Positions 1 to 64,000 of a stretch of DNA of 64,000 bases are shown piece after piece. Each line of letters starts with the position of its first letter. Positions within the stretch are counted from its first letter, which is position 1. Under the pieces are notes generated by a model. That model had not been told where the DNA came from, did not search any database, and saw nothing but the letters and a program-made list of their open reading frames with translations. The stretch is from a virus. The translations under genes were made by a program, and so were the position numbers. The stretch lies in IMG/VR virus record IMGVR_UViG_3300035157_000972. One strand, given 5' to 3'.

Positions 1-486
1 ACATGGAGAGATGTAAGAAAAAAGTTGCCTATCAATTTTGATACCTGTCAGTTTACCATTATAAATCCTAATGGTATTCATTTGAAACTGCATCATAGAT
101 TCATAAATGATTTCTCTGCTGCATGTTATATTATTACTAGACATCACGCTACAAAGGTGCTAAAATGTCATCAACGTGGTAACTTGTGGAAGATAGATCA
201 AAACATCAGACCACGAGCAGTATCAGAAGATTTGATTCTGGATAGTGGTAAAGGTTATGCTTTACCAATACTAAACTACAGACTCGATATGGGTTCTGCT
301 ATTCATGAGGAACATATAGATATATTCCACAAGGATAGTAAGCAAGGACTTGAAGAGTTCTGGAAACTAAATGGTCAAGACATTTTACTTGATCAGATTA
401 TGGAACTAGATGAATACGTTGGACGTGTTCCACCATCCGTTTACCAACAACAATTAGAAAATGACAGAGCAACAGCAACAACCTGA
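1..486 (+). CDS. Glycosyltransferase family 25-like protein, 5'-truncated by window edge
   Basis: Frame is open from base 1 (TWRDVRKKLP...); 'DFSAACYIITRHHATKVL...RPRAVSEDLI' resembles the C-terminal half of cyanophage GT25 proteins. Confidence 0.6.
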   Translation, partial: TWRDVRKKLPINFDTCQFTIINPNGIHLKLHHRFINDFSAACYIITRHHATKVLKCHQRGNLWKIDQNIRPRAVSEDLILDSGKGYALPILNYRLDMGSAIHEEHIDIFHKDSKQGLEEFWKLNGQDILLDQIMELDEYVGRVPPSVYQQQLENDRATATT

Positions 487-1204
487 AAAAATTGAACTTC
501 TAACTCAGGGTGTACAGCATGAGATGATTTTCAATGAAGGCATTGGAGTCATCAAAAATTATGCTAGTAAGGAATGGTGTAAATTATTGATTGATGCCTT
601 TGAGATGTATAATGCAACCAAGTTGTCTAAGAATGTTTTAGATGGGCATTATCAACTTGACACTACTAACGATGGAGAATCACAATTCAGACAAGGTTCA
701 ATGGGTAGAAAGGATGAGCAATTATTTCTTGAAGTAGCAGATGCAGGCATGGCATCAACCACTAATCAGATTGTGGGTGGTGCTTTTGAACATTATGTGA
801 AAGAATACAAGGGTGTGGTTGAGAGTTCTGATCCCGTATCATCATGGACTTGTAAAATACAGAAGACACAAAAAGGAGGAGGATATCATATATGGCATTG
901 TGAAGATGGTGGTTTTATGTATAGAGATAGAGTCCTTACATGGATGTTGTACTTGAATGATATACCAGTAGAAAATGGTGGTGCTACTGACTTTCTACAT
1001 CAGAAATGTTCTTTCCAACCTACTGTAGGAACTATGGTAATGTGGCCAGCAACTTATACTCATATGCATAGAGGATCTTTCTTAACAGGAGACACAGCAA
1101 AATATATTGCTACAGGTTGGTTCCTTAGAGAACCCGGAGCAGTTTCAGAAAGAATCATAAGTGAAAAACTTGGCACTCCTCAACAAGCAAACTTGAATCA
1201 GTGA
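461..1204 (+). CDS. 2OG-Fe(II) oxygenase
   Basis: HxE/D motif 'GGYHIWHCED', 'MLYLND', 'GGATDF', distal His 'HMHRG' and 'KYIATGW'. Confidence 0.85.
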   Translation: MTEQQQQPEKIELLTQGVQHEMIFNEGIGVIKNYASKEWCKLLIDAFEMYNATKLSKNVLDGHYQLDTTNDGESQFRQGSMGRKDEQLFLEVADAGMASTTNQIVGGAFEHYVKEYKGVVESSDPVSSWTCKIQKTQKGGGYHIWHCEDGGFMYRDRVLTWMLYLNDIPVENGGATDFLHQKCSFQPTVGTMVMWPATYTHMHRGSFLTGDTAKYIATGWFLREPGAVSERIISEKLGTPQQANLNQ

Positions 1205-1923
1205 TAATATATTCTTGCATAACCAATGGTTATGATAAGATACCTGATGATCATTTTTATGATCCGACTGTGAAATATGTGATGTATTATGATGGGGACA
1301 TAGAGCAGAAAGGTAGTTGGGAATTTATAAAATGTGATAGGCAAGAACCTGATTGGATAAAATCATACTACCCTAGATGTATGTCTCATACATTATTTGA
1401 CGAACCACATGTGTGGGTAGATGGGTGCTATACCATGCCACTTGATTTTGTAGAGAAGTCAAAACAATTTCTACAAAATGAACTGACATTGCAAGACCAC
1501 CCACAGCAGAGAACAATTGTACAAGAATTTTATAAACTATACAAAGTAGGATTTGCAACTGAAGATGAACTTGTAAAACTAGCAGAGGATATGTCACATG
1601 TTGGATTCAAACCATCACAACATAAACAGTCCTTGAATTGTTGTATATGGAGACAGAGCACAGAGAAGGTAAAAGAATGGAATGAATGCTATTGGAACTG
1701 GTATAGAAATCATTGTCAGAGGACTGATCAGATAGCAAGTTCTATTGCTGAACAACTTATTATGAAAGCAGATAGAGTTCCTATGCAAATTGATTGGAAT
1801 ATAAGCACCAGACAAAAATCATACAATGAGACATATACAATGTATGAAAATAAAGAAGATGATCAATTCATAGATAGGATAAGTGTAGCACTCAAAACCA
1901 AAAGATCTCTTATGGGTCTATGA
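1201..1923 (+). CDS. DUF616/TOD1-MUCI70-like glycosyltransferase, paralog 1
   Basis: 'IIYSCITNGYD', 'WVDG', 'HPQQRTIVQE', 'RTDQ' motifs; GTG start overlaps the upstream stop. Confidence 0.65.
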   Translation: MIIYSCITNGYDKIPDDHFYDPTVKYVMYYDGDIEQKGSWEFIKCDRQEPDWIKSYYPRCMSHTLFDEPHVWVDGCYTMPLDFVEKSKQFLQNELTLQDHPQQRTIVQEFYKLYKVGFATEDELVKLAEDMSHVGFKPSQHKQSLNCCIWRQSTEKVKEWNECYWNWYRNHCQRTDQIASSIAEQLIMKADRVPMQIDWNISTRQKSYNETYTMYENKEDDQFIDRISVALKTKRSLMGL

Positions 1924-2717
1924 TAATCTATACATGTATTACTAATGGTTATGATGTTCCAGAAGGACATTACATAGATCCTGATGTAAGATATGTCTTA
2001 CTACATGATGGTTCTGTTGAAGTTCCTGATGGTTGGGAAGGTATTGATGTAAGAAAAACTTTCAAATGTGATGAACCAGTAAGACAATCATACTATCCTA
2101 AGATAAATCCACATAAGTTTTTTGACAGGGGTGAGGATACTGTATGGTTAGATGGTGGATATCGTATAACAAAACATTATGTAGATTTTTGTAGAGAACA
2201 ATTCAGACAAGGAGATTTTACAAGGTTACAGCACCCAGAAAAATGCACCTTCTATGAAGAGATGATGGAAGGTTTTATGTGTCAGTATTTTACCTTTGAT
2301 GATGTGGTGGCAGCAACAAAAACATATGCTGAAGCAGGAATGAACTTCAGAAAGTATGGTAGTATTTTGTGCACATCAATATGGAGAACTATCAATGATA
2401 ATACAATAGCATTTGATGAGTTGTACTGGAAATACTATGATATGCATTGGATAATTACAGATCAAATGGCATTTGATCTATCAATGCAATTGAATAATTA
2501 TTATGCAAGAGTAATTACAGATCGTGATAGTGTAGGAATACTAGGTCATACAGGTAGAGTGAATAGAAGAGGTCCAAGACCTAAGTATGGCATAAAGGGA
2601 CAACAATCACGAGAGATGGAACTCATACAGGAGATGTATAAGTATACAAAATTACATCCTAAATTGTATTATAAGAGAGACTATACTTATTTGATGAAAA
2701 GGCACGGTTTGATATGA
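1920..2717 (+). CDS. DUF616-like glycosyltransferase, paralog 2
   Basis: 'IIYTCITNGYD', 'YPKINPHKFF', 'VWLDG', 'HPEKCTFYEE', 'TDQMAF'. Confidence 0.65.
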   Translation: MIIYTCITNGYDVPEGHYIDPDVRYVLLHDGSVEVPDGWEGIDVRKTFKCDEPVRQSYYPKINPHKFFDRGEDTVWLDGGYRITKHYVDFCREQFRQGDFTRLQHPEKCTFYEEMMEGFMCQYFTFDDVVAATKTYAEAGMNFRKYGSILCTSIWRTINDNTIAFDELYWKYYDMHWIITDQMAFDLSMQLNNYYARVITDRDSVGILGHTGRVNRRGPRPKYGIKGQQSREMELIQEMYKYTKLHPKLYYKRDYTYLMKRHGLI

Positions 2718-3463
2718 TAATCTATACATGTATCACAAATAATTATTGCAAGTTACCAGAGACCATGCCCGAAGGTCATGAGTACTATTGTTTTGGTGAA
2801 GCAGAAGCAGTGGGACCATGGAAGGTGCTGCCCGGAAAAGATTGCGGTGACCCAGTAAGATCGTCAAGGTATTATAAGATCAATTGTCCATTTGACTCAA
2901 GTGTATATGTTGATGCATCAAAACTACACTTGCTTAGAGAACCTTTTTTTACTATAAGTCATGAGATATTGAATACTTATGATGATAAGATGTTTTGTTT
3001 AGAGCACCCACATAGACACTCTTACCTGAATGAGATGATGGAATATTATTGTATGGGGTGGTGGAGTAAGAGTCAGATCATGCAATACACTGCTGAACTC
3101 AAAGACTATGGATTTGATTTCAAGAAATTCTTTTCACCCTTATGTACAATACTATGGAGAAAGAATCGTAAAGAGTTTAATGACATGTGGTGGAGATGGT
3201 ATGAACGAGGAGGTGTGAGAGATCAAATGTCATATGCTACAGCATTACAAGCATTGAAAATGAATTTTAGATACGATGATTCGATTAAGTTTTTGAATAA
3301 CTTTACGAATGCAGGGTATAAAGGTGAGTGGTGGGAGACCAGACAAGGTGATTACTCATATTTCAAAGCAAAAGAAAAAGATCATGTGTTAGATGTTCTC
3401 TGTAAGATGACAGGACTGTCTTCTTTTAGGTACAAACCATGCTGTAGAAGACGTACTAAATAA
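2714..3463 (+). CDS. DUF616-like glycosyltransferase, paralog 3
   Basis: 'IIYTCITNNY', 'SRYYKI', 'YVDAS', 'HPHRHSYLNE', 'RDQMSY'. Confidence 0.65.
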   Translation: MIIYTCITNNYCKLPETMPEGHEYYCFGEAEAVGPWKVLPGKDCGDPVRSSRYYKINCPFDSSVYVDASKLHLLREPFFTISHEILNTYDDKMFCLEHPHRHSYLNEMMEYYCMGWWSKSQIMQYTAELKDYGFDFKKFFSPLCTILWRKNRKEFNDMWWRWYERGGVRDQMSYATALQALKMNFRYDDSIKFLNNFTNAGYKGEWWETRQGDYSYFKAKEKDHVLDVLCKMTGLSSFRYKPCCRRRTK

Positions 3464-3481
3464 AAACAGCAAAGTTTTATT

Positions 3482-4774
3482 ATGTTATCAGTACATCAGC
3501 ATTGGGATCCACTAAAAGTATGTGCAGTGGGCAGATGTTATCCACCGGAATATTTCAACTACATTCAAAACTCAAAAGTCAGAGGAGTTTTTCATCGTAT
3601 AGCAGAGGAGACTGAAGAGGACTATCAGAAACTTATATCTGTACTTGATAAGTTTGATGTAAAGGTAATAAGAACTGACATAACAGATAATCCAGAGGAC
3701 TATCGTAGACCCGATGGTACTATGAAGTCACCACCCATGGTTCCCAGAGACTATACTGCGATGGTTGGGTCTAAGTTTTTCATGCCCGGAAAAAACTTTG
3801 GAAAAAATATTGATATTGAGTGGGAACTAAAGTGTATTATGAACACAAGTTCATTGCAGATGAATCATATATCAGACTTCCATAAAGATTTACTGAATTA
3901 TGTTTATGATCTTACATTTCCCGGAAGACCTGTGTCATCCTCTACTCAATCAATGCTTTTAAAAACTTTGAGAGGTATGAAAGCAGGTGCTGTAGGAAAT
4001 ATATTGCAGGCAATTGATACTGAGGATCTCAAGAATGTTATATTCCAAGGACATACAAATACAATAGGTAAGACCTCAAAATATGTACACGATGATAAGA
4101 CATATCCTTTCAAGACACTAGAGAAATTTGTTACTGATAGTGGTAATGAAATTGTATATGATCAATACATCAATTCTGCATCTATGATTAGACTAGGTAA
4201 GGATTTATATTTTGCTCTTGGTAATATAATCAGTAAAATGAATGAAAATAACTTCATGAAGAAATGGAAAAAATTATTTCCTGATTATAATATTCATCCA
4301 ATATCTACTCCCGGACATTCTGATGGTACTATGTGTCCTGTAAAACCCGGATTGATTCTTAGTCTTAGAGAACCTGAATTCTATAAAGAGTCATTCCCCG
4401 GTTGGGAAGTTGTGACTTTAGAAGGCGAGAGTTGGCATAAGGTCAAACCATTTATGGATAGAAAGGGGAAGACAAGGGGAAGATATTGGGTGCCAGATGC
4501 AGATGATTCTTTCTATGATTTTGTCAACGAGTGGATGGATGATTGGGTGACCTATGTTGAAGAGACAGTATTTGATCTAAACATGCTAGTTATTGATCAG
4601 CATAATGTTATTGTCAACGGTGAAAATAAAAAGGCATTCGATGCTTTTGAAAGACATGGAATTACACCACACATCGTAAAATTTAGACATAGATATTTTT
4701 GGGATGGAGGATTGCATTGTATAACATCTGATATTTCAAGGGAGGGAGAGCAAAAAAGTTTATTCAATGTATAG
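3482..4774 (+). CDS. Amidinotransferase (glycine/inosamine-phosphate amidinotransferase family)
   Basis: 'HQHWDPLKVCAVG', 'PMVPRD', 'GHSDG', catalytic Cys in 'FWDGGLHCITSD'; carries an internal insertion. Confidence 0.85.
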   Translation: MLSVHQHWDPLKVCAVGRCYPPEYFNYIQNSKVRGVFHRIAEETEEDYQKLISVLDKFDVKVIRTDITDNPEDYRRPDGTMKSPPMVPRDYTAMVGSKFFMPGKNFGKNIDIEWELKCIMNTSSLQMNHISDFHKDLLNYVYDLTFPGRPVSSSTQSMLLKTLRGMKAGAVGNILQAIDTEDLKNVIFQGHTNTIGKTSKYVHDDKTYPFKTLEKFVTDSGNEIVYDQYINSASMIRLGKDLYFALGNIISKMNENNFMKKWKKLFPDYNIHPISTPGHSDGTMCPVKPGLILSLREPEFYKESFPGWEVVTLEGESWHKVKPFMDRKGKTRGRYWVPDADDSFYDFVNEWMDDWVTYVEETVFDLNMLVIDQHNVIVNGENKKAFDAFERHGITPHIVKFRHRYFWDGGLHCITSDISREGEQKSLFNV

Positions 4775-5039
4775 AGTTGTATTTGTTGGGAGTATAAAGA
4801 ACTTGACTCCTGAGTATGAGAAATATAATGATGATCTATATGCTAGTGCTAAAACATTAGATGGATTCATTGGTATTGATACTGATGTGATTGAGGGTAC
4901 TGAGATAACAATAAGTAAATGGAAAACTAAGAAAGATGTAATGGGGTGGGCGATGGACCCACTGCACATGGAAGCAAAAAAACAAGTAAATAAGTGGTAT
5001 AATTGGTACAAATCTTATCATCTTGACTGTGACTCCTAA
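4767..5039 (+). CDS. Antibiotic biosynthesis monooxygenase (ABM)-domain protein
   Basis: 'DGFIGID...ITISKWKT...WAMDPLHMEAKKQ...WYNWY' is the ABM pattern. Confidence 0.75.
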   Translation: MYRVVFVGSIKNLTPEYEKYNDDLYASAKTLDGFIGIDTDVIEGTEITISKWKTKKDVMGWAMDPLHMEAKKQVNKWYNWYKSYHLDCDS

Positions 5040-5478
5040 AGAAAAAATCGAAGAGTGGGTACTCAATACACTGAGTGAACCTCATAATAAATTTGGTGAC
5101 TTACCTCCATGTCCTTATGCTAAGAAGGCATGGTTAGATGGTAATGTAGAGGTCAGGATGTGGAAAGACTTTGGAAGTTTTAGATATGATAAGTGGGAGA
5201 AAGAAGTTACCATCTATGTTATGGATCCATATACATCACCAGAGTTCTTGTCACAGATGACAAAAAACTTCAATAACTTATATCCTGACTACCTATTCTT
5301 AGAGGAGCATCCTGATCTAGTGGAAGACGTAGGTGGGTTTGTAGTAAATCAGGGAGAACTTATATTACTAATTGTACAGCAAAGAAAACCTTTAGAAGAA
5401 GCAAGAGATAAATTGCAGGGGACTTCTTACTATGAACACTGGACTCCTGAGATGAAGGAGAGAATCATTGAGCGTTAG
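5023..5478 (+). CDS. Hypothetical protein, DUF1415-like
   Basis: 'IEEWV...PPCPYAKKAW', 'EEHPD'; coupled to neighbours. Confidence 0.5.
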   Translation: MTVTPKEKIEEWVLNTLSEPHNKFGDLPPCPYAKKAWLDGNVEVRMWKDFGSFRYDKWEKEVTIYVMDPYTSPEFLSQMTKNFNNLYPDYLFLEEHPDLVEDVGGFVVNQGELILLIVQQRKPLEEARDKLQGTSYYEHWTPEMKERIIER

Positions 5479-5692
5479 AACAGTCAAGTGGTTTAGTGCT
5501 ACAATCATATTGACTGCCATGGTCTTTCACGTATTAGGATTGACACCGTGGAATAGTATGCTACAATTGGTAGGTGCTACCGGTTGGACATACGTAGGTA
5601 TCAAGTGGAGAGAAAGGGCAATAGTTTTGAACTTCCTTCCACAATTTTTTATCATAGTCCCCGGTCTCATATACATGTTACTAAAATCATGA
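5468..5692 (+). CDS. Small integral membrane protein
   Basis: Three hydrophobic segments; overlaps both neighbours. Confidence 0.6.
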   Translation: MSVRTVKWFSATIILTAMVFHVLGLTPWNSMLQLVGATGWTYVGIKWRERAIVLNFLPQFFIIVPGLIYMLLKS

Positions 5693-5934
5693 CTAAACCT
5701 TACGATGATTCCAATTGGAGAGAAGAGTACAAAGGTTACGTAAGTAACAAAATGAAACTCAAACTATTAGAAGACGGACCTCATAGTTTGGCACAGGCAT
5801 GGTTACTAGGTGCAATGCATTCTGATTGGAAGAGGATCAAGGGTTACGATAAACTCGATCCCAAACCTAATGAAGGTCAGAATCAATCTAGTTTGAAAGA
5901 GTTCCTTCAAAGGCACAAGGATCAAGGTATATGA
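5689..5934 (+). CDS. Conserved cyanophage hypothetical protein
   Basis: ATG at 5689 overlaps the upstream stop; 'YDDSNWREEYKGY...GPHSLAQAW'. Confidence 0.65.
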   Translation: MTKPYDDSNWREEYKGYVSNKMKLKLLEDGPHSLAQAWLLGAMHSDWKRIKGYDKLDPKPNEGQNQSSLKEFLQRHKDQGI

Positions 5935-6491
5935 TTTTTCATTCGATTGACTTCGAGTTATCTGATGATGACAAACAATACATCAGGGACACCTATCTAA
6001 CTGATAGATTTACTCGAAAGACTCTGAAAAATAAACCTCTGTACTACACAGGTTACCATCATTCACCTACCTCTGAGAACAGAACTGGTAGAGATGTTCA
6101 GAAGTTTCTAGACACAAGGTTGTTACAAATTTACACACCAATTATAAAAAAAGAACTTACTGAACAGCGATTATTTGAAGCAGATCCATCAGCGATCTAT
6201 TCATATCAACATATCTGGGCACAGATATATACAAAGAGTCTAGGTAAAGGTATCGGTGCACACCACCATTACCCTGACCAATCGAATCTATTTTCATGGA
6301 TTCATTTTGTCGATGTACCCGACGAAGATTGTCTCTACTGGGAGATGAATAGTGGTAAAAAGATTTACCCACAACCACAACGATCAGGTAAAATGATCTT
6401 CTTTATTCCTTGGACATGGCATGGTGTTGACCCAGTTGAGTCACAGGAAGAGAGAATTGTTGTAGCAGGAAACGTAATGAGACTAAAATGA
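5931..6491 (+). CDS. Putative 2OG-Fe(II) oxygenase
   Basis: 'WAQIY...HHHY', 'FSWIHFV', 'HGVDP...ERIVVAGN'. Confidence 0.7.
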   Translation: MIFHSIDFELSDDDKQYIRDTYLTDRFTRKTLKNKPLYYTGYHHSPTSENRTGRDVQKFLDTRLLQIYTPIIKKELTEQRLFEADPSAIYSYQHIWAQIYTKSLGKGIGAHHHYPDQSNLFSWIHFVDVPDEDCLYWEMNSGKKIYPQPQRSGKMIFFIPWTWHGVDPVESQEERIVVAGNVMRLK

Positions 6492-6724
6492 AAGCAGTCC
6501 TCTGGTCAAAAGACAACTGTCAATGGTGTGAAAGAGTTAGACAACTCTTTGCTGCCACTAAAATTGAATACTTAGAATACAAACTGGACAGAGACTTTAC
6601 TCGTAACCAGTTTTATGAAGAATTTGAGAAGGGTGCTACCTTTCCACAGGTTCAACTTGACAACAAACACATAGGTGGATGCAAAGAAACATTGAAGTAT
6701 CTCCAAGAGAAGAAATTGATCTAG
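6488..6724 (+). CDS. nrdC: Glutaredoxin
   Basis: CxxC 'CQWC', 'TFPQV', 'IGGC'. Confidence 0.9.
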   Translation: MKAVLWSKDNCQWCERVRQLFAATKIEYLEYKLDRDFTRNQFYEEFEKGATFPQVQLDNKHIGGCKETLKYLQEKKLI

Positions 6725-6807
6725 GAGAAATAAATAAGGGTGTAGAACTCTTGATGCGGAGAGAAACTAATCATCTTCCAACTGAAAATCTTACTAGGAG
6801 AAAACAC

Positions 6808-7026
6808 ATGCAAGCAGCACTCATAACAATCGGTGTATTCACAGGCATTCTCACCCTTTCTGTAGGGGTTATCCTAGGGTATATTCTACGCACCTATATA
6901 CAGGACAACAACCAAAATGCATATACTTATCATCCAGAAATGTTTGATGAGAATGGACAATTAGTTCCTGACGAAATCATTTCATTCCGAATCGAAGGGG
7001 ACGAATCTACTGAACTTGAAGATTAA
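6808..7026 (+). CDS. Conserved cyanophage membrane-anchored protein
   Basis: AGGAG before ATG 6808; N-terminal transmembrane helix, 'HPEMFDENG'. Confidence 0.65.
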   Translation: MQAALITIGVFTGILTLSVGVILGYILRTYIQDNNQNAYTYHPEMFDENGQLVPDEIISFRIEGDESTELED

Positions 7027-7028
7027 TT

Positions 7029-7478
7029 ATGGCAAAACTACCTGACAACCCTTTAGTATCTGAACTGTTCAAAGCAGTTCATGGTAAGAAAGATAAAGGG
7101 GGAAAGAGAGATCTCCTATCACAACACAAACGTGATGATGTGAAAGCACTATTGATTTGGAACTTTGATAAGCAAATAAAAAGTGCCATACCAGAAGGAG
7201 AAGTACCTTACAAAAAGAATGAAGCACCCATCAACTCTGGAGGACACACACGTCTCGTTCATGAGTGGAGAACTCTTTACAATTTCATAAGAGGTGGTAA
7301 CGATCAACTCTCTCAGATGAAAAGAGAGACCATGTTTATTCAATTACTTGAAAGTTTACATGAGTCTGAAGCAGAATTACTGATGCTAGTAAAAGATAAG
7401 AAACTACAAACAAAATACAGAATCACCAGAGCACTGGTAGAAGAAGTATTTAATGAGATACAATGGAGAGATAAGTAA
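7029..7478 (+). CDS. Conserved T4-like hypothetical protein
   Basis: 'IPEGEVPY', 'KRETMFIQLLESLHESEAELL'. Confidence 0.7.
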   Translation: MAKLPDNPLVSELFKAVHGKKDKGGKRDLLSQHKRDDVKALLIWNFDKQIKSAIPEGEVPYKKNEAPINSGGHTRLVHEWRTLYNFIRGGNDQLSQMKRETMFIQLLESLHESEAELLMLVKDKKLQTKYRITRALVEEVFNEIQWRDK

Positions 7479-7744
7479 TGGTCAGAGTACTTCATGAGAA
7501 GTGTGACAAAAAGGTTGCAGATAATCCGAAACTGCCTTACAATGCATATCTCATAGAGTACAAAGAAGGCGAGGAGCATTTCTTTGATGTCGCTATTGCA
7601 GATAGGGCAGTGGATATATTTGATCACTACTATGATAAGAGTAGTAAGTTTGTCAACATGACTCAAGCAGGAGGTCTAGTCAACCCTAAACAGTGGACAG
7701 ATCCATCCTTACCACCCCCAAAGAAAAACCGTAATAAAAGATAA
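7478..7744 (+). CDS. Conserved cyanophage hypothetical protein
   Basis: 'LPYNAYLIEY...VDIFDHYYD'; coupled to the upstream ORF. Confidence 0.65.
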   Translation: MVRVLHEKCDKKVADNPKLPYNAYLIEYKEGEEHFFDVAIADRAVDIFDHYYDKSSKFVNMTQAGGLVNPKQWTDPSLPPPKKNRNKR

Positions 7745-7771
7745 AGACTTGTTACAAATGTAGTGATATCC

Positions 7772-7800
7772 TTGCATAAATAGAATCGGTATGTTATGAT
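7772..7800 (+). promoter_or_regulatory. Sigma70-type promoter overlapping a late promoter element
   Basis: TTGCAT-17 bp-TATGAT, with ATAAATA at 7776-7782; predicted start falls just before the riboswitch. Confidence 0.65.
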
Positions 7801-7807
7801 ACCATTA

Positions 7808-7895
7808 CGTTCATCAGGTAACACTGACGCAAGTAAGTCAAGACTCGGAACGGATCGTTCATCCCATTGGGACGCAAAAGTTGACCGAAGGAACG
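7808..7895 (+). ncRNA. Tandem glnA-class (glutamine) riboswitch aptamers
   Basis: Two units, CGTTCATC..GACGCAA..GAC..GGAACG (7808-7852 and 7856-7895), each closed by a CGTTC/GAACG stem, upstream of a DUF4278 ORF. Confidence 0.8.
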
Positions 7896-7928
7896 GGGCA
7901 AAAATCCCAACTACTAAGGAGAAAACAA

Positions 7929-8054
7929 ATGGCAAAAGTCACTTACAGAGGTGTCGAGTACGACTCAAAAGAGTACAACGCTAAAGTGCTTGCAGAAGCA
8001 AAGCAGCGTGAAAGACACGAACTAATGTATCGTGGACTAAAGGTTGCAAAATAG
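7929..8054 (+). CDS. DUF4278-family small protein (41 aa, not in ORF track)
   Basis: MAKVTYRGVEYDSKEYNAKVLAEAKQRERHELMYRGLKVAK with two YRG motifs; AAGGAG upstream. Confidence 0.8.
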   Translation: MAKVTYRGVEYDSKEYNAKVLAEAKQRERHELMYRGLKVAK

Positions 8055-8106
8055 TTGCTAAAAGGTACAAATACCTATATAATAATATAAGTATTATTAC
8101 CTACAC

Positions 8107-8190
8107 ATGACAAAGTTATTCTATCAACTCTGTTTTTTAGCATTCATATTTTCAAGCATTGCATATCTTCCTAGACTTGCATATGCATAA
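8107..8190 (+). CDS. Putative 27-aa hydrophobic peptide
   Basis: MTKLFYQLCFLAFIFSSIAYLPRLAYA; preceded by TATAAT-like sequence. Confidence 0.4.
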   Translation: MTKLFYQLCFLAFIFSSIAYLPRLAYA

Positions 8191-8213
8191 TGTCTACAAC
8201 TAAATACAATCTC

Positions 8214-8253
8214 AGAAGGGGTGCTTGACACCCCTTTTTCAATCCAATATAAT
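8214..8253 (+). terminator. Terminator hairpin overlapping a sigma70 promoter
   Basis: AGAAGGGGTG-cttga-CACCCCTTTTT; TTGACA(8225)-17 bp-TATAAT(8248). Confidence 0.6.
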
Positions 8254-8255
8254 AT

Positions 8256-8441
8256 ATGAATACACTCAAACAAACAGTAAAACTAATCAAGGCAGCACTC
8301 AAACACAAGCATCTATACTCCAAGAAAGAAGTTTTCTACATGAAGAATTCATTGAAGGAGGCAAAGAAAGAACTAAAGATGCAGAAGTCTGTCAAGTCAT
8401 TGCAAGAAAATGAAAGTACAACTAATAACAGTAACGCCTGA
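8256..8441 (+). CDS. Small basic hypothetical protein
   Basis: Lys-rich 61-aa ORF directly upstream of thyX. Confidence 0.5.
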   Translation: MNTLKQTVKLIKAALKHKHLYSKKEVFYMKNSLKEAKKELKMQKSVKSLQENESTTNNSNA

Positions 8442-9039
8442 CGCTGAAAAGAACATGGCATTTGTTGCCAGAGTATCTAATCCAAATAATCAGGACAACG
8501 AAAACTTTTCTGGACTGTTAAAGTATTGCATCAAGCATCAGCATTGGTCTGTATTTGAGCAAGCACACATGACACTTGAGATTGAAACTACCCGTGCTAT
8601 TGCAGCACAAATTCTTCGACATCGTAGTTTCACATTCCAAGAGTTCTCTCAAAGATATGCACAGAGTCACGAACTCGGAGAGATACAACTACCAGAACTT
8701 AGAAGACAGGACGTAAAGAATAGACAGAATAGTATAGATGATCTGGATGCTGATGTTGTTGATAAACTCAACCGTCAGATGATCACTCTATTCAGTTCTG
8801 CTGAGAGTCTTTATAAACAGATGATTGATAAAGGAGTTGCAAAAGAATGTGCAAGAATGGTTCTACCATTATGCACTCCAACTCGGATATATATGACAGG
8901 ATCAGTGAGATCTTGGATACATTATATAAACTTACGTTCAGCACATGGTACTCAGAAGGAGCACATGGAGATTGCTGAGTCGTGTAAGGATGTATTCAAG
9001 AAACAATTCCCTGTTGTATCTGAAGCACTTGAATGGTAA
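8410..9039 (+). CDS. thyX: FAD-dependent thymidylate synthase
   Basis: 'HWSVFEQA', signature 'RHRSFTFQEFSQRY', 'KECARMVLP'. Confidence 0.95.
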   Translation: MKVQLITVTPDAEKNMAFVARVSNPNNQDNENFSGLLKYCIKHQHWSVFEQAHMTLEIETTRAIAAQILRHRSFTFQEFSQRYAQSHELGEIQLPELRRQDVKNRQNSIDDLDADVVDKLNRQMITLFSSAESLYKQMIDKGVAKECARMVLPLCTPTRIYMTGSVRSWIHYINLRSAHGTQKEHMEIAESCKDVFKKQFPVVSEALEW

Positions 9040-9653
9040 ATCTATTTCTTGGACCAACTCATGACTTGAGTTTTTTATATAATGATGAAGAAGCACAACG
9101 AGTGACACCACAGGAGATCGCTACATTCATCATGCAAGATGAGATTGTAGCGGTCTATAATGGTAGATCAGAAGCAGGTCCTAGAGCATTAGGAAATAGA
9201 AGTATATTATATGACCCAAGAGATATCAATACTAAGGAGACAATAAACAAGGTAAAGAGGAGGGAACGTTTCCGACCCTTTGCTGCTGCTGTGTTGAACG
9301 AACATGCAAATGAATGGTTTGATATGTCTGGACTGAATAGATCCCCTACAATGTCATATGCAGTGCAGACACGAGAAGAAAAGAAAGAATTGATACCCGG
9401 AGTTGTTCATATAGATGATACATGTAGAGTTCAAACAGTAGAGAATGATATACCTCATTTGTATGAGGTCATACAAGAGTTCTACAAGTACACTAAAGTT
9501 CCTATGGTATTGAATACCTCATTCAACCTTGCAGGTCAACCTCTAGTTGAAACACCACAAGATGCTATAGATACATGGAAAGAATCTGATATTCATGTAC
9601 TCTGGTTTCCAGAAGCAAGACGAATGTACAAGAGTTCATCGCTAGGAGATTGA
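9033..9653 (+). CDS. Carbamoyltransferase C-terminal (YrdC-like) domain, stand-alone
   Basis: 'GRSEAGPRALGNRSIL', 'KRRERFRPFA', 'HIDDTCRVQT', 'LNTSFN'. Confidence 0.88.
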   Translation: MVNLFLGPTHDLSFLYNDEEAQRVTPQEIATFIMQDEIVAVYNGRSEAGPRALGNRSILYDPRDINTKETINKVKRRERFRPFAAAVLNEHANEWFDMSGLNRSPTMSYAVQTREEKKELIPGVVHIDDTCRVQTVENDIPHLYEVIQEFYKYTKVPMVLNTSFNLAGQPLVETPQDAIDTWKESDIHVLWFPEARRMYKSSSLGD

Positions 9654-9654
9654 T

Positions 9655-10494
9655 ATGAGAATCTTAGGAGTAAATCTATCAAATAATGGTTCTATATGTG
9701 TGCTCAACAATGGTGAGATAGAATTATACTTGGAAGCAGAAAGATTATCGAGAAAGAAAAGGGATTATAATTGTACAAAACTGTTTGGGTTAGTAAAAGA
9801 TGTGGATAAGATTGCTATAAGTGATGCCTGTTGGAGTCAAGATAAGAAAAAGTCTCTTATATCTTCAAAGAATATAGCAACGATCAAGAAAAAGTTTCCG
9901 AATGCTGAGAGATATGATTTCAGAGACAGACATCATCTAACTCATGCTGCCTGTGGATTCTATAACTCAGAGTTTGAAGAAGCAGCAGTCATTATAGTTG
10001 ACTCAAGTGGATCTAACTTCAAGGAAGGAGATGAGTGTGAAACTATCATGCATGTCAAGCGAGGTAGAAGATTTCATTGGAAGGTTTTGCACAAGAGATA
10101 TAATACCGATGATGATTATGGTATAGGTTTACAGTTTGATATGGTATCAGAGAAATGTAAATGGGGAAGAGAAGAAGCAGGAAAGGTCATGGGTCTTGCA
10201 CCCTATGGACAATATGTTGATGGACCATACTTACACTCATCAAATGAGAACGCTGCTGCTACCATTCAATATGATTGGGAGCAAAGAGCAGTGGAGTTGG
10301 TCAAGATAGCATCAGAGAAATGTAATAATATTGTTCTGACGGGTGGATGTTTTCTCAATGTTGTGGTAAACTATAAACTATTGAAGGAATTTCCTGATTT
10401 GAATTTCTATGTTGACCCGATTGCTTTCGATGGAGGAACTGCTATCGGATCAGCATATATACTTCACCACAATCCCAAAATAAAATCTTACTAA
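9655..10494 (+). CDS. Carbamoyltransferase N-terminal (Kae1-like) domain, stand-alone
   Basis: 'EAERLSRKK', 'HHLTHAA', 'GKVMGLAPYG', 'TGGCFLNVVVN', 'DGGTAIG'. Confidence 0.88.
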   Translation: MRILGVNLSNNGSICVLNNGEIELYLEAERLSRKKRDYNCTKLFGLVKDVDKIAISDACWSQDKKKSLISSKNIATIKKKFPNAERYDFRDRHHLTHAACGFYNSEFEEAAVIIVDSSGSNFKEGDECETIMHVKRGRRFHWKVLHKRYNTDDDYGIGLQFDMVSEKCKWGREEAGKVMGLAPYGQYVDGPYLHSSNENAAATIQYDWEQRAVELVKIASEKCNNIVLTGGCFLNVVVNYKLLKEFPDLNFYVDPIAFDGGTAIGSAYILHHNPKIKSY

Positions 10495-10495
10495 C

Positions 10496-10747
10496 ATGCC
10501 AACATACCCTGTAAAAAATTTGAAGACTGGCGAAACTAAAGAGATCATTATGTCCATGAAAGAATATGATCAGTGGAGAAAGGACAACCCTGATTGGGAT
10601 AAGGACTGGTCACAAGGAGCAGCATCAGCAGTGAGTGCTACTGGGGATGTTTACAGTAGGACAGATGGAGGATGGAATGAAGTTCTATCAAGAGTCGGTA
10701 AAACACCCGGTTCAAATGTAAAACCTCAGAAAACGGTGCACTTCTAA
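10496..10747 (+). CDS. Conserved cyanophage hypothetical protein upstream of phoH
   Basis: 'MPTYPVKN...GWNEVLSRV...PGS'. Confidence 0.7.
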   Translation: MPTYPVKNLKTGETKEIIMSMKEYDQWRKDNPDWDKDWSQGAASAVSATGDVYSRTDGGWNEVLSRVGKTPGSNVKPQKTVHF

Positions 10748-11508
10748 TGCCTGCTAGAAAGAAGAAGACTTCCAATCAAGTTGGGGTAGGTATGACTGCC
10801 AAACAAATTAGGAGGAAGAAACCTTACAATGCTGACATGATGATTCCCATCGAGGCATTGACTGAGAATCAGAAAAAACTATTTGCATCACTCAATGAAG
10901 GTAAGAATGTATACACGTACGGAGTGGCAGGAACTGGTAAAACTTTTGTGGTTTTATATCATGCCCTCAAGGAAGTCCTCGATCCTATTACACCATATAA
11001 CAGGATTGTAATAGTAAGGTCTCTTGTATCTACAAGAGAGATAGGTTTCCTACCCGGTGACCATGATGATAAGTCAGCACTATACCAGATACCATACAAA
11101 AATATGGTCAAGTATATGTTTGAGTTACCTACAGACAGTGAGTTTGAAATGTTGTGGGGTAATCTCAAGACACAGGAGAGTGTCAAGTTTTGGTCAACCA
11201 GTTTTGTTAGAGGCACAACACTTGATGACTGCATCATGATAGTTGATGAGTGTCAGAACTTGAATTTTCATGAGTTAGATAGTATAATAACAAGAGTAGG
11301 AGAGAACTGTAAGATCCACTTCTGTGGTGACGCTGCACAAACCGACTTAGTAAAAACAAATGAGAAGAATGGTATCCTTGACTTCATGAAAATACTTGCA
11401 GCAATGCCTGAGTTTGATTCTATTGAATTTGGTATTGAAGATATAGTAAGATCAGGATTAGTCAAGAGTTATATTCTCAACAAACTGGCAATGAGTATTG
11501 ATGTTTAA
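10747..11508 (+). CDS. phoH: PhoH-family ATPase
   Basis: Walker A 'GVAGTGKT', 'IGFLPGD', 'RGTTL', 'DECQN', 'TRVGE'. Confidence 0.95.
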   Translation: MPARKKKTSNQVGVGMTAKQIRRKKPYNADMMIPIEALTENQKKLFASLNEGKNVYTYGVAGTGKTFVVLYHALKEVLDPITPYNRIVIVRSLVSTREIGFLPGDHDDKSALYQIPYKNMVKYMFELPTDSEFEMLWGNLKTQESVKFWSTSFVRGTTLDDCIMIVDECQNLNFHELDSIITRVGENCKIHFCGDAAQTDLVKTNEKNGILDFMKILAAMPEFDSIEFGIEDIVRSGLVKSYILNKLAMSIDV

Positions 11509-12166
11509 TCATGTAGAGTGTGATCTTCCTGCACTATCAAGGAAGACTATCGATGGTGTCAGATATTATTCGGTTGATGATAGACCGATGGTATCCATTA
11601 CTTCTGTCACATCATATTGGAACCGAGAGATCTTCAAGAAATGGAGAGCAAGAGTTGGTGAGGAGGAAGCAAACCGAATCACTAAGAAGGCAACCAATCG
11701 TGGCACGAAAACTCACGAGTTGATAGAGCACTTCCTACTCAATGAAGAGGTTGTATTAGACAACCCTAGTACTAAGATGTTATTCACTCAAGCAAAAAAA
11801 GAGTTGAAAAACATAAATAACATCTATGCGTTAGAGAAATCTCTATACAGCAGAGAATTAGGAGTAGCAGGGACGGTAGATTGCATCGCAGAATACAAGG
11901 GAGAACTTGCAATCATCGACTTCAAAACTGCAGAGAAACCTAAACCTGTTGATTGGATCGAGAACTATTTTGTACAGGCAGCAGCATATGCTTGTATGTT
12001 CTATGAGATTACAGACATCCCCGTCAAGAAACTTGTCATTCTCATGACATGCACCAACGGAGAGGTGAAAGTTTACGAAGAGTATGATAAAATGAAATAT
12101 ATGAGAAAACTTGTCCAGTACATCCAACTATTTGTCGAGGAAAAACTAAATGAAATCCAAAAGTGA
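11501..12166 (+). CDS. PD-(D/E)XK exonuclease (Cas4/RecB-like)
   Basis: 'SITSV', 'RGTKTH', 'AGTVDCIAEY...IIDFKT', 'QAAAYA'; usual position after phoH. Confidence 0.85.
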   Translation: MFNHVECDLPALSRKTIDGVRYYSVDDRPMVSITSVTSYWNREIFKKWRARVGEEEANRITKKATNRGTKTHELIEHFLLNEEVVLDNPSTKMLFTQAKKELKNINNIYALEKSLYSRELGVAGTVDCIAEYKGELAIIDFKTAEKPKPVDWIENYFVQAAAYACMFYEITDIPVKKLVILMTCTNGEVKVYEEYDKMKYMRKLVQYIQLFVEEKLNEIQK

Positions 12167-12413
12167 AGTCAAAGAAATGATCAAAAAGAACTTTCTCTGC
12201 TCAGAGAAGTTTGCAATGGAGATCGAGAAACTGGTCAAAGAAAATGAATCTATGAATTACATAGAGGCAATTTGTCATTACTGTGAGGAGAACAGTATAG
12301 AGATTGATAACGTCAACAAACTCATATCAAAACCATTGAAAGAAAAGTTGAAGTGTAATGCTATCAACCTAAACTATCTGAAGAGGACATCTAAAGCAAA
12401 GTTCACAATGTGA
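12150..12413 (+). CDS. gp33: Late transcription coactivator gp33
   Basis: 'FAMEIEKLV..MNYIEAICHYCEEN..KLISKPLKEKLK..A..LNYL'. Confidence 0.85.
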   Translation: MKSKSEVKEMIKKNFLCSEKFAMEIEKLVKENESMNYIEAICHYCEENSIEIDNVNKLISKPLKEKLKCNAINLNYLKRTSKAKFTM

Positions 12414-13330
12414 AACCGAAGTTATTATTATGTCCCGGCACAGGTTACTCTGCCACGACACCCCTATACTATACTCTGGCAGTAAACCATAAGTATTGTC
12501 ATGGGGGTTTTGATAAAGAATACGAACTATTACCTACACTATACTATAAAAAATCGAATAGGTTGAAGGACTACCTATATCATTATAAGTATAGATTCAA
12601 AAGACATCAGAACATTCAATCTTTTGATAACGGAACATATAAAAAGTATGGTTTCAAAAGAGAAAGGCATCCCGAAGTAGATTATAATAATCCATATACA
12701 AAATTAGATCCTGAGTATTACTATAATCGTCCTGTAACTCTTGAAAAATACATCAAGTATTATAAAGAACTGTATGATAATATAAAAGATGTCTATCAAA
12801 GTGGTTGTGATTTCACCACAGCAAATGGTAATCTACCACTATGGTTCTTACAAAAAATTGCACCAGAATTACAGGAACATTTTGATATAAAGGTATTGAT
12901 TATCAACAGGGATCCTGTAAGAAGACTTTTTAGTGAGGTAAACGTAAGGTATCAGAAAGATTCTTATGGATTTTCATCTGCAACACAGATGTTCTTTTAC
13001 GTTCTTGACAATCCTACAGGCAGACACTTTGGACTGCATAGACAGTATGAGAACTTCAATGTGTTATCATATCATACAGATGTAGTATCAAATTATTCTC
13101 AAGTATTTTCAGATGTATTAGAGATTTCAATGGAGAGTTTCTGGGATGGTGAAGATCTAGTATCCGATTTTTTAGGGTATAAAATTGAGCATCTATATAA
13201 TAATTGCTATCATCCCTTCATGGGTTCCAACCCACCACACTACAGATACCTAGCAGATCAATGGATGTCTGATAAAGAAGAACTAACGGAGGAGGATTAT
13301 GACAGAGCAAAATTATATTGGCATAGGTAA
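12410..13330 (+). CDS. Sulfotransferase-like protein
   Basis: PAPS-loop-like 'PGTGYSATTPLY', 'KEY', 3'-PB-like 'RDPVRRLFS'. Confidence 0.55.
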   Translation: MKPKLLLCPGTGYSATTPLYYTLAVNHKYCHGGFDKEYELLPTLYYKKSNRLKDYLYHYKYRFKRHQNIQSFDNGTYKKYGFKRERHPEVDYNNPYTKLDPEYYYNRPVTLEKYIKYYKELYDNIKDVYQSGCDFTTANGNLPLWFLQKIAPELQEHFDIKVLIINRDPVRRLFSEVNVRYQKDSYGFSSATQMFFYVLDNPTGRHFGLHRQYENFNVLSYHTDVVSNYSQVFSDVLEISMESFWDGEDLVSDFLGYKIEHLYNNCYHPFMGSNPPHYRYLADQWMSDKEELTEEDYDRAKLYWHR

Positions 13331-14708
13331 TGCACTGCACGACACAAGTATCGCTGCACTGATTAATGGCGAGTTCAAATATAGGAAGAGTGAACGTGCA
13401 TTTGGAATCAAACACCATCAAGCAGATGATAAGTGGTTCAAATCTGTACTAGATGAGTGGGGTGTTGATGAAAAGAATTCAAAGATTGTATATACTGACT
13501 CAGGTAAAAAAAGATTTGGTAGAAGAGTAAGAAAACCATACCACGGTGAAGATTATGTAGTAGAGGGTGATAGGATCTGTCTCGATCATCACACAGCACA
13601 TGTGTATTCTGCACAATCATATGCTTCACAGCATGCTGTCTTTGATGGTAGAGGATCAGGTGGTTATGGTGGTAGATGGACGGGTCTGACTATATCAGCA
13701 GACGGTCAGAAGAGATATAAAAATCTATCGATTGGTAAGTTCCTATCTTATGTGGGATATGCTATGGAATTCAAAGGTATGGAGGTAGATTTTCCCGGAA
13801 AGATTATGGGTCTACAGGCATACGGAACTCCTGACATGGAATTAGCAAGACAGATAAACTCTGATAATATTCTTGACTTATGTGGTGAGTGGATTCATAA
13901 AGGTATTGATAGTAAAGATTCAAAGTTCCAAGACTTCGTGGCAACTGTGCATAAGGCATGTGAACTCATACAGTTAGAATATTTCAAGGTGTTTGACCCA
14001 AGTAAAAAGATTTCTTGCTCCGGTGGTGTGATGTTGAACACAGTTATCAACACCGAACTAAGAAAGACATATGATTTAGACATATTACCGCATGTATATG
14101 ATGGTGGTCTTAGTATTGGTGCACTCAGGTATGCTGTTGGTCATAACTTTGACATGGGTAAGTTTCCATACTGTCAAGATGATTATGAACCAGAAGAAGT
14201 TACTGATCAGACTATTGAAGAAGCAGCAGAACTTTTAGCACAGGGTAAAATTATTGGGTGGTATCAAGGACATGGTGAGATAGGACCTAGGGCATTAGGT
14301 AACAGAAGTATCCTCATGAATCCAATGATCAAAGATGGTAAAGAAATATTGAACTCCCGTGTCAAGAAAAGAGAATGGTGGAGACCATTCGGAGCATCAG
14401 TATTGAAAGATAAGGCAGCAGATTATTTTGACATCGAGGACTCTCCATACATGTTATACAATGCAAAAGTAAAACAATCTGGACTTGATCCTATCACTCA
14501 TGTGGATGGCACTTGCAGACATCAGACTGTCACATACGAATCGAATCCAAAATACTATGAGTTGATCAGTGCCTTTGAGAAAAAGACTGGTTGTCCTATT
14601 CTTCTCAATACATCTTTGAATATAGGAGGTAAACCAATAGCGGGAACCCCAGAGGATGCAGATGTATCTGGTCTAGATGCTTTGATTATAGGGAATCAGA
14701 TTATCTGA
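13299..14708 (+). CDS. Carbamoyltransferase (NodU/CmcH/TobZ family), full length
   Basis: 'HDTS', 'DHHTAH', 'DGRG', 'GKIMGLQAYG', 'GPRALGNRSIL', 'LNTSLN'. Confidence 0.92.
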   Translation: MTEQNYIGIGNALHDTSIAALINGEFKYRKSERAFGIKHHQADDKWFKSVLDEWGVDEKNSKIVYTDSGKKRFGRRVRKPYHGEDYVVEGDRICLDHHTAHVYSAQSYASQHAVFDGRGSGGYGGRWTGLTISADGQKRYKNLSIGKFLSYVGYAMEFKGMEVDFPGKIMGLQAYGTPDMELARQINSDNILDLCGEWIHKGIDSKDSKFQDFVATVHKACELIQLEYFKVFDPSKKISCSGGVMLNTVINTELRKTYDLDILPHVYDGGLSIGALRYAVGHNFDMGKFPYCQDDYEPEEVTDQTIEEAAELLAQGKIIGWYQGHGEIGPRALGNRSILMNPMIKDGKEILNSRVKKREWWRPFGASVLKDKAADYFDIEDSPYMLYNAKVKQSGLDPITHVDGTCRHQTVTYESNPKYYELISAFEKKTGCPILLNTSLNIGGKPIAGTPEDADVSGLDALIIGNQII

Positions 14709-15907
14709 TGGGAGTTTATTGTAAGTTACCGTTCACTCATATCTTTAGTGATTCATATGGTATTATGATGCCATGTTGTTATGCACATGCAGATCATCCA
14801 TACAAATCAGATAGACCCGGTGACTTCCCAACTGCTTCTGTTGAAGATGGGATACTAAACTATTGGAAATCTCCTGAGATGAGTCAACTAAGACTTGACA
14901 TGATGAAAGGAGAGATGTCTGACACAATGAATAGTGTATGTCAACAATGCATATACAATGAGAAAGCAGGACTCCCATCTCATAGGATACCATCTGACAC
15001 TGTGCCCCTTGGAAGAGTTCTTGATATCAAGTTGAGATTGTTTGGTAACTCATGCAATCTTTCATGCTACATGTGTAACATCAAGAACTCTAGTTACAGA
15101 ATAAGTCAGACTGAAAAGATGATGGAGCACACACCGGAGGTGAGAGAGTATCTTGCTTACGATGACCTACCAGAATATCTAAAGAAAGATGGTGGGTTTG
15201 ATTTACTATCACATAGTCCGGAGGTTTTTGAAAGGTTGATGTTAGATATCAAAAAACTAGCATCAAAAATAAAATCTATTACTATTATTGGTGGTGAACC
15301 AATGATATTACCATCACACTATAAAGTTTTAGATGTATTGGTGGAGTCTGGACACTCTGATAAAATTACATTGAGTTATGATTCTAACCTGACTAGACTT
15401 CAATGGAAAGGTTGTAAGATATTAGATTATTTTGACAGGTTCAAGTCTGTAGATATCAAGTGGTCGATAGAAGGTGTCGGTAAGTATGATGAGTACATAA
15501 GATTCCCAACTAAGTGGGAGATTGTGGAGGAAAATTTTGATATCATTTCTACTCATCCTAAAGTAAATATTACTGCCAATACCACCATTCAATTACTATC
15601 AGTTATAAACTTTGATATACTTGTAGAATATCTTACGAAGAGAGGAATGCAAATAAAATTCATTCCTGTTGACACCCCACAAGTTGTTTCTCTTGGATAT
15701 CTACATCCAAATGTACGTAAGCGATTATCTAATAAATATCGAGGTACAGAACTTGAATTTATTTGTCAGGAACTTGATAAAAATTATGATGATTGGGAGG
15801 AGAGATGGGAGAAAGCAATAAAGTATCTCAACTCAATTGATTATGTCAATGGAACAAATTGGAAGGAAACATTCCCAGAACTGTGTGATCTGTCTGAAGA
15901 TAGGTAA
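14708..15907 (+). CDS. Radical SAM protein with N-terminal SPASM/twitch-like domain
   Basis: 'CKLPF..MPCC..CQQC', CxxxCxxC 'CNLSCYMC', 'GGEP', 'YIRFPTKW'. Confidence 0.88.
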   Translation: MGVYCKLPFTHIFSDSYGIMMPCCYAHADHPYKSDRPGDFPTASVEDGILNYWKSPEMSQLRLDMMKGEMSDTMNSVCQQCIYNEKAGLPSHRIPSDTVPLGRVLDIKLRLFGNSCNLSCYMCNIKNSSYRISQTEKMMEHTPEVREYLAYDDLPEYLKKDGGFDLLSHSPEVFERLMLDIKKLASKIKSITIIGGEPMILPSHYKVLDVLVESGHSDKITLSYDSNLTRLQWKGCKILDYFDRFKSVDIKWSIEGVGKYDEYIRFPTKWEIVEENFDIISTHPKVNITANTTIQLLSVINFDILVEYLTKRGMQIKFIPVDTPQVVSLGYLHPNVRKRLSNKYRGTELEFICQELDKNYDDWEERWEKAIKYLNSIDYVNGTNWKETFPELCDLSEDR

Positions 15908-16568
15908 GTTATATTCACATGACTATGTAAATAACCTATACAAAGCGATCAGAAAACAAACTGATCATGATGTCTTATGTTTTACCGATGATCCCACTGG
16001 GATACACCCTGACATTTACACTTATGACATGCAACCAAGAGTCAGTGAAGGATGGTGGCCAACGTGGAGTAAGATAGAGATATTTGGTAGAGATGAACTC
16101 TTGAGATATGAACGTAAGTTTTATTTTGATCTAGATCTTATCATACAAGGTGATATATCACCAATCTTTGAGTCGAAGGAGGATTGGGCAGCAATCAGAG
16201 CGACATGGAAGGGTATAAAATTTAGAATGAATCCAAACGAATCCGTAATCAATACCAGTGTCATGACTTGGTTAGATATTAGATGGATCTATGAGAAATG
16301 GGAATCTGATTGGAGAAACATAGTAAAGACATACAGAGGCACTGATCATTGGTATCATTTGAATGGGTTGACTCCTACGACTCACCCAAAAATATTTTAT
16401 TCCTATCGTGAGGGATCTAAACCATCACATTACTGGGACAATAATAAGAAACCTTATCTACAGTATCAACCAGAGTATTCGGTGTGTCTATTTCACCAGA
16501 AACCTGAGATACATGAACTAGATAAAGATAGTAAACTCTATCGGATTTGGAATGAAACAATTTCATAG
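15849..16568 (+). CDS. GT-A fold glycosyltransferase (start uncertain)
   Basis: 'CLKIGKLYSHDYVNNL', 'CFTDD', 'WWPTWSKIEIF', DxD 'FDLD', 'NTSVM'. Confidence 0.75.
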   Translation: MEQIGRKHSQNCVICLKIGKLYSHDYVNNLYKAIRKQTDHDVLCFTDDPTGIHPDIYTYDMQPRVSEGWWPTWSKIEIFGRDELLRYERKFYFDLDLIIQGDISPIFESKEDWAAIRATWKGIKFRMNPNESVINTSVMTWLDIRWIYEKWESDWRNIVKTYRGTDHWYHLNGLTPTTHPKIFYSYREGSKPSHYWDNNKKPYLQYQPEYSVCLFHQKPEIHELDKDSKLYRIWNETIS

Positions 16569-17457
16569 ATTTTATAGAGAAAACTTCGGAAGTTATACTG
16601 AATCTGACAAACCTGTATTCAGAACTGTCAATGTGCATGCACATAATGGATGCAACTTAGCATGCAAAGGATGTAATCATAATAGTAGTGTGCTTGCACC
16701 CGGAAGTGGTATCTTGGTTGATCAAATGCTTGATGATCTACAAAGTATTCTACCAAGGATTCATATCTATAGTCATATAAGTTTGCTAGGTGGAGAACCA
16801 CTATTAGAACCAAGATGCGAGGAGATTCTTACTAAGATAGAGGAGTTAGTTGAATGTAGAGTAAAGTTATTTTCTAATGCCCTCCTTCTTCATAAGAATC
16901 ATGATTGGATAATCGATCACATGAAACGGGGAACAACTCTAAGGTTGAGTATGCATGTTAGTCCTGTAAGTAAATTAGGGAAACAGAATTATAAAAATGT
17001 AAAAGACTTTATTGAATATGCAGAGGACAAGGTAGATCTAGATTCAACTCTTGAGATTAGTGAACCATGGGATGAGAAATGGTTTGACATGCTCAAGTGG
17101 GAGGACAATAAGTTTCATCCTCACGAAAACAATGATCTAGAGAGTAGTTGGAGTCACTGCTCATGTCCTCAAATGCAGATATATAATGGGCATCTCTGGA
17201 AATGTGCTAGTATAGCTTATCTAAGAGAAACACTTGGATCTACACAGCAGTTAGATGATCCTGCATGGCAGAAGTATCTAAAGTATAAACCCACTCGTGC
17301 AGATGCTCCCATAGAGGACATCTACAAGATGGCAGACGGTCAAAACTATGCACATTCAATTTGTAATATGTGTCCTGCTAATCCTAAATGGTTCAGAGCA
17401 TACAGACAATTGGCAGGTGTGAAACAAGTCGTACCTCAAACCAAAATCGACTTTTAG
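16552..17457 (+). CDS. Radical SAM protein
   Basis: 'CNLACKGC', 'LLGGEPLL', C-terminal Cys cluster 'CSC..GHLWKC..CNMC'. Confidence 0.88.
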   Translation: MKQFHRFYRENFGSYTESDKPVFRTVNVHAHNGCNLACKGCNHNSSVLAPGSGILVDQMLDDLQSILPRIHIYSHISLLGGEPLLEPRCEEILTKIEELVECRVKLFSNALLLHKNHDWIIDHMKRGTTLRLSMHVSPVSKLGKQNYKNVKDFIEYAEDKVDLDSTLEISEPWDEKWFDMLKWEDNKFHPHENNDLESSWSHCSCPQMQIYNGHLWKCASIAYLRETLGSTQQLDDPAWQKYLKYKPTRADAPIEDIYKMADGQNYAHSICNMCPANPKWFRAYRQLAGVKQVVPQTKIDF

Positions 17458-17512
17458 TTTACCAGATTCCGGAAAAAAAATCCCGGCAAATTTTTACCCC
17501 CTAGGTTTTTTA
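17443..17512. repeat. Copy A of a ~70-bp dispersed non-coding element
   Basis: TCGACTTTTA-12-CCGGAAAAAAAATYCCGG-16-AGGTTTTTTAT; ungapped match to 22342-22412. Confidence 0.7.
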
Positions 17513-18471
17513 TGAGAGTATTAGTGACAGGTGGATGTGGATTCATAGGACACAGAGTTGTGCACCTGCTTGAGAAACAAGGACATGATGTTCTGATTGT
17601 AGATAATCATACCACCTATGGGTCAATTCAGTCTGACGAGTTAGTAGATCTTGTAAGGGAAAGAAAAAGATTTATAAAATCTAATGTATTGACGACAGAT
17701 ATTTGTGACTTTGTAGCATTATATAAAGCAATAGAATTTGATCCTGATGTGGTGGTGCATCTAGCATCATTCCCTAGACAGAAAAGTGTTGACATCAATC
17801 CTCAAGAGGGTGTCAAGACTATGATGGAAGGTCTCTTGAATGTCTTAGAAATATCTAAGAACAGAAGATTGATTTATATCTCATCATCTATGGTGTATGG
17901 TGATATGGATGGTCCTGCTAGAGAAGATGATCCATGTACTCCGAAAGGTCTGTATGCTATCATGAAGTATACTGGTGAGAAGATGGTGAAGGATTATGGT
18001 AGAAGATTTGGTATGGAATATAATATTATAAGGCCATCAGCAGTTTATGGTCCTCGTGATGTTGGTGATAGAGTGATTGCAAAATTCCTACTCAATGCTA
18101 GGATAGGCAAACCACTCATAGTCAATGGTGTAGAAGAGAAACTAGATTTTAGTTTTGTAGATGACACCGCCAGTGGTATCTGTAGAGTTGTAAATCTTGG
18201 TTTACCAAATGAGACTTATAATATAACAAGGGGGCAGGCAAGAACAATTTATGATGCAGCATGCTGTGTGATAGATATGGTTGGTGATGGTGAGGTAATA
18301 GTTCAAGAAAAAGATGGCAAGTTTCCTAGCAGAGATGCCCTATGCATCGATAAAGCAAGGGAACAACTCGATTACAATCCAACAACAAACTTAGAGGAGG
18401 GTTTACAAATTTATTATGACTGGTTCACAGAGTTCTACGATCACGTTCACTGGTTTACAGCGTCAGTATAA
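17512..18471 (+). CDS. NAD-dependent epimerase/dehydratase (extended SDR)
   Basis: 'VTGGCGFIG', 'VHLAS', 'SSSMVYG', YxxxK 'YAIMK', 'VYGP'. Confidence 0.92.
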   Translation: MRVLVTGGCGFIGHRVVHLLEKQGHDVLIVDNHTTYGSIQSDELVDLVRERKRFIKSNVLTTDICDFVALYKAIEFDPDVVVHLASFPRQKSVDINPQEGVKTMMEGLLNVLEISKNRRLIYISSSMVYGDMDGPAREDDPCTPKGLYAIMKYTGEKMVKDYGRRFGMEYNIIRPSAVYGPRDVGDRVIAKFLLNARIGKPLIVNGVEEKLDFSFVDDTASGICRVVNLGLPNETYNITRGQARTIYDAACCVIDMVGDGEVIVQEKDGKFPSRDALCIDKAREQLDYNPTTNLEEGLQIYYDWFTEFYDHVHWFTASV

Positions 18472-19393
18472 GTTTCTTCGAGATCAAATACTAGAAGCGA
18501 CTGATCATGTTTACTCGACTGGTCAGCATATGTTGGGTCCAAATACAAGATACTTTGAGCAGTGGTTGACAAAGAAGAACAAGCAACCCACACTCACAGT
18601 AGATAATGGTACACAGGCACTAGAAATTGTAGCAGAGTGGTATAAGAAAACTTATGATGGCACTGTATATCTTCCTGCATTCTCATTCATTGCTACAGAC
18701 AATGCCTTCAAGAGAGTGGGTTGTAAGATAAAGTATGTTGAGGTAGATGAATATGGATTGATGCAAGATGCACATGCAGAGGAGTGGACAGATCTTGTTG
18801 TATTGGTAGGATTGTATGGAGCAGCACTCAAACCACAGAAAGGAATCATATGTGAAGATGGTGCACAGAATTGGACAGGTAATGGATTCAAAAGAATCGG
18901 TGACATATGTACAATGTCATTCGACCCAATGAAAAACCTACCCAATTATGGGAATGGTGGTGCTATTTGCACAACTATACCTGAGTTGTATGAGTTTATA
19001 AAAAACTTCCGTCACCATCATCATCCAAAGTACACAGATGTAGCAACTAATTCAAAGATGAGTGAGTTAGATTGTGCATGCATGATGATCAAGGCAAAGT
19101 ATTTGGAGGAGTGGGAAAGAAGGAGAAAGGAGATTGCTAAGTATTGGATGGAGAATTGTAAGTATAAGGTATTGATAAATGATTTGTACTCACATGCTGT
19201 ACAGAAGTTTGTCATTCAACTTGATGATAGGGATGACTTTAGAGAGAAAGTATGTTATCCTACTAGAATCAACTATCCATACACACTAGCACCTACAGAG
19301 AATGCAGTGAAGTTATCGAAGACAGTTGTATCGTTACCAATTTATCCTGAGTTGACAGATGCTGAAGTCGAGATTATCAATGACACCCTTTGA
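18416..19393 (+). CDS. DegT/DnrJ/EryC1/StrS sugar aminotransferase
   Basis: 'NGTQAL', 'SFIAT', 'EDGAQ', PLP-Lys 'SFDPMKNL', 'SLPIYPEL'. Confidence 0.9.
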   Translation: MTGSQSSTITFTGLQRQYKFLRDQILEATDHVYSTGQHMLGPNTRYFEQWLTKKNKQPTLTVDNGTQALEIVAEWYKKTYDGTVYLPAFSFIATDNAFKRVGCKIKYVEVDEYGLMQDAHAEEWTDLVVLVGLYGAALKPQKGIICEDGAQNWTGNGFKRIGDICTMSFDPMKNLPNYGNGGAICTTIPELYEFIKNFRHHHHPKYTDVATNSKMSELDCACMMIKAKYLEEWERRRKEIAKYWMENCKYKVLINDLYSHAVQKFVIQLDDRDDFREKVCYPTRINYPYTLAPTENAVKLSKTVVSLPIYPELTDAEVEIINDTL

Positions 19394-19964
19394 CACCTAT
19401 AAAATATATCTTGCAATGAAGAGTCACTTCACCAGAGAGAAGTATGATTACTTCCAGTATGGTGGTAAGACTAATGCTAGTGTAGATTCATTTTATAAAA
19501 GAAAGGACAGATATTTTTTCGAGAAAACATCAAGGAAGTATCCAGATGAGGAGGTCAAACAATTCTTTGTTGCTAATTTTGTAGAGTCAACTGATCCTCA
19601 AAGTCTTTGGATAGGGACAATCGCTAGGACAGGTGATGCAAATTACTCAGCATGGCAGAAGAGACAGCAGAGTTTATACTATAAGTTTACTCAAGAGATA
19701 GATGAATTATGTAAAGTTCCTTTTGCAGAGTGGTTCACAGGTAAAGGTCATCCACACATACTCAAGTGTCATCTAAGAGATGAGTTGAGTATTGAGAATA
19801 TGATAATTTTAGATAAGGTCTTTGGATATAAGAAGAACTTTGATAAGACTTTGACTGACCCTGTATGGGAGAAAATTAGTATGAAAATGCATAAGTATTC
19901 ACCGTTTCTAAATATTGATATATTTAAATACAAAACTTATCTAAAGGAACAACTGTATGAGTAA
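19380..19964 (+). CDS. gp59: Helicase loader gp59
   Basis: 'YLAMKSHF..YDYFQYGGK..SFYKRKDRYFFEK'. Confidence 0.9.
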   Translation: MTPFDTYKIYLAMKSHFTREKYDYFQYGGKTNASVDSFYKRKDRYFFEKTSRKYPDEEVKQFFVANFVESTDPQSLWIGTIARTGDANYSAWQKRQQSLYYKFTQEIDELCKVPFAEWFTGKGHPHILKCHLRDELSIENMIILDKVFGYKKNFDKTLTDPVWEKISMKMHKYSPFLNIDIFKYKTYLKEQLYE

Positions 19965-20286
19965 ATTCTTCAGATCACAGATCATTCAAGAAGAAATGCA
20001 GGATATATTTGAGACACAGAAAGACCTTTATGCTGTCATCATGAAGTTTGCAACGATGACTGACGAAGAGAAGAAAGAACATATGCAAAAACTTATATCA
20101 CTTATTGATAAACAAGAAGTTATGTGGACAAGGTTATCATTGTCAGATGACCCAGAAGCAAAGCAAATGAAAGAAAAAATCCAAATGACTTCTGCTGCCA
20201 TGGGATTCAAAGAAGTTAATATGAACACAATCTTCAATAATATGAGACAGACACTAGAGAATTTGTCAAGTAAATTACATACATAA
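19957..20286 (+). CDS. DUF1825-family protein
   Basis: 'FFRSQIIQEEM..LIDKQ..RLSLSDDPEA'. Confidence 0.75.
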   Translation: MSKFFRSQIIQEEMQDIFETQKDLYAVIMKFATMTDEEKKEHMQKLISLIDKQEVMWTRLSLSDDPEAKQMKEKIQMTSAAMGFKEVNMNTIFNNMRQTLENLSSKLHT

Positions 20287-20307
20287 TATTATATTACTCA
20301 TTAGTAT

Positions 20308-20607
20308 ATGTTATCAACAGCATACCGCCTTCGGTTGGAAGGCATTTGCAAGTCAATTGCAGCAGGAACAGAAGTTAGTATGGAAGATATGATATGGGCA
20401 CAGAAATTGTCAAAAGCAAATACATCTGCTAGAGGTATGTTGAGTACAGCAAGAAGAATGAGAACAAATCCTAACGATTCTTTTCTGAATAACTTGAATA
20501 TAGGAGACCCCGATTCAAGTAATCACCGTAGGGGTTTCTATAAACCAGAAGATGTGGTAGACTGGTTTCATCAGGACAGACCTGACGATTGGAGGCAACG
20601 AGACTAA
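20308..20607 (+). CDS. Conserved cyanophage hypothetical protein
   Basis: 'MLSTAYRLRLEGIC..GDPDSSNH..DWRQRD'. Confidence 0.7.
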   Translation: MLSTAYRLRLEGICKSIAAGTEVSMEDMIWAQKLSKANTSARGMLSTARRMRTNPNDSFLNNLNIGDPDSSNHRRGFYKPEDVVDWFHQDRPDDWRQRD

Positions 20608-20894
20608 TGTTAGCATTTTTATTCACAGCAGCAGGGTTTCTAAACCTGATGTTTTACATCTTTGCGATAGGATGTGGGATCTCATTTATTCTTGAGCAAA
20701 TTCTCAAGGTCAGACCTTTGAGTGCTGACTCATCAATGAACGAGAGGAACATGTACATCGTTCAGAGCAATAGAAGATACTGTTGGAGACAAGCATGGAT
20801 CACTAATGTTTTTTGGTTCTTGTGTAATATTGGTTTGTATATCATCTCAAGAAACATGCAAACACCAACAGACACATTCTGGAATGGGATATAG
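20607..20894 (+). CDS. Hypothetical membrane protein
   Basis: Two hydrophobic segments; TAATG coupling. Confidence 0.6.
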   Translation: MLAFLFTAAGFLNLMFYIFAIGCGISFILEQILKVRPLSADSSMNERNMYIVQSNRRYCWRQAWITNVFWFLCNIGLYIISRNMQTPTDTFWNGI

Positions 20895-20897
20895 ACC

Positions 20898-21047
20898 ATG
20901 CTAGGACTAATTCTATTAATTTTATGCATTCCCTTTGTTGTGCTGACACTATTTTTCGGTACAAAAGGAGGGTTTTATGACAGTGATGACTATGATGGAC
21001 ATGGCACTGCTCATAAGGTTTTAGTTGATGATGAAACCGAGATATAA
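20898..21047 (+). CDS. ndhP: NDH-1 complex small subunit NdhP (49 aa, not in ORF track)
   Basis: One transmembrane helix followed by 'FFGTKGGFYDSDDYDGHGTAH', the NdhP C-terminal signature. Confidence 0.82.
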   Translation: MLGLILLILCIPFVVLTLFFGTKGGFYDSDDYDGHGTAHKVLVDDETEI

Positions 21048-21050
21048 TAC

Positions 21051-21079
21051 TTGACCTTACCTAAATAGTATGTTATATT
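21051..21079 (+). promoter_or_regulatory. Dual sigma70/late promoter for gene 32
   Basis: TTGACC-17 bp-TATATT with CTAAATA (21061-21067) in the spacer. Confidence 0.55.
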
Positions 21080-21147
21080 AATCTTGTTGTATGCAAGGTG
21101 CTAATCCACCGATTTACTCAATCCGACGAATCCAATTAATCAAACTA

Positions 21148-22062
21148 ATGTCATTCGCAAATCTAAAAAAACAGTCAAGACTAGGCAGTCTCACTTCTAA
21201 ACTTACAAGTGAGATCGAAAAGATGAACAAAGGCACTACTAATGGTGCTGATGAGCGTCTTTGGAAACTAGAAGTTGACAAAGCAGGTAACGGTTATGCT
21301 GTAATCCGTTTTCTTCCTGCACCCGACGGGGAAGAACTTCCATGGGCAAAGGTATGGTCACATGCTTTTCAAGGTCCCGGAGGTTGGTACATTGAGAACA
21401 GTCTCACCACACTAGGTCAGAAAGATCCAGTGTCGGAGTACAATAGACTACTATGGAATAGTGGTAGTGATGACGATAAAGATCAAGCAAGAAAGCAGAA
21501 GAGAAAACTTACATATATTTCTAACATATATGTTGTAAAGGATCCTGCTAACCCACAGAATGAAGGTAAAGTATTCTTATACAAGTTCGGTAAAAAGATC
21601 TTTGATAAGATAACTGCAGCAATGCAACCTGAGTTTGAAGATGAGGAAGCAATTGATCCATTTGACTTCTGGCAAGGTGCTAACTTCAAGTTGAAGGCAA
21701 AGAACGTTGCCGGTTATAGAAACTACGATTCAAGTGAGTTCACAAAGACTGAAGCATTATTGGATGACGATGATGCATTAGAAACCATATGGAAAGGACA
21801 ATTTTCATTGGAAGAGTTCACAAAGGCAGATCAATTCAAGTCCTATCAGGATTTGGAGAAGAGAATGAATGCTGTATTGAATCCATCTACTGCAAGAAAG
21901 GCACTCGACCCTGAAACTTTTGACGAGCAAGAGGAAGTTACCCTCAAGTCTCGTGAGCAAGTCAAGGAAGAGGCAAGTGTCGTAAAAGAACCAGTTGCTG
22001 TGGCAGCAAGTGAAGACACTGATGATGCCCTTTCATATTTCCAACGTCTAGCGGAGGAATAA
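21148..22062 (+). CDS. gp32: Single-stranded DNA-binding protein gp32
   Basis: 'DERLWKLEVDKAGNGYAVIRFLP', 'WYIENSLTT', 'FGKKIFDK', acidic tail. Confidence 0.96.
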   Translation: MSFANLKKQSRLGSLTSKLTSEIEKMNKGTTNGADERLWKLEVDKAGNGYAVIRFLPAPDGEELPWAKVWSHAFQGPGGWYIENSLTTLGQKDPVSEYNRLLWNSGSDDDKDQARKQKRKLTYISNIYVVKDPANPQNEGKVFLYKFGKKIFDKITAAMQPEFEDEEAIDPFDFWQGANFKLKAKNVAGYRNYDSSEFTKTEALLDDDDALETIWKGQFSLEEFTKADQFKSYQDLEKRMNAVLNPSTARKALDPETFDEQEEVTLKSREQVKEEASVVKEPVAVAASEDTDDALSYFQRLAEE

Positions 22063-22063
22063 T

Positions 22064-22339
22064 ATGGCAGGATCAGACCTACTTGCAGCAGCAAGTCTCA
22101 ACCTCAATGAAGCATGGAACATGTCATGGGGTGAGGGTATTCAATTCCTAATCGTATTGATTATCCTATACTATGTCAAGAAACGTATTGATTTGCACTT
22201 CGCAAGAAAGACTGCAAAGAATACTATCTACAAGGTCAAAATTGTAGAAGGTCACATCGACATTGATCATGGACACATAGAGTCCATAGACCACAACCAT
22301 GTCGAGGGTGATGTCAATACACATGCGAAGCAATGGTGA
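22064..22339 (+). CDS. Membrane-anchored protein with His-rich C-terminus
   Basis: GGAGG upstream; transmembrane helix, then 'GHIDIDHGHIESIDHNHVEG'. Confidence 0.6.
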   Translation: MAGSDLLAAASLNLNEAWNMSWGEGIQFLIVLIILYYVKKRIDLHFARKTAKNTIYKVKIVEGHIDIDHGHIESIDHNHVEGDVNTHAKQW

Positions 22340-22341
22340 GC

Positions 22342-22412
22342 AAATTCGACTTTTAATTCCAAAAATACCGGAAAAAAAATTCCGGTATTTTTTTTGTCTT
22401 AAGGTTTTTTAT
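22342..22412. repeat. Copy B of the dispersed element, containing a probable bidirectional terminator
   Basis: Perfect stem AAAAATACCGGA/TCCGGTATTTTT between convergent genes; matches 17443-17512. Confidence 0.7.
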
Positions 22413-23077
22413 CTAGGTGACAGTATTCTAAGATTGTCGCCTTTTTTAGTGCGATTATCAATATATTGTGAACTATCTGTATATCTCATTATCTCCCTCA
22501 TATCCAAAAATACTTGTGTTAGATAATTCGTTCTAAGTAAATATATGGTTCTCTTGGCATCATTCTTATTAACTTCATATTCGTAATTAGTAACTTCACC
22601 CACCACCTGAGTTCCTGATAGAGTTACATTGCCTGTTGTAGAAAGATAATTGAATTGAAATGTAGAATCCACTTCTAAACCCTCACTAAGAAGTAATGAA
22701 CCATCTACAGGATGAGTTATCTTTTTGGTTTCATAATGATGTACTCCATCGAGTTGTTCTTGAGTGTATTTGTTATCCAAGTAACGATTTAGATCTGAAT
22801 CAGACATTGGCCATTCATCACGAATATTCAATATATTATTTGATAATAGAACCACCCAATCAAGGTTTGGATCTTTATATGCCTTGAATGCTACATTATC
22901 AGGTCTATCATCACCTTGTATTGCAAATTCTTCAAATGCCACTGCATCACGAAATATATCATCACGAATTTTTGCACGTTTGAATAAATTTTTAGATTTT
23001 ACAAAATCAGTACTAGAATTCCTGTTATCTGTAAAAGATGGTAGTAAAATATCGGGAAATTCGGTAAAGTATGCCAT
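22409..23077 (-). CDS. gp53: Baseplate wedge subunit gp53
   Basis: 'YFTEFPD', 'KNLFKR', 'DRPDNVA..WVVLLSNNI..EWP', 'HHYET'. Confidence 0.9.
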   Translation of the reverse strand: MAYFTEFPDILLPSFTDNRNSSTDFVKSKNLFKRAKIRDDIFRDAVAFEEFAIQGDDRPDNVAFKAYKDPNLDWVVLLSNNILNIRDEWPMSDSDLNRYLDNKYTQEQLDGVHHYETKKITHPVDGSLLLSEGLEVDSTFQFNYLSTTGNVTLSGTQVVGEVTNYEYEVNKNDAKRTIYLLRTNYLTQVFLDMREIMRYTDSSQYIDNRTKKGDNLRILSPR

Positions 23078-25065
23078 TAGAATCCTGTATCCTCCAGTGA
23101 AATTGGTTCAAATCCTCCTTCCCCTTTAGGACTTCCGAATTCATCAGAGAAGTCACTTCCCTCTTTAATTCCCGGTTCAAGTTCATTGAGGTAATCACCA
23201 CGGAATATTGGAGTAAGTTCAGTAAAGTTCAAATTCATGATAGTTCTAACCGGTGATGACCCTGCTGAAGCGTCCTCATATGATTGATATACTCCATCAG
23301 GGGCATAATTTATCTCGCATGTTGTGAGTGCACATATTTTATGTAGTGGTAGACCCTTTATTCTTTGTCCTTCATTTGTTCGGTATCTAATTCTAAAGAT
23401 ATTTGGAGATCCTAAAAATATCCTATTTTCTAGAGATCTTCCCGGTGCCATACCTTGTTTGAAGAATCTTTGTATTCTTCTCATTACAGAAGCATCCAAT
23501 TCATCATTTGGTGCAAAATTAAAGGAAAAGACAAAATTTCTCAATTTAGGACCATTGAACAATAGTTCTAAATTGGGGTTTATGACGGTTCCAACTGTTC
23601 TTGCCAACATTTGATTTGCATCAACTTGTATTCCTACTCTACTTAGAGCAAATTGTGATATTACAGCAGAAATTGCTTCTCCTGTGGGACCACTAACTTT
23701 TCCTTTTTTAATATCATTCAAAACTGCCTTTATATCTCCTCCTATACTACTAAATGCACCTCCAAAGTTTCCATCCATGACTGCTTGCCTTATCGAATTT
23801 TGAGTAGACATAAATGCTGCCATTTCTAGAGGATTTGCTCTTCCATCACCCCATGCAACACCATTTGAAAAACTAAGATTATTTGGAATTGGCATTTTTA
23901 CCATACCTAAAAAGGTTCTTAGTACAGAATTTCTTGAGACTCCTGATAGATATGTGGAATCTCGATTTGTCTGATCCACATGGTCTTTCATATTGTCTCT
24001 CTGAGGTGGTTTATATGAAAATTGTTCTAATATTATATGATCTTGACCTCCTTCAGTTCCTTCGCTTCCATATACAGCGTCATGTGGATATTTCAAAGAA
24101 ACAAAACCAAATTCTTCAGCACCAAATGATTTTATAAATTTTTCATCATCTTTTCCATAAATTTGTTCGATAGCAACATCGAGAGGATTGTAATCACGTT
24201 CTCCGTCCGTAAACGTTATATTGTTATCGCTACCAACGTCATCTGCTAATTCCGTAAATTCACTCACACCAATAGCAACGTTTGCTGCTTCGGTGTTTCC
24301 AATTCCAACTGTATTTGATAGGTCTTTGTTTTCTATGAGTGTATCAAAATTGTATCCATTTTCCAAGAAACCCTCATGAGTAAGATCTTTTTCAGCAATT
24401 CTTTCATACACATCTGCAAGTTCTGGATTATTTGCTCTCAATTGCTCCACCAATACTTCTTTATCTAAATTATAGGTATCAGCATACTGGTCTAATTGAA
24501 ATAATTGAGTCAATACGGCAACTTTGTAATTAGGGTGAGACATAATTGCATCATAAGCATTGATATTATATTCTTTGCCTGCTCCAGTCCAACCATCACC
24601 TCTATATCTTCCAACCCCTGACCATTGAGGGTGCCATATTGCTACATTCTTGAATCCAAATTCGGTATCAAACTTACCAAAAGTCGGACTATTTGGATTA
24701 AGATCTATATATGCTATAAATTTTTCTGCTTCTGCACCGATAGTAGCATCTACTATCGTAGTTTCACCATCTTTTGTAACAAATCTCTTAAAAGTATTCT
24801 CTAAGTTTGGTATCTCTGAATCTATACCATTTATTTTTTCACCATTAAGATTAGTAATGTGTATTGAATCATTACTCTGTATATAAATTTCTAGTTTACC
24901 ATCTGGCAATCCTATTACTTCACCACCATTAGTTTGATCAACAAATTCTTTTAGAAGATCAAATCCCGTGAACCTTTGGGGCCAACCATTCTCAGTCTCG
25001 AATAGATCACCTAGACCTTGGTTTTTATCAAGGAGATCATAAGAACTCATTATGTCATCTGACAT
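23077..25065 (-). CDS. gp48: Baseplate tail tube cap gp48 with long N-terminal extension
   Basis: 'MPIPNNL', 'INPNLELLFNGPKLRNFVFSF', 'FTELTPI'; sits next to gp53. Confidence 0.82.
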   Translation of the reverse strand: MSDDIMSSYDLLDKNQGLGDLFETENGWPQRFTGFDLLKEFVDQTNGGEVIGLPDGKLEIYIQSNDSIHITNLNGEKINGIDSEIPNLENTFKRFVTKDGETTIVDATIGAEAEKFIAYIDLNPNSPTFGKFDTEFGFKNVAIWHPQWSGVGRYRGDGWTGAGKEYNINAYDAIMSHPNYKVAVLTQLFQLDQYADTYNLDKEVLVEQLRANNPELADVYERIAEKDLTHEGFLENGYNFDTLIENKDLSNTVGIGNTEAANVAIGVSEFTELADDVGSDNNITFTDGERDYNPLDVAIEQIYGKDDEKFIKSFGAEEFGFVSLKYPHDAVYGSEGTEGGQDHIILEQFSYKPPQRDNMKDHVDQTNRDSTYLSGVSRNSVLRTFLGMVKMPIPNNLSFSNGVAWGDGRANPLEMAAFMSTQNSIRQAVMDGNFGGAFSSIGGDIKAVLNDIKKGKVSGPTGEAISAVISQFALSRVGIQVDANQMLARTVGTVINPNLELLFNGPKLRNFVFSFNFAPNDELDASVMRRIQRFFKQGMAPGRSLENRIFLGSPNIFRIRYRTNEGQRIKGLPLHKICALTTCEINYAPDGVYQSYEDASAGSSPVRTIMNLNFTELTPIFRGDYLNELEPGIKEGSDFSDEFGSPKGEGGFEPISLEDTGF

Positions 25066-25457
25066 TACTGATACCTCGCTATATTAACTGGCATTTCAAT
25101 ACCACCTAGAACTCTTACAAATTCTGATAGTGATAAACTAAATGCTTTTTCCCAATCGGACATAGGAACTTCTGAAAAATTTGATCTTACGTAACCGTAC
25201 AGGTATTTATGGTATCCCGTGATGACTGTTGGGTCGTTATCTTCATCAAGATATCTCATGATTGCCATTCTGTTTGATGGTTTGGTGTAATGAAGGTTAA
25301 TACCGTAAAAAGCACCCGATTCTGTTGCTAAAACATAGCATAAAGGGTGTTTATCGTAGAAAGGGAGTGTGTCTTTATACTTTGCAGAGTATCTGAACAG
25401 TAAAAGTTTGCCCGGGCTGACGTTAGATGGTTGAGTGTTGAGTAGACTAGATGCCAA
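25065..25457 (-). CDS. gp2: DNA end protector protein gp2
   Basis: 'PGKLLLFRYSAK..LPFYDKHPL..FYGINLHY..HKYL'. Confidence 0.82.
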   Translation of the reverse strand: MASSLLNTQPSNVSPGKLLLFRYSAKYKDTLPFYDKHPLCYVLATESGAFYGINLHYTKPSNRMAIMRYLDEDNDPTVITGYHKYLYGYVRSNFSEVPMSDWEKAFSLSLSEFVRVLGGIEMPVNIARYQ

Positions 25458-25881
25458 GTTCCTTCTCCGTGATTATTTGAAAATTCCATTTACGATCTTT
25501 GCAGAATGACTCTGCTGCTTGCCATTTTGCTTGGTTTTTAGCAAATTCATAGACCTCTGCAACATATTTCTTTGTTCTTCTTTTCTGTATAGTAGGACCT
25601 TTGACCTGTTTTTGTGGTTTGACTTCTATGAGTCTTTCTTCTATTTTACCAGTAGAACTCTTCATTTTGACATAAAAGTCTGGAAAATACCTATGATAGC
25701 GGTTGTCAATGGGTGATTTGTATGGTATTACTACTTCTTCACTCGACCATTTCAAAATATTCACATTACCATCACACCAACGCATGAATTTCAGTTCCCA
25801 TAAAGAGCGATATATCACCTTTGTGGGATCACCTTTATACTTATTAGGGTTGGAAGGACGGAACTTCCCCTTATATGACAT
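25447..25881 (-). CDS. gp4: Head completion nuclease gp4
   Basis: 'YKGKFRPSNPNKYKGD..YRSLWE..WSSEE..YFPDF..EVKP..NQAKW'. Confidence 0.93.
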   Translation of the reverse strand: MSYKGKFRPSNPNKYKGDPTKVIYRSLWELKFMRWCDGNVNILKWSSEEVVIPYKSPIDNRYHRYFPDFYVKMKSSTGKIEERLIEVKPQKQVKGPTIQKRRTKKYVAEVYEFAKNQAKWQAAESFCKDRKWNFQIITEKELGI

Positions 25882-25909
25882 ACATAGTATATACTGTCCA
25901 TCTATTTAG

Positions 25910-26716
25910 ATGCCTAAATCAAGAGTTTTTTCAAAAGATAGATTTTACTTGAGAACAGAAGAGTTGTATAATCTCGGTGGTTTCAATAATGCTGTACCTG
26001 CATTTAATAATCTTTATGATGTTTATATCAACTTCAATACTCAGGGTGGAAATCCTAATCTCATGCAATTTATAAAACAGCATGTGATATTACCTGCTAA
26101 TGATGTAATGAATGAACCGGGAGATAACTTAGCACTATTCTGTTCAGAAGCGGTTTTACCGGGTTCACAGATTCAAACTGCCTCTATCAGTGGTTTGAGG
26201 CAAGGTGTAACACAAAATTATGCTGTATACAGAAGATATCCTGACTTCAATCTTACCTTCTATGCTCAAAAAGACTATTTCACACAAGAAGTATTCAATG
26301 CATGGTTAGAATATATTTCACCTATACAAATTGAAGATCGTAATCATGGTAGTATTGATCGACAAAGAAGTAGAGATAACGCCTATAAAAAACTAAAATA
26401 TCCTAGATCATATAAATGTGAGATGGAAATTACAGCATTTAGTAATGATTTCCTAATGCCTGAGAGTAGATTGAAAAATTCAAGAGGAGTACAACAAAGA
26501 TCACCCAACTATATCACATATTATATGAAGAATTGTTTTCCTGCTAGTATTATTGCTGCTCCTCTAGCATATGGAAAGGCAGAGTTAGTAAAAACTACCA
26601 TCACCTTCAAGTATGACTACTTCACTATAGATAGGGGTGCAAGAAATGATGATGATTCTGCTTCACTGCAACAAAAGGCAAGAAAATTAATAAGTCCATT
26701 TATGCTTGCTATATAA
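25910..26716 (+). CDS. Tail tube/baseplate initiator, gp54/gp19-like
   Basis: 'LFCSEAVLPG', 'FNAWLEYI', 'NCFPASI', 'TITFKYD'. Confidence 0.7.
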   Translation: MPKSRVFSKDRFYLRTEELYNLGGFNNAVPAFNNLYDVYINFNTQGGNPNLMQFIKQHVILPANDVMNEPGDNLALFCSEAVLPGSQIQTASISGLRQGVTQNYAVYRRYPDFNLTFYAQKDYFTQEVFNAWLEYISPIQIEDRNHGSIDRQRSRDNAYKKLKYPRSYKCEMEITAFSNDFLMPESRLKNSRGVQQRSPNYITYYMKNCFPASIIAAPLAYGKAELVKTTITFKYDYFTIDRGARNDDDSASLQQKARKLISPFMLAI

Positions 26717-26735
26717 TATACTGAATTGAAAAATT

Positions 26736-27464
26736 ATGCCATTACCAAAGGTTTCAACGCCGGTATTTGAACTAGATTTAATATCATCCAATAAAAAAGT
26801 AAAATTTCGCCCTTTTTTAGTGAAAGAGGAGAAATCTTTGCTTGTTGCATTAGAGAGTGGTGATGAAAAGACTATTCATAATACACTCAAGAGTGTACTA
26901 AAGTCTTGTATTCTCACTCGTGGTATCAAGGTGGATGAATTACCTAGTTTTGATTTGGAGTTTTTATTCTTAAATATTAGAGGTAAATCAGTCGGTGAAA
27001 CTGTAGAATTGCTCGTAACATGTAGGGATGATGGGGAAACTCAAGTTCCGTTGACCATTCAAATGTCGGATATAAAACTAAGTGTTCCTGATGATCATAA
27101 TCAGACCATTGATTTAGGAAACAACCTATTCCTAAAACTAAAGTATCCTTCATTACAACAATTTGTGGAGAATAACTTTATTGTTTCTAATTTGAAAGAC
27201 ACAGATTTAGTTGAAAAAACATTTGATAGTGTCGCTGATTGTATAGAGCAAGTTTATAATGAAGAAGAAGCGTGGTCTGCAAGTGAATGTACGAAAAAAG
27301 AGTTATTAGACTTTGTTGGGCAACTAAGTTCAAGTCAATTTCAAAAAATTGAAGAATTTTTTACCACAATGCCTAAGTTATCATATAAAACCACAGTGAA
27401 AAATCCTAAAACTAAAAAGGATAATGAAGTTGTAATTGAGGGTTTATCAAATTTTTTCGCGTAA
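26736..27464 (+). CDS. gp26: Baseplate hub subunit gp26
   Basis: 'MPLPK', 'FRPFLVKEEK', 'FDLEFLFLNIRGKSVGE', 'FFTTMPKL'. Confidence 0.93.
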   Translation: MPLPKVSTPVFELDLISSNKKVKFRPFLVKEEKSLLVALESGDEKTIHNTLKSVLKSCILTRGIKVDELPSFDLEFLFLNIRGKSVGETVELLVTCRDDGETQVPLTIQMSDIKLSVPDDHNQTIDLGNNLFLKLKYPSLQQFVENNFIVSNLKDTDLVEKTFDSVADCIEQVYNEEEAWSASECTKKELLDFVGQLSSSQFQKIEEFFTTMPKLSYKTTVKNPKTKKDNEVVIEGLSNFFA

Positions 27465-27646
27465 TGATGTATCATGAGTCTCTATCATCATACATGGAAA
27501 ATATGTTTGCTCTGGTTCAATTCCATTCATGGAGTATATCAGAGGTAGAGAATATGATACCGTGGGAAAAACAAACCTACATTGAAATGCTTCATAATTA
27601 TGTTGAAAAGAAAAATTTAGAAGCACAGCAAGCAAAGAATGGCTGA
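27464..27646 (+). CDS. gp51: Baseplate hub assembly protein gp51
   Basis: 'FALVQFHSWSISEVENMIPWEK..Y' directly after gp26. Confidence 0.85.
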   Translation: MMYHESLSSYMENMFALVQFHSWSISEVENMIPWEKQTYIEMLHNYVEKKNLEAQQAKNG

Positions 27647-28898
27647 AACAAACCAAAAATTAGTAATGCAGGGAGGGATGATGCTCCCTGAAAATTTGGT
27701 GCGTTCTAATACCCCTATGATACCATCAAGGGAAAATAAGCAGAAAAATGAAGTAGTAACAAAAGATCCAACTTTTTCTGGGGTAGTTCCTTTGTCACGT
27801 AGGATGGCAACTGCATTTGATAAATTGCAAGAAAAGGTTGATGTTGATAAAGGATTGCAGAAGAAAGATACCGTAGCACTTGGTAAACTCCTATTAGAGA
27901 TTGAATTAGTAAATAACAATCTAAAAAATATAGCAAATGAAGTTCTAAAGTCGAATAAAAAAGTAACGGAATTAGCAGAAAAAGAAGAAGAGATACTGGA
28001 GGAAGAAGGTAAGAAACTAACAGGATTAGCAGCGAGTTTTCAGAATCTAAGACGTCAATTTGGAGCATTTGCCGGTTTAGTCTCAGCAAAAGAATTTCTT
28101 GAGGGAGATACTGCATCAGGATTAGAGAATGCAGGCATTGCAGTAACAGCATTCTTACCTGAGATTATAAAGGTTGTCAGCACTGTAGTGATGGCGAGAA
28201 TGTTGCTAGGTGGTCGTGGAGGAGGTGCTGGTGTTGCAACTATGGGTAAAGGTAATTTATTATCTCAATTATTAGTTGGTGGTGGACTACTTACTACAGG
28301 AGCAATCCTAGGTTCTCAAGGAGATTCTGACCAGAGAAGATTTGAATTAAAGAAAAGGCAATTTTTACCTAACTTGCTCACAAAGAATGATGTAGGTAGA
28401 TTTAGAGCAACCACTACAAGATTTGATAATATATTAGATGGGACAAATAGACCTGTTGTAAAAAATAACTTCCCAAATACATTATCGGACGATGTTGAGA
28501 TGCCTGCAGGTCCAATGGAAATTGCAGGTAATTTCTTTGAAAATGTAAAAGAAAGGTTTTTTAAAGACGATGAAGAAGAAAACGATGAAGTCATTGAAGA
28601 AACCAGTGAAAAAGGTGATAAAAATTTAATATCTGCATTACCTACAGATAATAAAACTCTTTTTGAAGAATCGGATATGTTGTTAGGAAGTGCACTTGAT
28701 CTTGGGGATATATCAGGACTCACCAATGTATTTGTGGATGGAGGAGATGGTGAAGAGGGAGATATGAATAACAATATAGCATTCAATCCCGGAACTTCTC
28801 CGGGAAGTAGTTTTATTCATGTTAATCCAGAATATGAGAATATTATAAAAATACCATTTGTACTGCAATATGGTGGTTTCTCATCAATGGCAGGGTAG
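27639..28898 (+). CDS. Putative baseplate hub/tape-measure-like structural protein
   Basis: Coiled-coil and Gly-rich hydrophobic segments; position after gp51. Confidence 0.5.
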   Translation: MAETNQKLVMQGGMMLPENLVRSNTPMIPSRENKQKNEVVTKDPTFSGVVPLSRRMATAFDKLQEKVDVDKGLQKKDTVALGKLLLEIELVNNNLKNIANEVLKSNKKVTELAEKEEEILEEEGKKLTGLAASFQNLRRQFGAFAGLVSAKEFLEGDTASGLENAGIAVTAFLPEIIKVVSTVVMARMLLGGRGGGAGVATMGKGNLLSQLLVGGGLLTTGAILGSQGDSDQRRFELKKRQFLPNLLTKNDVGRFRATTTRFDNILDGTNRPVVKNNFPNTLSDDVEMPAGPMEIAGNFFENVKERFFKDDEEENDEVIEETSEKGDKNLISALPTDNKTLFEESDMLLGSALDLGDISGLTNVFVDGGDGEEGDMNNNIAFNPGTSPGSSFIHVNPEYENIIKIPFVLQYGGFSSMAG

Positions 28899-30365
28899 AT
28901 GGACATTTCATTACTACTAAAAAATCAACAGATTGGTCTTAGGACTAGCAGTGCATTATTAAAGAATGCCATAGGTCAATCCATAGCGGTTAATGTTTTT
29001 TCTAAAACTAATCTATTAGAAAAAAAGAAGGAAGCATCAAAGAAAAGAATTAGAACTCTTGCTAATATACAGAATAACTTAGTACAAGAGAAAAGAACTG
29101 ATAGATTAGTTGATAATATTGCTTCAGGTGCAGGATTACTTAGTTTAGGTATTGGTGGTGGGAGAGGAAATAATATAACTCCAAGAAATAATATTGTATC
29201 TACAAGAGGACTCAGAACTACAAATCCCGGAAGATTTAGTGGATTATCCAGATTCAAAAATATTAGAGGTATAAGTAGAGGTAACGTTATTCTTAACACT
29301 GCATTTGCAGGACTTGATTTCAAGAATAGAAAATCGTTAGGTCAAACAAATACACAAGCATTAGCAGGTGCAGGTGGTGGTGCAGTTGGTGGTATTGCCG
29401 GTGCTGCAATAGGTCAAGCATTGATACCAATTCCTGTTATTGGTGCTCTTATAGGTGGTTTTATAGGTGCTAACCTAGGTTCTGGTGTCGCTGATCGTAT
29501 GACTGGAGTTACATCAGCAGATTTTAGAAGAAGAGAAGAAGAGAAACAAATTAATCTGAGAGAAAATGCAAGAACAGAATTTACAGAGGGATTAGATAGA
29601 TTTGATAGTGCCTTAGATAAGTTCGGTAGATATAATGAAGAAACAGATCTCTTTGTTCTAGCAGCAACAGGTAGAGATAAGGATGGGAAACTCATTAGAA
29701 CACCTACTGGTGGTGGTGGAGTTGGTCAAGCATTTGTTAATGAAGCATATAGAAGAGGTATCGCTGTAGGTGTATCAGGAATAGCTGTTGGTATTGTAGG
29801 AACTGTTGCAGTAGTCAAGGGTCTACCACTTGCTATCGGATTGGGTAAAAAACTTCTCATGCCAATGGTGACGAAAATTGGAAAGACGAAATTATTTCAA
29901 AATGTATTGAAATTTTTCAGAAGAAATGCAGATCCAACTAAAAGATTAAAAGAGCAACTTATCAAGAAAAGACTATTAGAACAGACTGAAAAGGAAAGGT
30001 TGATTGAAAAGATACTAAAAAACTTCAAAACTAAGGAATTTGAGGAAAGTGTAAAATTAGGAGAGGAATTTTCAAGGCGAGTTGACACAATAACTAAAGG
30101 ATTGAAGGAAGGATCTGGTATAAAAAAGGAATTTTCTCCAAGAATCGGTGATAAAGTGAAGATAAAAAACTTTCTAGATGATTTGTTAGACAAGGAGGGT
30201 ATTACAAACATAATCAAAAAATCAAAAGATTTCAAAATAGATAAGAATTTGCAATCTAACAATAATATTATCACTGGAGGTGATACTATCGCATATAATA
30301 CAGAAGATTCTCCTTACACTAGCACACTAAATAACATACGTGCTTTCAATCAGATGACGGTATAA
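28899..30365 (+). CDS. Putative tape-measure-like structural protein
   Basis: 'GGIAGAAIGQALIPIPVIGALIGG' glycine zipper; late operon. Confidence 0.5.
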   Translation: MDISLLLKNQQIGLRTSSALLKNAIGQSIAVNVFSKTNLLEKKKEASKKRIRTLANIQNNLVQEKRTDRLVDNIASGAGLLSLGIGGGRGNNITPRNNIVSTRGLRTTNPGRFSGLSRFKNIRGISRGNVILNTAFAGLDFKNRKSLGQTNTQALAGAGGGAVGGIAGAAIGQALIPIPVIGALIGGFIGANLGSGVADRMTGVTSADFRRREEEKQINLRENARTEFTEGLDRFDSALDKFGRYNEETDLFVLAATGRDKDGKLIRTPTGGGGVGQAFVNEAYRRGIAVGVSGIAVGIVGTVAVVKGLPLAIGLGKKLLMPMVTKIGKTKLFQNVLKFFRRNADPTKRLKEQLIKKRLLEQTEKERLIEKILKNFKTKEFEESVKLGEEFSRRVDTITKGLKEGSGIKKEFSPRIGDKVKIKNFLDDLLDKEGITNIIKKSKDFKIDKNLQSNNNIITGGDTIAYNTEDSPYTSTLNNIRAFNQMTV

Positions 30366-31690
30366 TGGCGAAGACAGGATATTATTCAAAAGGTGCTGAG
30401 ATAAAGGTTTTTAATGTTAAAAGTCCTGATGGTTCAGTCACACATGACATGAAGACTCTTTTAGGACCAATACAGATATATGAGGATCTAACTGATGCTT
30501 CAATTCATGTGAACGTAACTATACTTGATACGTTTGGTAAAAAGGAACATGTGCCGATACGAAGTGGTTCTGAGGTTCAACTTCTCATTGAATCTCCTTC
30601 TGGTGAAATTGATTTTACTAATTATCCATTATACATCAGTAATATAGTAGCTAGTGGAAGCACAGAGAAAAAGGATGTTTATACTTTAGAACTTGAAACT
30701 ATAGGTATGTTCAATAATAACTTGACAAGATTATACCAGAAATATAATGGTAAAGCAGATGTTCTTATCACTGAGTTTCTAAAACAGTTAGGTGTTCCTG
30801 ATTCTTGGATCGTAAAACTTGAGAAACCAAAATACCCAATACAATTCATGGGTAATTATAAGAGGATTCTACAAACATGTATAAGATTAGCGACACGATC
30901 ATTACCTGAGATAGAAGGAGATACTGGTACAGACACTCCTAATGAGGGTAGTGGTGGATTCTTCTTTTGGGAGTCTATAAAGGGGTATGTGTTTAGGAGT
31001 ATAGATAATCTTTTCAAAGAAGCAAAAGAATTGAAAAAAACTGGGAAGGTTGTAAAATATTTTCAGTCATCAACTATGGATGCATTAGACATGAGAAATA
31101 ATTTTAGAATTGTTTCTCAACCAGTATGGTCTACTAACCACAATTTACTTGAAAAATTGATGTCGGGTCAATATGCATCATATAATACCTTTATAGATGT
31201 GCTTGGGTCTGTTCACACTATACCTATAAGAGATACAAAGGCATCACAACAATTTCAACCAACATATGCTGAAGATGGTGCTGTGTTAGCAAATGAGGTC
31301 ACTCATAATCCAGAACAATTCTTGAAGGAGTCTAGAATAACCTTGTCAGTTATCGATTCTCGTACATTTGATGATGGAGAGAAATTTGATCCTGAAAGCA
31401 CTGGCAAAACTAACCAAGAACATGTATTATATAAGAGTAGGATTCAATCTCGTTATGCATCCTTATTCTCAGAAGTGCTTTCTATCACTGTTCCTATGAA
31501 CGTGGAGTTATCTGCAGGATCTGTCATAGAAGTTGAATTTCCTCGACTAAATATAGATGAACCTAATAGTGGGCATGTAAATCCTGCTTCAGGTTTCTAT
31601 ATGATCAAATCACTGTCTCATCAACTACTTGCAAAAGGTGATTTCACCGGACTCAAATTAGTTAGAGACTCTTACTCGGAACTATCATGA
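30365..31690 (+). CDS. Baseplate hub protein (gp27-like)
   Basis: 'IYEDL', 'FFFWES..FRSID', 'ITVPMNVELSAG', 'SGFYMIKSLSH..LVRDS'. Confidence 0.65.
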   Translation: MAKTGYYSKGAEIKVFNVKSPDGSVTHDMKTLLGPIQIYEDLTDASIHVNVTILDTFGKKEHVPIRSGSEVQLLIESPSGEIDFTNYPLYISNIVASGSTEKKDVYTLELETIGMFNNNLTRLYQKYNGKADVLITEFLKQLGVPDSWIVKLEKPKYPIQFMGNYKRILQTCIRLATRSLPEIEGDTGTDTPNEGSGGFFFWESIKGYVFRSIDNLFKEAKELKKTGKVVKYFQSSTMDALDMRNNFRIVSQPVWSTNHNLLEKLMSGQYASYNTFIDVLGSVHTIPIRDTKASQQFQPTYAEDGAVLANEVTHNPEQFLKESRITLSVIDSRTFDDGEKFDPESTGKTNQEHVLYKSRIQSRYASLFSEVLSITVPMNVELSAGSVIEVEFPRLNIDEPNSGHVNPASGFYMIKSLSHQLLAKGDFTGLKLVRDSYSELS

Positions 31691-31914
31691 AAACTATCGA
31701 AGATCACATAGCACACGACAAAGAGGTCATCGAAGACCCTATCGCAAGTCCTGCTGCTAGAAGGCATGCAAAGGCAGATTTGCATGAATTAGAAGAATAC
31801 ATGGATCATCACAAAGAAGAGATCGATGCAGGGGATCATCATGACCCTAATGCACTTGAATTATTCTGTGATATGCATCCTGATGAACCTGAATGCCTCA
31901 TTTATGATGATTAA
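31687..31914 (+). CDS. cp12: CP12 Calvin-cycle inhibitor
   Basis: C-terminal 'LELFCDMHPDEPECLIYDD' with the CP12 Cys pair. Confidence 0.92.
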   Translation: MKTIEDHIAHDKEVIEDPIASPAARRHAKADLHELEEYMDHHKEEIDAGDHHDPNALELFCDMHPDEPECLIYDD

Positions 31915-33888
31915 ATGGCGAATCCATTCTTAGAATATGTTGGTTCAGATTTTGCCGGTGAAGACGGACTCAAATATTTTTGGGGTCACGTCACAACTGA
32001 CGCAGCTTGGAGAGAACATCACAAAGAATATGGATATAGGGTAAAGGTTAGAATCATAGGAAAACATCCTGCGGAGGGCGATGAGTCGGAGGGAGGAGTT
32101 CCTGATAAGGATTTGCCTTGGGCAATCGTAATGATGAATCCTGTTTTTGGATCTGGTAAAGATCATGCAGGAACGTCTATGAATCTCCGTGGGGGTGAGT
32201 TGGTATGGGGTTTTTACGCTGATGAAGATCAACAAGTTCCCGTAATTGTTAGTAGCAATTATACTGGATTTAATACTATAAATGATGTAAATTATCTTGC
32301 AAGTGCTGATCTTTCCTATGAGTTTGTACAACCATATTCAAATCCTAATCTTATATGGTCTCTTGCCAATCAAACTATAAATGGCGGTGATCCGGCATCT
32401 AGTAATGGTATAATTGACGAAAATAATAAACTTAATAATGAAGATACAAAACAGGTACATATTGATGAGCAACAGATAGTTGTAAGAAAACCAGAGAAAT
32501 GTAAGGATGACAAATCCTTTGCGAGTCAAATCTCAAGATCTCTTGCATCTTTTATAGAAGTGGCAGAAGGACTAGAAGAGTTTCAAGAAACTTACATAGA
32601 TCCTGTGATGGATGAGATGAGAGATGTTCAAAAACTCGTAGCAGATACAGCAGAAATAATAGCAGGAGCATATGCTCAAGTCATAAGACTAGCAAGGAAG
32701 TTCTTATTTGCCAAGATATATGACTTGGTTGAGGAACTCATGGGATTTTTACAACTTGATAGTTTATTGAAGGACATTGCTGTCAAGAAAGCAGTGGATC
32801 AAATCTATTGTGTAATAGAGAATATTATAAAAGCACTACAAAAGGTTATAGAAGACTTCCTAATAGGATTGATAGGAAAGATTATACAAGCACCACTCTG
32901 TGCAGCAGAGCAGTTTTTAGGTGGGTTGAACACAAAAATGTTCAATGAAATTGAGTCAGCGATTGGTGATGCAATGGATTCCCTATCAGGAATTTTAGGA
33001 CCAATAGGATCGTTTATGGGATACCTTGAAAAGGCAATGGGTTACGCTCAAGTTGCTATAAAATTACTATCATGCGAAGATCAAAACTGTGAACCAGAAC
33101 CTTATGATTGGGCAATGAACTTTGGACCAACTAAGAAAACAAAACTCGATTTCAAGAAAACAATTGATATCTCTTCAAAATTCAATGCTGCAGGAATCGG
33201 TAAGTCTATTACAGATGGTATAGATAAATTCTTCGGATTAGATGACGATGACCTCGAAAATGCAGAAAGAGTTGCAGCGATCATTGGTGACTGTCCAATC
33301 CATAACAAAGTTTGTGGTCCACCGAAGATTGAAATATTTGGTGGTGGTGGAATAGGTGCAGCAGCAAATGCTGTTATCAATGAATTTGGTAGTATTGTGG
33401 GTGTAAATATGCAGTCACTTGGTGTAGGTTATAGTCAGAAACCTTATGTTAGTATAATAGACAATTGTGAAGGTAGAGGAGCAGAGGGTGAAGCAATAGT
33501 GAAAGACGGTCAAGTCATCAATATTATAATAAGAAGAGGTGGTGGAGGATATCAAACTCCTCCAGATGTAACTGATAGTGAGGGTACAAATGTTGTTGGT
33601 GAGATTGAAGATGTAGAAATTATAAGGACAGGTAGAAACTATAGAGAAGGTGATCTTATTGTAAGTCAATGTGGATCATTCAAACCAATATTAGATGGTA
33701 TTGGTAGAATAGTTGGTGCAAAAGTCGTCAGTGTTCATAAAGGTTGTAAAGTCATTCCAGATCTAACAATAAATACAGAAACTGGTCATGGAGCATTGGT
33801 GAGACCTATTATGAGATACAACAAATTTGATGGTGTTGTCATTCCTGATGGTGCTATGAAGGTAATTGATTGTGTTGCAGCATACTAA
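31915..33888 (+). CDS. gp5: Baseplate hub gp5-like protein (OB-fold N-terminus, no recognisable lysozyme)
   Basis: 'YRVKVRIIGKHP..DLPWA..VWGFYAD..QVPVI'. Confidence 0.8.
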   Translation: MANPFLEYVGSDFAGEDGLKYFWGHVTTDAAWREHHKEYGYRVKVRIIGKHPAEGDESEGGVPDKDLPWAIVMMNPVFGSGKDHAGTSMNLRGGELVWGFYADEDQQVPVIVSSNYTGFNTINDVNYLASADLSYEFVQPYSNPNLIWSLANQTINGGDPASSNGIIDENNKLNNEDTKQVHIDEQQIVVRKPEKCKDDKSFASQISRSLASFIEVAEGLEEFQETYIDPVMDEMRDVQKLVADTAEIIAGAYAQVIRLARKFLFAKIYDLVEELMGFLQLDSLLKDIAVKKAVDQIYCVIENIIKALQKVIEDFLIGLIGKIIQAPLCAAEQFLGGLNTKMFNEIESAIGDAMDSLSGILGPIGSFMGYLEKAMGYAQVAIKLLSCEDQNCEPEPYDWAMNFGPTKKTKLDFKKTIDISSKFNAAGIGKSITDGIDKFFGLDDDDLENAERVAAIIGDCPIHNKVCGPPKIEIFGGGGIGAAANAVINEFGSIVGVNMQSLGVGYSQKPYVSIIDNCEGRGAEGEAIVKDGQVINIIIRRGGGGYQTPPDVTDSEGTNVVGEIEDVEIIRTGRNYREGDLIVSQCGSFKPILDGIGRIVGAKVVSVHKGCKVIPDLTINTETGHGALVRPIMRYNKFDGVVIPDGAMKVIDCVAAY

Positions 33889-34433
33889 TGAGTAAAAATA
33901 CAGAAGCACTCATAATTAATACACCGGAAGATGGTTTTCTTCGTATTGGTAACACTACCGAAGATAGAAAACTGAGACCCGATCAGGTGCAATTAGGTGC
34001 CGGTTGTGGATCTAGTCTGAGAATTTTTGAGGATGGTGGATGGGAACTAAGATCCACAGAAAATAAAAAAGGTTGTAATATCATAGCAAGAGGAGAAGGT
34101 GGGTTACACATCTATTCAGATGGTGATATTAATATAGATGCAAGAGGTGACTTCAATGTGTCTGCAAAAAATATTACAATGGAAACTACTGCTGCTGATG
34201 GTGATTTTACAGTCTTCTGTAAAAGAGATATAATGCTTGATGCAGACAATAACTTCAAAGCACTTGGAACAAAGTGTGTTATTACAGCATCAGATACTCT
34301 AGTATCACACTCAAAGGGATGGAATGTCGTTGCTGGTAATCCAGTGTATGTGTATGAGAAGAAGACCAAACTTATACCAACTAGCACACAGGATATCTTG
34401 AATTCATTATTTGAACAATTCTTATTAAATTAG
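33888..34433 (+). CDS. gp5 C-terminal beta-helix-like spike protein
   Basis: 'LRIFEDG', repeated short strands 'GDINIDARGDFNVSAKNI'. Confidence 0.55.
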   Translation: MSKNTEALIINTPEDGFLRIGNTTEDRKLRPDQVQLGAGCGSSLRIFEDGGWELRSTENKKGCNIIARGEGGLHIYSDGDINIDARGDFNVSAKNITMETTAADGDFTVFCKRDIMLDADNNFKALGTKCVITASDTLVSHSKGWNVVAGNPVYVYEKKTKLIPTSTQDILNSLFEQFLLN

Positions 34434-34434
34434 T

Positions 34435-35295
34435 ATGGAATCACCAGAAGTATCAACGGGTAAACTCTATATCGGTCCAAGTATACCGGTAAAACTTGAC
34501 CTATCAGCATTTACTCTCAATTCAAAACTTCCGTTCAATGGAACACTAGCATGTGTGGGTCCTGCCTTCTTTGGTGCAGTTCCACCAACAGGTTTTGCAA
34601 GAGCAATGTGTCAGATGGGTCCGGGAATACCACCATTTGTATCAGCAGTTCCGGGTCTGACTCTTGAAGTGACAGGTGGAACACACCTGATGGGATATCT
34701 GAATGCTTTTGGATTGAACTCAATGATTGGTGTGACTAATAATATTGGTGTTCATAATGGTATAGGACTCAAGAATATGCTTGGGTTTCATAATAGGGTA
34801 GGAAAGCAGACAGCAGTTGGTGGAGAAACATCAGCAGAACCCAATAAGTTCTGTGCAGCACCAACGATGACTCTTACATCTATAAATGGCACACTCAGAG
34901 GTAGTTGGAATCATAATGGCGTACCACTGACTCTCCTGCATGCTCATTCAGATAGAAGTCTAAAGAAGAATATACAACCTATAATATCACCTCTATCCAA
35001 AGTTCTACAACTTCAGGGTGTTACGTTTGAATGGGATCATAAGACTTTGGCAAAGAATAGACCGGGAACAAATATGGGATTGATTGCTCAAGATACTGAA
35101 AAAGTAGTTCCAGAAGTGGTCATAAATACTCGTATCGATACCGATGGTGAAAATCGTGAAGTCAAAGGTATCATGTATGAAAACCTTACTGGTCTCTTGG
35201 TTGAGGCGATAAAGGAACAAAACAAGCGAATTGAACATCTAGAACAATGCATTGCTACACTACAAGCGGAAAAGTCCACACCGACGGAATCATAG
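34435..35295 (+). CDS. Structural protein with C-terminal intramolecular chaperone (peptidase S74) domain
   Basis: 'HSDRSLKKNI..LQGVTFEW..GLIAQD.EKVVPE..YENL..LLVEAIKE' plus coiled coil. Confidence 0.8.
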   Translation: MESPEVSTGKLYIGPSIPVKLDLSAFTLNSKLPFNGTLACVGPAFFGAVPPTGFARAMCQMGPGIPPFVSAVPGLTLEVTGGTHLMGYLNAFGLNSMIGVTNNIGVHNGIGLKNMLGFHNRVGKQTAVGGETSAEPNKFCAAPTMTLTSINGTLRGSWNHNGVPLTLLHAHSDRSLKKNIQPIISPLSKVLQLQGVTFEWDHKTLAKNRPGTNMGLIAQDTEKVVPEVVINTRIDTDGENREVKGIMYENLTGLLVEAIKEQNKRIEHLEQCIATLQAEKSTPTES

Positions 35296-35546
35296 AATTA
35301 CCGGAAGATTGGCGGGGTAACATCAAACCAGAAACAATTGCTGTACAACTGACTGCAATAGGGACAGCTCAGGAATTGTTTGTAAAAGAAATTCAGTGGG
35401 GAGCGAAGGTCATAGTAAGAAACGGTGGAGGTGGTGCAATGAATGCATATTATACTGTAACTGCAGAACCAATCAAAGTTGAAGAGGCACCAAAACCAAT
35501 CGTGCTGGATAATTTCAAACCAAAAAAGAAAAAGTTGACTGCATAG
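35247..35546 (+). CDS. Small structural/chaperone-like domain protein
   Basis: 'IELPEDW..ETIAVQLTAIG..QELFV..YYTVTAE'; overlaps the upstream ORF by 49 nt. Confidence 0.6.
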   Translation: MHCYTTSGKVHTDGIIELPEDWRGNIKPETIAVQLTAIGTAQELFVKEIQWGAKVIVRNGGGGAMNAYYTVTAEPIKVEEAPKPIVLDNFKPKKKKLTA

Positions 35547-35584
35547 TCTATTGTGGTATAATATGTGAGTACCCGACTTTTATT

Positions 35585-35758
35585 ATGATTGACGAATTTG
35601 TAGATCTCGTAGAGGTAAATGTCGCTGCGAGATCTTTTTCTTTGTTTGGTTCTAACGGATCCTCAAAGGTTATTGACAAACTATCAGTAAATCAGTTCAT
35701 GGCAGTCCTAGAAGTGATTAGGGCAGCAGAAGATGATACGGAAATAATTTATGTATGA
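35585..35758 (+). CDS. Small hypothetical protein (57 aa, not in ORF track)
   Basis: MIDEFVDLVEVNVAARSFSLFGSNG..VNQFMAVLEVIR; TTGACT..TGGTATAAT upstream. Confidence 0.6.
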   Translation: MIDEFVDLVEVNVAARSFSLFGSNGSSKVIDKLSVNQFMAVLEVIRAAEDDTEIIYV

Positions 35759-35904
35759 GCAAAATAAAATGCCCTGTATGCGGACATATCTGCAATAGCA
35801 GAATCGAATTTGGTTCGCATATAAGGCGTTGTCAAGCAATAACTGGAGATAGAAATTTCAAGTTCAATAGAAAAAAGAACTCAAAAAAGAAAAAGAAAAG
35901 ATAA
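35755..35904 (+). CDS. C2HC zinc-finger mini-protein with poly-basic tail (49 aa, not in ORF track)
   Basis: C-x2-C-x12-H-x3-C then RKKNSKKKKKR; ATGA coupling. Confidence 0.6.
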   Translation: MSKIKCPVCGHICNSRIEFGSHIRRCQAITGDRNFKFNRKKNSKKKKKR

Positions 35905-36645
35905 CTATTCTCTTATAAACTGAGCAAGATCAGGGTCTTGTAGTGTCTGTACGATCAGATTAGCACTAGCAACATCAGCGTCTAACTCATGTTCTGTTTT
36001 ACGATATCCATATTTTTGTAACTGATACTCTGATCTTGCTTCCTTGATTTCATTTATTGGTGTTCTAACAGCATCTCGTGCTGTTTGTAGTGATGTGATC
36101 TCATTATTTTTTGCAGTGATACTACTTGCATATGATGTGCATGGTGCTCCTGATCCTGACAAAGCAAAAAATGTTCCAATGCTAACAGTTATTATACCAG
36201 TATAAGTTGCAACCCCAACATTTGATGTGGTCATTGCAAAATTACTTTCGTTGAATGGATCTTCACCAACATAATTGGTGTTAGTGTAATCATAATTATA
36301 TAATTGAACTACATCCCTTCTTACATCTATAACTGCTGTAGCATCAGATACGTATGTTGAACATCCTACTTGTTCGGCACCGGTATACAAGTTGAATAAT
36401 TCTGTTTGTGCGTCACTAACAGGAGTATTGAGTGTTAATATACGATCGTCTAAACCTTTAGTAATGGGATCGAATCTGTTTATAACTTCTTCTAGATTTT
36501 CTATTTTAGCAAGAAGGTTATCTTCTGAATCTTTTATTTCAAAACCCTCTTGGGTTTTTTGTACTTCAGTTTTATCTTTCGCTGCTTTCTTTGCCTTCTC
36601 TTGAAAGGTCACTATTAGTTTTTCGGTTTCAGGACCAGATGCCAT
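35905..36645 (-). CDS. Hypothetical virion-associated protein
   Basis: 246-aa ORF with a TATAAATA late promoter on its strand. Confidence 0.6.
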   Translation of the reverse strand: MASGPETEKLIVTFQEKAKKAAKDKTEVQKTQEGFEIKDSEDNLLAKIENLEEVINRFDPITKGLDDRILTLNTPVSDAQTELFNLYTGAEQVGCSTYVSDATAVIDVRRDVVQLYNYDYTNTNYVGEDPFNESNFAMTTSNVGVATYTGIITVSIGTFFALSGSGAPCTSYASSITAKNNEITSLQTARDAVRTPINEIKEARSEYQLQKYGYRKTEHELDADVASANLIVQTLQDPDLAQFIRE

Positions 36646-36647
36646 AG

Positions 36648-36684
36648 TATAAATAGGTTGAAGGAGATAGTGTCAGTATTTATA
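36648..36684. promoter_or_regulatory. Pair of opposed T4-type late promoters
   Basis: TATAAATA at 36648-36655 (+) and 36677-36684 (-). Confidence 0.75.
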
Positions 36685-36687
36685 GGT

Positions 36688-39600
36688 ATGCCGTTAAGCA
36701 GACTCGAAAATTTTCTCAAGAATGTCACAGGTAACGTAATTTACGTTAATCCTGAAGAACTTGATGCAACAGATGATATTAGTAATAGGGGAAGTAGTCG
36801 AGCAAGACCTTTCAAAACTATTCAACGTGCATTAATTGAGGCAGCGAGATTTTCATATCAAGTAGGTGGGAATAACGATAAGTTTGATAAAACCACAATT
36901 TTATTATCACCGGGTGTTCATTACGTTGATAACAGACCCGGATTGCAAATTAATACATCAGGTTCACTAACTGATGTAAATGGAACTGCAGCAACAATAG
37001 ATCAGTTGTCTATTGGTTCCAATTTTGATATTCAAGATCCTAATAATGTATTATACAAGTTTAATAGTGCCAGTGGTGGTGCTATTGTTCCTCGTGGTAC
37101 ATCAATAGTTGGTCAAGATCTAAGAAAGACAAAGATAAAACCAAAGTTCGTTCCACAACCTGACAACGGTAATATTGATACGTCAGCAATATTCAAAGTT
37201 ACAGGTGCATGTTTCTTCTATGGATTTAGTTTCTTTGATGCTGATCCAAATGATAGAATCTTCAGAGATTATACATCAAATGTATATGCTCCAAACTATT
37301 CTCATCACAAGTTAACTTGTTTTGAATACGCTGATGGCGTGAATACTATTGCAGGTAAGGGTAATACCGACCTTGACATGTATTATTATAAGTTGACACT
37401 TGCTTATGGTACTAACAGTGGTCGTGCTATACCAGTATATCCTACAAATACAGATTTCGAGAAGTCAGTTGATGAAACTCGTATTGTAGGTGCTATATCA
37501 CAGGTTGGATCTATTTCGATTAGTGACATATACTCTGGTTCAAATCCTACAGATGGAGTGGCAACACCTATCGTTACTGTAGTAACAGCAACTAATCATA
37601 GTTTTGAAGTAGGAACACCAGTTCTAATCCAAGGTGTTGATGATACAAATTATGATGGAAGTTATATTGTATCTCAGGTTCTTAGTGATACTTCTTTCAC
37701 ATATTCTGTACCTTCCACTCCTTCAAGCACAGCAACTCCAAACTTGTCTGGGCTAAATCCGATAGTTAAAGTAGAGAGTGATACTGTATCATCAGCATCA
37801 CCATATATTTTCAACTGTTCAATAAGATCGGTATACGGTATTTGTGGACTAAACGCTGATGGTAGTAAAGCAACTGGATTCAAGTCCATGGTTGTTGCAC
37901 AGTTTACTGGTATCGCACTAAACAAAGATGATAATGCTTATGTCAAGTACAACACTACAACAGGTGTGTGGCAAGATCAAGCAGCACTTGGATCATCAGT
38001 CAGTTTGCACACAGATAGTTTAGCAAAACATAAACCATCTTACCAAAACTATCATATAAGAGTAAGTAATAACGGTATAATTCAGGCAGTATCAGTATTC
38101 GCTATTGGATATGCACAGCATTTCTTTGCTACTTCTGGTGGTGATATGTCAATCACCAACTCTAACTCTAACTTTGGTGCTAAGTCACTAGAAGCAGATA
38201 AGTTTAGATTTGAATCATTCCTCAAAGATGATAAAGGATTCATAAGAGAGATAAATCCACCACAGCATAACTTTGCAAAAGAAACTACAGTAGGATTTTT
38301 ACCATTAGATGTAGAGGCAACTGTAGGTGTATCAACAGATATCAAGGTTTACCTCAACGATTTCAAAAATAAAGATAATAAACCAAATGTAATACTCAAT
38401 GGGTTCCACGTTGGTGCTAAGATAGGAGATCAACTCAACGTAAGTATTGGTAACACAGTATTTGGAGCAGACATCGTTATGCCTGTTCCTCAGACTGACC
38501 CTGATGAAAGAGTATCTGGTCAGAAAGAAATATTCGTTGGTAGAGTATCAGGTATCAATAGTATAACTGGAAATACTTTTACATTACAGTCTGATCATAA
38601 GTTTATAAACGGTGAGACAGTCAGAGTTTATTCTGAAAACGGATCACTACCTGATGGATTAGATTATAACAGAGTTTATAATGTTATAACTACATCCCTC
38701 AATGCTGATCAAATTCAGTTAGCATCAACCCTGAACAATGCCGTTGCTGGTAATGAGATCACAGGCATCAATAATTCAGGTGGACTTCTTCGTATAGTAT
38801 CAAAAGTATCTGATAAAGAAGCAGGAGATGTGGGACATCCCGTGCAGCACGATGCTTCAGGTTGGCATGTAAATGTTGGAGTGGGTAATACTTTATCTGC
38901 TGCTATAACAGGAAGTCAGAGTTCTATTACACCAAAGACCAGAACTTCATTCATCAAGAGGACACTTGATAGGCGTGAAGAGTCAGAGAAGAATTATGGA
39001 TTGAAGTATATCATACCTCAAGATTCTAATCTAGCAGCAGCACCGATAGCAGGTTTTAGTATCGCTGAGACATCTTCAGTTCCAGATGATACAAACTATC
39101 AGAATGACAATAATGTTCTTACATCAGCATCAAATCTAAGACAACCAAACAATATTATCAATGCTTCATGGGCAAGCAATGTAGGTATTATCACTGCAGA
39201 GCAACCTCATGGATTGAAAGTAGGTCATATCGTACAGGTTTATAGACTTAGAAGTTCTACAAATGCATCAGGAACTGACAATAGTGGTTTCAACGGTATA
39301 TTTGAAGTATCTGCAGTTCCAAGTGATACCACATTCAGAGTTGGATTGAACACAGATCCCGGTGGAATTTCTACAATTACAATTGGTATCCCTTATACAT
39401 TCCATGATAGAAGTATTGTTGGTTCAGGTAGAACATTCAGTCCTTACTTCGTAAAACGTGACTTCAATACAAGTTATCAGATACAGGGTACAAATGAGAT
39501 ACAGGAATATAAGCAGGGAGTACAGGATGGTGAGTATGATCTAACATTACGTGGATATATTTCACAACCAGAGGTTTCTCCATTCTCCACAACTACAAAC

Positions 39601-42039
39601 TACTTTGGACAGGACATTACTGATATCGTACCTTCAGAGGATGTAGATAACAGAAACTATGATCCAAAGGCAGCAGTCAGTTATGCTGTAAGAGACGAGA
39701 TTGGTAAGGTAGAAACTAACGATCCTGAAAGAAGTATTACTAAGGAAGGTCTAAATTCATTCCTAAGAGAGACAGGTGCTGTAAAGACTATTGATACTAC
39801 ATCAACCAGTGGTGGAACACTTACTATAAACACCCTAGTGGATCATGGATTCAACGGTATTGTAGGAATACAAAGTATTACAGGTGGTGCTCAATATGGT
39901 ACTAACAGTGGTAATGCTGAGTTCTATTTCAACGTAAGACTTGAAGGTGGTACAGGTGAAGGAGCAACTGCTGATGTCACTGTATCTGCTGCAAGCACAA
40001 TAAGTGGTATAACACTAAATCATCCCGGTTCTGGTTATAGTGTAAACGATACTCTAACAGTAAGAGGAGTTCCTTTCCACACCCCCGGAACAGATTGTAC
40101 AGTTGGGGTTTCAGGAATCGACAATAAAGTCGGTGATGTAGTTGAAATAGTAGGTGTTTCAAGCGAATCATATGATGGACTATACAGAATCAAGGAAGTC
40201 ACAGACAAAAATAGTTTCACAGTCAACGGTAGTGCCGATGGTTCAGGAACCGGAGGACATGTTTACCACGTTGGTGTTTCTACTGGAGTCACTAACATCA
40301 CTCATGATGCTATAAGTGGTATTGCTACAGTACAACTTAGTGGTGACATCGGACTCAGAAGAGGTGATCAAATCGTTATTGCTGGTGCCACTGACTTTGC
40401 ATCAATCTATAATGGAACGTTCTTTATATCAGATAGAGTAGGTTATGGTACTTCTTTAGCAGTCAATATTGGTATAACTTCAAATGCTCCTGCTTTCACA
40501 GGCGTAGCGACAGCCCATGGGACAGGTATTTCAGTGAGAGGACATGGTAGAGGTATACCGTTATACGGTGGTCATACTACCAAACTCAATAATGATATTA
40601 CTTCTACATCCACAGGTGTAACTCTTGCTAACAAGGGTAACTTGAAAAGAGGAGACTTCTTGATTATAGAGGATGAGATCGTGATGGTTTCAAACTCTGC
40701 AGTTACAACTGTAATCAGAGGTGTACTTGGCACAAATGCAGTAGCACATACTAAGGAAGTATCAGTCAGAAAGATCAAACCAATTCCTACTGAGAACAGA
40801 AGATACTCTGTATTGAGAGCATCAGGACATACATTTGAGTATGTCGGATTCGGACCCGGAAACTACTCAACCTCAATGCCACAGGTACAGGACAGAGTAA
40901 GATCTGAGGAAGAGGAGTTGATTGCTCAGTCATTACAAACTAGAGGTGGATTTGTAGTCTACACTGGTATGAATGATCAGGGAGACTTCTACATTGGTAA
41001 TGTCAAGATTGACTCAGCGACAAATTCACTCAAGTTTGTTGGTGGTATCGGTGGAAGAGGTGGTGGTGCTGTGGGAGACACAGTTCTACCTGCTAACGCT
41101 ACATTTGATGATTTAGTTGCAGATCAATCATTCCAGTCTAATGGAGAAACAGAAGTAATTGATTTACTTCTCAAAGGTAATCGTTCAGGTGATATAGGAA
41201 ATAGTGTTTATGTTGGTATACAGGCAGGTAATAGCACTCCAACAAGTAATGTTGATAACGTTCTAATCAAGACATCACCTGATGCAGGTGAATATGTTGG
41301 TTGGGTCAAGACTGGTAGTAGTTGGAAACGATTCGGACCAATTTCAAAATCAGGAGAAGTGAATGCATATGCCTTTGATACTCTTGAAGTTGCAGGTCTA
41401 TCAACATTCTCAGGTGGACAAAAAGTAACTGGAAACGTTGATGTTACAGGATCTGTAACTGCAAGTGCCACGATCACAGCAGAGCAACTTACATCTACAG
41501 ATGATGCAAACATCGCTGACGATCTAACAGTTGGAGGCACAGCAACAGCAGATACATTTGTTGGTAATGGTGTCATACCGGTTGGTGGTATTATCATGTG
41601 GTCTGGAACTGATGCTGCAGTACCTGCTAATTGGGTTCTATGTGATGGTTCAGCAGCAGCACAAGCAGCAGGGGCACCAAACCTAGTTGACAGATTTATT
41701 GTTGGTCGTGGTTCTGCATATGCAGCAGATTCCACAGGTGGTAGTGCAGATGCTACATTGGTAACTCACAGTCACACAACAAATTCCACATCTAAAACTC
41801 TAACTGGTGCTGTTACAAAAATATCAGAAGGTTTCAATGCAGGTGGAACTGCAACTGGTGTATTCACAAAAACCAATGATGGAAACAATAACATCACAGA
41901 GAGTGCATCTACAAGTCCTGTATCTGGATTTACCTTTGATGGTACTCACACACATGGAACTGATTCACAAGGTTCTGCAGCGACTAACGCTAACTTACCT
42001 CCATATTATGCAATCGCTTATATCATGCGAGTTAGTTGA
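36688..42039 (+). CDS. Large baseplate/tail-fibre protein with C-terminal collar domain
   Basis: 'MPLSRLENFLKN..RPFKTIQRA', beta-helix-like core, collar 'PVGGIIMWSG..WVLCDG..PNLVDRF..NLPPYYA'. Confidence 0.82.
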   Translation: MPLSRLENFLKNVTGNVIYVNPEELDATDDISNRGSSRARPFKTIQRALIEAARFSYQVGGNNDKFDKTTILLSPGVHYVDNRPGLQINTSGSLTDVNGTAATIDQLSIGSNFDIQDPNNVLYKFNSASGGAIVPRGTSIVGQDLRKTKIKPKFVPQPDNGNIDTSAIFKVTGACFFYGFSFFDADPNDRIFRDYTSNVYAPNYSHHKLTCFEYADGVNTIAGKGNTDLDMYYYKLTLAYGTNSGRAIPVYPTNTDFEKSVDETRIVGAISQVGSISISDIYSGSNPTDGVATPIVTVVTATNHSFEVGTPVLIQGVDDTNYDGSYIVSQVLSDTSFTYSVPSTPSSTATPNLSGLNPIVKVESDTVSSASPYIFNCSIRSVYGICGLNADGSKATGFKSMVVAQFTGIALNKDDNAYVKYNTTTGVWQDQAALGSSVSLHTDSLAKHKPSYQNYHIRVSNNGIIQAVSVFAIGYAQHFFATSGGDMSITNSNSNFGAKSLEADKFRFESFLKDDKGFIREINPPQHNFAKETTVGFLPLDVEATVGVSTDIKVYLNDFKNKDNKPNVILNGFHVGAKIGDQLNVSIGNTVFGADIVMPVPQTDPDERVSGQKEIFVGRVSGINSITGNTFTLQSDHKFINGETVRVYSENGSLPDGLDYNRVYNVITTSLNADQIQLASTLNNAVAGNEITGINNSGGLLRIVSKVSDKEAGDVGHPVQHDASGWHVNVGVGNTLSAAITGSQSSITPKTRTSFIKRTLDRREESEKNYGLKYIIPQDSNLAAAPIAGFSIAETSSVPDDTNYQNDNNVLTSASNLRQPNNIINASWASNVGIITAEQPHGLKVGHIVQVYRLRSSTNASGTDNSGFNGIFEVSAVPSDTTFRVGLNTDPGGISTITIGIPYTFHDRSIVGSGRTFSPYFVKRDFNTSYQIQGTNEIQEYKQGVQDGEYDLTLRGYISQPEVSPFSTTTNYFGQDITDIVPSEDVDNRNYDPKAAVSYAVRDEIGKVETNDPERSITKEGLNSFLRETGAVKTIDTTSTSGGTLTINTLVDHGFNGIVGIQSITGGAQYGTNSGNAEFYFNVRLEGGTGEGATADVTVSAASTISGITLNHPGSGYSVNDTLTVRGVPFHTPGTDCTVGVSGIDNKVGDVVEIVGVSSESYDGLYRIKEVTDKNSFTVNGSADGSGTGGHVYHVGVSTGVTNITHDAISGIATVQLSGDIGLRRGDQIVIAGATDFASIYNGTFFISDRVGYGTSLAVNIGITSNAPAFTGVATAHGTGISVRGHGRGIPLYGGHTTKLNNDITSTSTGVTLANKGNLKRGDFLIIEDEIVMVSNSAVTTVIRGVLGTNAVAHTKEVSVRKIKPIPTENRRYSVLRASGHTFEYVGFGPGNYSTSMPQVQDRVRSEEEELIAQSLQTRGGFVVYTGMNDQGDFYIGNVKIDSATNSLKFVGGIGGRGGGAVGDTVLPANATFDDLVADQSFQSNGETEVIDLLLKGNRSGDIGNSVYVGIQAGNSTPTSNVDNVLIKTSPDAGEYVGWVKTGSSWKRFGPISKSGEVNAYAFDTLEVAGLSTFSGGQKVTGNVDVTGSVTASATITAEQLTSTDDANIADDLTVGGTATADTFVGNGVIPVGGIIMWSGTDAAVPANWVLCDGSAAAQAAGAPNLVDRFIVGRGSAYAADSTGGSADATLVTHSHTTNSTSKTLTGAVTKISEGFNAGGTATGVFTKTNDGNNNITESASTSPVSGFTFDGTHTHGTDSQGSAATNANLPPYYAIAYIMRVS

Positions 42040-42070
42040 TAAATACACATATCGGAGAATACTGCATTAA

Positions 42071-44749
42071 ATGGCATCTGTAAATAAGAAGTTTGGTATC
42101 GAGAAGGGTCTGGAGGTAGGAACAGACGCTTTAGTTGTTGATGCCGATAATAATCGAACCGGTGTTGGTAAAACGAATGCACAATACGGTCTTGATGTAG
42201 CAACAACCGCCAACTTTGATGGTATAGTTGCTGCAGGACAGGTTGGCGTTGGTAGTACACAACCTGCATATGACGTAGATATCAGGACAGACATGCGTCT
42301 GACTGGTAGATTACGTGCTCAAGACTCAAGTGCCGGTACAAATGGTCAGGCACTCATATCAGTTGGAACGGGTGTATCGTGGTCTGATCTATCTGAGATT
42401 CAAACAAACGCTGCAGATAAAGTAAACTCAGTACAATATAAGAAAGCAAACCTAAAATTTGGTGGTGCTGATAATTTTGTTTATGATCCAACAAATCAAC
42501 GAGTTGGTATTGGTAGCACACAACCAGAATACTTATTACAAGTTCAGAGACAAGGACAGAATGGTTATGTTCAGATAGGAGGAACATTCTTAGATGCTAA
42601 TGCACAAACCGCAGGAATCGGATCAGTTCTTGGTGCCACTGATGGAGATCTAACATGGGTTGGTGCCGGTGCTAGTACACTGAATGTTATATACGTATCA
42701 GAAGATGGATTAGATACTAATGATGGAAGAAGAGCAAGTACAGCAAAGAGAACAGTCAAGGCAGCAGCAGCGATAGCAGTAAATGGAGACGTTATAAGAG
42801 TATCAGGCGGTATATATCCAGAACAGAACCCCATATCATTACCACAAAACGTATCAGTTGATGGCGATGATCTAAGAAATACTAAAATTATACCTCAGAA
42901 CACTGGAGCAGACCTATTCCATGTTGATAACGGTTGTTTGATTCAGAACTGTTCATTCGTTGGAGCAGCAAATACAGGTGCTATGGTAGCATACCACCCT
43001 CCAAGAGAAGTTCTCAATAGATTCAACAAAGATGCAGGTGTTCATACATTCGTAAGTGGTGTTACCAATGCTATTACAGCAAGTGCAGGTGCGAGTGGAA
43101 GTTTTACAGCAGCATCTGGTACAACATATAACCCAACAACAGGATTTTTGATACTGGAGATTGGATCTCATAGTCTTACAACAAGTAATAAGGTCACTAT
43201 TGCTGATAATGGAGTTACTTTTACTTGTGATCTTGATAATCATGTATCTGAAAAATCATATCCAAGAGCAACTGACCCTGCATCTGGGGTAGCACTTACT
43301 ATTGATGCTGTTTCAGGCACTACAATCACTGTAAATATTGGTAAGGTGAAGAGTGCAGAGGCAGTGCATGTTAGTTCATGGAATGGTGCAACTCTTGGTG
43401 TAACTGAATTCGATTATAGTAGTAAGAGTGGTGTTGCTACAGTAACAGTGGGTACAAACCATGGATTGACTGCTGGCGTTACTCAGATTGGATTCAGGAC
43501 AGAATCAATAGGATTGAAATGCTCAACTGATAACTTCAACAAAGCAAAATATTATCCTCGTGTTGGAACAGACCCTTATGTTGGAACTCTTATTAGTATA
43601 GCATCAACAACTGCTACAACCTTCACAGCAAATATTGGAGTAGCAGGAATAGGATCCGAGTACGTTGGTTTCATCACTCAGTCTCCATATGTTAGAAACT
43701 GTACCAACTTCGTACCTGATTCTATCGGTATGCAGATCAATGGAGAACGTGCTAGAGGTCTGAAGTCGATGGTTGTTGACTCATACACTCAGTATAACGA
43801 GAACGGTATTGGTGTTTCTATAACAAATAACGGTTATGGTCAGTTAGTTTCTATCTTCACAATATGCCCTAACATTGGAATCTATTGTGGTTCTGGTGGG
43901 CAGTGTGACCTAACTAACTCCAATAGTTCATTTGGTAATAAAGGTTTAGTAGCACAGGGTATCGGTACCGTAGGTTATAGTGCACAACTTGCATCAAATG
44001 CAATAGCAGAGGACAATACTTTCGTATTGTCGGGACTAGGGACATTCAGACCATATTCAGGACAGGTTCTATATGTTGGAGAGTTATTCCAAGATGTAGA
44101 CTCAGTTACAGTAACCAATGCGGGGTCTGGTTATACGAGTGCACAACCTCCCGTTGTTACAATATCCAATCCTTCAGGACCCGGTGGAATCGCTGCTGAC
44201 GGCGTAGCAGTGATTTCTGGATTTGGATCTGTGACTGGAGTGAACCTAATTGCAAACGGTAGGCAGTACAGATCTAGTGATACTGTCAGTGTAACGATTG
44301 CACCTCCAACTTCAGGTGTTACAGCAACAGCGAGTGCTACGTTGGCACCTGCTTATTACACTATAAATAGTGCAACGACCCCTTCTGGAGGTATATCTAC
44401 TGTCACAGTGGATCAGACCATTCCAGCAGCGATAGGTATTGGATCAACAGTTCCGATTGCTAGACAATCACTTATACTAGCATCATCACACTCTTTCGAG
44501 TATATCGGAACAGGAGTTACTATTGCACAAGCAAGACCGTCACAGGGCGGAGTAACAATTCCTGAAAACCAAGTCATATCACTGGAAGGTGGTAAAGTCG
44601 TTCATACATCCACTGATGAGAGAGGAAACTTCCTAATCGGTGACGACTTTATTATAAACCAACAGACCGGAACTATTGCCGGTGATTCTTTCAATAAGAG
44701 TATCCAAGCAACCCTAACACCACTCATCATAGCACTCGGAGGACAATAA
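42071..44749 (+). CDS. Tail fibre/structural protein with pectate-lyase-like fold
   Basis: 'VGIGSTQP' motifs, 'AKRTVKAA', 'QSPYVRNCT', 'HSFEYIG', 'TSTDERGNF'; ATAAATA upstream. Confidence 0.75.
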   Translation: MASVNKKFGIEKGLEVGTDALVVDADNNRTGVGKTNAQYGLDVATTANFDGIVAAGQVGVGSTQPAYDVDIRTDMRLTGRLRAQDSSAGTNGQALISVGTGVSWSDLSEIQTNAADKVNSVQYKKANLKFGGADNFVYDPTNQRVGIGSTQPEYLLQVQRQGQNGYVQIGGTFLDANAQTAGIGSVLGATDGDLTWVGAGASTLNVIYVSEDGLDTNDGRRASTAKRTVKAAAAIAVNGDVIRVSGGIYPEQNPISLPQNVSVDGDDLRNTKIIPQNTGADLFHVDNGCLIQNCSFVGAANTGAMVAYHPPREVLNRFNKDAGVHTFVSGVTNAITASAGASGSFTAASGTTYNPTTGFLILEIGSHSLTTSNKVTIADNGVTFTCDLDNHVSEKSYPRATDPASGVALTIDAVSGTTITVNIGKVKSAEAVHVSSWNGATLGVTEFDYSSKSGVATVTVGTNHGLTAGVTQIGFRTESIGLKCSTDNFNKAKYYPRVGTDPYVGTLISIASTTATTFTANIGVAGIGSEYVGFITQSPYVRNCTNFVPDSIGMQINGERARGLKSMVVDSYTQYNENGIGVSITNNGYGQLVSIFTICPNIGIYCGSGGQCDLTNSNSSFGNKGLVAQGIGTVGYSAQLASNAIAEDNTFVLSGLGTFRPYSGQVLYVGELFQDVDSVTVTNAGSGYTSAQPPVVTISNPSGPGGIAADGVAVISGFGSVTGVNLIANGRQYRSSDTVSVTIAPPTSGVTATASATLAPAYYTINSATTPSGGISTVTVDQTIPAAIGIGSTVPIARQSLILASSHSFEYIGTGVTIAQARPSQGGVTIPENQVISLEGGKVVHTSTDERGNFLIGDDFIINQQTGTIAGDSFNKSIQATLTPLIIALGGQ

Positions 44750-44753
44750 AAAA

Positions 44754-45095
44754 ATGGCAGCGATTCCATTAAATAAATTTCGTACGATCACTCATACTCT
44801 TACTACATCATCGGTTGGTATCTACACATGCCCTCCGGGTGTAGCATCGTTGATTGTATTTGGTAATGTAGCGAACGTAGGTTCAGGAACATCAGTGGTA
44901 TCATTTAGTGCTTTTCATAGCAGAAGTTCAGTTGATACACCAATCATTGAGAAGGGTCAAATTCCTAACCAAGACTCAATGAGTTTCATTGAAGGTAGAT
45001 TAGTTCTTGAGACTGGAGATATTCTCAAAGTCAAGAGTGAAGACAGAGATGGCACACAAAAAATCATCATAAGCATATTAGAGAACGCTAAGTAA
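44754..45095 (+). CDS. Small virion structural protein
   Basis: 'LNKFRT..IYTCPPG..GRLVLETGD..SILE'. Confidence 0.6.
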   Translation: MAAIPLNKFRTITHTLTTSSVGIYTCPPGVASLIVFGNVANVGSGTSVVSFSAFHSRSSVDTPIIEKGQIPNQDSMSFIEGRLVLETGDILKVKSEDRDGTQKIIISILENAK

Positions 45096-46988
45096 ATGGC
45101 AAAACTACTATCTGGTAAGGTCGGTGTTCAGACTTATGCCGGTCTATCTACATCCCGAAATCAAATAGTTGGTGGACAACCAACATTCATAGGACTCAGT
45201 GAAGTAGAACCCAACTTGGGTTTATCTCCACAGAACTCCTATGTTTTGTATGGGGATGCAAATGGAACTCGTCGTTGGGGAGAACCACAAGGAGCACCAT
45301 CCGGTTCAGTTAGTGGTATAACAATAAGAGACGAAGGACTGAATCCAGTTGGAATGGCAGGTTCAGTGACAATAGTTGATATAGTTGGCGATGGTATAGT
45401 AGCAATACAAACACATATTACACAAGGTGGTGTTCAGGTAGGTTTAGCAACACTTACAGTGGACAGAGGAGATTTAGACGCTCAAAGTGGATCAGGATTT
45501 ACAGAAGTTACAGGTATATCAACAATCAGGGTAGGAGCAGGACTCACAATTTTTGCACCTGCTGGAACCACAGGTATTGCATCTATTGGTAATATAACTG
45601 ATGCTAACATAGACATATACGATGATAGATCATATCTTTCTATACCTAACGTATCACAACTTCAGGCAGGTGTAGGATTATCAGTTACCGCCCCTGCTAC
45701 AAATAGGGTAAGGTTTGATGTTACTGGTAATATACCAAGACTCAACGTCAGTGGTATAACAACTCTAACACAAGTTGGTGCAACAGATCTAAACGCTTCC
45801 GGAATTATCACCGCCACAACATTTGATGGTAACTTAGAAGGTAACGTTACAGGTAATGTAACTGGAAACCTCAGTGGTAATGTAACTGGTAATGTCACAG
45901 GTAATTTGACCGGTGATGTATACGCAGGACTAGCGACAGCAACCAAAGGTTTTACTGGTAATATTAACTCATCAGGTGTCAGTACTATAACTCAGTTACT
46001 TGTTACTACTATAAACAATACAGGTTTTGAGACTGCTTTTGGATACATAGCGAACGGTAACTCATTCATGGGTAACCTGAACTCAGGTGGTATATCAACA
46101 ACAAAATATTTACAGAATACTAATATAAACTCTACAGGTATTATAACAGCAACGTCATTTGTGGGTCCTGTTACAGGAGATATTGCCGGTGACGTAACTG
46201 GAACTATTCAAACTGCTGCACAACCTAATATAACATCACTTGGAACTCTTACTTCAGTAACAGTTTCTGGTAATGTAAATGCGAATGGAAATATTGTAGG
46301 AGATAATGCAACAAATATAACTGGTATTGCAGGTGTTACTGCTTCGACTTTGACAGGAACATTGCAGACTGCTGCACAGACAAATGTTACATCACTTGGA
46401 ACTCTAAGTTCACTTACAGTTTCAGGAGATATTAATGCTAACGGAAATATTGTAGGAGATACTGCAACAAATATTTCTGGAATCAGTTCGGTAACTGCTA
46501 ATTCTTTCCATGGTAATGGTGCAAACTTATCAAATGTCGTAGCATCAAGTGTTCTAGTTACAGCAACCAACACAACAAACGCTACTCATTACGTTGCATT
46601 CTCTGACTCAGTATCTGGTCAAGAGACAATGAGATCTGATATTGCTTTGACATTCAATCCTAGCACAGATACATTATCATGCTCTACCTTTGCAGGAAAT
46701 CTAACTGGTAGTGCAACAGGATTGACTGGTAGTCCTGATATAACAGTAGAGGATATCACTTGTCATAACATTTTGCCTGCAGCACATAATACTTACAGTC
46801 TAGGTTCTAATGCAGTTAGATTTGCACAGATATACGCTGCTGACATGCACTTCAGTAACAAGAATGCCACTCCTAATAGTGTGGATGGTACTACTGGAGA
46901 CTGGACATTACAAGAAGGAGAAAATGATATCTACATGATAAACAATACAACAGGTAAGAAGTACAAGATAAACCTTACTGAAGTCTAA
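45096..46988 (+). CDS. Tail fibre protein
   Basis: GNVT repeats, 'TAAQPNITSLGTL' repeats, C-terminal 'NSVDGTTGDWTLQEGE..GKKYK'. Confidence 0.75.
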   Translation: MAKLLSGKVGVQTYAGLSTSRNQIVGGQPTFIGLSEVEPNLGLSPQNSYVLYGDANGTRRWGEPQGAPSGSVSGITIRDEGLNPVGMAGSVTIVDIVGDGIVAIQTHITQGGVQVGLATLTVDRGDLDAQSGSGFTEVTGISTIRVGAGLTIFAPAGTTGIASIGNITDANIDIYDDRSYLSIPNVSQLQAGVGLSVTAPATNRVRFDVTGNIPRLNVSGITTLTQVGATDLNASGIITATTFDGNLEGNVTGNVTGNLSGNVTGNVTGNLTGDVYAGLATATKGFTGNINSSGVSTITQLLVTTINNTGFETAFGYIANGNSFMGNLNSGGISTTKYLQNTNINSTGIITATSFVGPVTGDIAGDVTGTIQTAAQPNITSLGTLTSVTVSGNVNANGNIVGDNATNITGIAGVTASTLTGTLQTAAQTNVTSLGTLSSLTVSGDINANGNIVGDTATNISGISSVTANSFHGNGANLSNVVASSVLVTATNTTNATHYVAFSDSVSGQETMRSDIALTFNPSTDTLSCSTFAGNLTGSATGLTGSPDITVEDITCHNILPAAHNTYSLGSNAVRFAQIYAADMHFSNKNATPNSVDGTTGDWTLQEGENDIYMINNTTGKKYKINLTEV

Positions 46989-47020
46989 ATACTAGGGTAG
47001 TATACTAACATAACTCACTT

Positions 47021-49888
47021 ATGTCTAGAGCAAGAGAACTTGCGAAGGCGGGTGGCGTACAACAACGTATTGCTGGTTTCAGTAGTCACGTTGGAATGTC
47101 TACATTCTTGGCAGCAGTCCACATGGAGAATAATCTCACTGTGGATGGAAATGCTAGTGTAGGCGGTAACCTTACAGTTACAGGTACGACAACCTTCAAT
47201 GGTGGAACACTTACACTTGGTGATGCTAATACTGACAACGTAGTATTTGGTGGAGAGGTTGATAGTAATATCATACCCGATGATGACGGTTCATTCGACT
47301 TAGGGTCGTCAACAAAAGAATGGAATGATTTATTCATAGATGGTACAGCACACATTGACACATTAGATGTTGATGAAAACGCAGGTATCATAGGTAATCT
47401 AACCCTAACAGGTAACGGAGATTTCAACGGAGACTTAGACGTTGATGGTACAACAAACCTAGATGTCGTTGACATCGATGGTGCTGTTGACATGGCATCT
47501 ACTCTAACGATAGCAGGCAACATTGATGCTAACGGAGATTTAGATGTTGACGGTACAACTAACTTAGATGCTGTCGATATAGATGGTGCTGTAGATATGG
47601 CATCAACATTGACATTAGCAGGCAACGCTGACTTCAATGGAGAATTAGATGTTGACGGTACAACTAACTTAGATGTCGTTGATATAGATGGTGCTGTAGA
47701 TATGGCATCAACATTGACATTGGCAGGGAATGCCGACTTCAATGGAAACTTAGACGTTGATGGCACAACAGATTTAGATACAACAAACGTCGTTGGAACT
47801 CTTACTGTTACAGGAGACATTGCTGCAGACAACGTTACTGTAAATGGCAACACAGTATCAACATCATCAGGTAATCTTACTTTAGATTCTAATGGTGGAA
47901 CTGTTGCAGTTGCTGATAATATCACAGTAAGTGGTAACGGTTCTGTCACAGGAACGTTTGATGTTGACGGAGCAACAACTCTTGATGGATTGACTGTTGC
48001 AGAAGGTGCTTCATTCTCATCCACACTTGACGTTGATGGTGCAACCACTCTTGACGGTCTTACAGTTGCAGAAAATGCTACATTCTCAGCAGCGATAGAC
48101 GTTGATGGTCATACAGACCTTGATAATGTCAGTGTTGCAGGTGTTTCAACATTCGCTTCGGGTGTTACCATAACAGGTGCTCTTGATGCTAACGGTGGAG
48201 CAAGTATTGATAACATTCAAATTGGTGTCACCAATAACAATGAATTAGATACTTCTTCAGGAAACTTAGTGATTGATTCGGCAGGCGGTACAGTCACAGT
48301 TGATGACAACTTGACAGTCTCAGGTAACTTGACAGTCAATGGTACAACAACTACCATTAACTCTACCACAGTTGCTATTGATGACAAAAACTTCCAAGTT
48401 GCAACAGGTGCTGCAGATGACGCTGCTGCTGATGGTGCCGGTCTAACAGTAGACTCAGGCGATGGAGACAAGACGTTCAACTTTGAAGCAACAGGCGATA
48501 ACTGGGGTGCTTCCGAGAACTTGAACCTTGCAAGTGGAAAGGTATATAAGATAAACAATAGTTCAATATTGAGTGCTACAACACTTGGTTCAAGTGTAGT
48601 GAATAGTTCACTAACAACTCTTGGAACAATTTCAACAGGTGTGTGGAACGGTACAGCAATCGGAAATGCTTACCTAGCAAACTCAACTATGAGTGTCGGT
48701 GGTGTTACTCTAACACTAGGTGGAACTGATGCAACTCCGGCGTTCAATCTGACAGATGCTACAAACTATCCTACAAGTAGTTTGAGTGGTACTATAACCA
48801 ACGCTCAGTTAGCAGGGTCAATAGCAAACGGTAAGTTAGCAAACTCTAGTGTATCTTATGGTGGTGTATCACTATCATTAGGTGGAACTGATGCAACTCC
48901 AGCATTCGATCTTTCTGATGCTACTAACTATCCTACTTCAAGTTTGAGTGGTACTATAACCAATGCTCAACTTGCAGGTTCTATTGCAGCAAGTAAGTTA
49001 GCAGGTTCAATCGGCGATAGCAAACTATCAACAATCTCAACTGCCAATAAGGTTTCAATCAGTGCATTGAACATTGATGGTGGTACAGATATTGGTGCTG
49101 CTTTAGTTGATGCTGACGAAATCATCGTTGACGATGGTGGTGGTGGAACGAATAGACGTTCCGACATGAGTAGAGTCAAGACATACATCTACGGTGCAAT
49201 GTCTGGAGACGCTACTGCTAGTTCTGCCGGAGCAGTAACACTTGCAAACTCAGGTGTTAGTGCCGGAAGTTACGGTTCTGCAACTGCAATTCCTGCAATC
49301 ACAGTTGATGCTAAAGGACGTATTACATCGTTATCAACAAACACTGTAAACACAACCACAAACTTAGGAAGTTCAACAGCAACTGACGAAATCACTATCA
49401 CAAGTAGTACTGGAAACAACGTCACAATTGGCGAGGCAACTGGTTCTATTGCAGGTTTGATGTCGGTAGCACATCATGATAAATTGGACGGAATTGAAGC
49501 GTCAGCGACTGCCGATCAGACAGCATCAGAAATCTTGACACTTATCAAGACAGTTGATGGTGCCGGTTCTGGACTAGATGCTGACACACTTGATGGCATC
49601 AGTAGTGCTTCGTTCCTAAGATCAGATACTTCTGATACATTCTCAGGTACACTAACAGTTTCGGGTAATATCTTACCTAATGCTAACGGTACTCGTGATT
49701 TAGGAGCATCAGGTACAAGATGGGCAAACGTCTACAGTTCTGACTTAGACTTATCAAACCAAGCGAAGGGTGCAAACTCGGTCGATGGAACTTGGGGATC
49801 TTACCTCATTGAAGAGGGAGAAGATCATTTATTCCTAACCAATAGACGTAGCGGTAAGAAATACCGTTTCGTACTAGAGGAAGTATAA
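47021..49888 (+). CDS. Tail fibre protein with internal repeats
   Basis: 'MSRARELAK', LDVDG repeats, 'DGAGSGLDADTLDG', same C-terminal domain as 45096-46988. Confidence 0.8.
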   Translation: MSRARELAKAGGVQQRIAGFSSHVGMSTFLAAVHMENNLTVDGNASVGGNLTVTGTTTFNGGTLTLGDANTDNVVFGGEVDSNIIPDDDGSFDLGSSTKEWNDLFIDGTAHIDTLDVDENAGIIGNLTLTGNGDFNGDLDVDGTTNLDVVDIDGAVDMASTLTIAGNIDANGDLDVDGTTNLDAVDIDGAVDMASTLTLAGNADFNGELDVDGTTNLDVVDIDGAVDMASTLTLAGNADFNGNLDVDGTTDLDTTNVVGTLTVTGDIAADNVTVNGNTVSTSSGNLTLDSNGGTVAVADNITVSGNGSVTGTFDVDGATTLDGLTVAEGASFSSTLDVDGATTLDGLTVAENATFSAAIDVDGHTDLDNVSVAGVSTFASGVTITGALDANGGASIDNIQIGVTNNNELDTSSGNLVIDSAGGTVTVDDNLTVSGNLTVNGTTTTINSTTVAIDDKNFQVATGAADDAAADGAGLTVDSGDGDKTFNFEATGDNWGASENLNLASGKVYKINNSSILSATTLGSSVVNSSLTTLGTISTGVWNGTAIGNAYLANSTMSVGGVTLTLGGTDATPAFNLTDATNYPTSSLSGTITNAQLAGSIANGKLANSSVSYGGVSLSLGGTDATPAFDLSDATNYPTSSLSGTITNAQLAGSIAASKLAGSIGDSKLSTISTANKVSISALNIDGGTDIGAALVDADEIIVDDGGGGTNRRSDMSRVKTYIYGAMSGDATASSAGAVTLANSGVSAGSYGSATAIPAITVDAKGRITSLSTNTVNTTTNLGSSTATDEITITSSTGNNVTIGEATGSIAGLMSVAHHDKLDGIEASATADQTASEILTLIKTVDGAGSGLDADTLDGISSASFLRSDTSDTFSGTLTVSGNILPNANGTRDLGASGTRWANVYSSDLDLSNQAKGANSVDGTWGSYLIEEGEDHLFLTNRRSGKKYRFVLEEV
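47429..47773 (+). repeat. 105-bp (35-aa) coding tandem repeat, about 3.3 copies
   Basis: GDLDVDGTTNLDVVDIDGAVDMASTLT.AGN.D.N units start at 47429, 47534, 47639 and 47744. Confidence 0.9.
48698..49000 (+). repeat. 162-bp (54-aa) coding duplication
   Basis: GGV.L.LGGTDATPAF.L.DATNYPTSSLSGTITNAQLAGSIA at 48698 and 48860. Confidence 0.9.
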
Positions 49889-49891
49889 ATA
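49884..49891 (+). promoter_or_regulatory. T4-type late promoter
   Basis: TATAAATA upstream of AGGAG and ATG 49912. Confidence 0.7.
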
Positions 49892-49911
49892 CCAAAAGGA
49901 GATAAACACAA

Positions 49912-50667
49912 ATGGCTTTATACGGAGACGGTTCAAACGTCAATAAGACAACGAGTGCATCGGCAGCGACCTATGGTTCAGCATCTGCAGTTCCTCAGAT
50001 AACAGTAGATGCCAACCAGAGAATTAGTTCTATATCTAACGTATCAATAACACTTGATGCTTCGATAAATGCTAACGCATCTGTTGGAGACGTAGGAACA
50101 TACGCTTTCCTACAACAGGCAAACACCAACTCAGCAGTGAACGCCGGTTCTACTGCAGCAGGGTCAACACTTCGTTACTCTGATGCTACAGGTAGAATGA
50201 ACGGAACTCCTTCAGGAAACTGGAGATGTATGGGTTACGACTCAGGTGCAGCGTTAGCAAACTCATCTAACACTGGTTCTGCTTCTGCAAACGCTTCGGG
50301 TAACATATCTGGTTCATTACAAGGTGGACAAGTTCAAGGTAACGCTTCGTTACAGGGTGGAGAAGTTCAAGGTAATGCTTCACTACAAGGTGGAGAAGTA
50401 CAGGGTAACGTCAATACTAACGGTAGTTTGGGTCTACATATCAGATCACAAAACACAAAAGGTAGTTTGAACGTACCCACAAGTGGACTAAACGTTGGTG
50501 GTAACGTTGGAACTTCGGGTCTAAACGTTGGTGGTAACGTCGGTACAAATGGACTCGATGTATCAGGTAACGTTGGTGGCACAGCAACTGTCAACGTTTC
50601 AGTGAACTCAGTAAGCACAAACACAACGGTTGCATATTCGTCAACCTTGTGGTTACGTTATTCATAG
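49912..50667 (+). CDS. Tail fibre tip / receptor-binding protein
   Basis: 'DVGTYAFL..GSTLRYS..PSGNWRCMG..TLWLRYS' fibre-tip motifs around a repeat insertion. Confidence 0.65.
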   Translation: MALYGDGSNVNKTTSASAATYGSASAVPQITVDANQRISSISNVSITLDASINANASVGDVGTYAFLQQANTNSAVNAGSTAAGSTLRYSDATGRMNGTPSGNWRCMGYDSGAALANSSNTGSASANASGNISGSLQGGQVQGNASLQGGEVQGNASLQGGEVQGNVNTNGSLGLHIRSQNTKGSLNVPTSGLNVGGNVGTSGLNVGGNVGTNGLDVSGNVGGTATVNVSVNSVSTNTTVAYSSTLWLRYS

Positions 50668-50676
50668 GAGGTTTCA

Positions 50677-51087
50677 ATGGCGTACACAATCAAAGCAGCG
50701 AGAAACCCCCAGTGGGTTGACTCGAATCATAATATGATAGACCTAGAGGTCAATTTTGAAGAGTTGGAGGAAGAGTGGTTACCTTACACATCAAGTCCAA
50801 CTGATGTGTGTGAACACTCAAGAACACTTTACACTCGTGCATCAGCAGGGGAGTTTGGTGAGGTTAGCACAGAATATACATTTACAGAAGATGATAGATG
50901 GACACCTGTATTACAGAACACATCTGAGGTATCAGTAGAAGCATTAGTTCAGATTCTTCTTGAGAAAGGAGTTGTATCTGATGATGATGTTGATATGATT
51001 CTAGTAGATATAGCAAAACCAATCGGTTTTACTAGACCTACTAAAGATGGTACTAACCCAGTATGGCATAGTCCTTTATCTAATTGA
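50677..51087 (+). CDS. Tail fibre assembly chaperone (Tfa-like)
   Basis: 'ARNPQW..IDLEVNFEEL..LPYTSSP.D..HSRTLY.RA..GEFGEV'. Confidence 0.7.
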   Translation: MAYTIKAARNPQWVDSNHNMIDLEVNFEELEEEWLPYTSSPTDVCEHSRTLYTRASAGEFGEVSTEYTFTEDDRWTPVLQNTSEVSVEALVQILLEKGVVSDDDVDMILVDIAKPIGFTRPTKDGTNPVWHSPLSN

Positions 51088-52055
51088 TTACTGCAGAGCA
51101 AAGCGACAAGTGGCAGCACTCGTTTCAGAGGTATTTGGGGTTCGACTCCAATACCTCTTTTTCGTTTGGAATTTTGCCGGGTGTATGTCGTGAAGCAATG
51201 GGTAGAAGAGATTGGGTTTACACCAACCCACAATTATTTTGCACTGACAAATTATATTCGTGGAGTGACTTTCATCATAAGAGGTTATGTAAAGAAGGAC
51301 GTCGAGTTACATCATACTATGGTTCTGCCCCATGGTTGTGGGACTTAGATCCAGCAGCAGGTGAAACTGGCGGATCATTGTTTTTTCTACCACGAGACGA
51401 TTGTGGTACTATAAGAGACGCTGATATTAACATAGTACAAGATGCGATAGATTCAGCACCAGAACCAATCACTTTCCTGCTGCCATGGCGTTTATGTGAC
51501 CAGTGGAAAAGTTGGGAACAACTGGCACTGCCGGGTCATGCAGACCTCGTGCAAATGTCAGATCGTAGCACAAGACAACTTATATTAACAAAACTATTCC
51601 AGAAGCATGAGTATGTGTACTTGCCGTGGGTGGGCACTGACTTATATTACGCCGAGTTCCTTGATAAGAAAATCGTGATTTATGATAGTATAAAGAACTA
51701 TAGAAAGAGAACACTGGAGGAGCAGGAAGAAGTGGGCACAAAAAGTTGGATCACCCGTAATTTAGTATGGGGTTACGACTTTCTAAATGATGACCAGAAA
51801 GAGTTTTTACATCATACAGAGAAGTGGTACGATATGAGTATAGACGATAGAAAATTCCTAACATCAATGATGCTAGGATTAGATGCTTTGAAGTCTCCTC
51901 GTGAATTATATGACGATCTGGTTCGTGTCGGATACCTTCACAAAGAAAAATTTAGTGGTATAGAGAAATATAATCAAACTTATGAGTGGTTGAAGGAAAA
52001 ATGTGTAGATTTTACCCCAAGTGAAGAAACTCAGCAAATATATGCAAAACTGTAA
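51084..52055 (+). CDS. Hypothetical protein
   Basis: 323-aa ORF with TTG start overlapping the upstream stop; no family recognised. Confidence 0.55.
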   Translation: MITAEQSDKWQHSFQRYLGFDSNTSFSFGILPGVCREAMGRRDWVYTNPQLFCTDKLYSWSDFHHKRLCKEGRRVTSYYGSAPWLWDLDPAAGETGGSLFFLPRDDCGTIRDADINIVQDAIDSAPEPITFLLPWRLCDQWKSWEQLALPGHADLVQMSDRSTRQLILTKLFQKHEYVYLPWVGTDLYYAEFLDKKIVIYDSIKNYRKRTLEEQEEVGTKSWITRNLVWGYDFLNDDQKEFLHHTEKWYDMSIDDRKFLTSMMLGLDALKSPRELYDDLVRVGYLHKEKFSGIEKYNQTYEWLKEKCVDFTPSEETQQIYAKL

Positions 52056-52141
52056 CATTTGATACCAAACTGCTCCCTCCAGAATCGCCTGTAAGGTGCC
52101 TGTTTTTATGTCTAGGTATGATAGTAACCCCCCAAAATGGG

Positions 52142-52984
52142 TCAGGTTACGTTCCAATCAATTTTGGTGCGAATTTTTTCGTTATACTTCCATATCTCCT
52201 TGAACATCTTACTATTCAGTCCTACTTCGTCAAACTGAGCGATCAAAGAGTTCAAATCTTTGGGGAAACATGTTCCTCCAAATCCTCTATCATTATCTAC
52301 ACCCGGAACTTCACTATGTGATTTTCCTATTCGTGGGTCTGCAACCACACCTCGTCTTACATCATTATAATCCATTTCGTGTTTCTCACAGAAGTCATAC
52401 ATCTTATTGAAGTATGCAACCTTGTATGCTAGAAAGACATTAGAAAAATATTTCACTGCTTCACTTTCATTACTTGTCATATAATGTGTCTCAGTATCAT
52501 TAAAATAATAACTATAGAATCTTCCTAACTTACTACTATAATGCTGTCTTGCTCCTATGATGGTTCGTGGTGCATCACGAAAATCCTTCACAGCATTTCT
52601 TGCTGTCAGAAACTCAGGATTATGACACACAGTATGACCTATCTCAGCATATTTCTCAGTAGTTCCAACTGGAACTGTTGACTTGATGACATATAGAGGG
52701 TCATCATAGGCATCACTATCCAACATTTCAAGCGATTGATATGGGTCTAACTTACTAAAAAATTCGTCTAAGTATGTCAGGTCACATGTTCCGTCCATTT
52801 TCATGGGAGTGGGTAAACATACGAAAACAATACTTTGCTTCGTGGTTTCTTCAAAAGTATTCAATGATCTCAATGGGTCAACATCATATACCTTTGTTTC
52901 TACTTTATCTCTTACATTCTGATATATTGCATTTCCTACAAATCCATTACCTACGATACCAACAGTCAATCTATCTGAATACAT
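52142..52984 (-). CDS. ugd: UDP-glucose/GDP-mannose 6-dehydrogenase family protein
   Basis: 'GIVGNGFVG', 'CLPTP', 'KSTVPVGT', 'NPEFL', catalytic Cys in 'GFGGTCFPKD'; lacks the C-terminal domain. Confidence 0.88.
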   Translation of the reverse strand: MYSDRLTVGIVGNGFVGNAIYQNVRDKVETKVYDVDPLRSLNTFEETTKQSIVFVCLPTPMKMDGTCDLTYLDEFFSKLDPYQSLEMLDSDAYDDPLYVIKSTVPVGTTEKYAEIGHTVCHNPEFLTARNAVKDFRDAPRTIIGARQHYSSKLGRFYSYYFNDTETHYMTSNESEAVKYFSNVFLAYKVAYFNKMYDFCEKHEMDYNDVRRGVVADPRIGKSHSEVPGVDNDRGFGGTCFPKDLNSLIAQFDEVGLNSKMFKEIWKYNEKIRTKIDWNVT

Positions 52985-53007
52985 ATTCTATTTGTAAAGT
53001 ACATTAT

Positions 53008-53036
53008 ATTATACCACACCTATTCGTCCTTGTCAA
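53008..53036 (-). promoter_or_regulatory. Consensus sigma70 promoter for ugd
   Basis: Reverse strand reads TTGACA-17 bp-TATAAT with extended -10 TG. Confidence 0.75.
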
Positions 53037-53853
53037 GGAAGAAATCAAAATCATTTATCGCTCTATCGTCCACATACACCCATGCTCTTGGTTTACCAAA
53101 GAACAACTTAGTGTATTTCACACCCCACTCTTTGAGTTGCTTCTCAGTTCGTGACCTGACATGATAGTCTGCTTCTCTTTGTTGAGCAAGTATATCATCA
53201 GGGTATCGAGTACTACTATGAACGAACCCTCTTGCTGTCATAAGATATATTGTAGCACCTTCGTCAAAAAGTTTATTCACCCTTTCTATCCTGCTCGGTA
53301 TGGGTATCGCTTGAAATGGAGTTCCCTTGTGTGGTTCAGTCAAAGTTCCGTCTATATCAATACAATAGATATTATCTCTAAATTCACTCACATCTACATT
53401 ATTTTGAACAACTTTTGGGAGAGTTGGCAAATGAACACCAGTTTGTTGCATAAGCATGTAGATAGCGTACATTGCTCGACATTCAAATTGATGATAATGT
53501 GTTGATTCTACCTTTATTGTTGATATTGTTTCGTGATATATTGGACTCAATAATATAACATTATCATTCTCTAATGATCGTGTAAGTGGACTTTCAACTC
53601 GACATGTGATGGCAATAATCAAATCAGCACCAGTTCGTGCATATTCCAACCAAGATTCTTTCCAGTCTCCGTCTCCTCCTAGTGCAGTCAGATTGACTGC
53701 ATCAGGAGCAAAGCAAAACTTACCAGTATGGCGGTAGATGTCACTTGCCATGTGTTGAGCAATGGCAAGATTACCCCCTGTACCCACTAGAGCAATACGA
53801 TTTGCATTTTTGAACTTGGTTTTGATCTCTTCGTTTATAAGGAGATTCATCAT
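53020..53853 (-). CDS. SIS (GmhA-like sugar-phosphate isomerase)-HAD phosphatase fusion
   Basis: N-terminal 'VGTGGNLAIAQHMASD'; C-terminal 'IDIDGTL', 'MTARG', 'GKP..YVDDRA'. Confidence 0.75.
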   Translation of the reverse strand: MMNLLINEEIKTKFKNANRIALVGTGGNLAIAQHMASDIYRHTGKFCFAPDAVNLTALGGDGDWKESWLEYARTGADLIIAITCRVESPLTRSLENDNVILLSPIYHETISTIKVESTHYHQFECRAMYAIYMLMQQTGVHLPTLPKVVQNNVDVSEFRDNIYCIDIDGTLTEPHKGTPFQAIPIPSRIERVNKLFDEGATIYLMTARGFVHSSTRYPDDILAQQREADYHVRSRTEKQLKEWGVKYTKLFFGKPRAWVYVDDRAINDFDFFLDKDE

Positions 53854-54551
53854 AGTTTGGATTCTACCTCTTTTATATGGTGTGGACGGTCAACTGATCT
53901 TATCTTACCACAATTTAGGTCGTATGGCACAACATTATATTTGCCACAGAAACCAATGGTATCAAGACCTTTCCAGTATTTCACAATACCCATATCACAA
54001 TTAGGAAAGTCTCGAATTACGTCTATCTTATACAAATAAAAACCTAACTGAACTACTATATTATCGCACACTATCTCACATTCTCTCATCATATTTGTTA
54101 TCACACCATTATTACATATCATTTTTACTACATCTTCGTCCTGTAAGTCACTTTGCTCCAACTGTCTCATGGGTTGCACCATGTCACAGTGGTGTCTCAC
54201 ACCAAACTTTATTACCTGATCTAACCAGTCAGGTTGAGTTAGCGGTTCGTCTCCCTGCAAATTAAGAATGAAATCACTTTCCACATTTTGAGATACTTCT
54301 GCAACTCTATGAGTGCAAGTGTAGTGCTTTCCTGTAAGTCTGGATTCATAACCCTCCTTTTTGCAAAGATCAACAATTTCGTTATCTTCAGTAGCAACGA
54401 TAACATTGTCAATATATTTAGACTTTCGTGCTATGTCGGCAACCCTGAGAACCATTGCCCTGTCATTGATGAGAGCAAGGGGTTTTCTCGGAAACCTAGA
54501 TGACGACAGTCTAGCAGGGATTACACATGTAATCTTCTGACCTAAGTACAT
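53850..54551 (-). CDS. kdsB: KdsB-like acylneuraminate/Kdo cytidylyltransferase
   Basis: 'VIPARLSSSRFPRKPL', 'VATED', 'NLQGDEP', 'VVK', 'SVDRP'. Confidence 0.85.
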   Translation of the reverse strand: MYLGQKITCVIPARLSSSRFPRKPLALINDRAMVLRVADIARKSKYIDNVIVATEDNEIVDLCKKEGYESRLTGKHYTCTHRVAEVSQNVESDFILNLQGDEPLTQPDWLDQVIKFGVRHHCDMVQPMRQLEQSDLQDEDVVKMICNNGVITNMMRECEIVCDNIVVQLGFYLYKIDVIRDFPNCDMGIVKYWKGLDTIGFCGKYNVVPYDLNCGKIRSVDRPHHIKEVESKL

Positions 54552-54632
54552 AGTTTTTTATTCATATAGATATGGTAACATTGGTTGCGAAAAAATGCAA
54601 CGTGGAGTATTATATAGTTTTACAGTCAATCT

Positions 54633-54908
54633 ATGAGAAGAATCAATCTAGGAGACATAGTAAGGTCAGGAGACGATACTGGCGAGGTCTGTTTCATTTC
54701 TTCTTCATATTTTTGCATGTGTGTTAGGTTGGGGGAGATCGCATTGTATGATGTAAAAGTGCTTGTATCTAGAACATTAGACAACTTCGAGATAGTACGC
54801 AAGGTGGATAGTGACAGTTTAGAGACTGTCACAAAGGAGATTGAAAAGAAATACAGATATAATAGAGTAAGATCAAATCAAAAATGGAGAGTACCTTATG
54901 TTATCTGA
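54633..54908 (+). CDS. Hypothetical protein
   Basis: 91-aa ORF, first gene of the rightward block. Confidence 0.5.
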   Translation: MRRINLGDIVRSGDDTGEVCFISSSYFCMCVRLGEIALYDVKVLVSRTLDNFEIVRKVDSDSLETVTKEIEKKYRYNRVRSNQKWRVPYVI

Positions 54909-55071
54909 AAACGAGTACAACCTTATAGTATATTGCTTGGAACAGCAAATGTACGAGTTCACACCTGATGAGCAAAAAGATGCTAATAATATAGTAGTCA
55001 AATTATCAGAGCATGTGACAGTTGACAAGGTGGCACACAGACACGAGCGTAGAGATTTAGACAGACTATAA
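54898..55071 (+). CDS. Small hypothetical protein (57 aa, not in ORF track)
   Basis: MLSENEYNLIVYCLEQQMYEFTPDEQKDA...; GGAG upstream. Confidence 0.45.
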   Translation: MLSENEYNLIVYCLEQQMYEFTPDEQKDANNIVVKLSEHVTVDKVAHRHERRDLDRL

Positions 55072-55072
55072 T
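55015..55072 (+). promoter_or_regulatory. Early-type promoter module with upstream palindromic box
   Basis: GTGACAGT-N6-GGTGGCAC then TATAAT (55067); related boxes at 57351, 59016, 60347, 60979 and 61786. Confidence 0.65.
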
Positions 55073-55093
55073 GGTAGTATAACAACAAAGATT

Positions 55094-57352
55094 ATGACAG
55101 TATCAATCGAAATCAAAGGTAATCTTGCTAAGTTACTAGCAACAGAAGACCTTATCATTGAGCATAAACCAGTCGAGACAGCATCATTTGATGTTGATAG
55201 AAGAGTCCTTACTCTACCTGTATGGGATAGAGCAAGTGAGACTGTTTACGACATGCTAGTGGCACATGAAGTGGGTCACGCTCTATTCACACCTAATAGA
55301 GATTGGTGGAAAGAAGATGAGTTCAAAACAATACCACATGATTATGTCAATGTGGTAGAAGATGCTCGTATTGAAAGACTTATCAAGCAAAGATATAGAG
55401 GTCTCAACAGGGATTTCAACAGAGGATATTCTGAGTTACACAATGATGATCTATTTGAATTAGAGGATACAAATGTAAATCATTTGAAACCTATTGATAG
55501 AATCAATCTATACTTCAAGATCGGTAGTTTCATTGACATTGAGTTCAATGATACTGAGAATGAGTTTGTGACCAGAATTTCTAGATGTCAAACATTTGAC
55601 GAGGTGCTACAAATATCTAAAGAGATACACAAGTACACTAAAGAAATGCAAGAGCAAATGCAGAAGCAAGCAAATGCCGAGCAAAAAGATTCTGAAGCAC
55701 AAGATAATGCCAAAGTCGAGGTCAGACCTGACATGTCAGAGTCTAATGATAACACTCAGGCACAAAAAGTTGAGCAAGAAACTGATACTCAAGGTCAGGG
55801 AGATCAAGAGAAAGAAGAACCAGTACAAGGTAGATCAGACAAATCATTTCCTGATGAAGTAGAGGATACTGAACAGAAACAGGACGAGATAGAAAATTCT
55901 GGCGATACTCAGGGTGGAGAGTTCGGAGACATCAATACTGCTAGAACTCAGAGATCACTTGACGAGAGTCTAGAGGATTTGACTAACACATACAAAGATC
56001 AAGTACCTACACAATATGTTACTATACCTAACATGCAAATGGATAAGGTAGTAGTTGAATTTGATCGTATCAAATCATATCTTGATAAGCATTTTGTTGA
56101 GAATAATACTACTGACTCATCAAATAATTTCATCATTGAGCATACAAGAAGATTCAATGAGTTCAAGAAGTCAAGTAACAAAGAAGTCAACTATCTTGTC
56201 AAAGAGTTTGAAATGAAAAAGTCAGCAGACTCATACGCTAGACAAAGAACTGCAAAGACTGGTATGCTTGACACATCTAAGTTACACACATATTTGTACA
56301 ATGAAGATGTATTCAAGAAAGTAACAACAATTACTGACGGTAAGAATCATGGTCTTGTATTTGTTCTGGACTGGTCAGGTTCAATGAACAACATACTTGA
56401 AGATACTCTCAAGCAATTATTTCAATTAGTCTGGTTCTGTAAAAAGACACAAATCCCTTACGAGGTGTACGCTTTCACAAATGATTCATGGAAACTAGAC
56501 TACCTTGAAGATACTGATACAGACAACTATTCAGCATATAGAACTCAATCATCTAATTTACTGGTTGACACTTGGAAAGAAGGAGACATCAATATTGATG
56601 GGTGTTTCCGTATGGTAAACATATTATCATCTAAGGCAAGAACCAAAGATATTGAGAAACAAATGCTAAACTTATGGTTGACAAACTGTAGTTTCAAGTA
56701 TCACTACAATCATTGTTTCCAACACCCTGCATATTTTCATCTATCAGGTACACCATTGAATGAAGCGATCATTGCCACTAAGCAAATAGTCAAGCAAATG
56801 ATGAAGAAAATTCAAAAGGTTCACGTTGTTATCCTGACTGATGGGGAAGCACATCAACCTAGTTACAATGTGGATAGATCAAAGTTACATGATTCATTCG
56901 GAGTTGACTACAAGGGTACAAGATCAATCAACTCAACTTGTATGTTGAGAAATCGTAGGTCAGGTAAGACTTATGGATTGACCTATAGTAATTGCTCATT
57001 GAAACTTATTGAGTGCATCAAGGACGATCTACCTAACGTCTCATTCATTGCCTTTAGAGTGGTCGAGAGGGGTGGTATGAGATACGTTTGGACTCAGTAT
57101 GGTATGGATACATACAACACATACGAGGAAATGAAAGAGCAAGTCAAGAAAGGAAATCTCTCACTCAAATTGAACTCATTTGATAGATTCTTTATGATTC
57201 CCCAACAGCATCTAAGTGTGGACTCAGATCAACTAGAGCAAGTTGACGAGGGTGCAACTAAAAGAGAAGTCTCAATGGCATTTCGTAAGATGTTCAAGAA
57301 CAAAAAGACTAACAAGTTTATGCTCTCAGAGTTTGCAAAGACCATTGCATAA
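55094..57352 (+). CDS. Metallopeptidase-like (HEXXH) plus VWA-domain protein, CobT-like partner of CobS
   Basis: 'AHEVGHAL', 'NVVEDARIE', MIDAS 'LDWSGSM', 'SGTPL', 'LTDGE'. Confidence 0.85.
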   Translation: MTVSIEIKGNLAKLLATEDLIIEHKPVETASFDVDRRVLTLPVWDRASETVYDMLVAHEVGHALFTPNRDWWKEDEFKTIPHDYVNVVEDARIERLIKQRYRGLNRDFNRGYSELHNDDLFELEDTNVNHLKPIDRINLYFKIGSFIDIEFNDTENEFVTRISRCQTFDEVLQISKEIHKYTKEMQEQMQKQANAEQKDSEAQDNAKVEVRPDMSESNDNTQAQKVEQETDTQGQGDQEKEEPVQGRSDKSFPDEVEDTEQKQDEIENSGDTQGGEFGDINTARTQRSLDESLEDLTNTYKDQVPTQYVTIPNMQMDKVVVEFDRIKSYLDKHFVENNTTDSSNNFIIEHTRRFNEFKKSSNKEVNYLVKEFEMKKSADSYARQRTAKTGMLDTSKLHTYLYNEDVFKKVTTITDGKNHGLVFVLDWSGSMNNILEDTLKQLFQLVWFCKKTQIPYEVYAFTNDSWKLDYLEDTDTDNYSAYRTQSSNLLVDTWKEGDINIDGCFRMVNILSSKARTKDIEKQMLNLWLTNCSFKYHYNHCFQHPAYFHLSGTPLNEAIIATKQIVKQMMKKIQKVHVVILTDGEAHQPSYNVDRSKLHDSFGVDYKGTRSINSTCMLRNRRSGKTYGLTYSNCSLKLIECIKDDLPNVSFIAFRVVERGGMRYVWTQYGMDTYNTYEEMKEQVKKGNLSLKLNSFDRFFMIPQQHLSVDSDQLEQVDEGATKREVSMAFRKMFKNKKTNKFMLSEFAKTIA

Positions 57353-57409
57353 ACCAATTATAATAGTGGCACATTGCATATTGCATTGCCACTATGCACC
57401 CTATACAAT
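57351..57409 (+). promoter_or_regulatory. Early-type promoter module
   Basis: AAACCAAT-N6-AGTGGCAC, then TTGCAT-17 bp-TACAAT. Confidence 0.65.
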
Positions 57410-57442
57410 TAGTACATAAGCAATCAATCAACAATCAAGATT

Positions 57443-58573
57443 ATGCCAAGAACAATCAACTTTGAACCACACTTTGATGCAATCACTTCTAAGTATGGTA
57501 AAGAACTAGATGCTGATATGGTCAAGGAGTATGTTGCAAACAACCCTGATGTATCCTACCAGACTGTCACTAAGTATCTAAACAAGTGGAAAATATCTAG
57601 AGGTAAGTGGAACATCAAAACACCACAACAAGAAACTCAGATACCAACTGCTACATTTCAAGTACAGCAACCACAATCAACTAAACTCACAAAGACTGAG
57701 AAAGTTGAACAAAATCTTATCCCTGCAAAGGATAACACATTCATACCTTTCGGCAACTTCCCTGCACTCAAGAAAGTAATTGCATCTAGGGAGTTCTATC
57801 CAACATTCATTACTGGTATGAGTGGCAATGGTAAGACATTCGGTGTTGAGCAAGCATGCTCTCAGTTGAACAGAGAACTTATCAGGGTCAACATTACAGT
57901 CGAGACTGACGAGGACGATTTGATCGGTGGTTTCAGACTTGTCAATGGTCAAACAGTATGGCACAATGGTGCTGTTGTTGAAGCATTAGAGCGTGGTGCT
58001 ATCTTATTACTTGATGAGATTGATCTAGCATCAAACAAGATACTATGCTTACAACCCATACTAGAGGGCAAAGGTCTGTTTCTCAAGAAGATTGGCGAGT
58101 ACATCAAACCTGCAAAGGGATTCAATGTCATTGCTACTGCTAACACAAAGGGCAAGGGTTCTGATGACGGTCGTTTCATAGGTACTAACATACTCAATGA
58201 AGCGTTCCTTGAGAGATTCCCTATCACATTTGAGCAAGAGTATCCTACAGTAGTGACTGAGAAGAAGATACTTACCAGACTATGTGAAGAGATCGGCATA
58301 CCTCTTACAGGCGATCACAAAGGGTTCATAGACTACCTATGTGACTGGAGTGACATTGTAAGACGTACATTCAAAGACGGTGGTGTTGATGAGATCATAT
58401 CCACTCGAAGACTCGTACACATCATGAGAGCATATCAAATCTTTGGCGATAAAGTCAAGGCAATGCAAATGTGTCTCAACAGATTTGATGATGAGACCAA
58501 AGAGTCATTCATGCAACTCTACACCAAACTAGACGAGCATATCAAGTCAGAAGAGAATGTTACGGAGTCGTAA
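57443..58573 (+). CDS. cobS: CobS-like MoxR AAA+ ATPase
   Basis: Walker A 'GMSGNGKT', 'ETDEDDLIGG', Walker B 'LLLDEID', 'ATANTKGKG', 'AFLERF', 'STRRL'. Confidence 0.9.
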   Translation: MPRTINFEPHFDAITSKYGKELDADMVKEYVANNPDVSYQTVTKYLNKWKISRGKWNIKTPQQETQIPTATFQVQQPQSTKLTKTEKVEQNLIPAKDNTFIPFGNFPALKKVIASREFYPTFITGMSGNGKTFGVEQACSQLNRELIRVNITVETDEDDLIGGFRLVNGQTVWHNGAVVEALERGAILLLDEIDLASNKILCLQPILEGKGLFLKKIGEYIKPAKGFNVIATANTKGKGSDDGRFIGTNILNEAFLERFPITFEQEYPTVVTEKKILTRLCEEIGIPLTGDHKGFIDYLCDWSDIVRRTFKDGGVDEIISTRRLVHIMRAYQIFGDKVKAMQMCLNRFDDETKESFMQLYTKLDEHIKSEENVTES

Positions 58574-58580
58574 CATTCTA

Positions 58581-58609
58581 TTGACAGGGTAAACCAAACC
58601 TGTCATAAT
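58581..58609 (+). promoter_or_regulatory. Sigma70 promoter with internal inverted repeat
   Basis: TTGACA-17 bp-CATAAT; TGACAGG/CCTGTCA palindrome. Confidence 0.7.
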
Positions 58610-58711
58610 GAGTATGTCAGTCAGAGGTTTTGATTGATGACTGACTGACTGACAAACCATTTGTGTCATGTCGTATGACCTAAAACTAGGCACTTGAAAA
58701 CTTACTACATT

Positions 58712-58933
58712 ATGATTATGCAAATTACAGGTTCTTCCGCTATCGCAAACGTAAACTTCAAAGATGCAGGTTTAGTTGGAATCACATTCACATCACAAGA
58801 TACTGAGTATGATTTTCTTGCGAAGGATTCAAACCTTGTTCGTAATGGACTAAGCAATGCAATCTCAAAAGGAGATAGCGTTGGCAAGTTGATCGCTTCA
58901 TACAGAAGAGAAGGTCAACTAACAGAAGTGTAA
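58712..58933 (+). CDS. Small KTSC-like protein
   Basis: 'SSAIANVNF..GITFT..EYDF..SVGKLI'. Confidence 0.5.
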   Translation: MIMQITGSSAIANVNFKDAGLVGITFTSQDTEYDFLAKDSNLVRNGLSNAISKGDSVGKLIASYRREGQLTEV

Positions 58934-58989
58934 TCTGAAACTACACAAAGACAACTGAATATTTTGACACTAGCATAATCTCGCAAAGC

Positions 58990-59015
58990 AAAGCACTCGA
59001 AAGGGTGCTTTTCTT
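58990..59015 (+). terminator. Intrinsic terminator
   Basis: AAAGCACTC-GAAA-GGGTGCTTT followed by a T-rich tail. Confidence 0.75.
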
Positions 59016-59073
59016 ATGCCAATTTATATACTGGTACAAATTGGTTGTTATAGCATAAGACTTATACTATAAT
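59016..59073 (+). promoter_or_regulatory. Early-type promoter driving the restriction-modification pair
   Basis: ATGCCAAT-N6-ACTGGTAC, then TTGTTA-17 bp-TATAAT. Confidence 0.65.
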
Positions 59074-59095
59074 GAGTATATCAATTACAGACACA

Positions 59096-59623
59096 ATGAT
59101 TACAGCAAAAGACATTCTACAATTCAAAACACACAAAGTTTCTCTACAAGAAAGTAAGAGTTGTATCTACAATGGTAGTCCATTTCAAGTCTATAAACAA
59201 ATGAGTAGCAAGAAGAAAGGGGCAAGGTTCGAGGGTATTGTACAAGAGTATTGCACAAACTTAGGATACAAAGTTACAAAACCTGATAACTCAGATCATG
59301 ACAGGAAGATCAACAACATCAAGGTTGAGATCAAGGGTTCAATGATATGGTCAGGCAAAGATGAGCATTTCCGTTGGCAACAATTACGACCGCATCAAGA
59401 TTATGATGTTGTTATATTCCTTGCAATATTCCCACAACAGATAGAGTTCTATGGTTGTACAAAGCAAGATGTCAAAGACAATCTTGAAATACAGGACGAG
59501 AAGGGCAACTGGATACACAACCAACATGGAGGACTCAAGGTCAACTCAGGCACATTCTTTTTGGATAGTGACGGTCTAACCATACCAACATGGTTCAAAT
59601 CAATCGAAGAGGTATTACAATGA
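59096..59623 (+). CDS. Type II restriction endonuclease-like protein (PD-(D/E)XK)
   Basis: 'KGARFE', 'DHDRKINNIKVEIKGS', 'WQQLR..QDYD', 'QHGG'; start moved to 59096 because TATAAT overlaps the ATG at 59072. Confidence 0.75.
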   Translation: MITAKDILQFKTHKVSLQESKSCIYNGSPFQVYKQMSSKKKGARFEGIVQEYCTNLGYKVTKPDNSDHDRKINNIKVEIKGSMIWSGKDEHFRWQQLRPHQDYDVVIFLAIFPQQIEFYGCTKQDVKDNLEIQDEKGNWIHNQHGGLKVNSGTFFLDSDGLTIPTWFKSIEEVLQ

Positions 59624-60408
59624 AACTCAACACAATTACAAACTCAGACTGTCTAAAGTATCTAAAGAAACTACCAGACAATTCAGTTGACCTCGTACTA
59701 ACTGACCCCCCATACTTCATAGGATTTGACGGTGGTAAGGGTTGGGATAAGCAATGGAAGAGTGACAGGGAGTACATTCAATGGTGCATAGAGTGGACTA
59801 AGGAGTGTGTTAGGGTACTCAAAGATGAACGTATGCTCGTTGTATGGGGTACTCTAAAGACTGAAGCGTTCTTATTGTATAAACTAGCATTGAACCGTAT
59901 GGAGGGCATTACACCCCAGAATGAGATCATTTGGTCATACAACTGGGGTGGTAGGTCTAAGGATAACTTTGCTCGTAAACATGAGTATGCGTGGTGCTAT
60001 TCAACAGGTGATAAATTTTTGTTCAATGGTGATGACGTAAGAATTGATCGTAAGATGAATACTAACATAAGAACTGGTTTACAGCATACAAAGGGAACTA
60101 TACCAACATGTGTATGGGAGAAGAACAACCACACAACCAGTAAGGACTATGTTGGTTGGCATGCTACAACTAAGAACATTGATATACTGTCAAGAATAAT
60201 CAAGGCATATACAAATGTCAATGATGTCGTTCTGGACTGTTTCATGGGTTCTGGTTCAACTGCTATCGCTAGTATCAGGACTGGACGTAACTTTGTAGGG
60301 TGTGAAAGAGATAAAGAATACTATACAAAGGCAAAGAAACGTATTTGTGACAGTCAAAAAAGTGACACCAAAAACGTGTCTAAGGCAAGTTTAGCGTCTA
60401 TACTATAG
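59620..60408 (+). CDS. Beta-class N6-adenine/N4-cytosine DNA methyltransferase
   Basis: Motif IV 'TDPPY' precedes motif I 'LDCFMGSGST'; ATGA-coupled to the nuclease. Confidence 0.92.
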   Translation: MKLNTITNSDCLKYLKKLPDNSVDLVLTDPPYFIGFDGGKGWDKQWKSDREYIQWCIEWTKECVRVLKDERMLVVWGTLKTEAFLLYKLALNRMEGITPQNEIIWSYNWGGRSKDNFARKHEYAWCYSTGDKFLFNGDDVRIDRKMNTNIRTGLQHTKGTIPTCVWEKNNHTTSKDYVGWHATTKNIDILSRIIKAYTNVNDVVLDCFMGSGSTAIASIRTGRNFVGCERDKEYYTKAKKRICDSQKSDTKNVSKASLASIL

Positions 60409-60429
60409 ACATATACAGGAGTTACACCT

Positions 60430-60570
60430 ATGAGACAATTCACAGTTTCAGCACTTCTTGAAGGATACAGGATAGAGGAGACTGTAACAGCAGTTTCTAT
60501 TCATCATGCTATCAAGATCATGAAGGCAAAGTATGGCAATTCAGCAAGAAACATTTACGTTTTGAACTAA
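60430..60570 (+). CDS. Small hypothetical protein (46 aa, not in ORF track)
   Basis: AGGAG upstream; MRQFTVSALLEGYRIEETVTAVS... Confidence 0.55.
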   Translation: MRQFTVSALLEGYRIEETVTAVSIHHAIKIMKAKYGNSARNIYVLN

Positions 60571-60740
60571 TGAATGAACAAAGACTAAACGAAGAACTCG
60601 ACCTCTTAGAGGAGCATGAAAGAGTCAAAGAAAAGCGTTATCAGGAGTTTCAGCAATGGTTGAACAGTTGCCCTCTCGTGATAACTGACTACAACGATTT
60701 CACAACCGAGTTTCAAATCACATTCTCATTATCTGACTAA
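60570..60740 (+). CDS. Small hypothetical protein (56 aa, not in ORF track)
   Basis: TAATG-coupled at both ends. Confidence 0.55.
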   Translation: MNEQRLNEELDLLEEHERVKEKRYQEFQQWLNSCPLVITDYNDFTTEFQITFSLSD

Positions 60741-60982
60741 TGGAGTACATCACATACAAAAAGCAAGATTTCATTTTTGCATCAAGTCACATTTTATGTG
60801 AGACATTACCCCCTGACTTTGATTCATGGAGTGAAGAAAGACTAGACGATTTCCTAAGTGACAATGCTTATGAACCGTACGAGTATCACACACCCACACA
60901 AATATTTCAAGAGATAGAGTCACTTGCTCACTCAGTTAGAGATTATATCAAAGCAGATCACGAAGACTCTTTGATGATGTGA
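60740..60982 (+). CDS. Small acidic hypothetical protein
   Basis: Coupled ORF in early module. Confidence 0.6.
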   Translation: MEYITYKKQDFIFASSHILCETLPPDFDSWSEERLDDFLSDNAYEPYEYHTPTQIFQEIESLAHSVRDYIKADHEDSLMM

Positions 60983-61057
60983 CAATGAATTACTGGCACA
61001 TCTACGCTTGCTTTCTACTATGCAAGTATTATTATTATAGTATAACAAATCAATCAC

Positions 61058-61279
61058 ATGGAAAGAACTAAAAAACAACTCATGAAAGACCTACAATTCT
61101 GTAAGAATGTTTTAGGTCTATCCCCAGAAGACACCGATCAAATGATCTCAGTATGTGACAAGATGCAAATTGGTGCTGAATATTTTTCAGAAGAATTTGT
61201 ATTTGAAGCAGACTGTATCGAAACAGTATTGAGAGTACATGACCCAGAATATCTACAAATCAAATGGAAATTAGCATGA
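61058..61279 (+). CDS. Small hypothetical protein
   Basis: First ORF after promoter module 60979. Confidence 0.6.
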   Translation: MERTKKQLMKDLQFCKNVLGLSPEDTDQMISVCDKMQIGAEYFSEEFVFEADCIETVLRVHDPEYLQIKWKLA

Positions 61280-61485
61280 ATGACAAAGGGCAATTCAATT
61301 TGCCACTCACACATACTCAGTTATGTGATGTCATATACTATCTTGACTGGAAAATTTTTGAAGTCAATGAAGCAGGTTGCGATCTAGAATTTCCAGAGAT
61401 CGAAGACACACTTCAACAACTAAGAGATTACAAACATCAAATCTCTCAAAAATATAATCTATTCGAGGTTGAACATGGAACTTAG
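61276..61485 (+). CDS. Small hypothetical protein
   Basis: ATGA coupling. Confidence 0.55.
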   Translation: MNDKGQFNLPLTHTQLCDVIYYLDWKIFEVNEAGCDLEFPEIEDTLQQLRDYKHQISQKYNLFEVEHGT

Positions 61486-61804
61486 ACAAGATAGTAAAGA
61501 CACATACACCTTGAAACTCACTCGCAGGGAACTAGGTTTACTTCATTACCAGTCAAGCATTTGGTATCATAGAGTGGACTCAGACCTTGAGCAGGGTGCT
61601 ATCGGATACGATCATCACTTATGGGATTGGTTCGGCAAAGATGCTGTTGTAGGTCTATACAGAGCAGTTAGAACCCTTATTGATTCTAACTTTGACAATG
61701 ACAAACAGTTACAGCGTAAAGATGCTTTTACCAAACCATTTTGTTATGAACCAAAGAGTGAAAACCACTACACTAAGTGGGATATTGGTCAATTCAAAGA
61801 CTGA
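61475..61804 (+). CDS. Hypothetical protein
   Basis: GAGG upstream; overlapping ORF. Confidence 0.55.
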   Translation: MELRQDSKDTYTLKLTRRELGLLHYQSSIWYHRVDSDLEQGAIGYDHHLWDWFGKDAVVGLYRAVRTLIDSNFDNDKQLQRKDAFTKPFCYEPKSENHYTKWDIGQFKD

Positions 61805-61866
61805 CACATGATCGGTTGCTATTTTATTGTAACCGATTATTATAATACTATAGCAATCAATCAATC

Positions 61867-62124
61867 ATGGCAATGACACCTCGACAATTCATGGAAGAAG
61901 TTTACGAGATAGCGTATGGCGATCAAGCATACTATCGTGGTTTCTTTCCAGAAGAAGTGCTAGAAACACTTAGAGAATTTTCAGACAATGCTCTCAAGGT
62001 CGAAGAGTTGAGTCTAGAACCAGAACAGTATGAAGACATGGATAGGCAACTTGAAGACGCTTATCGTAGAGGATACAAAGACGGTCGTAAATTTGCATTA
62101 CAACAACAGGAGACTAACTCATGA
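61867..62124 (+). CDS. Small acidic hypothetical protein
   Basis: First ORF after promoter module 61786; 'FMEEVYEIAYGD'. Confidence 0.6.
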   Translation: MAMTPRQFMEEVYEIAYGDQAYYRGFFPEEVLETLREFSDNALKVEELSLEPEQYEDMDRQLEDAYRRGYKDGRKFALQQQETNS

Positions 62125-63894
62125 ATCGTTCAGAACTAGAAAAACTAATTACTGACTTTGTTTTAGAGCATAATCTTGATGCTCAGTTTGTACAGCAAAC
62201 AGAAGGACTAACTTATGTTCGATTTGTAGTCGAGGAGGACTCATGAAACAGTTTATCATTTATGCCACTAAAGAATACGAGTACACAAAAACCGTATTTG
62301 CAAAAGACATTACTGACGCTCATCTACAGGCATTTTACAGAACTGAAGACCCAGAGGACGATTGGACTTGTATTACTGACCCTGACTATGATGATGACAA
62401 CCCTTACAACATTACACTAATTGAGGAGTCATGACTAAAAACGAATTTACAGACTTACTTGCAAAGTGGACTGACAAGTATATCATGTCAATGTCAGTTG
62501 ACCAACTCAGACATCACGTTGCTGAAGACGTATTTACAACAATGCTCAATCTTAGGAAATATGGAGACGAGCGTGAAGTATTTGACGAAATGATTGACTG
62601 GGGTGGAGAAGATTTATTCAATGAGGTATCATCATGACTAGAGATTATCAACCAGAAGGAGTCAAATATACATTTCCTGATGATGACCCATATCAGGAGA
62701 GCAATGAAATCTATTACAACATGGTAGATTTTCTAGATGATTCAGAAGTACATCAAATCTGGGAAATTGTCGGCAAGGCACTTGACAGAAATAATATTGT
62801 CACAACAGACAATGAAAGTCTATCAGTTCGGGTGTATGATGAACTTAGTGAAGAGGACTAACTCATGAAAACAGTTACTTACACATTTGATGAACTACAC
62901 GCTTTTAGTGAGCATGTCACATGGTGTATCATGGAACAAGATCAACCAGTAGATGACAACCTACAATCTTTTATAGACAAAACTCTTTATTCAAATGACT
63001 AATCACAAACAAGTAAACTTCACAACTGTCATGGACTATCGTCAAACATTTACAGTTGACCTAGATTTTGAAGCACTCAAAAAAGAGTACATTGAAAAGC
63101 ATGACTTTGATGAAGAAGAAGTGCAAGGTATGTGGGAGAGTGATGACGAATTGTACAACCTCGCATGGGAAATGGTCATGGAAGACCCAGACAAGTATCG
63201 TGACCAAGAATTTGGTCATGGAGACTATGACAATGAAGTCGTGTATCATGACTGTATAATCTGATGAAAGTTTACACGTTACTATTGACAGAAGGCGAGA
63301 TCAATTCATTGAAAGATCGTCTAGAGTCAGACAACTACGTCAATTATGACAATGATCTCAAATCAGTAGTTGAAAAGATCGGTTACTTCTTTGAACCACA
63401 AAAAGATGGAACTATCGACAATTCCCCATACAACGAAATTCCTGACAGGTACTAAACATGGCAATTCCAGACAAACTAACCAAAGCACAATTTGACGCTC
63501 TCAAAGAGTATTATGTTGATCGTATTGTTGATAATATGTCAACAAAAGACCTCGTTCGTTACGTTTATGATGATATGTCAGAGTGGGTTGACTCACTCGG
63601 ATATACTGAAGCAATGAATGAATTTGAGGAATATTGGCAAGAATATTTTACGGATACAATAGAGGAAGTTTTGGAGTGTGTCAAGGAATGATTTGTTACG
63701 AAGTTTACAACATTGATTTTGACTTTGATGACGGTATCGAAGAACCGATTACAAGAGAAGAAAAGAAATCAATCATAGCAGACAATCTTGGCAAGTGGTA
63801 TGCACTTGATGATGATGACCTGATTGACGATATTACCTCGACAAGTGGGTGGTGCATCAAACATATTGACTACGAAATTGCTGAAATTGTATAA
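62121..63894 (+). other. Array of nine translationally coupled or abutting small acidic ORFs (62121-62246, 62243-62434, 62431-62637, 62634-62861, 62865-63002, 62995-63264, 63264-63455, 63458-63691, 63688-63894)
   Basis: ATGA/TGATG overlaps, GAGG(A) ribosome-binding sites, Asp/Glu-rich products typical of early host-takeover genes; no families recognised. Confidence 0.6.
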
Positions 63895-63902
63895 AATGTA
63901 CA

Positions 63903-63931
63903 TTGACTTATAATAGCATAGCGTCTATTAT
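63903..63931 (+). promoter_or_regulatory. Sigma70-type promoter before an ORF starting at 63953 that runs off the window
   Basis: TTGACT-17 bp-TATTAT. Confidence 0.55.
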
Positions 63932-64000
63932 AATAGTAATTCAATCAATCACATGGATTCATTCACTAGACCAGAAAGAGATCTAAACAAAGAACTCTCA

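Follow-up and report, generated by a model that had tools for sequence, protein, structure and literature searches.

An exact count over the window, that is, the whole 64,000-nt stretch of viral DNA analysed here, gives no CCWGG site on either strand, where 46-60 would be expected. We consider that CCWGG has been purged by selection as an endonuclease target, most likely because marine picocyanobacterial hosts, probably Prochlorococcus, restrict DNA at this site, and we put the probability of this reading at roughly 0.6.

CCWGG is missing in every codon phase

The expected number of sites was 59.8 ± 7.4 by dinucleotide shuffles of the window, 55 by a maximal-order Markov model, and 46.3 ± 4.5 (z = -10) by within-gene synonymous codon shuffles, meaning that the depletion holds against nulls preserving composition, dinucleotides and codon usage. 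The CCWGG-free region runs over positions 1..64000 on both strands and comprises coding DNA in all three phases together with 3.7 kb of non-coding DNA. For the 77 ORF-based genes used in the codon tests, which make up 94% of the window, 0/0/0 sites were seen in codon phases 0/1/2, as compared with 27.6/5.5/14.4 expected; NCC codons are never followed by TGG or AGG, and the codons CTG and CAG never have NNC before and GNN after them. The original prediction that CCWGG is absent, rather than present near its expected frequency, is thus borne out by both the exact count and the codon-pair test.

Pro-Gly codons and the choice between CCWGG and CCGG

Within these genes, all 37 Pro-Gly dipeptides use CCC (23) or CCG (14) for proline and none uses CCA or CCT, although CCA or CCT encodes proline before residues other than Gly in 575 of 675 cases; the probability of obtaining 37/37 by chance is ~2e-31. 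Both the estimate of about 35-40 such dipeptides, all on CCC/CCG, and the statement that proline elsewhere is mostly CCA/CCT had been made from the letters alone, and both are correct. Examples are a 430-aa ORF (3482..4774, + strand; called 'amidinotransferase' in the earlier note, with no Pfam match), which has CCC-GGN at 3785, 3920, 4310, 4346 and 4397, and the 1793-aa fibre gene (36658..42039, + strand), which has CCS-GGN at 36910, 36937, 39358, 40024, 40084 and 40855. A short stretch of this fibre gene is 88-91% DNA-identical to fibre genes of Prochlorococcus MED4 phages. No Rfam match was obtained in the window at the gathering threshold.

The CCSGG sites are not only kept but enriched (40 versus 12-15 expected), with 37 of the 40 being Pro-Gly codon pairs, and CCGG is likewise found above expectation (78 versus 48-54). 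The target is therefore CCWGG and not CCNGG or CCGG, as had been proposed. Since any Pro-Gly must read CCNGG, a genome that purges CCGG cannot also purge CCWGG, and vice versa; removing CCWGG at Pro-Gly creates CCSGG, which itself contains CCGG.

The purge is confined to one clade of cyanomyoviruses

The window and three IMG/VR contigs of the same clade (G001, G002 and G003) together contain 0 CCWGG sites in 285 kb, compared with ~240 expected. Classification of 98 loci gave 54 without CCGG, 34 with both motifs and none lacking both; the remaining 10, all classifiable environmental loci (3 from IMG/VR and 7 from marine metagenomes), are CCWGG-free. At conserved Pro-Gly positions the codon choice is reciprocal, the clade using CCS in all 67 cases and the other cyanomyoviruses tested using CCW in all 43. 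CCS-GG usage is thus not common to all relatives but restricted to one clade, the others using CCW-GG. The CCGG-free type is found as close by as a sister contig whose gp32-like protein is 89% identical. The 147-kb metagenome contig FUFK010050862.1 is also a member of the clade. Exact copies of window proteins turned up only on Tara and other contigs no longer than 6 kb. Neither psbA nor a C5 methylase was found in the clade contigs, which are incomplete genomes.

The CCGG-free cyanomyoviruses (P-HM1, S-SSM7, S-BM3, S-ShM2, P-SSM4 and others) belong to the same virus group, share the RGCY depletion of the clade, and show an equally total purge (CCGG 0-1 versus 66-135 expected). However, it is the opposite motif that they have purged, with CCW at the shared Pro-Gly positions where the clade has CCS. 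Outside Pro-Gly, the seen/expected CCWGG counts are 5/50 for P-HM1, 1/19 for MED4-213, 1/16 for P-SSM4, 1/11 for P-TIM68, 6/24 for P-SSM3 and 9/19 for P-RSM4, all of which are Prochlorococcus isolates, whereas the counts of eight of the nine Synechococcus isolates are close to expectation. P-HM1 retains ~124 forced sites. Partial CCWGG avoidance is hence present in 6/6 Prochlorococcus versus 1/9 Synechococcus isolates (Fisher p = 0.0014, relatedness ignored), and a host factor explains this association with the isolation host, Prochlorococcus, more simply than a phage nuclease does.

Candidate CCWGG enzymes in Cyanobiaceae

A search of candidate hosts for CCWGG enzymes, as suggested with the original prediction, did yield candidates. 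A Dcm-like C5 methylase is present in 10 of 285 species genomes (3.5%; one Prochlorococcus-like genus) at loci with a GC content of 0.31-0.34; one copy lies at L141:8693-9811. It is 50% identical to E. coli Dcm over residues 87-463 and ~40% identical within the variable region, and judging from this similarity its target is probably CCWGG. Upstream of motif I, its reading frame lacks a canonical start codon, and a Vsr homologue always adjoins the gene. One Cyanobiaceae genome (1/301) contains an SPPY N4-cytosine methylase whose neighbour is an MvaI/BcnI-family nuclease (L266:1471-2256); this nuclease matches R.MvaI, which cuts CCWGG, from end to end (E = 8e-16). E. coli Dcm/Vsr, EcoRII, MvaI, BstNI and PspGI share the motif CCWGG, and their Cyanobiaceae homologues are the Dcm-like methylase with Vsr and the MvaI-family nuclease with its SPPY methylase. 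EcoRII-C was found in 0 of 401 Cyanobiaceae genomes by a family search without a positive control. When an 8-kb probe from the window was compared with the 285 Prochlorococcus-like genomes, only ~74%-identical phage DNA was matched, and no Prochlorococcus assembly was linked to the phage.

Instead of having a classical Type II nuclease as a neighbour, the Dcm-like gene adjoins MzaBCDE-like or other multi-gene cassettes of a defence type. In four genomes, homologues of MzaB (HATPase_c_3), MzaC (Z1), MzaD (DUF4420, PD-(D/E)XK) and MzaE (AIPR) lie in this order beside the methylase, as recognized by PADLOC models, and are co-directional with it in three; other neighbours include a three-gene cassette with a PDC-M33A-like protein. 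The cassettes are 28-46% identical among themselves, and the Dcm-like methylases 88-96%. PMC9523054 refers to mzaABCDE as a validated defence system and gives mzaA as a sigma factor. Unlike in that system, the Vsr and Dcm-like module takes the place of mzaA in the Cyanobiaceae loci, and methylation may govern the Mza-like system. Alternatively, Dcm and Vsr may form an orphan pair of the E. coli kind, or may shield the host from a phage nuclease.

Alternatives to a host barrier

The alternative that survives best is that the phage has a CCWGG endonuclease of its own, with which it might degrade host DNA to obtain nucleotides and to which its site-free genome would make it immune, with the host Dcm-like methylation being a counter-measure. 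We regard this as rather unlikely. A total purge suits a pressure present in every infection, and R-M has been described as uncommon among these hosts. In addition, S-SSM7 and Bellamy were both isolated on strain WH8109, and their CCGG and CCWGG avoidance is completely different. There is also a local precedent in the loss of TTAA by phages with homologues of P0002, a small PD-(D/E)XK-like nuclease of the window (59072..59623, + strand; PADLOC REase_II, E = 8e-15). Among the phages compared, such homologues occur only in Synechococcus myoviruses. The seen/expected TTAA counts are 0/590 in S-ShM2, 76/552 in S-BM3 and 64/273 in the window, as opposed to 0.63-0.94 of expectation in ten phages without a P0002 homologue; fifteen genomes or records without one keep TTAA.

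No candidate gene for such a CCWGG nuclease was found, however. Pfam searches on ~30 proteins and PADLOC searches on 13 gave no restriction-enzyme family in the window except P0002, whose presence tracks TTAA loss and not CCWGG loss. Pfam and PADLOC likewise gave no nuclease for those proteins of the window and of G001 that are clade-specific or unknown, and EcoRII-C (PF09019) and MvaI/BcnI (PF15515) had no match in G001-G003, S-BM3 or S-ShM2, in a search without a positive control. What CCWGG-avoiders share and non-avoiders lack are gp2-like or small ORFs, and none of these is recognizable as a nuclease. The parallel CCGG case is similar, in that the only gene that every CCGG-free genome has, and that Bellamy and the clade lack, is a 95-aa ORF with no Pfam match. 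Since the clade genomes are all incomplete, the absence of a nuclease gene is weak evidence. A Cas4-like PD-(D/E)XK nuclease (11498..12166, + strand) was considered as the CCWGG cutter and rejected; its homologues are present in most, though not all, of the cyanomyoviruses compared, including CCGG-free ones, and it is 85% identical in the CCGG-free sister L156.

In a broader form, which we find slightly more doubtful still, the arms race would be reversed: cyanomyovirus nucleases would shred host DNA at CCWGG (the clade), CCGG (most relatives) or TTAA (the P0002 family) with their own sites purged, the Prochlorococcus Dcm-Vsr islands would be shields, and the Pro-Gly constraint would divide the phages between two genome types that exclude each other.

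The possibility, raised with the original prediction, that the 59-60 kb R-M pair itself recognizes CCWGG is very improbable. The pair is the only combination of a restriction-enzyme-like protein and a methylase in the window, P0002 being followed by P0001 (59590..60408, + strand; PF01555, E = 1e-48). However, P0001 is a beta-class N6-adenine DNA methyltransferase with a DPPY motif, and its best solved relatives are M.MboIIA, M.RsrI and CcrM; it resembles adenine methylases and not the cytosine type (C5, or N4 with SPPY). Moreover, S-BM3 contains homologues of both proteins (39% and 70%) and S-ShM2 that of the nuclease only, without a P0001 methylase homologue, yet their CCWGG counts are 264/310 and 275/321 of expectation, respectively, and it is TTAA that is depleted.

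Mutational decay, in which Dcm-type methylation is followed by 5-methylcytosine deamination and the site is not selected against as a target, is similarly hard to sustain. Dcm-like methylases do exist in some Prochlorococcus genomes. However, of 44 orthologous CCWGG sites of relatives where the amino acids are conserved, 43 show a W-to-S change at the central base in the window and none shows C>T or G>A, as expected for the selection, rather than deamination, that had been proposed. Deamination at Pro-Gly would also be non-synonymous, the loss is complete in lineages down to ~47% gp48 identity, and the clade contigs lack a C5 methylase. Codon-pair or translational bias, base composition or an assembly artefact can practically be dismissed, since, although Pro-Gly is somewhat under-used in the window (37 versus 54 expected), all three phases and both strands are purged relative to codon-preserving nulls, sister phages of equal composition choose opposite codons, and independently assembled contigs (IMG/VR, Tara and other metagenomes) show the same pattern.

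Probable host restriction and its meaning for cyanophage biology

Under the preferred explanation of host restriction, an unmethylated CCWGG on entering phage DNA would be a liability during infection, and synonymous site-free variants would have been fixed until the CCWGG count reached zero. The clade would thereby have taken the cost of CCSGG/CCGG at Pro-Gly and dropped the CCGG avoidance that is kept by most other sampled cyanomyoviruses. We infer that the host systems described above restrict at CCWGG and sit in hosts of this phage. This explanation is weakened by the rarity of the candidate systems, and it leaves the CCGG tolerance of the clade, versus the intolerance of most relatives, unaccounted for. 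The TTAA loss that tracks a phage nuclease is a local precedent for self-avoidance and also counts against it.

Restriction-site avoidance is known from other phages, such as coliphages T7 and T3, which have few EcoRII sites, and some Bacillus phages, where GGCC is scarce. The present case is alike in that a short palindromic Type II target is lost by synonymous change in a lineage- or host-dependent manner. It differs in being absolute over ~285 kb and in diverged relatives, in concerning marine cyanomyoviruses, whose hosts reportedly seldom possess R-M, and in being coupled to the loss of a second avoidance, that of CCGG, because the Pro-Gly codons make the two mutually exclusive. Literature searches on site avoidance in cyanophages gave no account of such a purge.

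Marine picocyanobacteria are usually said to resist phages by surface changes, not restriction. Yet cyanophage genomes carry some of the strongest possible restriction footprints, namely the total loss of CCGG or CCWGG, the loss of GCGC and a strong RGCY depletion, and these footprints suggest that a site-specific nuclease barrier has long shaped cyanomyovirus genomes. The Vsr-Dcm-Mza islands and the MvaI-like pair in Cyanobiaceae genomes are concrete candidate host loci for such a barrier. Finally, CCGG-free versus CCWGG-free is a simple sequence marker that sorts cyanomyoviruses into escape types, and it could predict host range from metagenomic contigs.

Complete loss of CCWGG in one clade of cyanomyoviruses

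From the counts, it is clear that CCWGG, the Dcm/EcoRII/MvaI/BstNI site, is absent from the window, as the original prediction had claimed: none is found, against 59.8 ± 7.4 expected from dinucleotide shuffling, 55 from a Markov model and 46.3 ± 4.5 from synonymous codon shuffling. The loss extends to every codon phase (0/0/0 observed versus 27.6/5.5/14.4 expected): TGG or AGG is never preceded by an NCC codon, the codon runs NNC-CTG-GNN and NNC-CAG-GNN do not occur, and the 37 Pro-Gly pairs are encoded by CCC (23) or CCG (14) without exception, again as predicted, although proline elsewhere is 85% CCA/CCT. The probability of such Pro-Gly usage arising by chance is about 2 × 10−31. CCSGG is enriched (40 versus 12–15 expected), but only as a by-product, because 37 of the 40 sites are Pro-Gly codon pairs. 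The dipeptide itself is under-used (37 versus 54 expected from the amino-acid composition of all called genes).

The window derives from an uncultured marine T4-like cyanomyovirus, with a GC content of 0.378 and genes for PhoH, ThyX, a CobS-like protein and a carbamoyltransferase. For the gp48-like protein, identity to any GenBank phage does not exceed 42%, and records named "Marine virus AG-345" match best, together with myoviruses of Synechococcus or Prochlorococcus. A fibre gene stretch shows 88–91% DNA identity to MED4 phages, and one protein recurs, residue for residue, in Tara Oceans scaffolds. No RNA family was found in the window by Rfam search at gathering thresholds. Together with three IMG/VR contigs of its clade (G001–G003; gp48 identity 47–88%, plus thousands of common 20-mers), it contains no CCWGG in 285 kb, versus about 240 expected.

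Pro-Gly codons impose a trade-off with CCGG

Every Pro-Gly pair reads CCNGG, so that CCW-GG spells CCWGG and CCS-GG includes CCGG; only one of the two motifs can thus be eliminated from a genome that encodes Pro-Gly. The four whole genomes of P-HM1, S-SSM7, S-BM3 and S-ShM2 have 0–1 CCGG, versus 66–135 expected, and with 80-kb samples of ten others they indicate that a complete lack of CCGG is nearly universal among cyanomyoviruses. Bellamy is an exception (147 versus 216 expected), and in several Synechococcus phages the depletion is strong, yet incomplete. In the window, CCGG reaches 1.4–1.7 times expectation; its clade has therefore given up CCGG avoidance altogether.

The possibility that CCS-GG usage is common to all relatives was not borne out: where Pro-Gly is conserved, proline is CCS in 67/67 cases within the clade, versus CCW in 43/43 in seven other cyanomyoviruses. 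Two different proteins served as queries to retrieve 160 environmental loci, and 98 of these had sufficient length for classification: 54 were CCGG-free, 34 had both motifs, 10 were CCWGG-free and none lacked both. The CCWGG-free loci are the nearest relatives of the query (gp32-like protein at least 91% identical, oxygenase 68–74%), and a sister contig at 89% identity (L156) already belongs to the CCGG-free type and has normal CCWGG.

Other motifs are also scarce. RGCY (AGCT, GGCC, AGCC/GGCT) occurs 15 times in the window versus 339 expected by synonymous shuffling, and is depleted to varying degrees in G001–G003 and most cyanomyoviruses checked, only mildly in several Synechococcus phages. 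GCGC (0 versus 13–20) and GCSGC (0 versus 13) are missing from the window; P-HM1, P-SSM4, MED4-213 and P-SSM3, all Prochlorococcus phages, likewise have no or hardly any GCGC, but Synechococcus phages contain it. The window, G002 and G003 lack ACTAGT (9–15 expected), which occurs in G001 (10 versus 20); GAATTC, GTAC and TCGA are mildly depleted.

CCWGG avoidance is linked to the isolation host

Phase-resolved counts showed that several CCGG-free phages also avoid CCWGG where Pro-Gly does not force the site. P-HM1 has 124 sites at Pro-Gly and 5 elsewhere (50 expected), S-SSM7 188 and 12 (100 expected), and AG-345-D19 36 and 1 (16 expected); such depletion is slight or absent in S-BM3, S-ShM2 and Bellamy. 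The clade of the window is thus the lineage that settled the conflict toward CCWGG loss. In ten further genomes, sampled over 80 kb each, the observed/expected values outside Pro-Gly were 1/16, 9/19, 1/19, 1/11 and 6/24 for Prochlorococcus isolates, and 69/65, 44/45, 21/28, 34/43 and 45/47 for Synechococcus isolates. With depletion defined as a ratio below 0.5, 6/6 Prochlorococcus versus 1/9 Synechococcus isolates are depleted (Fisher p = 0.0014, with independence overstated since congeneric phages are included).

Candidate enzymes in Cyanobiaceae

C5 methylases are present in 37/301 species-representative Cyanobiaceae genomes, and EcoRII-C in 0/401, in a search run without a positive control. 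One C5 class shares 50% identity with E. coli Dcm over residues 87–463, and about 40% over the variable region, where alignments with the other classes end. It occurs in 10/285 species genomes of one genus, whose assembly size (1.0–1.7 Mb) and locus GC (0.31–0.34) fit high-light Prochlorococcus. In all ten, the reading frame stays open across 373 residues, and no canonical start codon precedes motif I. The methylase gene always adjoins a Vsr homologue; the two lie in an island next to a SIMPL-family gene (L141:8234–17232 in genome G195; L142, L144, L145; L146:3498–8695). Vsr and methylase are conserved (74–100% identity), and the neighbouring cassettes vary. In four genomes they encode MzaB (HATPase_c_3), MzaC (Z1), MzaD (DUF4420 PD-(D/E)XK) and MzaE (AIPR) homologues, 28–46% identical to each other and co-directional with the methylase in three of the four; others have a set of three genes, one of them for a PDC-M33A-like protein. 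The mzaABCDE system has been termed validated (PMC9523054).

One further Cyanobiaceae genome (G132, locus GC 0.48) carries a complete MvaI-like R-M pair, an SPPY methylase and an MvaI/BcnI-family nuclease, adjoining a lycopene cyclase gene (L266:362–2256). The nuclease aligns with R.MvaI from end to end (E = 8 × 10−16), and with R.BcnI at the N terminus only. Islands and pair together mean that the picocyanobacterial family searched does contain the right kind of enzymes, which are rare and whose CCWGG specificity is presumed from homology.

A phage-borne nuclease and the loss of TTAA

The original prediction had also raised the nuclease–methylase pair at 59–60 kb as a possible CCWGG determinant, which the evidence contradicts. 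The methylase (59590–60408; PF01555, DPPY motif) has M.MboIIA, M.RsrI and CcrM as closest solved relatives and is thus an adenine methylase. The upstream, overlapping nuclease ORF (59072–59623) is recognised by a PADLOC model for Type II restriction enzymes, and its homologues, found only in some Synechococcus myoviruses, occur in phages with normal CCWGG and scarce or no TTAA: S-BM3 (L015:3109–3450; 76 versus 552 expected) and S-ShM2 (L016:2953–3450; none in 180 kb versus 590 expected, with the methylase homologue absent). TTAA is likewise low in the window (64/273) and G001 (298/671), is kept in fifteen genomes or records without the nuclease gene, and stands at 0.63–0.94 of expectation in ten phages without a homologue. 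TTAA loss tracks this small gene, which shows that a phage-borne nuclease can accompany self-purge in cyanomyoviruses. Between the window (59072–60408) and G001 (64854–66184) the nuclease is 93% and the methylase 97% identical, with gp48 at only 47%, suggesting that the cassette was exchanged recently. G001 has an extra Dam-family adenine methylase (PF05869; 76947–77456, L020:16947–17456, minus strand), not seen in the window.

Host barrier or phage nuclease

Taken together, we give a probability of roughly 0.6 to the CCWGG purge being an escape from a host restriction barrier, which would fit the Prochlorococcus isolation-host link, the host loci and the failed search for a phage candidate. 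A phage-encoded CCWGG nuclease is a less likely driver; in its favour, the purge is absolute, TTAA offers a precedent, and S-SSM7 and Bellamy, two phages that share an isolation strain, differ in avoidance. The clade contigs, which are incomplete genomes and could harbour such a gene elsewhere, contain no C5 methylase, EcoRII-C or MvaI/BcnI-family protein; the unknown window proteins gave no restriction-enzyme match, and no nuclease common specifically to CCWGG-avoiding phages was found. The counterpart search for CCGG returned a single 95-residue ORF specific to CCGG-free genomes. Deamination of 5-methylcytosine is ruled out as the driver by 44 CCWGG sites of CCGG-free relatives that align to window codons for the same residues (each counted once per relative, so that counts are not independent): the central base differs at 43 (A>C 13, A>G 3, T>C 14, T>G 13) with no C>T or G>A, a pattern that points to selection on the site, as had been proposed.

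Site avoidance as a phenomenon and CCWGG as a classical target are already known; a prior description of such a cyanophage pattern was not found in the searchable literature. What is new is the total purge of CCWGG in marine cyanomyoviruses, the CCGG trade-off imposed by Pro-Gly, the sharp switch between sister lineages, and the link of the pattern to Prochlorococcus phages and Dcm–Vsr defence islands.

What the first reader, a model, noticed from the sequence alone, without database searches (positions are those of the whole stretch)
59016..60408. Phage-encoded restriction-modification pair whose likely target (TTAA) is purged from the phage's own genome
Seen: a PD-(D/E)XK nuclease is ATGA-coupled to a beta-class DPPY amino-methyltransferase behind an early-type promoter. 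TTAA is nearly missing from this AT-rich DNA: 2 sites in 1-3180 (1082, 3177) and none seen in 54300-64000, while AATT and TATA are common; composition alone suggests roughly one per 100 bp. Recall, unverified: the GSPF..G..E..DxDR.I...VEIK.S..W....QQLR..YD..QHGG pattern resembles MseI-type (TTAA) enzymes, whose methyltransferases are m6A beta-class. Inference: a lytic cyanophage uses a TTAA four-cutter early in infection against an AT-rich host chromosome or co-infecting phages, and protects itself by methylation plus site loss.
Basis: partly seen in the sequence, partly recalled or inferred. Interest (0 to 1): 0.88.

Follow-up and report, generated by a model that had tools for sequence, protein, structure and literature searches.

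The report
Cyanophage TTAA restriction-modification gene pair
A marine T4-like cyanophage carries a small nuclease next to a DNA methylase, and comparison with about 80 related phage sequences indicates that the nuclease cuts TTAA: relatives with the nuclease but no working methylase have removed every TTAA from genomes of up to 192 kb.

Summary
A PD-(D/E)XK nuclease (59096/59072-59623) overlaps by ATGA a beta-class DPPY methyltransferase (59620-60408). TTAA occurs 64 times, against 273 (Markov) or 334±14 (codon shuffle) expected. "Purged" overstates this window, because RGCY and GCGC are rarer still, and those are depleted in cyanomyoviruses generally.

The interpretation passes its own refutation test.
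- Phages without this nuclease (S-PM2, Syn9, P-SSM7) have normal TTAA: 342/359, 274/314, 372/372.
- Phages with the nuclease and no working methylase have none: 0/693 in a complete 192-kb genome, 0/173 in S-ShM2. Four loci whose methylase has lost DPPY also have none.
- All 21 lineages with an intact methylase keep some TTAA (O/E 0.01-0.9).
- In 29 of 36 IMG/VR loci the methylase lies directly downstream of the nuclease.
- A distant clade repeats the pattern with TCGA: S-SSM4, nuclease alone, 0/174; P-SSM7, nuclease plus methylases, 76/98.

The fold is restriction-enzyme-like and a homodimer is predicted.

Most likely this is a phage-borne type IIP-like TTAA system aimed at host or rival-phage DNA, with self-protection by methylation, site loss or both. 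Cleavage, methylation and the target DNA are inferred, not shown. Kinship with MseI could not be tested. The scan's first readers had flagged similar cassettes in two other genomes, unchecked.

The parts
59045..59073 (+). Sigma-70-like promoter match, TTGTTA-17-TATAAT, directly upstream of the nuclease gene
   Evidence: 10 of 12 positions match. The number of such matches in the region is not above the shuffled expectation, so the evidence is weak. The -10 box overlaps the ATG at 59072.
59096..59623 (+). PD-(D/E)XK nuclease, 175 aa (183 aa if started at 59072). It belongs to cyanophage cluster T4-GC_685 / PHROG 6927 and is the inferred TTAA-specific endonuclease.
   Evidence: invariant E54, D77, E86-x-K88; AF2 pLDDT 89.9; fold like I-Ssp6803I, NhoI, Hjc, PvuII, EcoRV; homodimer score 0.76, best control 0.00; TTAA absent where the nuclease lacks an MTase.
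59620..60408 (+). Beta-class N6-adenine-type DNA methyltransferase (PF01555; DPPY then FMGSGS). Its start overlaps the nuclease stop (ATGA). It is the inferred TTAA-protecting methylase.
   Evidence: M.MboIIA, M.RsrI and CcrM are the nearest solved relatives; adjacent in 29 of 36 loci; an intact DPPY goes with TTAA being tolerated.
1..64000 (.). Window-wide under-representation of TTAA: 64 sites, O/E 0.24 (Markov) or 0.19 (codon shuffle)
19924..37766 (.). TTAA-richer island (46 of the 64 sites, O/E about 0.45). It covers gp32 and the baseplate/tail-fibre module, and also holds 10 of the window's 16 residual RGCY/CGCG sites.
   Evidence: this part is 70-76% identical to relative G006, against 85-88% elsewhere, consistent with recombinational import.

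Best explanation
The two genes form a phage-borne, type IIP-like restriction-modification module that recognises TTAA.

The nuclease is a small homodimeric PD-(D/E)XK enzyme that cuts unmethylated TTAA. The co-transcribed, probably translationally coupled, beta-class methyltransferase methylates adenine in TTAA on phage DNA. The DNA attacked is whatever in the infected cell is neither methylated nor free of TTAA: the host chromosome, whose nucleotides could be recycled in phages that lack T4's denA/denB/ndd, and the genomes of co-infecting phages.

Self-protection lies on an evolutionary continuum. In the first stage, nuclease and methylase sit together and TTAA is tolerated. Next, selection erodes TTAA; this window is at O/E 0.24. 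Once the genome holds no TTAA the methylase is dispensable, decays (DPPY becomes EPPP or EPPS) and is lost, leaving a solitary nuclease in a TTAA-free genome.

Shown here: the gene anatomy, the conserved catalytic motifs, the fold, the conserved pairing, and the three-way link between nuclease, methylase state and TTAA count.
Inferred: cleavage at TTAA, methylation of TTAA, timing of expression, and which DNA is attacked.
For: (1) TTAA is the one tetramer that separates nuclease-bearing S-ShM2 from controls without this nuclease. Its O/E ratio against controls is 0.003; the next lowest word is 0.65.
(2) Controls: S-PM2 342/359, Syn9 274/314, P-SSM7 372/372. S-SSM4, which has only a distant paralogue, is 486/509.
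(3) Nuclease without a functional MTase: complete 192,351-bp genome G002 0/693, with no MTase found in the whole contig; S-ShM2 0/173 and 0/20; L029 0/43; L053 0/41; L038 2/54; L022/23 and L030/47, with a 207-aa MTase lacking DPPY, 0/66 to 0/79.
(4) All 21 lineages with an intact MTase keep at least one TTAA. Zero TTAA occurs in 0 of these 21 and in 7 of 9 lineages without a working MTase. My hypergeometric calculation gives p of about 2e-5. The zero state arises in at least 4 separate branches of the nuclease tree.
(5) The MTase lies within 0-50 bp downstream of the nuclease in 29 of 36 IMG/VR loci, and the pair sits in other neighbourhoods as well. One locus (L012) has the order MTase then nuclease with a different N6_N4 MTase.
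(6) S-PM2 and S-BM3 share the isolation host WH7803 but differ in TTAA.
(7) Independent replication: the S-SSM4/P-SSM7 clade of the same family tracks TCGA. Nuclease alone gives 0/174 in S-SSM4 and 0 in 17 further IMG/VR loci (four of them cut off just downstream of the nuclease). With adjacent MTases, P-SSM7 has 76/98, and 14 of 17 loci with an MTase retain TCGA.
(8) The catalytic E...D...ExK is invariant in 21 homologues. The fold matches restriction enzymes and a PD-(D/E)XK homing endonuclease: Z 11.7 (rmsd 2.5, 115 aligned) to I-Ssp6803I and Z 9.7 (rmsd 3.5, 114 aligned) to NhoI.
(9) A symmetric homodimer is predicted: ipSAE 0.76, best of 3 controls 0.00, at least 81% contact agreement between runs, partner pLDDT at least 89. 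The mark was reached by 20 of 30 proteins solved as pairs of one chain and 1 of 23 solved as single chains. The counts hold only roughly because my own alignment was used.
(10) Contigs from four metatranscriptome runs of three studies cover both genes and bridge the junction. This is weak evidence, because DNA carry-over is not excluded.
Against: - No biochemical evidence exists for cleavage or methylation at TTAA.
- One nuclease-bearing lineage (P0088, loci L015/L123) keeps TTAA at O/E 0.53 with no MTase within 10 kb upstream or 2.4 kb downstream. The rest of its 163-kb contig could not be searched.
- Several phages with an intact MTase are nonetheless almost TTAA-free (L045, L048, L050: 1-3 sites). 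The MTase is therefore not the only factor.
- The nuclease's best structural match is a homing endonuclease.
- The MTase's nearest characterised relatives recognise other sites (GAAGA, GAATTC, GANTC), so its specificity cannot be read from homology.
- No bacterial R-M homologue of the nuclease was found.
Confidence: 0.75

Rival explanations
1. TTAA avoidance is imposed by a TTAA-cutting restriction system of the hosts. On this view the phage methyltransferase is an anti-restriction device, and the adjacent nuclease has another role or came along with it.
For: Avoidance of host restriction sites is common in phages (PMC6286503). RGCY, GGCC and CCGG are depleted in cyanomyoviruses regardless of this gene pair, so host-type pressures do shape these genomes. 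An MTase alone would explain why TTAA is tolerated where it is present.
Against: TTAA loss tracks presence of the nuclease gene, not the host. S-PM2 (normal) and S-BM3 (O/E 0.15) were both isolated on WH7803. All controls without this nuclease are undepleted. The same coupling appears in a second clade with a different word, TCGA, which a coincidence of hosts would have to produce twice. The tight R-M gene linkage is left unexplained.
Confidence: 0.08
2. The nuclease is a free-standing homing endonuclease, or another mobile selfish nuclease with a long target. It merely sits beside an orphan methyltransferase.
For: The best fold match is the PD-(D/E)XK homing endonuclease I-Ssp6803I (Foldseek E 1.5e-4; Z 11.7). 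T4-like phages carry many free-standing homing endonucleases (general knowledge). The gene occupies different genomic positions in different phages.
Against: A long-target enzyme gives no reason for genome-wide loss of a 4-bp word (0/693). Pairing with an MTase is conserved in most loci. When the MTase is gone or degenerate, TTAA is gone too. No intron or intein context was seen.
Confidence: 0.04
3. The module is a real restriction-modification pair, but its site is not plain TTAA. It could be a longer or degenerate word containing TTAA, or in this particular window the nuclease could be inactive and the depletion a relic.
For: The window still holds 64 TTAA sites and relative G006 holds 301. 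Specificity within the family clearly shifts: TCGA in the S-SSM4 clade, and an unclear site in P0088 and ACG-2014f.
Against: The residual sites show no exclusion of particular flanking bases, and all four NTTAAN palindromes occur near expectation given TTAA. In MTase-less relatives every TTAA is gone, whatever its flanks. All family-invariant residues are intact in the window's protein.
Confidence: 0.1

Closest known systems
Chlorovirus type II R-M systems (for example R.CviAII/M.CviAII and CviJI of PBCV-1 and relatives)
   Same: They are virus-encoded. A short-site (2-4 bp) endonuclease lies next to its cognate methyltransferase. They are thought to degrade host DNA early in infection and feed nucleotide recycling. 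A decayed partner gene is also seen there: PBCV-1 has a methyltransferase pseudogene whose endonuclease was lost (PMC7019647).
   Different: The host is a eukaryotic alga, and the enzymes are packaged in virions, which could not be tested here. The nuclease here has no detectable sequence relationship to them. In cyanophages the reverse decay is seen: the methylase is lost, the nuclease kept, and the site purged from the whole genome.
Marseillevirus GATC R-M system
   Same: It is a viral R-M pair proposed to act as a weapon against co-infecting viruses that lack the same methylation (PMC7253447).
   Different: It is a giant virus of amoebae, and host DNA was shown not to be degraded there. The site and enzyme families differ.
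T4 host-DNA degradation (EndoII/denA and EndoIV/denB, with hydroxymethyl-cytosine as the self mark)
   Same: The logic is the same: a lytic T4-like phage destroys DNA that lacks the phage's own mark. Cyanomyoviruses lack denA, denB and ndd, and their route to host DNA degradation is described as unknown (PMC2984593).
   Different: Here the self mark is a methylated or absent 4-bp word, not a globally modified base. The proteins are unrelated. Whether host DNA is the target is not shown.
MseI (TTAA) R-M system of Micrococcus and its isoschizomers
   Same: The inferred recognition word is the same, and both comprise a small endonuclease plus an amino-methyltransferase. The MseI side of this comparison is recalled knowledge, not checked here.
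   Different: Homology could not be tested because no MseI sequence or REBASE copy was available. The motif scan of 185,579 prokaryote species genomes found no bacterial relative of the nuclease.
I-Ssp6803I, NhoI, PvuII and EcoRV (solved PD-(D/E)XK enzymes)
   Same: They share the core fold and the catalytic D...ExK arrangement.
   Different: Sequence identity is only 10-16%. No sequence-level match to any PDB chain was found. Their targets and biology differ.

Membership tests
Type II (IIP-like) restriction-modification system | An endonuclease with a restriction-enzyme catalytic core (PD-(D/E)XK) | tested here: met
   E54, D77 and E86-x-K88 are invariant in 21 homologues. AF2 model pLDDT 89.9. 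Fold matches to NhoI, PvuII, EcoRV and I-Ssp6803I.
Type II (IIP-like) restriction-modification system | A separate DNA methyltransferase gene linked to the endonuclease gene | tested here: met
   ATGA overlap in the window. An MTase is adjacent in 29 of 36 IMG/VR loci and in further metagenome contigs. One locus has the reversed gene order with a different N6_N4 MTase.
Type II (IIP-like) restriction-modification system | Endonuclease and methyltransferase act on the same short, defined (here palindromic) site | tested here: inconclusive
   Only indirect evidence. TTAA is absent where the nuclease lacks a working MTase and tolerated where the MTase is intact. There is no biochemical or methylome evidence.
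Type II (IIP-like) restriction-modification system | Homodimeric enzyme matching a palindromic site | tested here: met
   In silico only. ipSAE 0.76, best of 3 controls 0.00; at least 81% contact agreement; partner pLDDT at least 89. The mark was reached by 20 of 30 proteins solved as pairs of one chain and 1 of 23 solved as single chains.
Type II (IIP-like) restriction-modification system | Site-specific double-strand cleavage blocked by the cognate methylation | not testable with these tools
   Needs enzyme assays.
Beta-class N6-adenine/N4-cytosine DNA methyltransferases (PF01555) | Pfam PF01555 match, with motif IV (DPPY) N-terminal to motif I (FxGxG) | tested here: met
   E 1e-48, 166.6 bits against a cut-off of 26.7. 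DPPY then FMGSGS. Solved relatives are M.MboIIA, M.RsrI and CcrM. The choice between N6-adenine and N4-cytosine is inferred from DPPY and these relatives.
MseI-type (TTAA) endonuclease family | Sequence homology to R.MseI or its isoschizomers | not testable with these tools
   No REBASE copy or MseI sequence was available. Pfam, NCBIfam and PDB sequence searches gave no significant hit for the nuclease.
PD-(D/E)XK homing endonucleases (I-Ssp6803I-like) | Long, rare target; located in or beside an intron, intein or its own target gene | tested here: not met
   No intron or intein context was seen. Genome-wide loss of a 4-bp word and conserved linkage to an MTase do not fit a long-target enzyme. 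The fold likeness is real.
Cyanophage gene clusters T4-GC_685 (nuclease) and T4-GC_38 (MTase) | Sequence membership of these T4-like cyanophage clusters | tested here: met
   tblastn hits of the nuclease fall on the S-ShM2 and S-BM3 genes labelled T4-GC_685. The MTase is 70% identical to the S-BM3 gene labelled T4-GC_38. P-SSM7 carries GC_685 followed by two GC_38 genes.

The most novel reading that the evidence does not exclude
T4-GC_685 may be a family of phage 'genome-shredder' four-cutters with diversified specificities: TTAA here, TCGA in the S-SSM4/P-SSM7 clade, and perhaps others. On this reading they supply the missing host-DNA-degradation and competitor-exclusion function of marine cyanomyoviruses. 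In many lineages self-immunity would rest on nothing but complete deletion of the target word from a 180-190 kb genome. That would be a solitary restriction enzyme with no methylase at all, reached by stepwise decay of an ancestral R-M pair.
Probability: 0.5. Interest if true: 0.88.

Novelty: new variant of a known kind. Interest (0 to 1): 0.82.

Why it matters
- Cyanomyoviruses are among the most abundant viruses in the ocean. They lack T4's host-DNA nucleases, and how they dispose of host DNA has been called undescribed (PMC2984593). This module is a concrete, testable candidate for a subset of them.
- The data show a solitary restriction-type nuclease whose only visible self-protection is total loss of its inferred site: 0 of about 693 expected TTAA in 192 kb, and 0 of 174 expected TCGA in S-SSM4. 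Intermediate stages and decaying methylases are also visible, so a whole evolutionary path of an R-M system inside viruses can be read from genomes.
- An uncharacterised nuclease family with no Pfam model gets predicted specificities from comparative genomics alone. These are easy to check, and small four-cutters may be useful enzymes.
- Word-absence signatures could be used to predict which phages exclude each other during co-infection.

Tried and rejected
- Sequence searches of the nuclease against Pfam, NCBIfam and PDB chains gave nothing significant.
- A motif scan of 185,579 prokaryote species genomes found no bacterial relative. The scan depends on two peptide patterns, so distant relatives may have been missed.
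- Source names of homologues were uninformative: one 'Mrr', one 'ferredoxin', the rest hypothetical.
- No whole genome is held for the window.
- The 163-kb contig of the exception P0088 could not be searched for an unlinked MTase. Adding 10 kb of flank showed none.
- Literature searches for TTAA avoidance in cyanophages, palindrome avoidance in cyanophages, and phage MseI-like systems found no relevant report in the searchable open-access library. One search failed on syntax.
- ACG-2014f carries a distant paralogue, but no palindromic 4- or 6-mer, nor any 5-mer, is missing beyond the general GGCC depletion.
- Library or assembly artefact was rejected as the cause of missing TTAA. An MseI-cut library would break contigs at sites rather than give 192 kb without any, and isolate genomes show the same.
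- RGCY, GCGC and CCGG were rejected as the pair's target. AGCT, AGCC, GGCT and GGCC are depleted in all controls irrespective of the nuclease, and CCGG, nearly absent from the five cultured phages, is over-represented here. GCGC/CGCG loss is shared only with P-SSM7, which lacks this window's nuclease clade.
- Metatranscriptome contigs cover the genes, but they cannot show a transcript start, level or strand.
Full report
**What is in the window**

The window is part of a marine T4-like cyanomyovirus.
- CobS lies at 57443-58573, and gp32, baseplate and tail-fibre genes lie in 21-35 kb.
- The nearest cultured sequence is P-SSM7, about 76% identical over cobS only.
- The stretch recurs in seawater and marine metagenomes of at least nine studies.

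At the finding's coordinates are two genes.
- An ORF at 59072-59623 encodes the nuclease.
- An ORF from the ATG at 59620 to 60408 encodes a methyltransferase.
- The two are joined by an ATGA overlap.

A sigma-70-like match, TTGTTA-17-TATAAT, sits at 59045-59073. As a class such matches are no more frequent here than in shuffles. Its -10 box overlaps the first ATG. Homologues start at the position of M9. Variant contigs in four RNA libraries replace 58993-59090. I therefore place the start at 59096, giving 175 aa.

**The proteins**

The methyltransferase is a clear PF01555 member (E 1e-48). It has DPPY before FMGSGS, which is the beta-class order. Its nearest solved relatives are M.MboIIA, M.RsrI and CcrM.

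The nuclease has no Pfam, NCBIfam or PDB sequence match. It does belong to PHROG 6927 and to the cyanophage cluster labelled T4-GC_685.
- In 21 homologues E54, D77, E86-x-K88, QQxR, NQHGG and NSGTF are invariant.
- The AlphaFold model is confident (pLDDT 89.9).
- The model matches PD-(D/E)XK enzymes: I-Ssp6803I (Z 11.7, rmsd 2.5, 115 aligned), NhoI (Z 9.7, rmsd 3.5, 114 aligned), Hjc, PvuII and EcoRV.
- A symmetric homodimer is predicted: ipSAE 0.76, best of 3 controls 0.00, at least 81% contact agreement, partner pLDDT at least 89. The mark was reached by 20 of 30 proteins solved as pairs of one chain and 1 of 23 solved as single chains. These counts hold only roughly because my own alignment was used.

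**TTAA in the window**

The window has 64 sites.

| Null model | Expected TTAA |
|---|---|
| Base composition | 588 |
| Second-order Markov | 273 |
| 100 synonymous-codon shuffles | 334±14 |

- Depletion is uneven. Forty-six of the 64 sites lie in 19.9-37.8 kb, the gp32/baseplate/tail-fibre block. That block also holds 10 of the 16 residual RGCY/CGCG sites. It is more diverged from the closest relative than the rest of the window: 70-76% against 85-88%. This fits recombinational import.
- GCGC, AGCT, AGCC, GGCT and CGCG are rarer than TTAA. AGCT, AGCC and GGCT are depleted in all cyanomyoviruses examined, with or without the nuclease; GCGC and CGCG are missing only here and in P-SSM7. They are a separate matter.

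**The decisive comparison**

Figures are observed/expected TTAA.

| Phage or locus | Nuclease of this clade | Methyltransferase | TTAA |
|---|---|---|---|
| S-PM2 (50 kb) | none | – | 342/359 |
| Syn9 (50 kb) | none | – | 274/314 |
| P-SSM7 (50 kb) | none | – | 372/372 |
| S-ShM2 (50 kb) | present | none adjacent | 0/173 |
| G002, complete 192,351 bp | present | none in the contig | 0/693 |
| S-BM3 | present | 70%-identical, unlinked | 22/150 |
| G006, window's relative, 121 kb | present | intact, adjacent | 301/678 |

Across all 256 tetramers, TTAA is the single word that sets S-ShM2 apart from the controls. Its ratio is 0.003; the next lowest is 0.65. S-PM2 and S-BM3 were both isolated on WH7803, so the host does not explain the difference.

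**The pairing and the state of the methylase**

In 36 IMG/VR loci with a relative of the nuclease, an MTase homologue lies 0-50 bp downstream in 29. Other metagenome contigs carry the pair in different neighbourhoods. One (L012) has the order MTase then nuclease, with a different N6_N4 MTase.

When the loci are sorted by the state of the MTase:
- Every locus with TTAA above zero has an MTase with intact DPPY and FxGxG.
- Four loci (L022, L023, L030, L047) carry a shortened 207-aa MTase in which DPPY has become EPPP or EPPS and part of the middle region is deleted. These have no TTAA: 0/66, 0/68, 0/65, 0/79.
- Loci with no MTase have 0/43, 0/52, 0/41 and 2/54.

Counting lineages, zero TTAA occurs in 0 of 21 with an intact MTase and in 7 of 9 without one. 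My hypergeometric calculation gives p of about 2e-5. The lineages are not fully independent, but the zero state sits on at least four separate branches of the nuclease tree.

**An independent replication with another word**

S-SSM4 has a distant paralogue: 28% identical, with the catalytic HDR...EIK kept and the WQQxR strand replaced. It sits alone downstream of a helicase. S-SSM4 has normal TTAA (486/509) but no TCGA at all, 0/174 over 88.7 kb. TCGA is normal in every other phage examined.

P-SSM7 has a 75%-identical copy of that paralogue, followed directly by two T4-GC_38 methyltransferases. It keeps TCGA at 76/98. In 43 IMG/VR loci of this clade, 17 without an adjacent MTase homologue have zero TCGA, four of them cut off just downstream of the nuclease. 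Fourteen of the 17 loci with an MTase keep TCGA. The same rule therefore holds twice, for two different palindromes.

**How it most likely works**

The simplest account is a phage-borne, type IIP-like system.
- A homodimeric nuclease cuts unmethylated TTAA.
- The coupled methylase marks phage DNA.
- Any unmarked DNA in the cell that contains TTAA is cut.

The genomes also suggest an order of events. The pair is acquired first. TTAA then erodes under selection; this window, G006 and S-BM3 are at O/E 0.15-0.44, and L045, L048 and L050 are nearly at zero. The methylase then decays (the EPPP/EPPS forms) and is lost, leaving a solitary nuclease in a TTAA-free genome.

What the nuclease attacks is inferred. 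One candidate is host DNA. Cyanomyoviruses lack denA, denB and ndd, and their way of degrading host DNA is called undescribed (PMC2984593). Chloroviruses use R-M enzymes for this purpose (PMC7019647). The other candidate is co-infecting phages, as proposed for marseilleviruses (PMC7253447).

**What does not fit**

- One lineage (P0088) keeps TTAA at O/E 0.53 with no MTase within reach. The rest of its contig could not be searched.
- Some phages with an intact MTase are almost TTAA-free.
- Contigs in RNA libraries cover both genes and cross their junction. This does not prove transcription.

**Novelty**

Virus-encoded R-M systems are known. What I did not find reported in the searchable literature:
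- this uncharacterised nuclease family,
- its inferred TTAA and TCGA specificities,
- its place in marine T4-like cyanophages,
- solitary nucleases protected only by complete removal of the site from genomes of about 190 kb.

I class it as a new variant of a known kind. Two earlier first-reader notes of this scan flagged similar cassettes in other genomes, without checks.

Noticed in passing
L069 and L078 (Synechococcus phage S-SSM4, NC_020875: 1-38754 and 100001-150000); nuclease paralogue at L069:18296-18829: S-SSM4 has no TCGA at all (0/174 expected over 88.7 kb), while TTAA is normal. It carries a solitary distant paralogue of the nuclease. P-SSM7 has a 75%-identical copy followed by two methyltransferases and keeps TCGA (76/98). 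Many IMG/VR loci of this clade repeat the pattern.
   Followed up: partly
window 1-64000: CCGG is over-represented here (78 observed, 46 expected), although it is almost absent (0-1 sites per 50 kb) from S-PM2, Syn9, P-SSM7, S-ShM2 and S-BM3. GCGC is absent (0/12) and CGCG nearly so (1/8), as in P-SSM7 (0/21 and 0/13) but unlike the Synechococcus phages. This may reflect a different host range or different host restriction systems.
   Followed up: no
window 19924-37766: The gp32/baseplate/tail-fibre block holds 46 of the 64 TTAA sites and 10 of the 16 residual RGCY/CGCG sites. It is more diverged from relative G006 than the rest of the window. It looks like a module imported by recombination from a phage with other avoidance rules.
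   Followed up: partly
L022:10528-11151 and L030:10537-11160: A 207-aa methyltransferase remnant sits next to an intact nuclease. Motif IV reads EPPP or EPPS instead of DPPY, and about 35 residues of the middle region are missing. The phage sequence around it has zero TTAA. It looks like a decaying partner gene.
   Followed up: yes
window 59114-59632 (run X18, an RNA library): One contig joins 59114 to 59632, skipping almost the whole nuclease gene and leaving the methyltransferase. This may be a natural variant with the nuclease deleted. Only 24 letters lie on the shorter side, so the evidence is weak.
   Followed up: no
L123 (JGI 3300025141 Ga0209756_1000016, 1-12879 reversed): This nuclease homologue (44% identical) has no methyltransferase nearby, and TTAA is only mildly depleted (24/46). 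GGCC is 0/23 and GATC 8/41. It is the one exception to the rule. Either an unlinked methylase or a changed specificity could explain it.
   Followed up: partly
L012:3259-3996: In a 262-kb contig the nuclease is preceded, not followed, by a different PF01555 methyltransferase whose motif IV reads DLPY. This suggests the nuclease has been re-paired with another methylase.
   Followed up: no
window 58990-59016: A GC-rich hairpin followed by a T run lies between the upstream 79-aa gene (PHROG 4357) and the promoter-like site. It was seen by eye, and the terminator scan did not list it. Variant contigs carry a different hairpin at the same place (table 5c).
   Followed up: no
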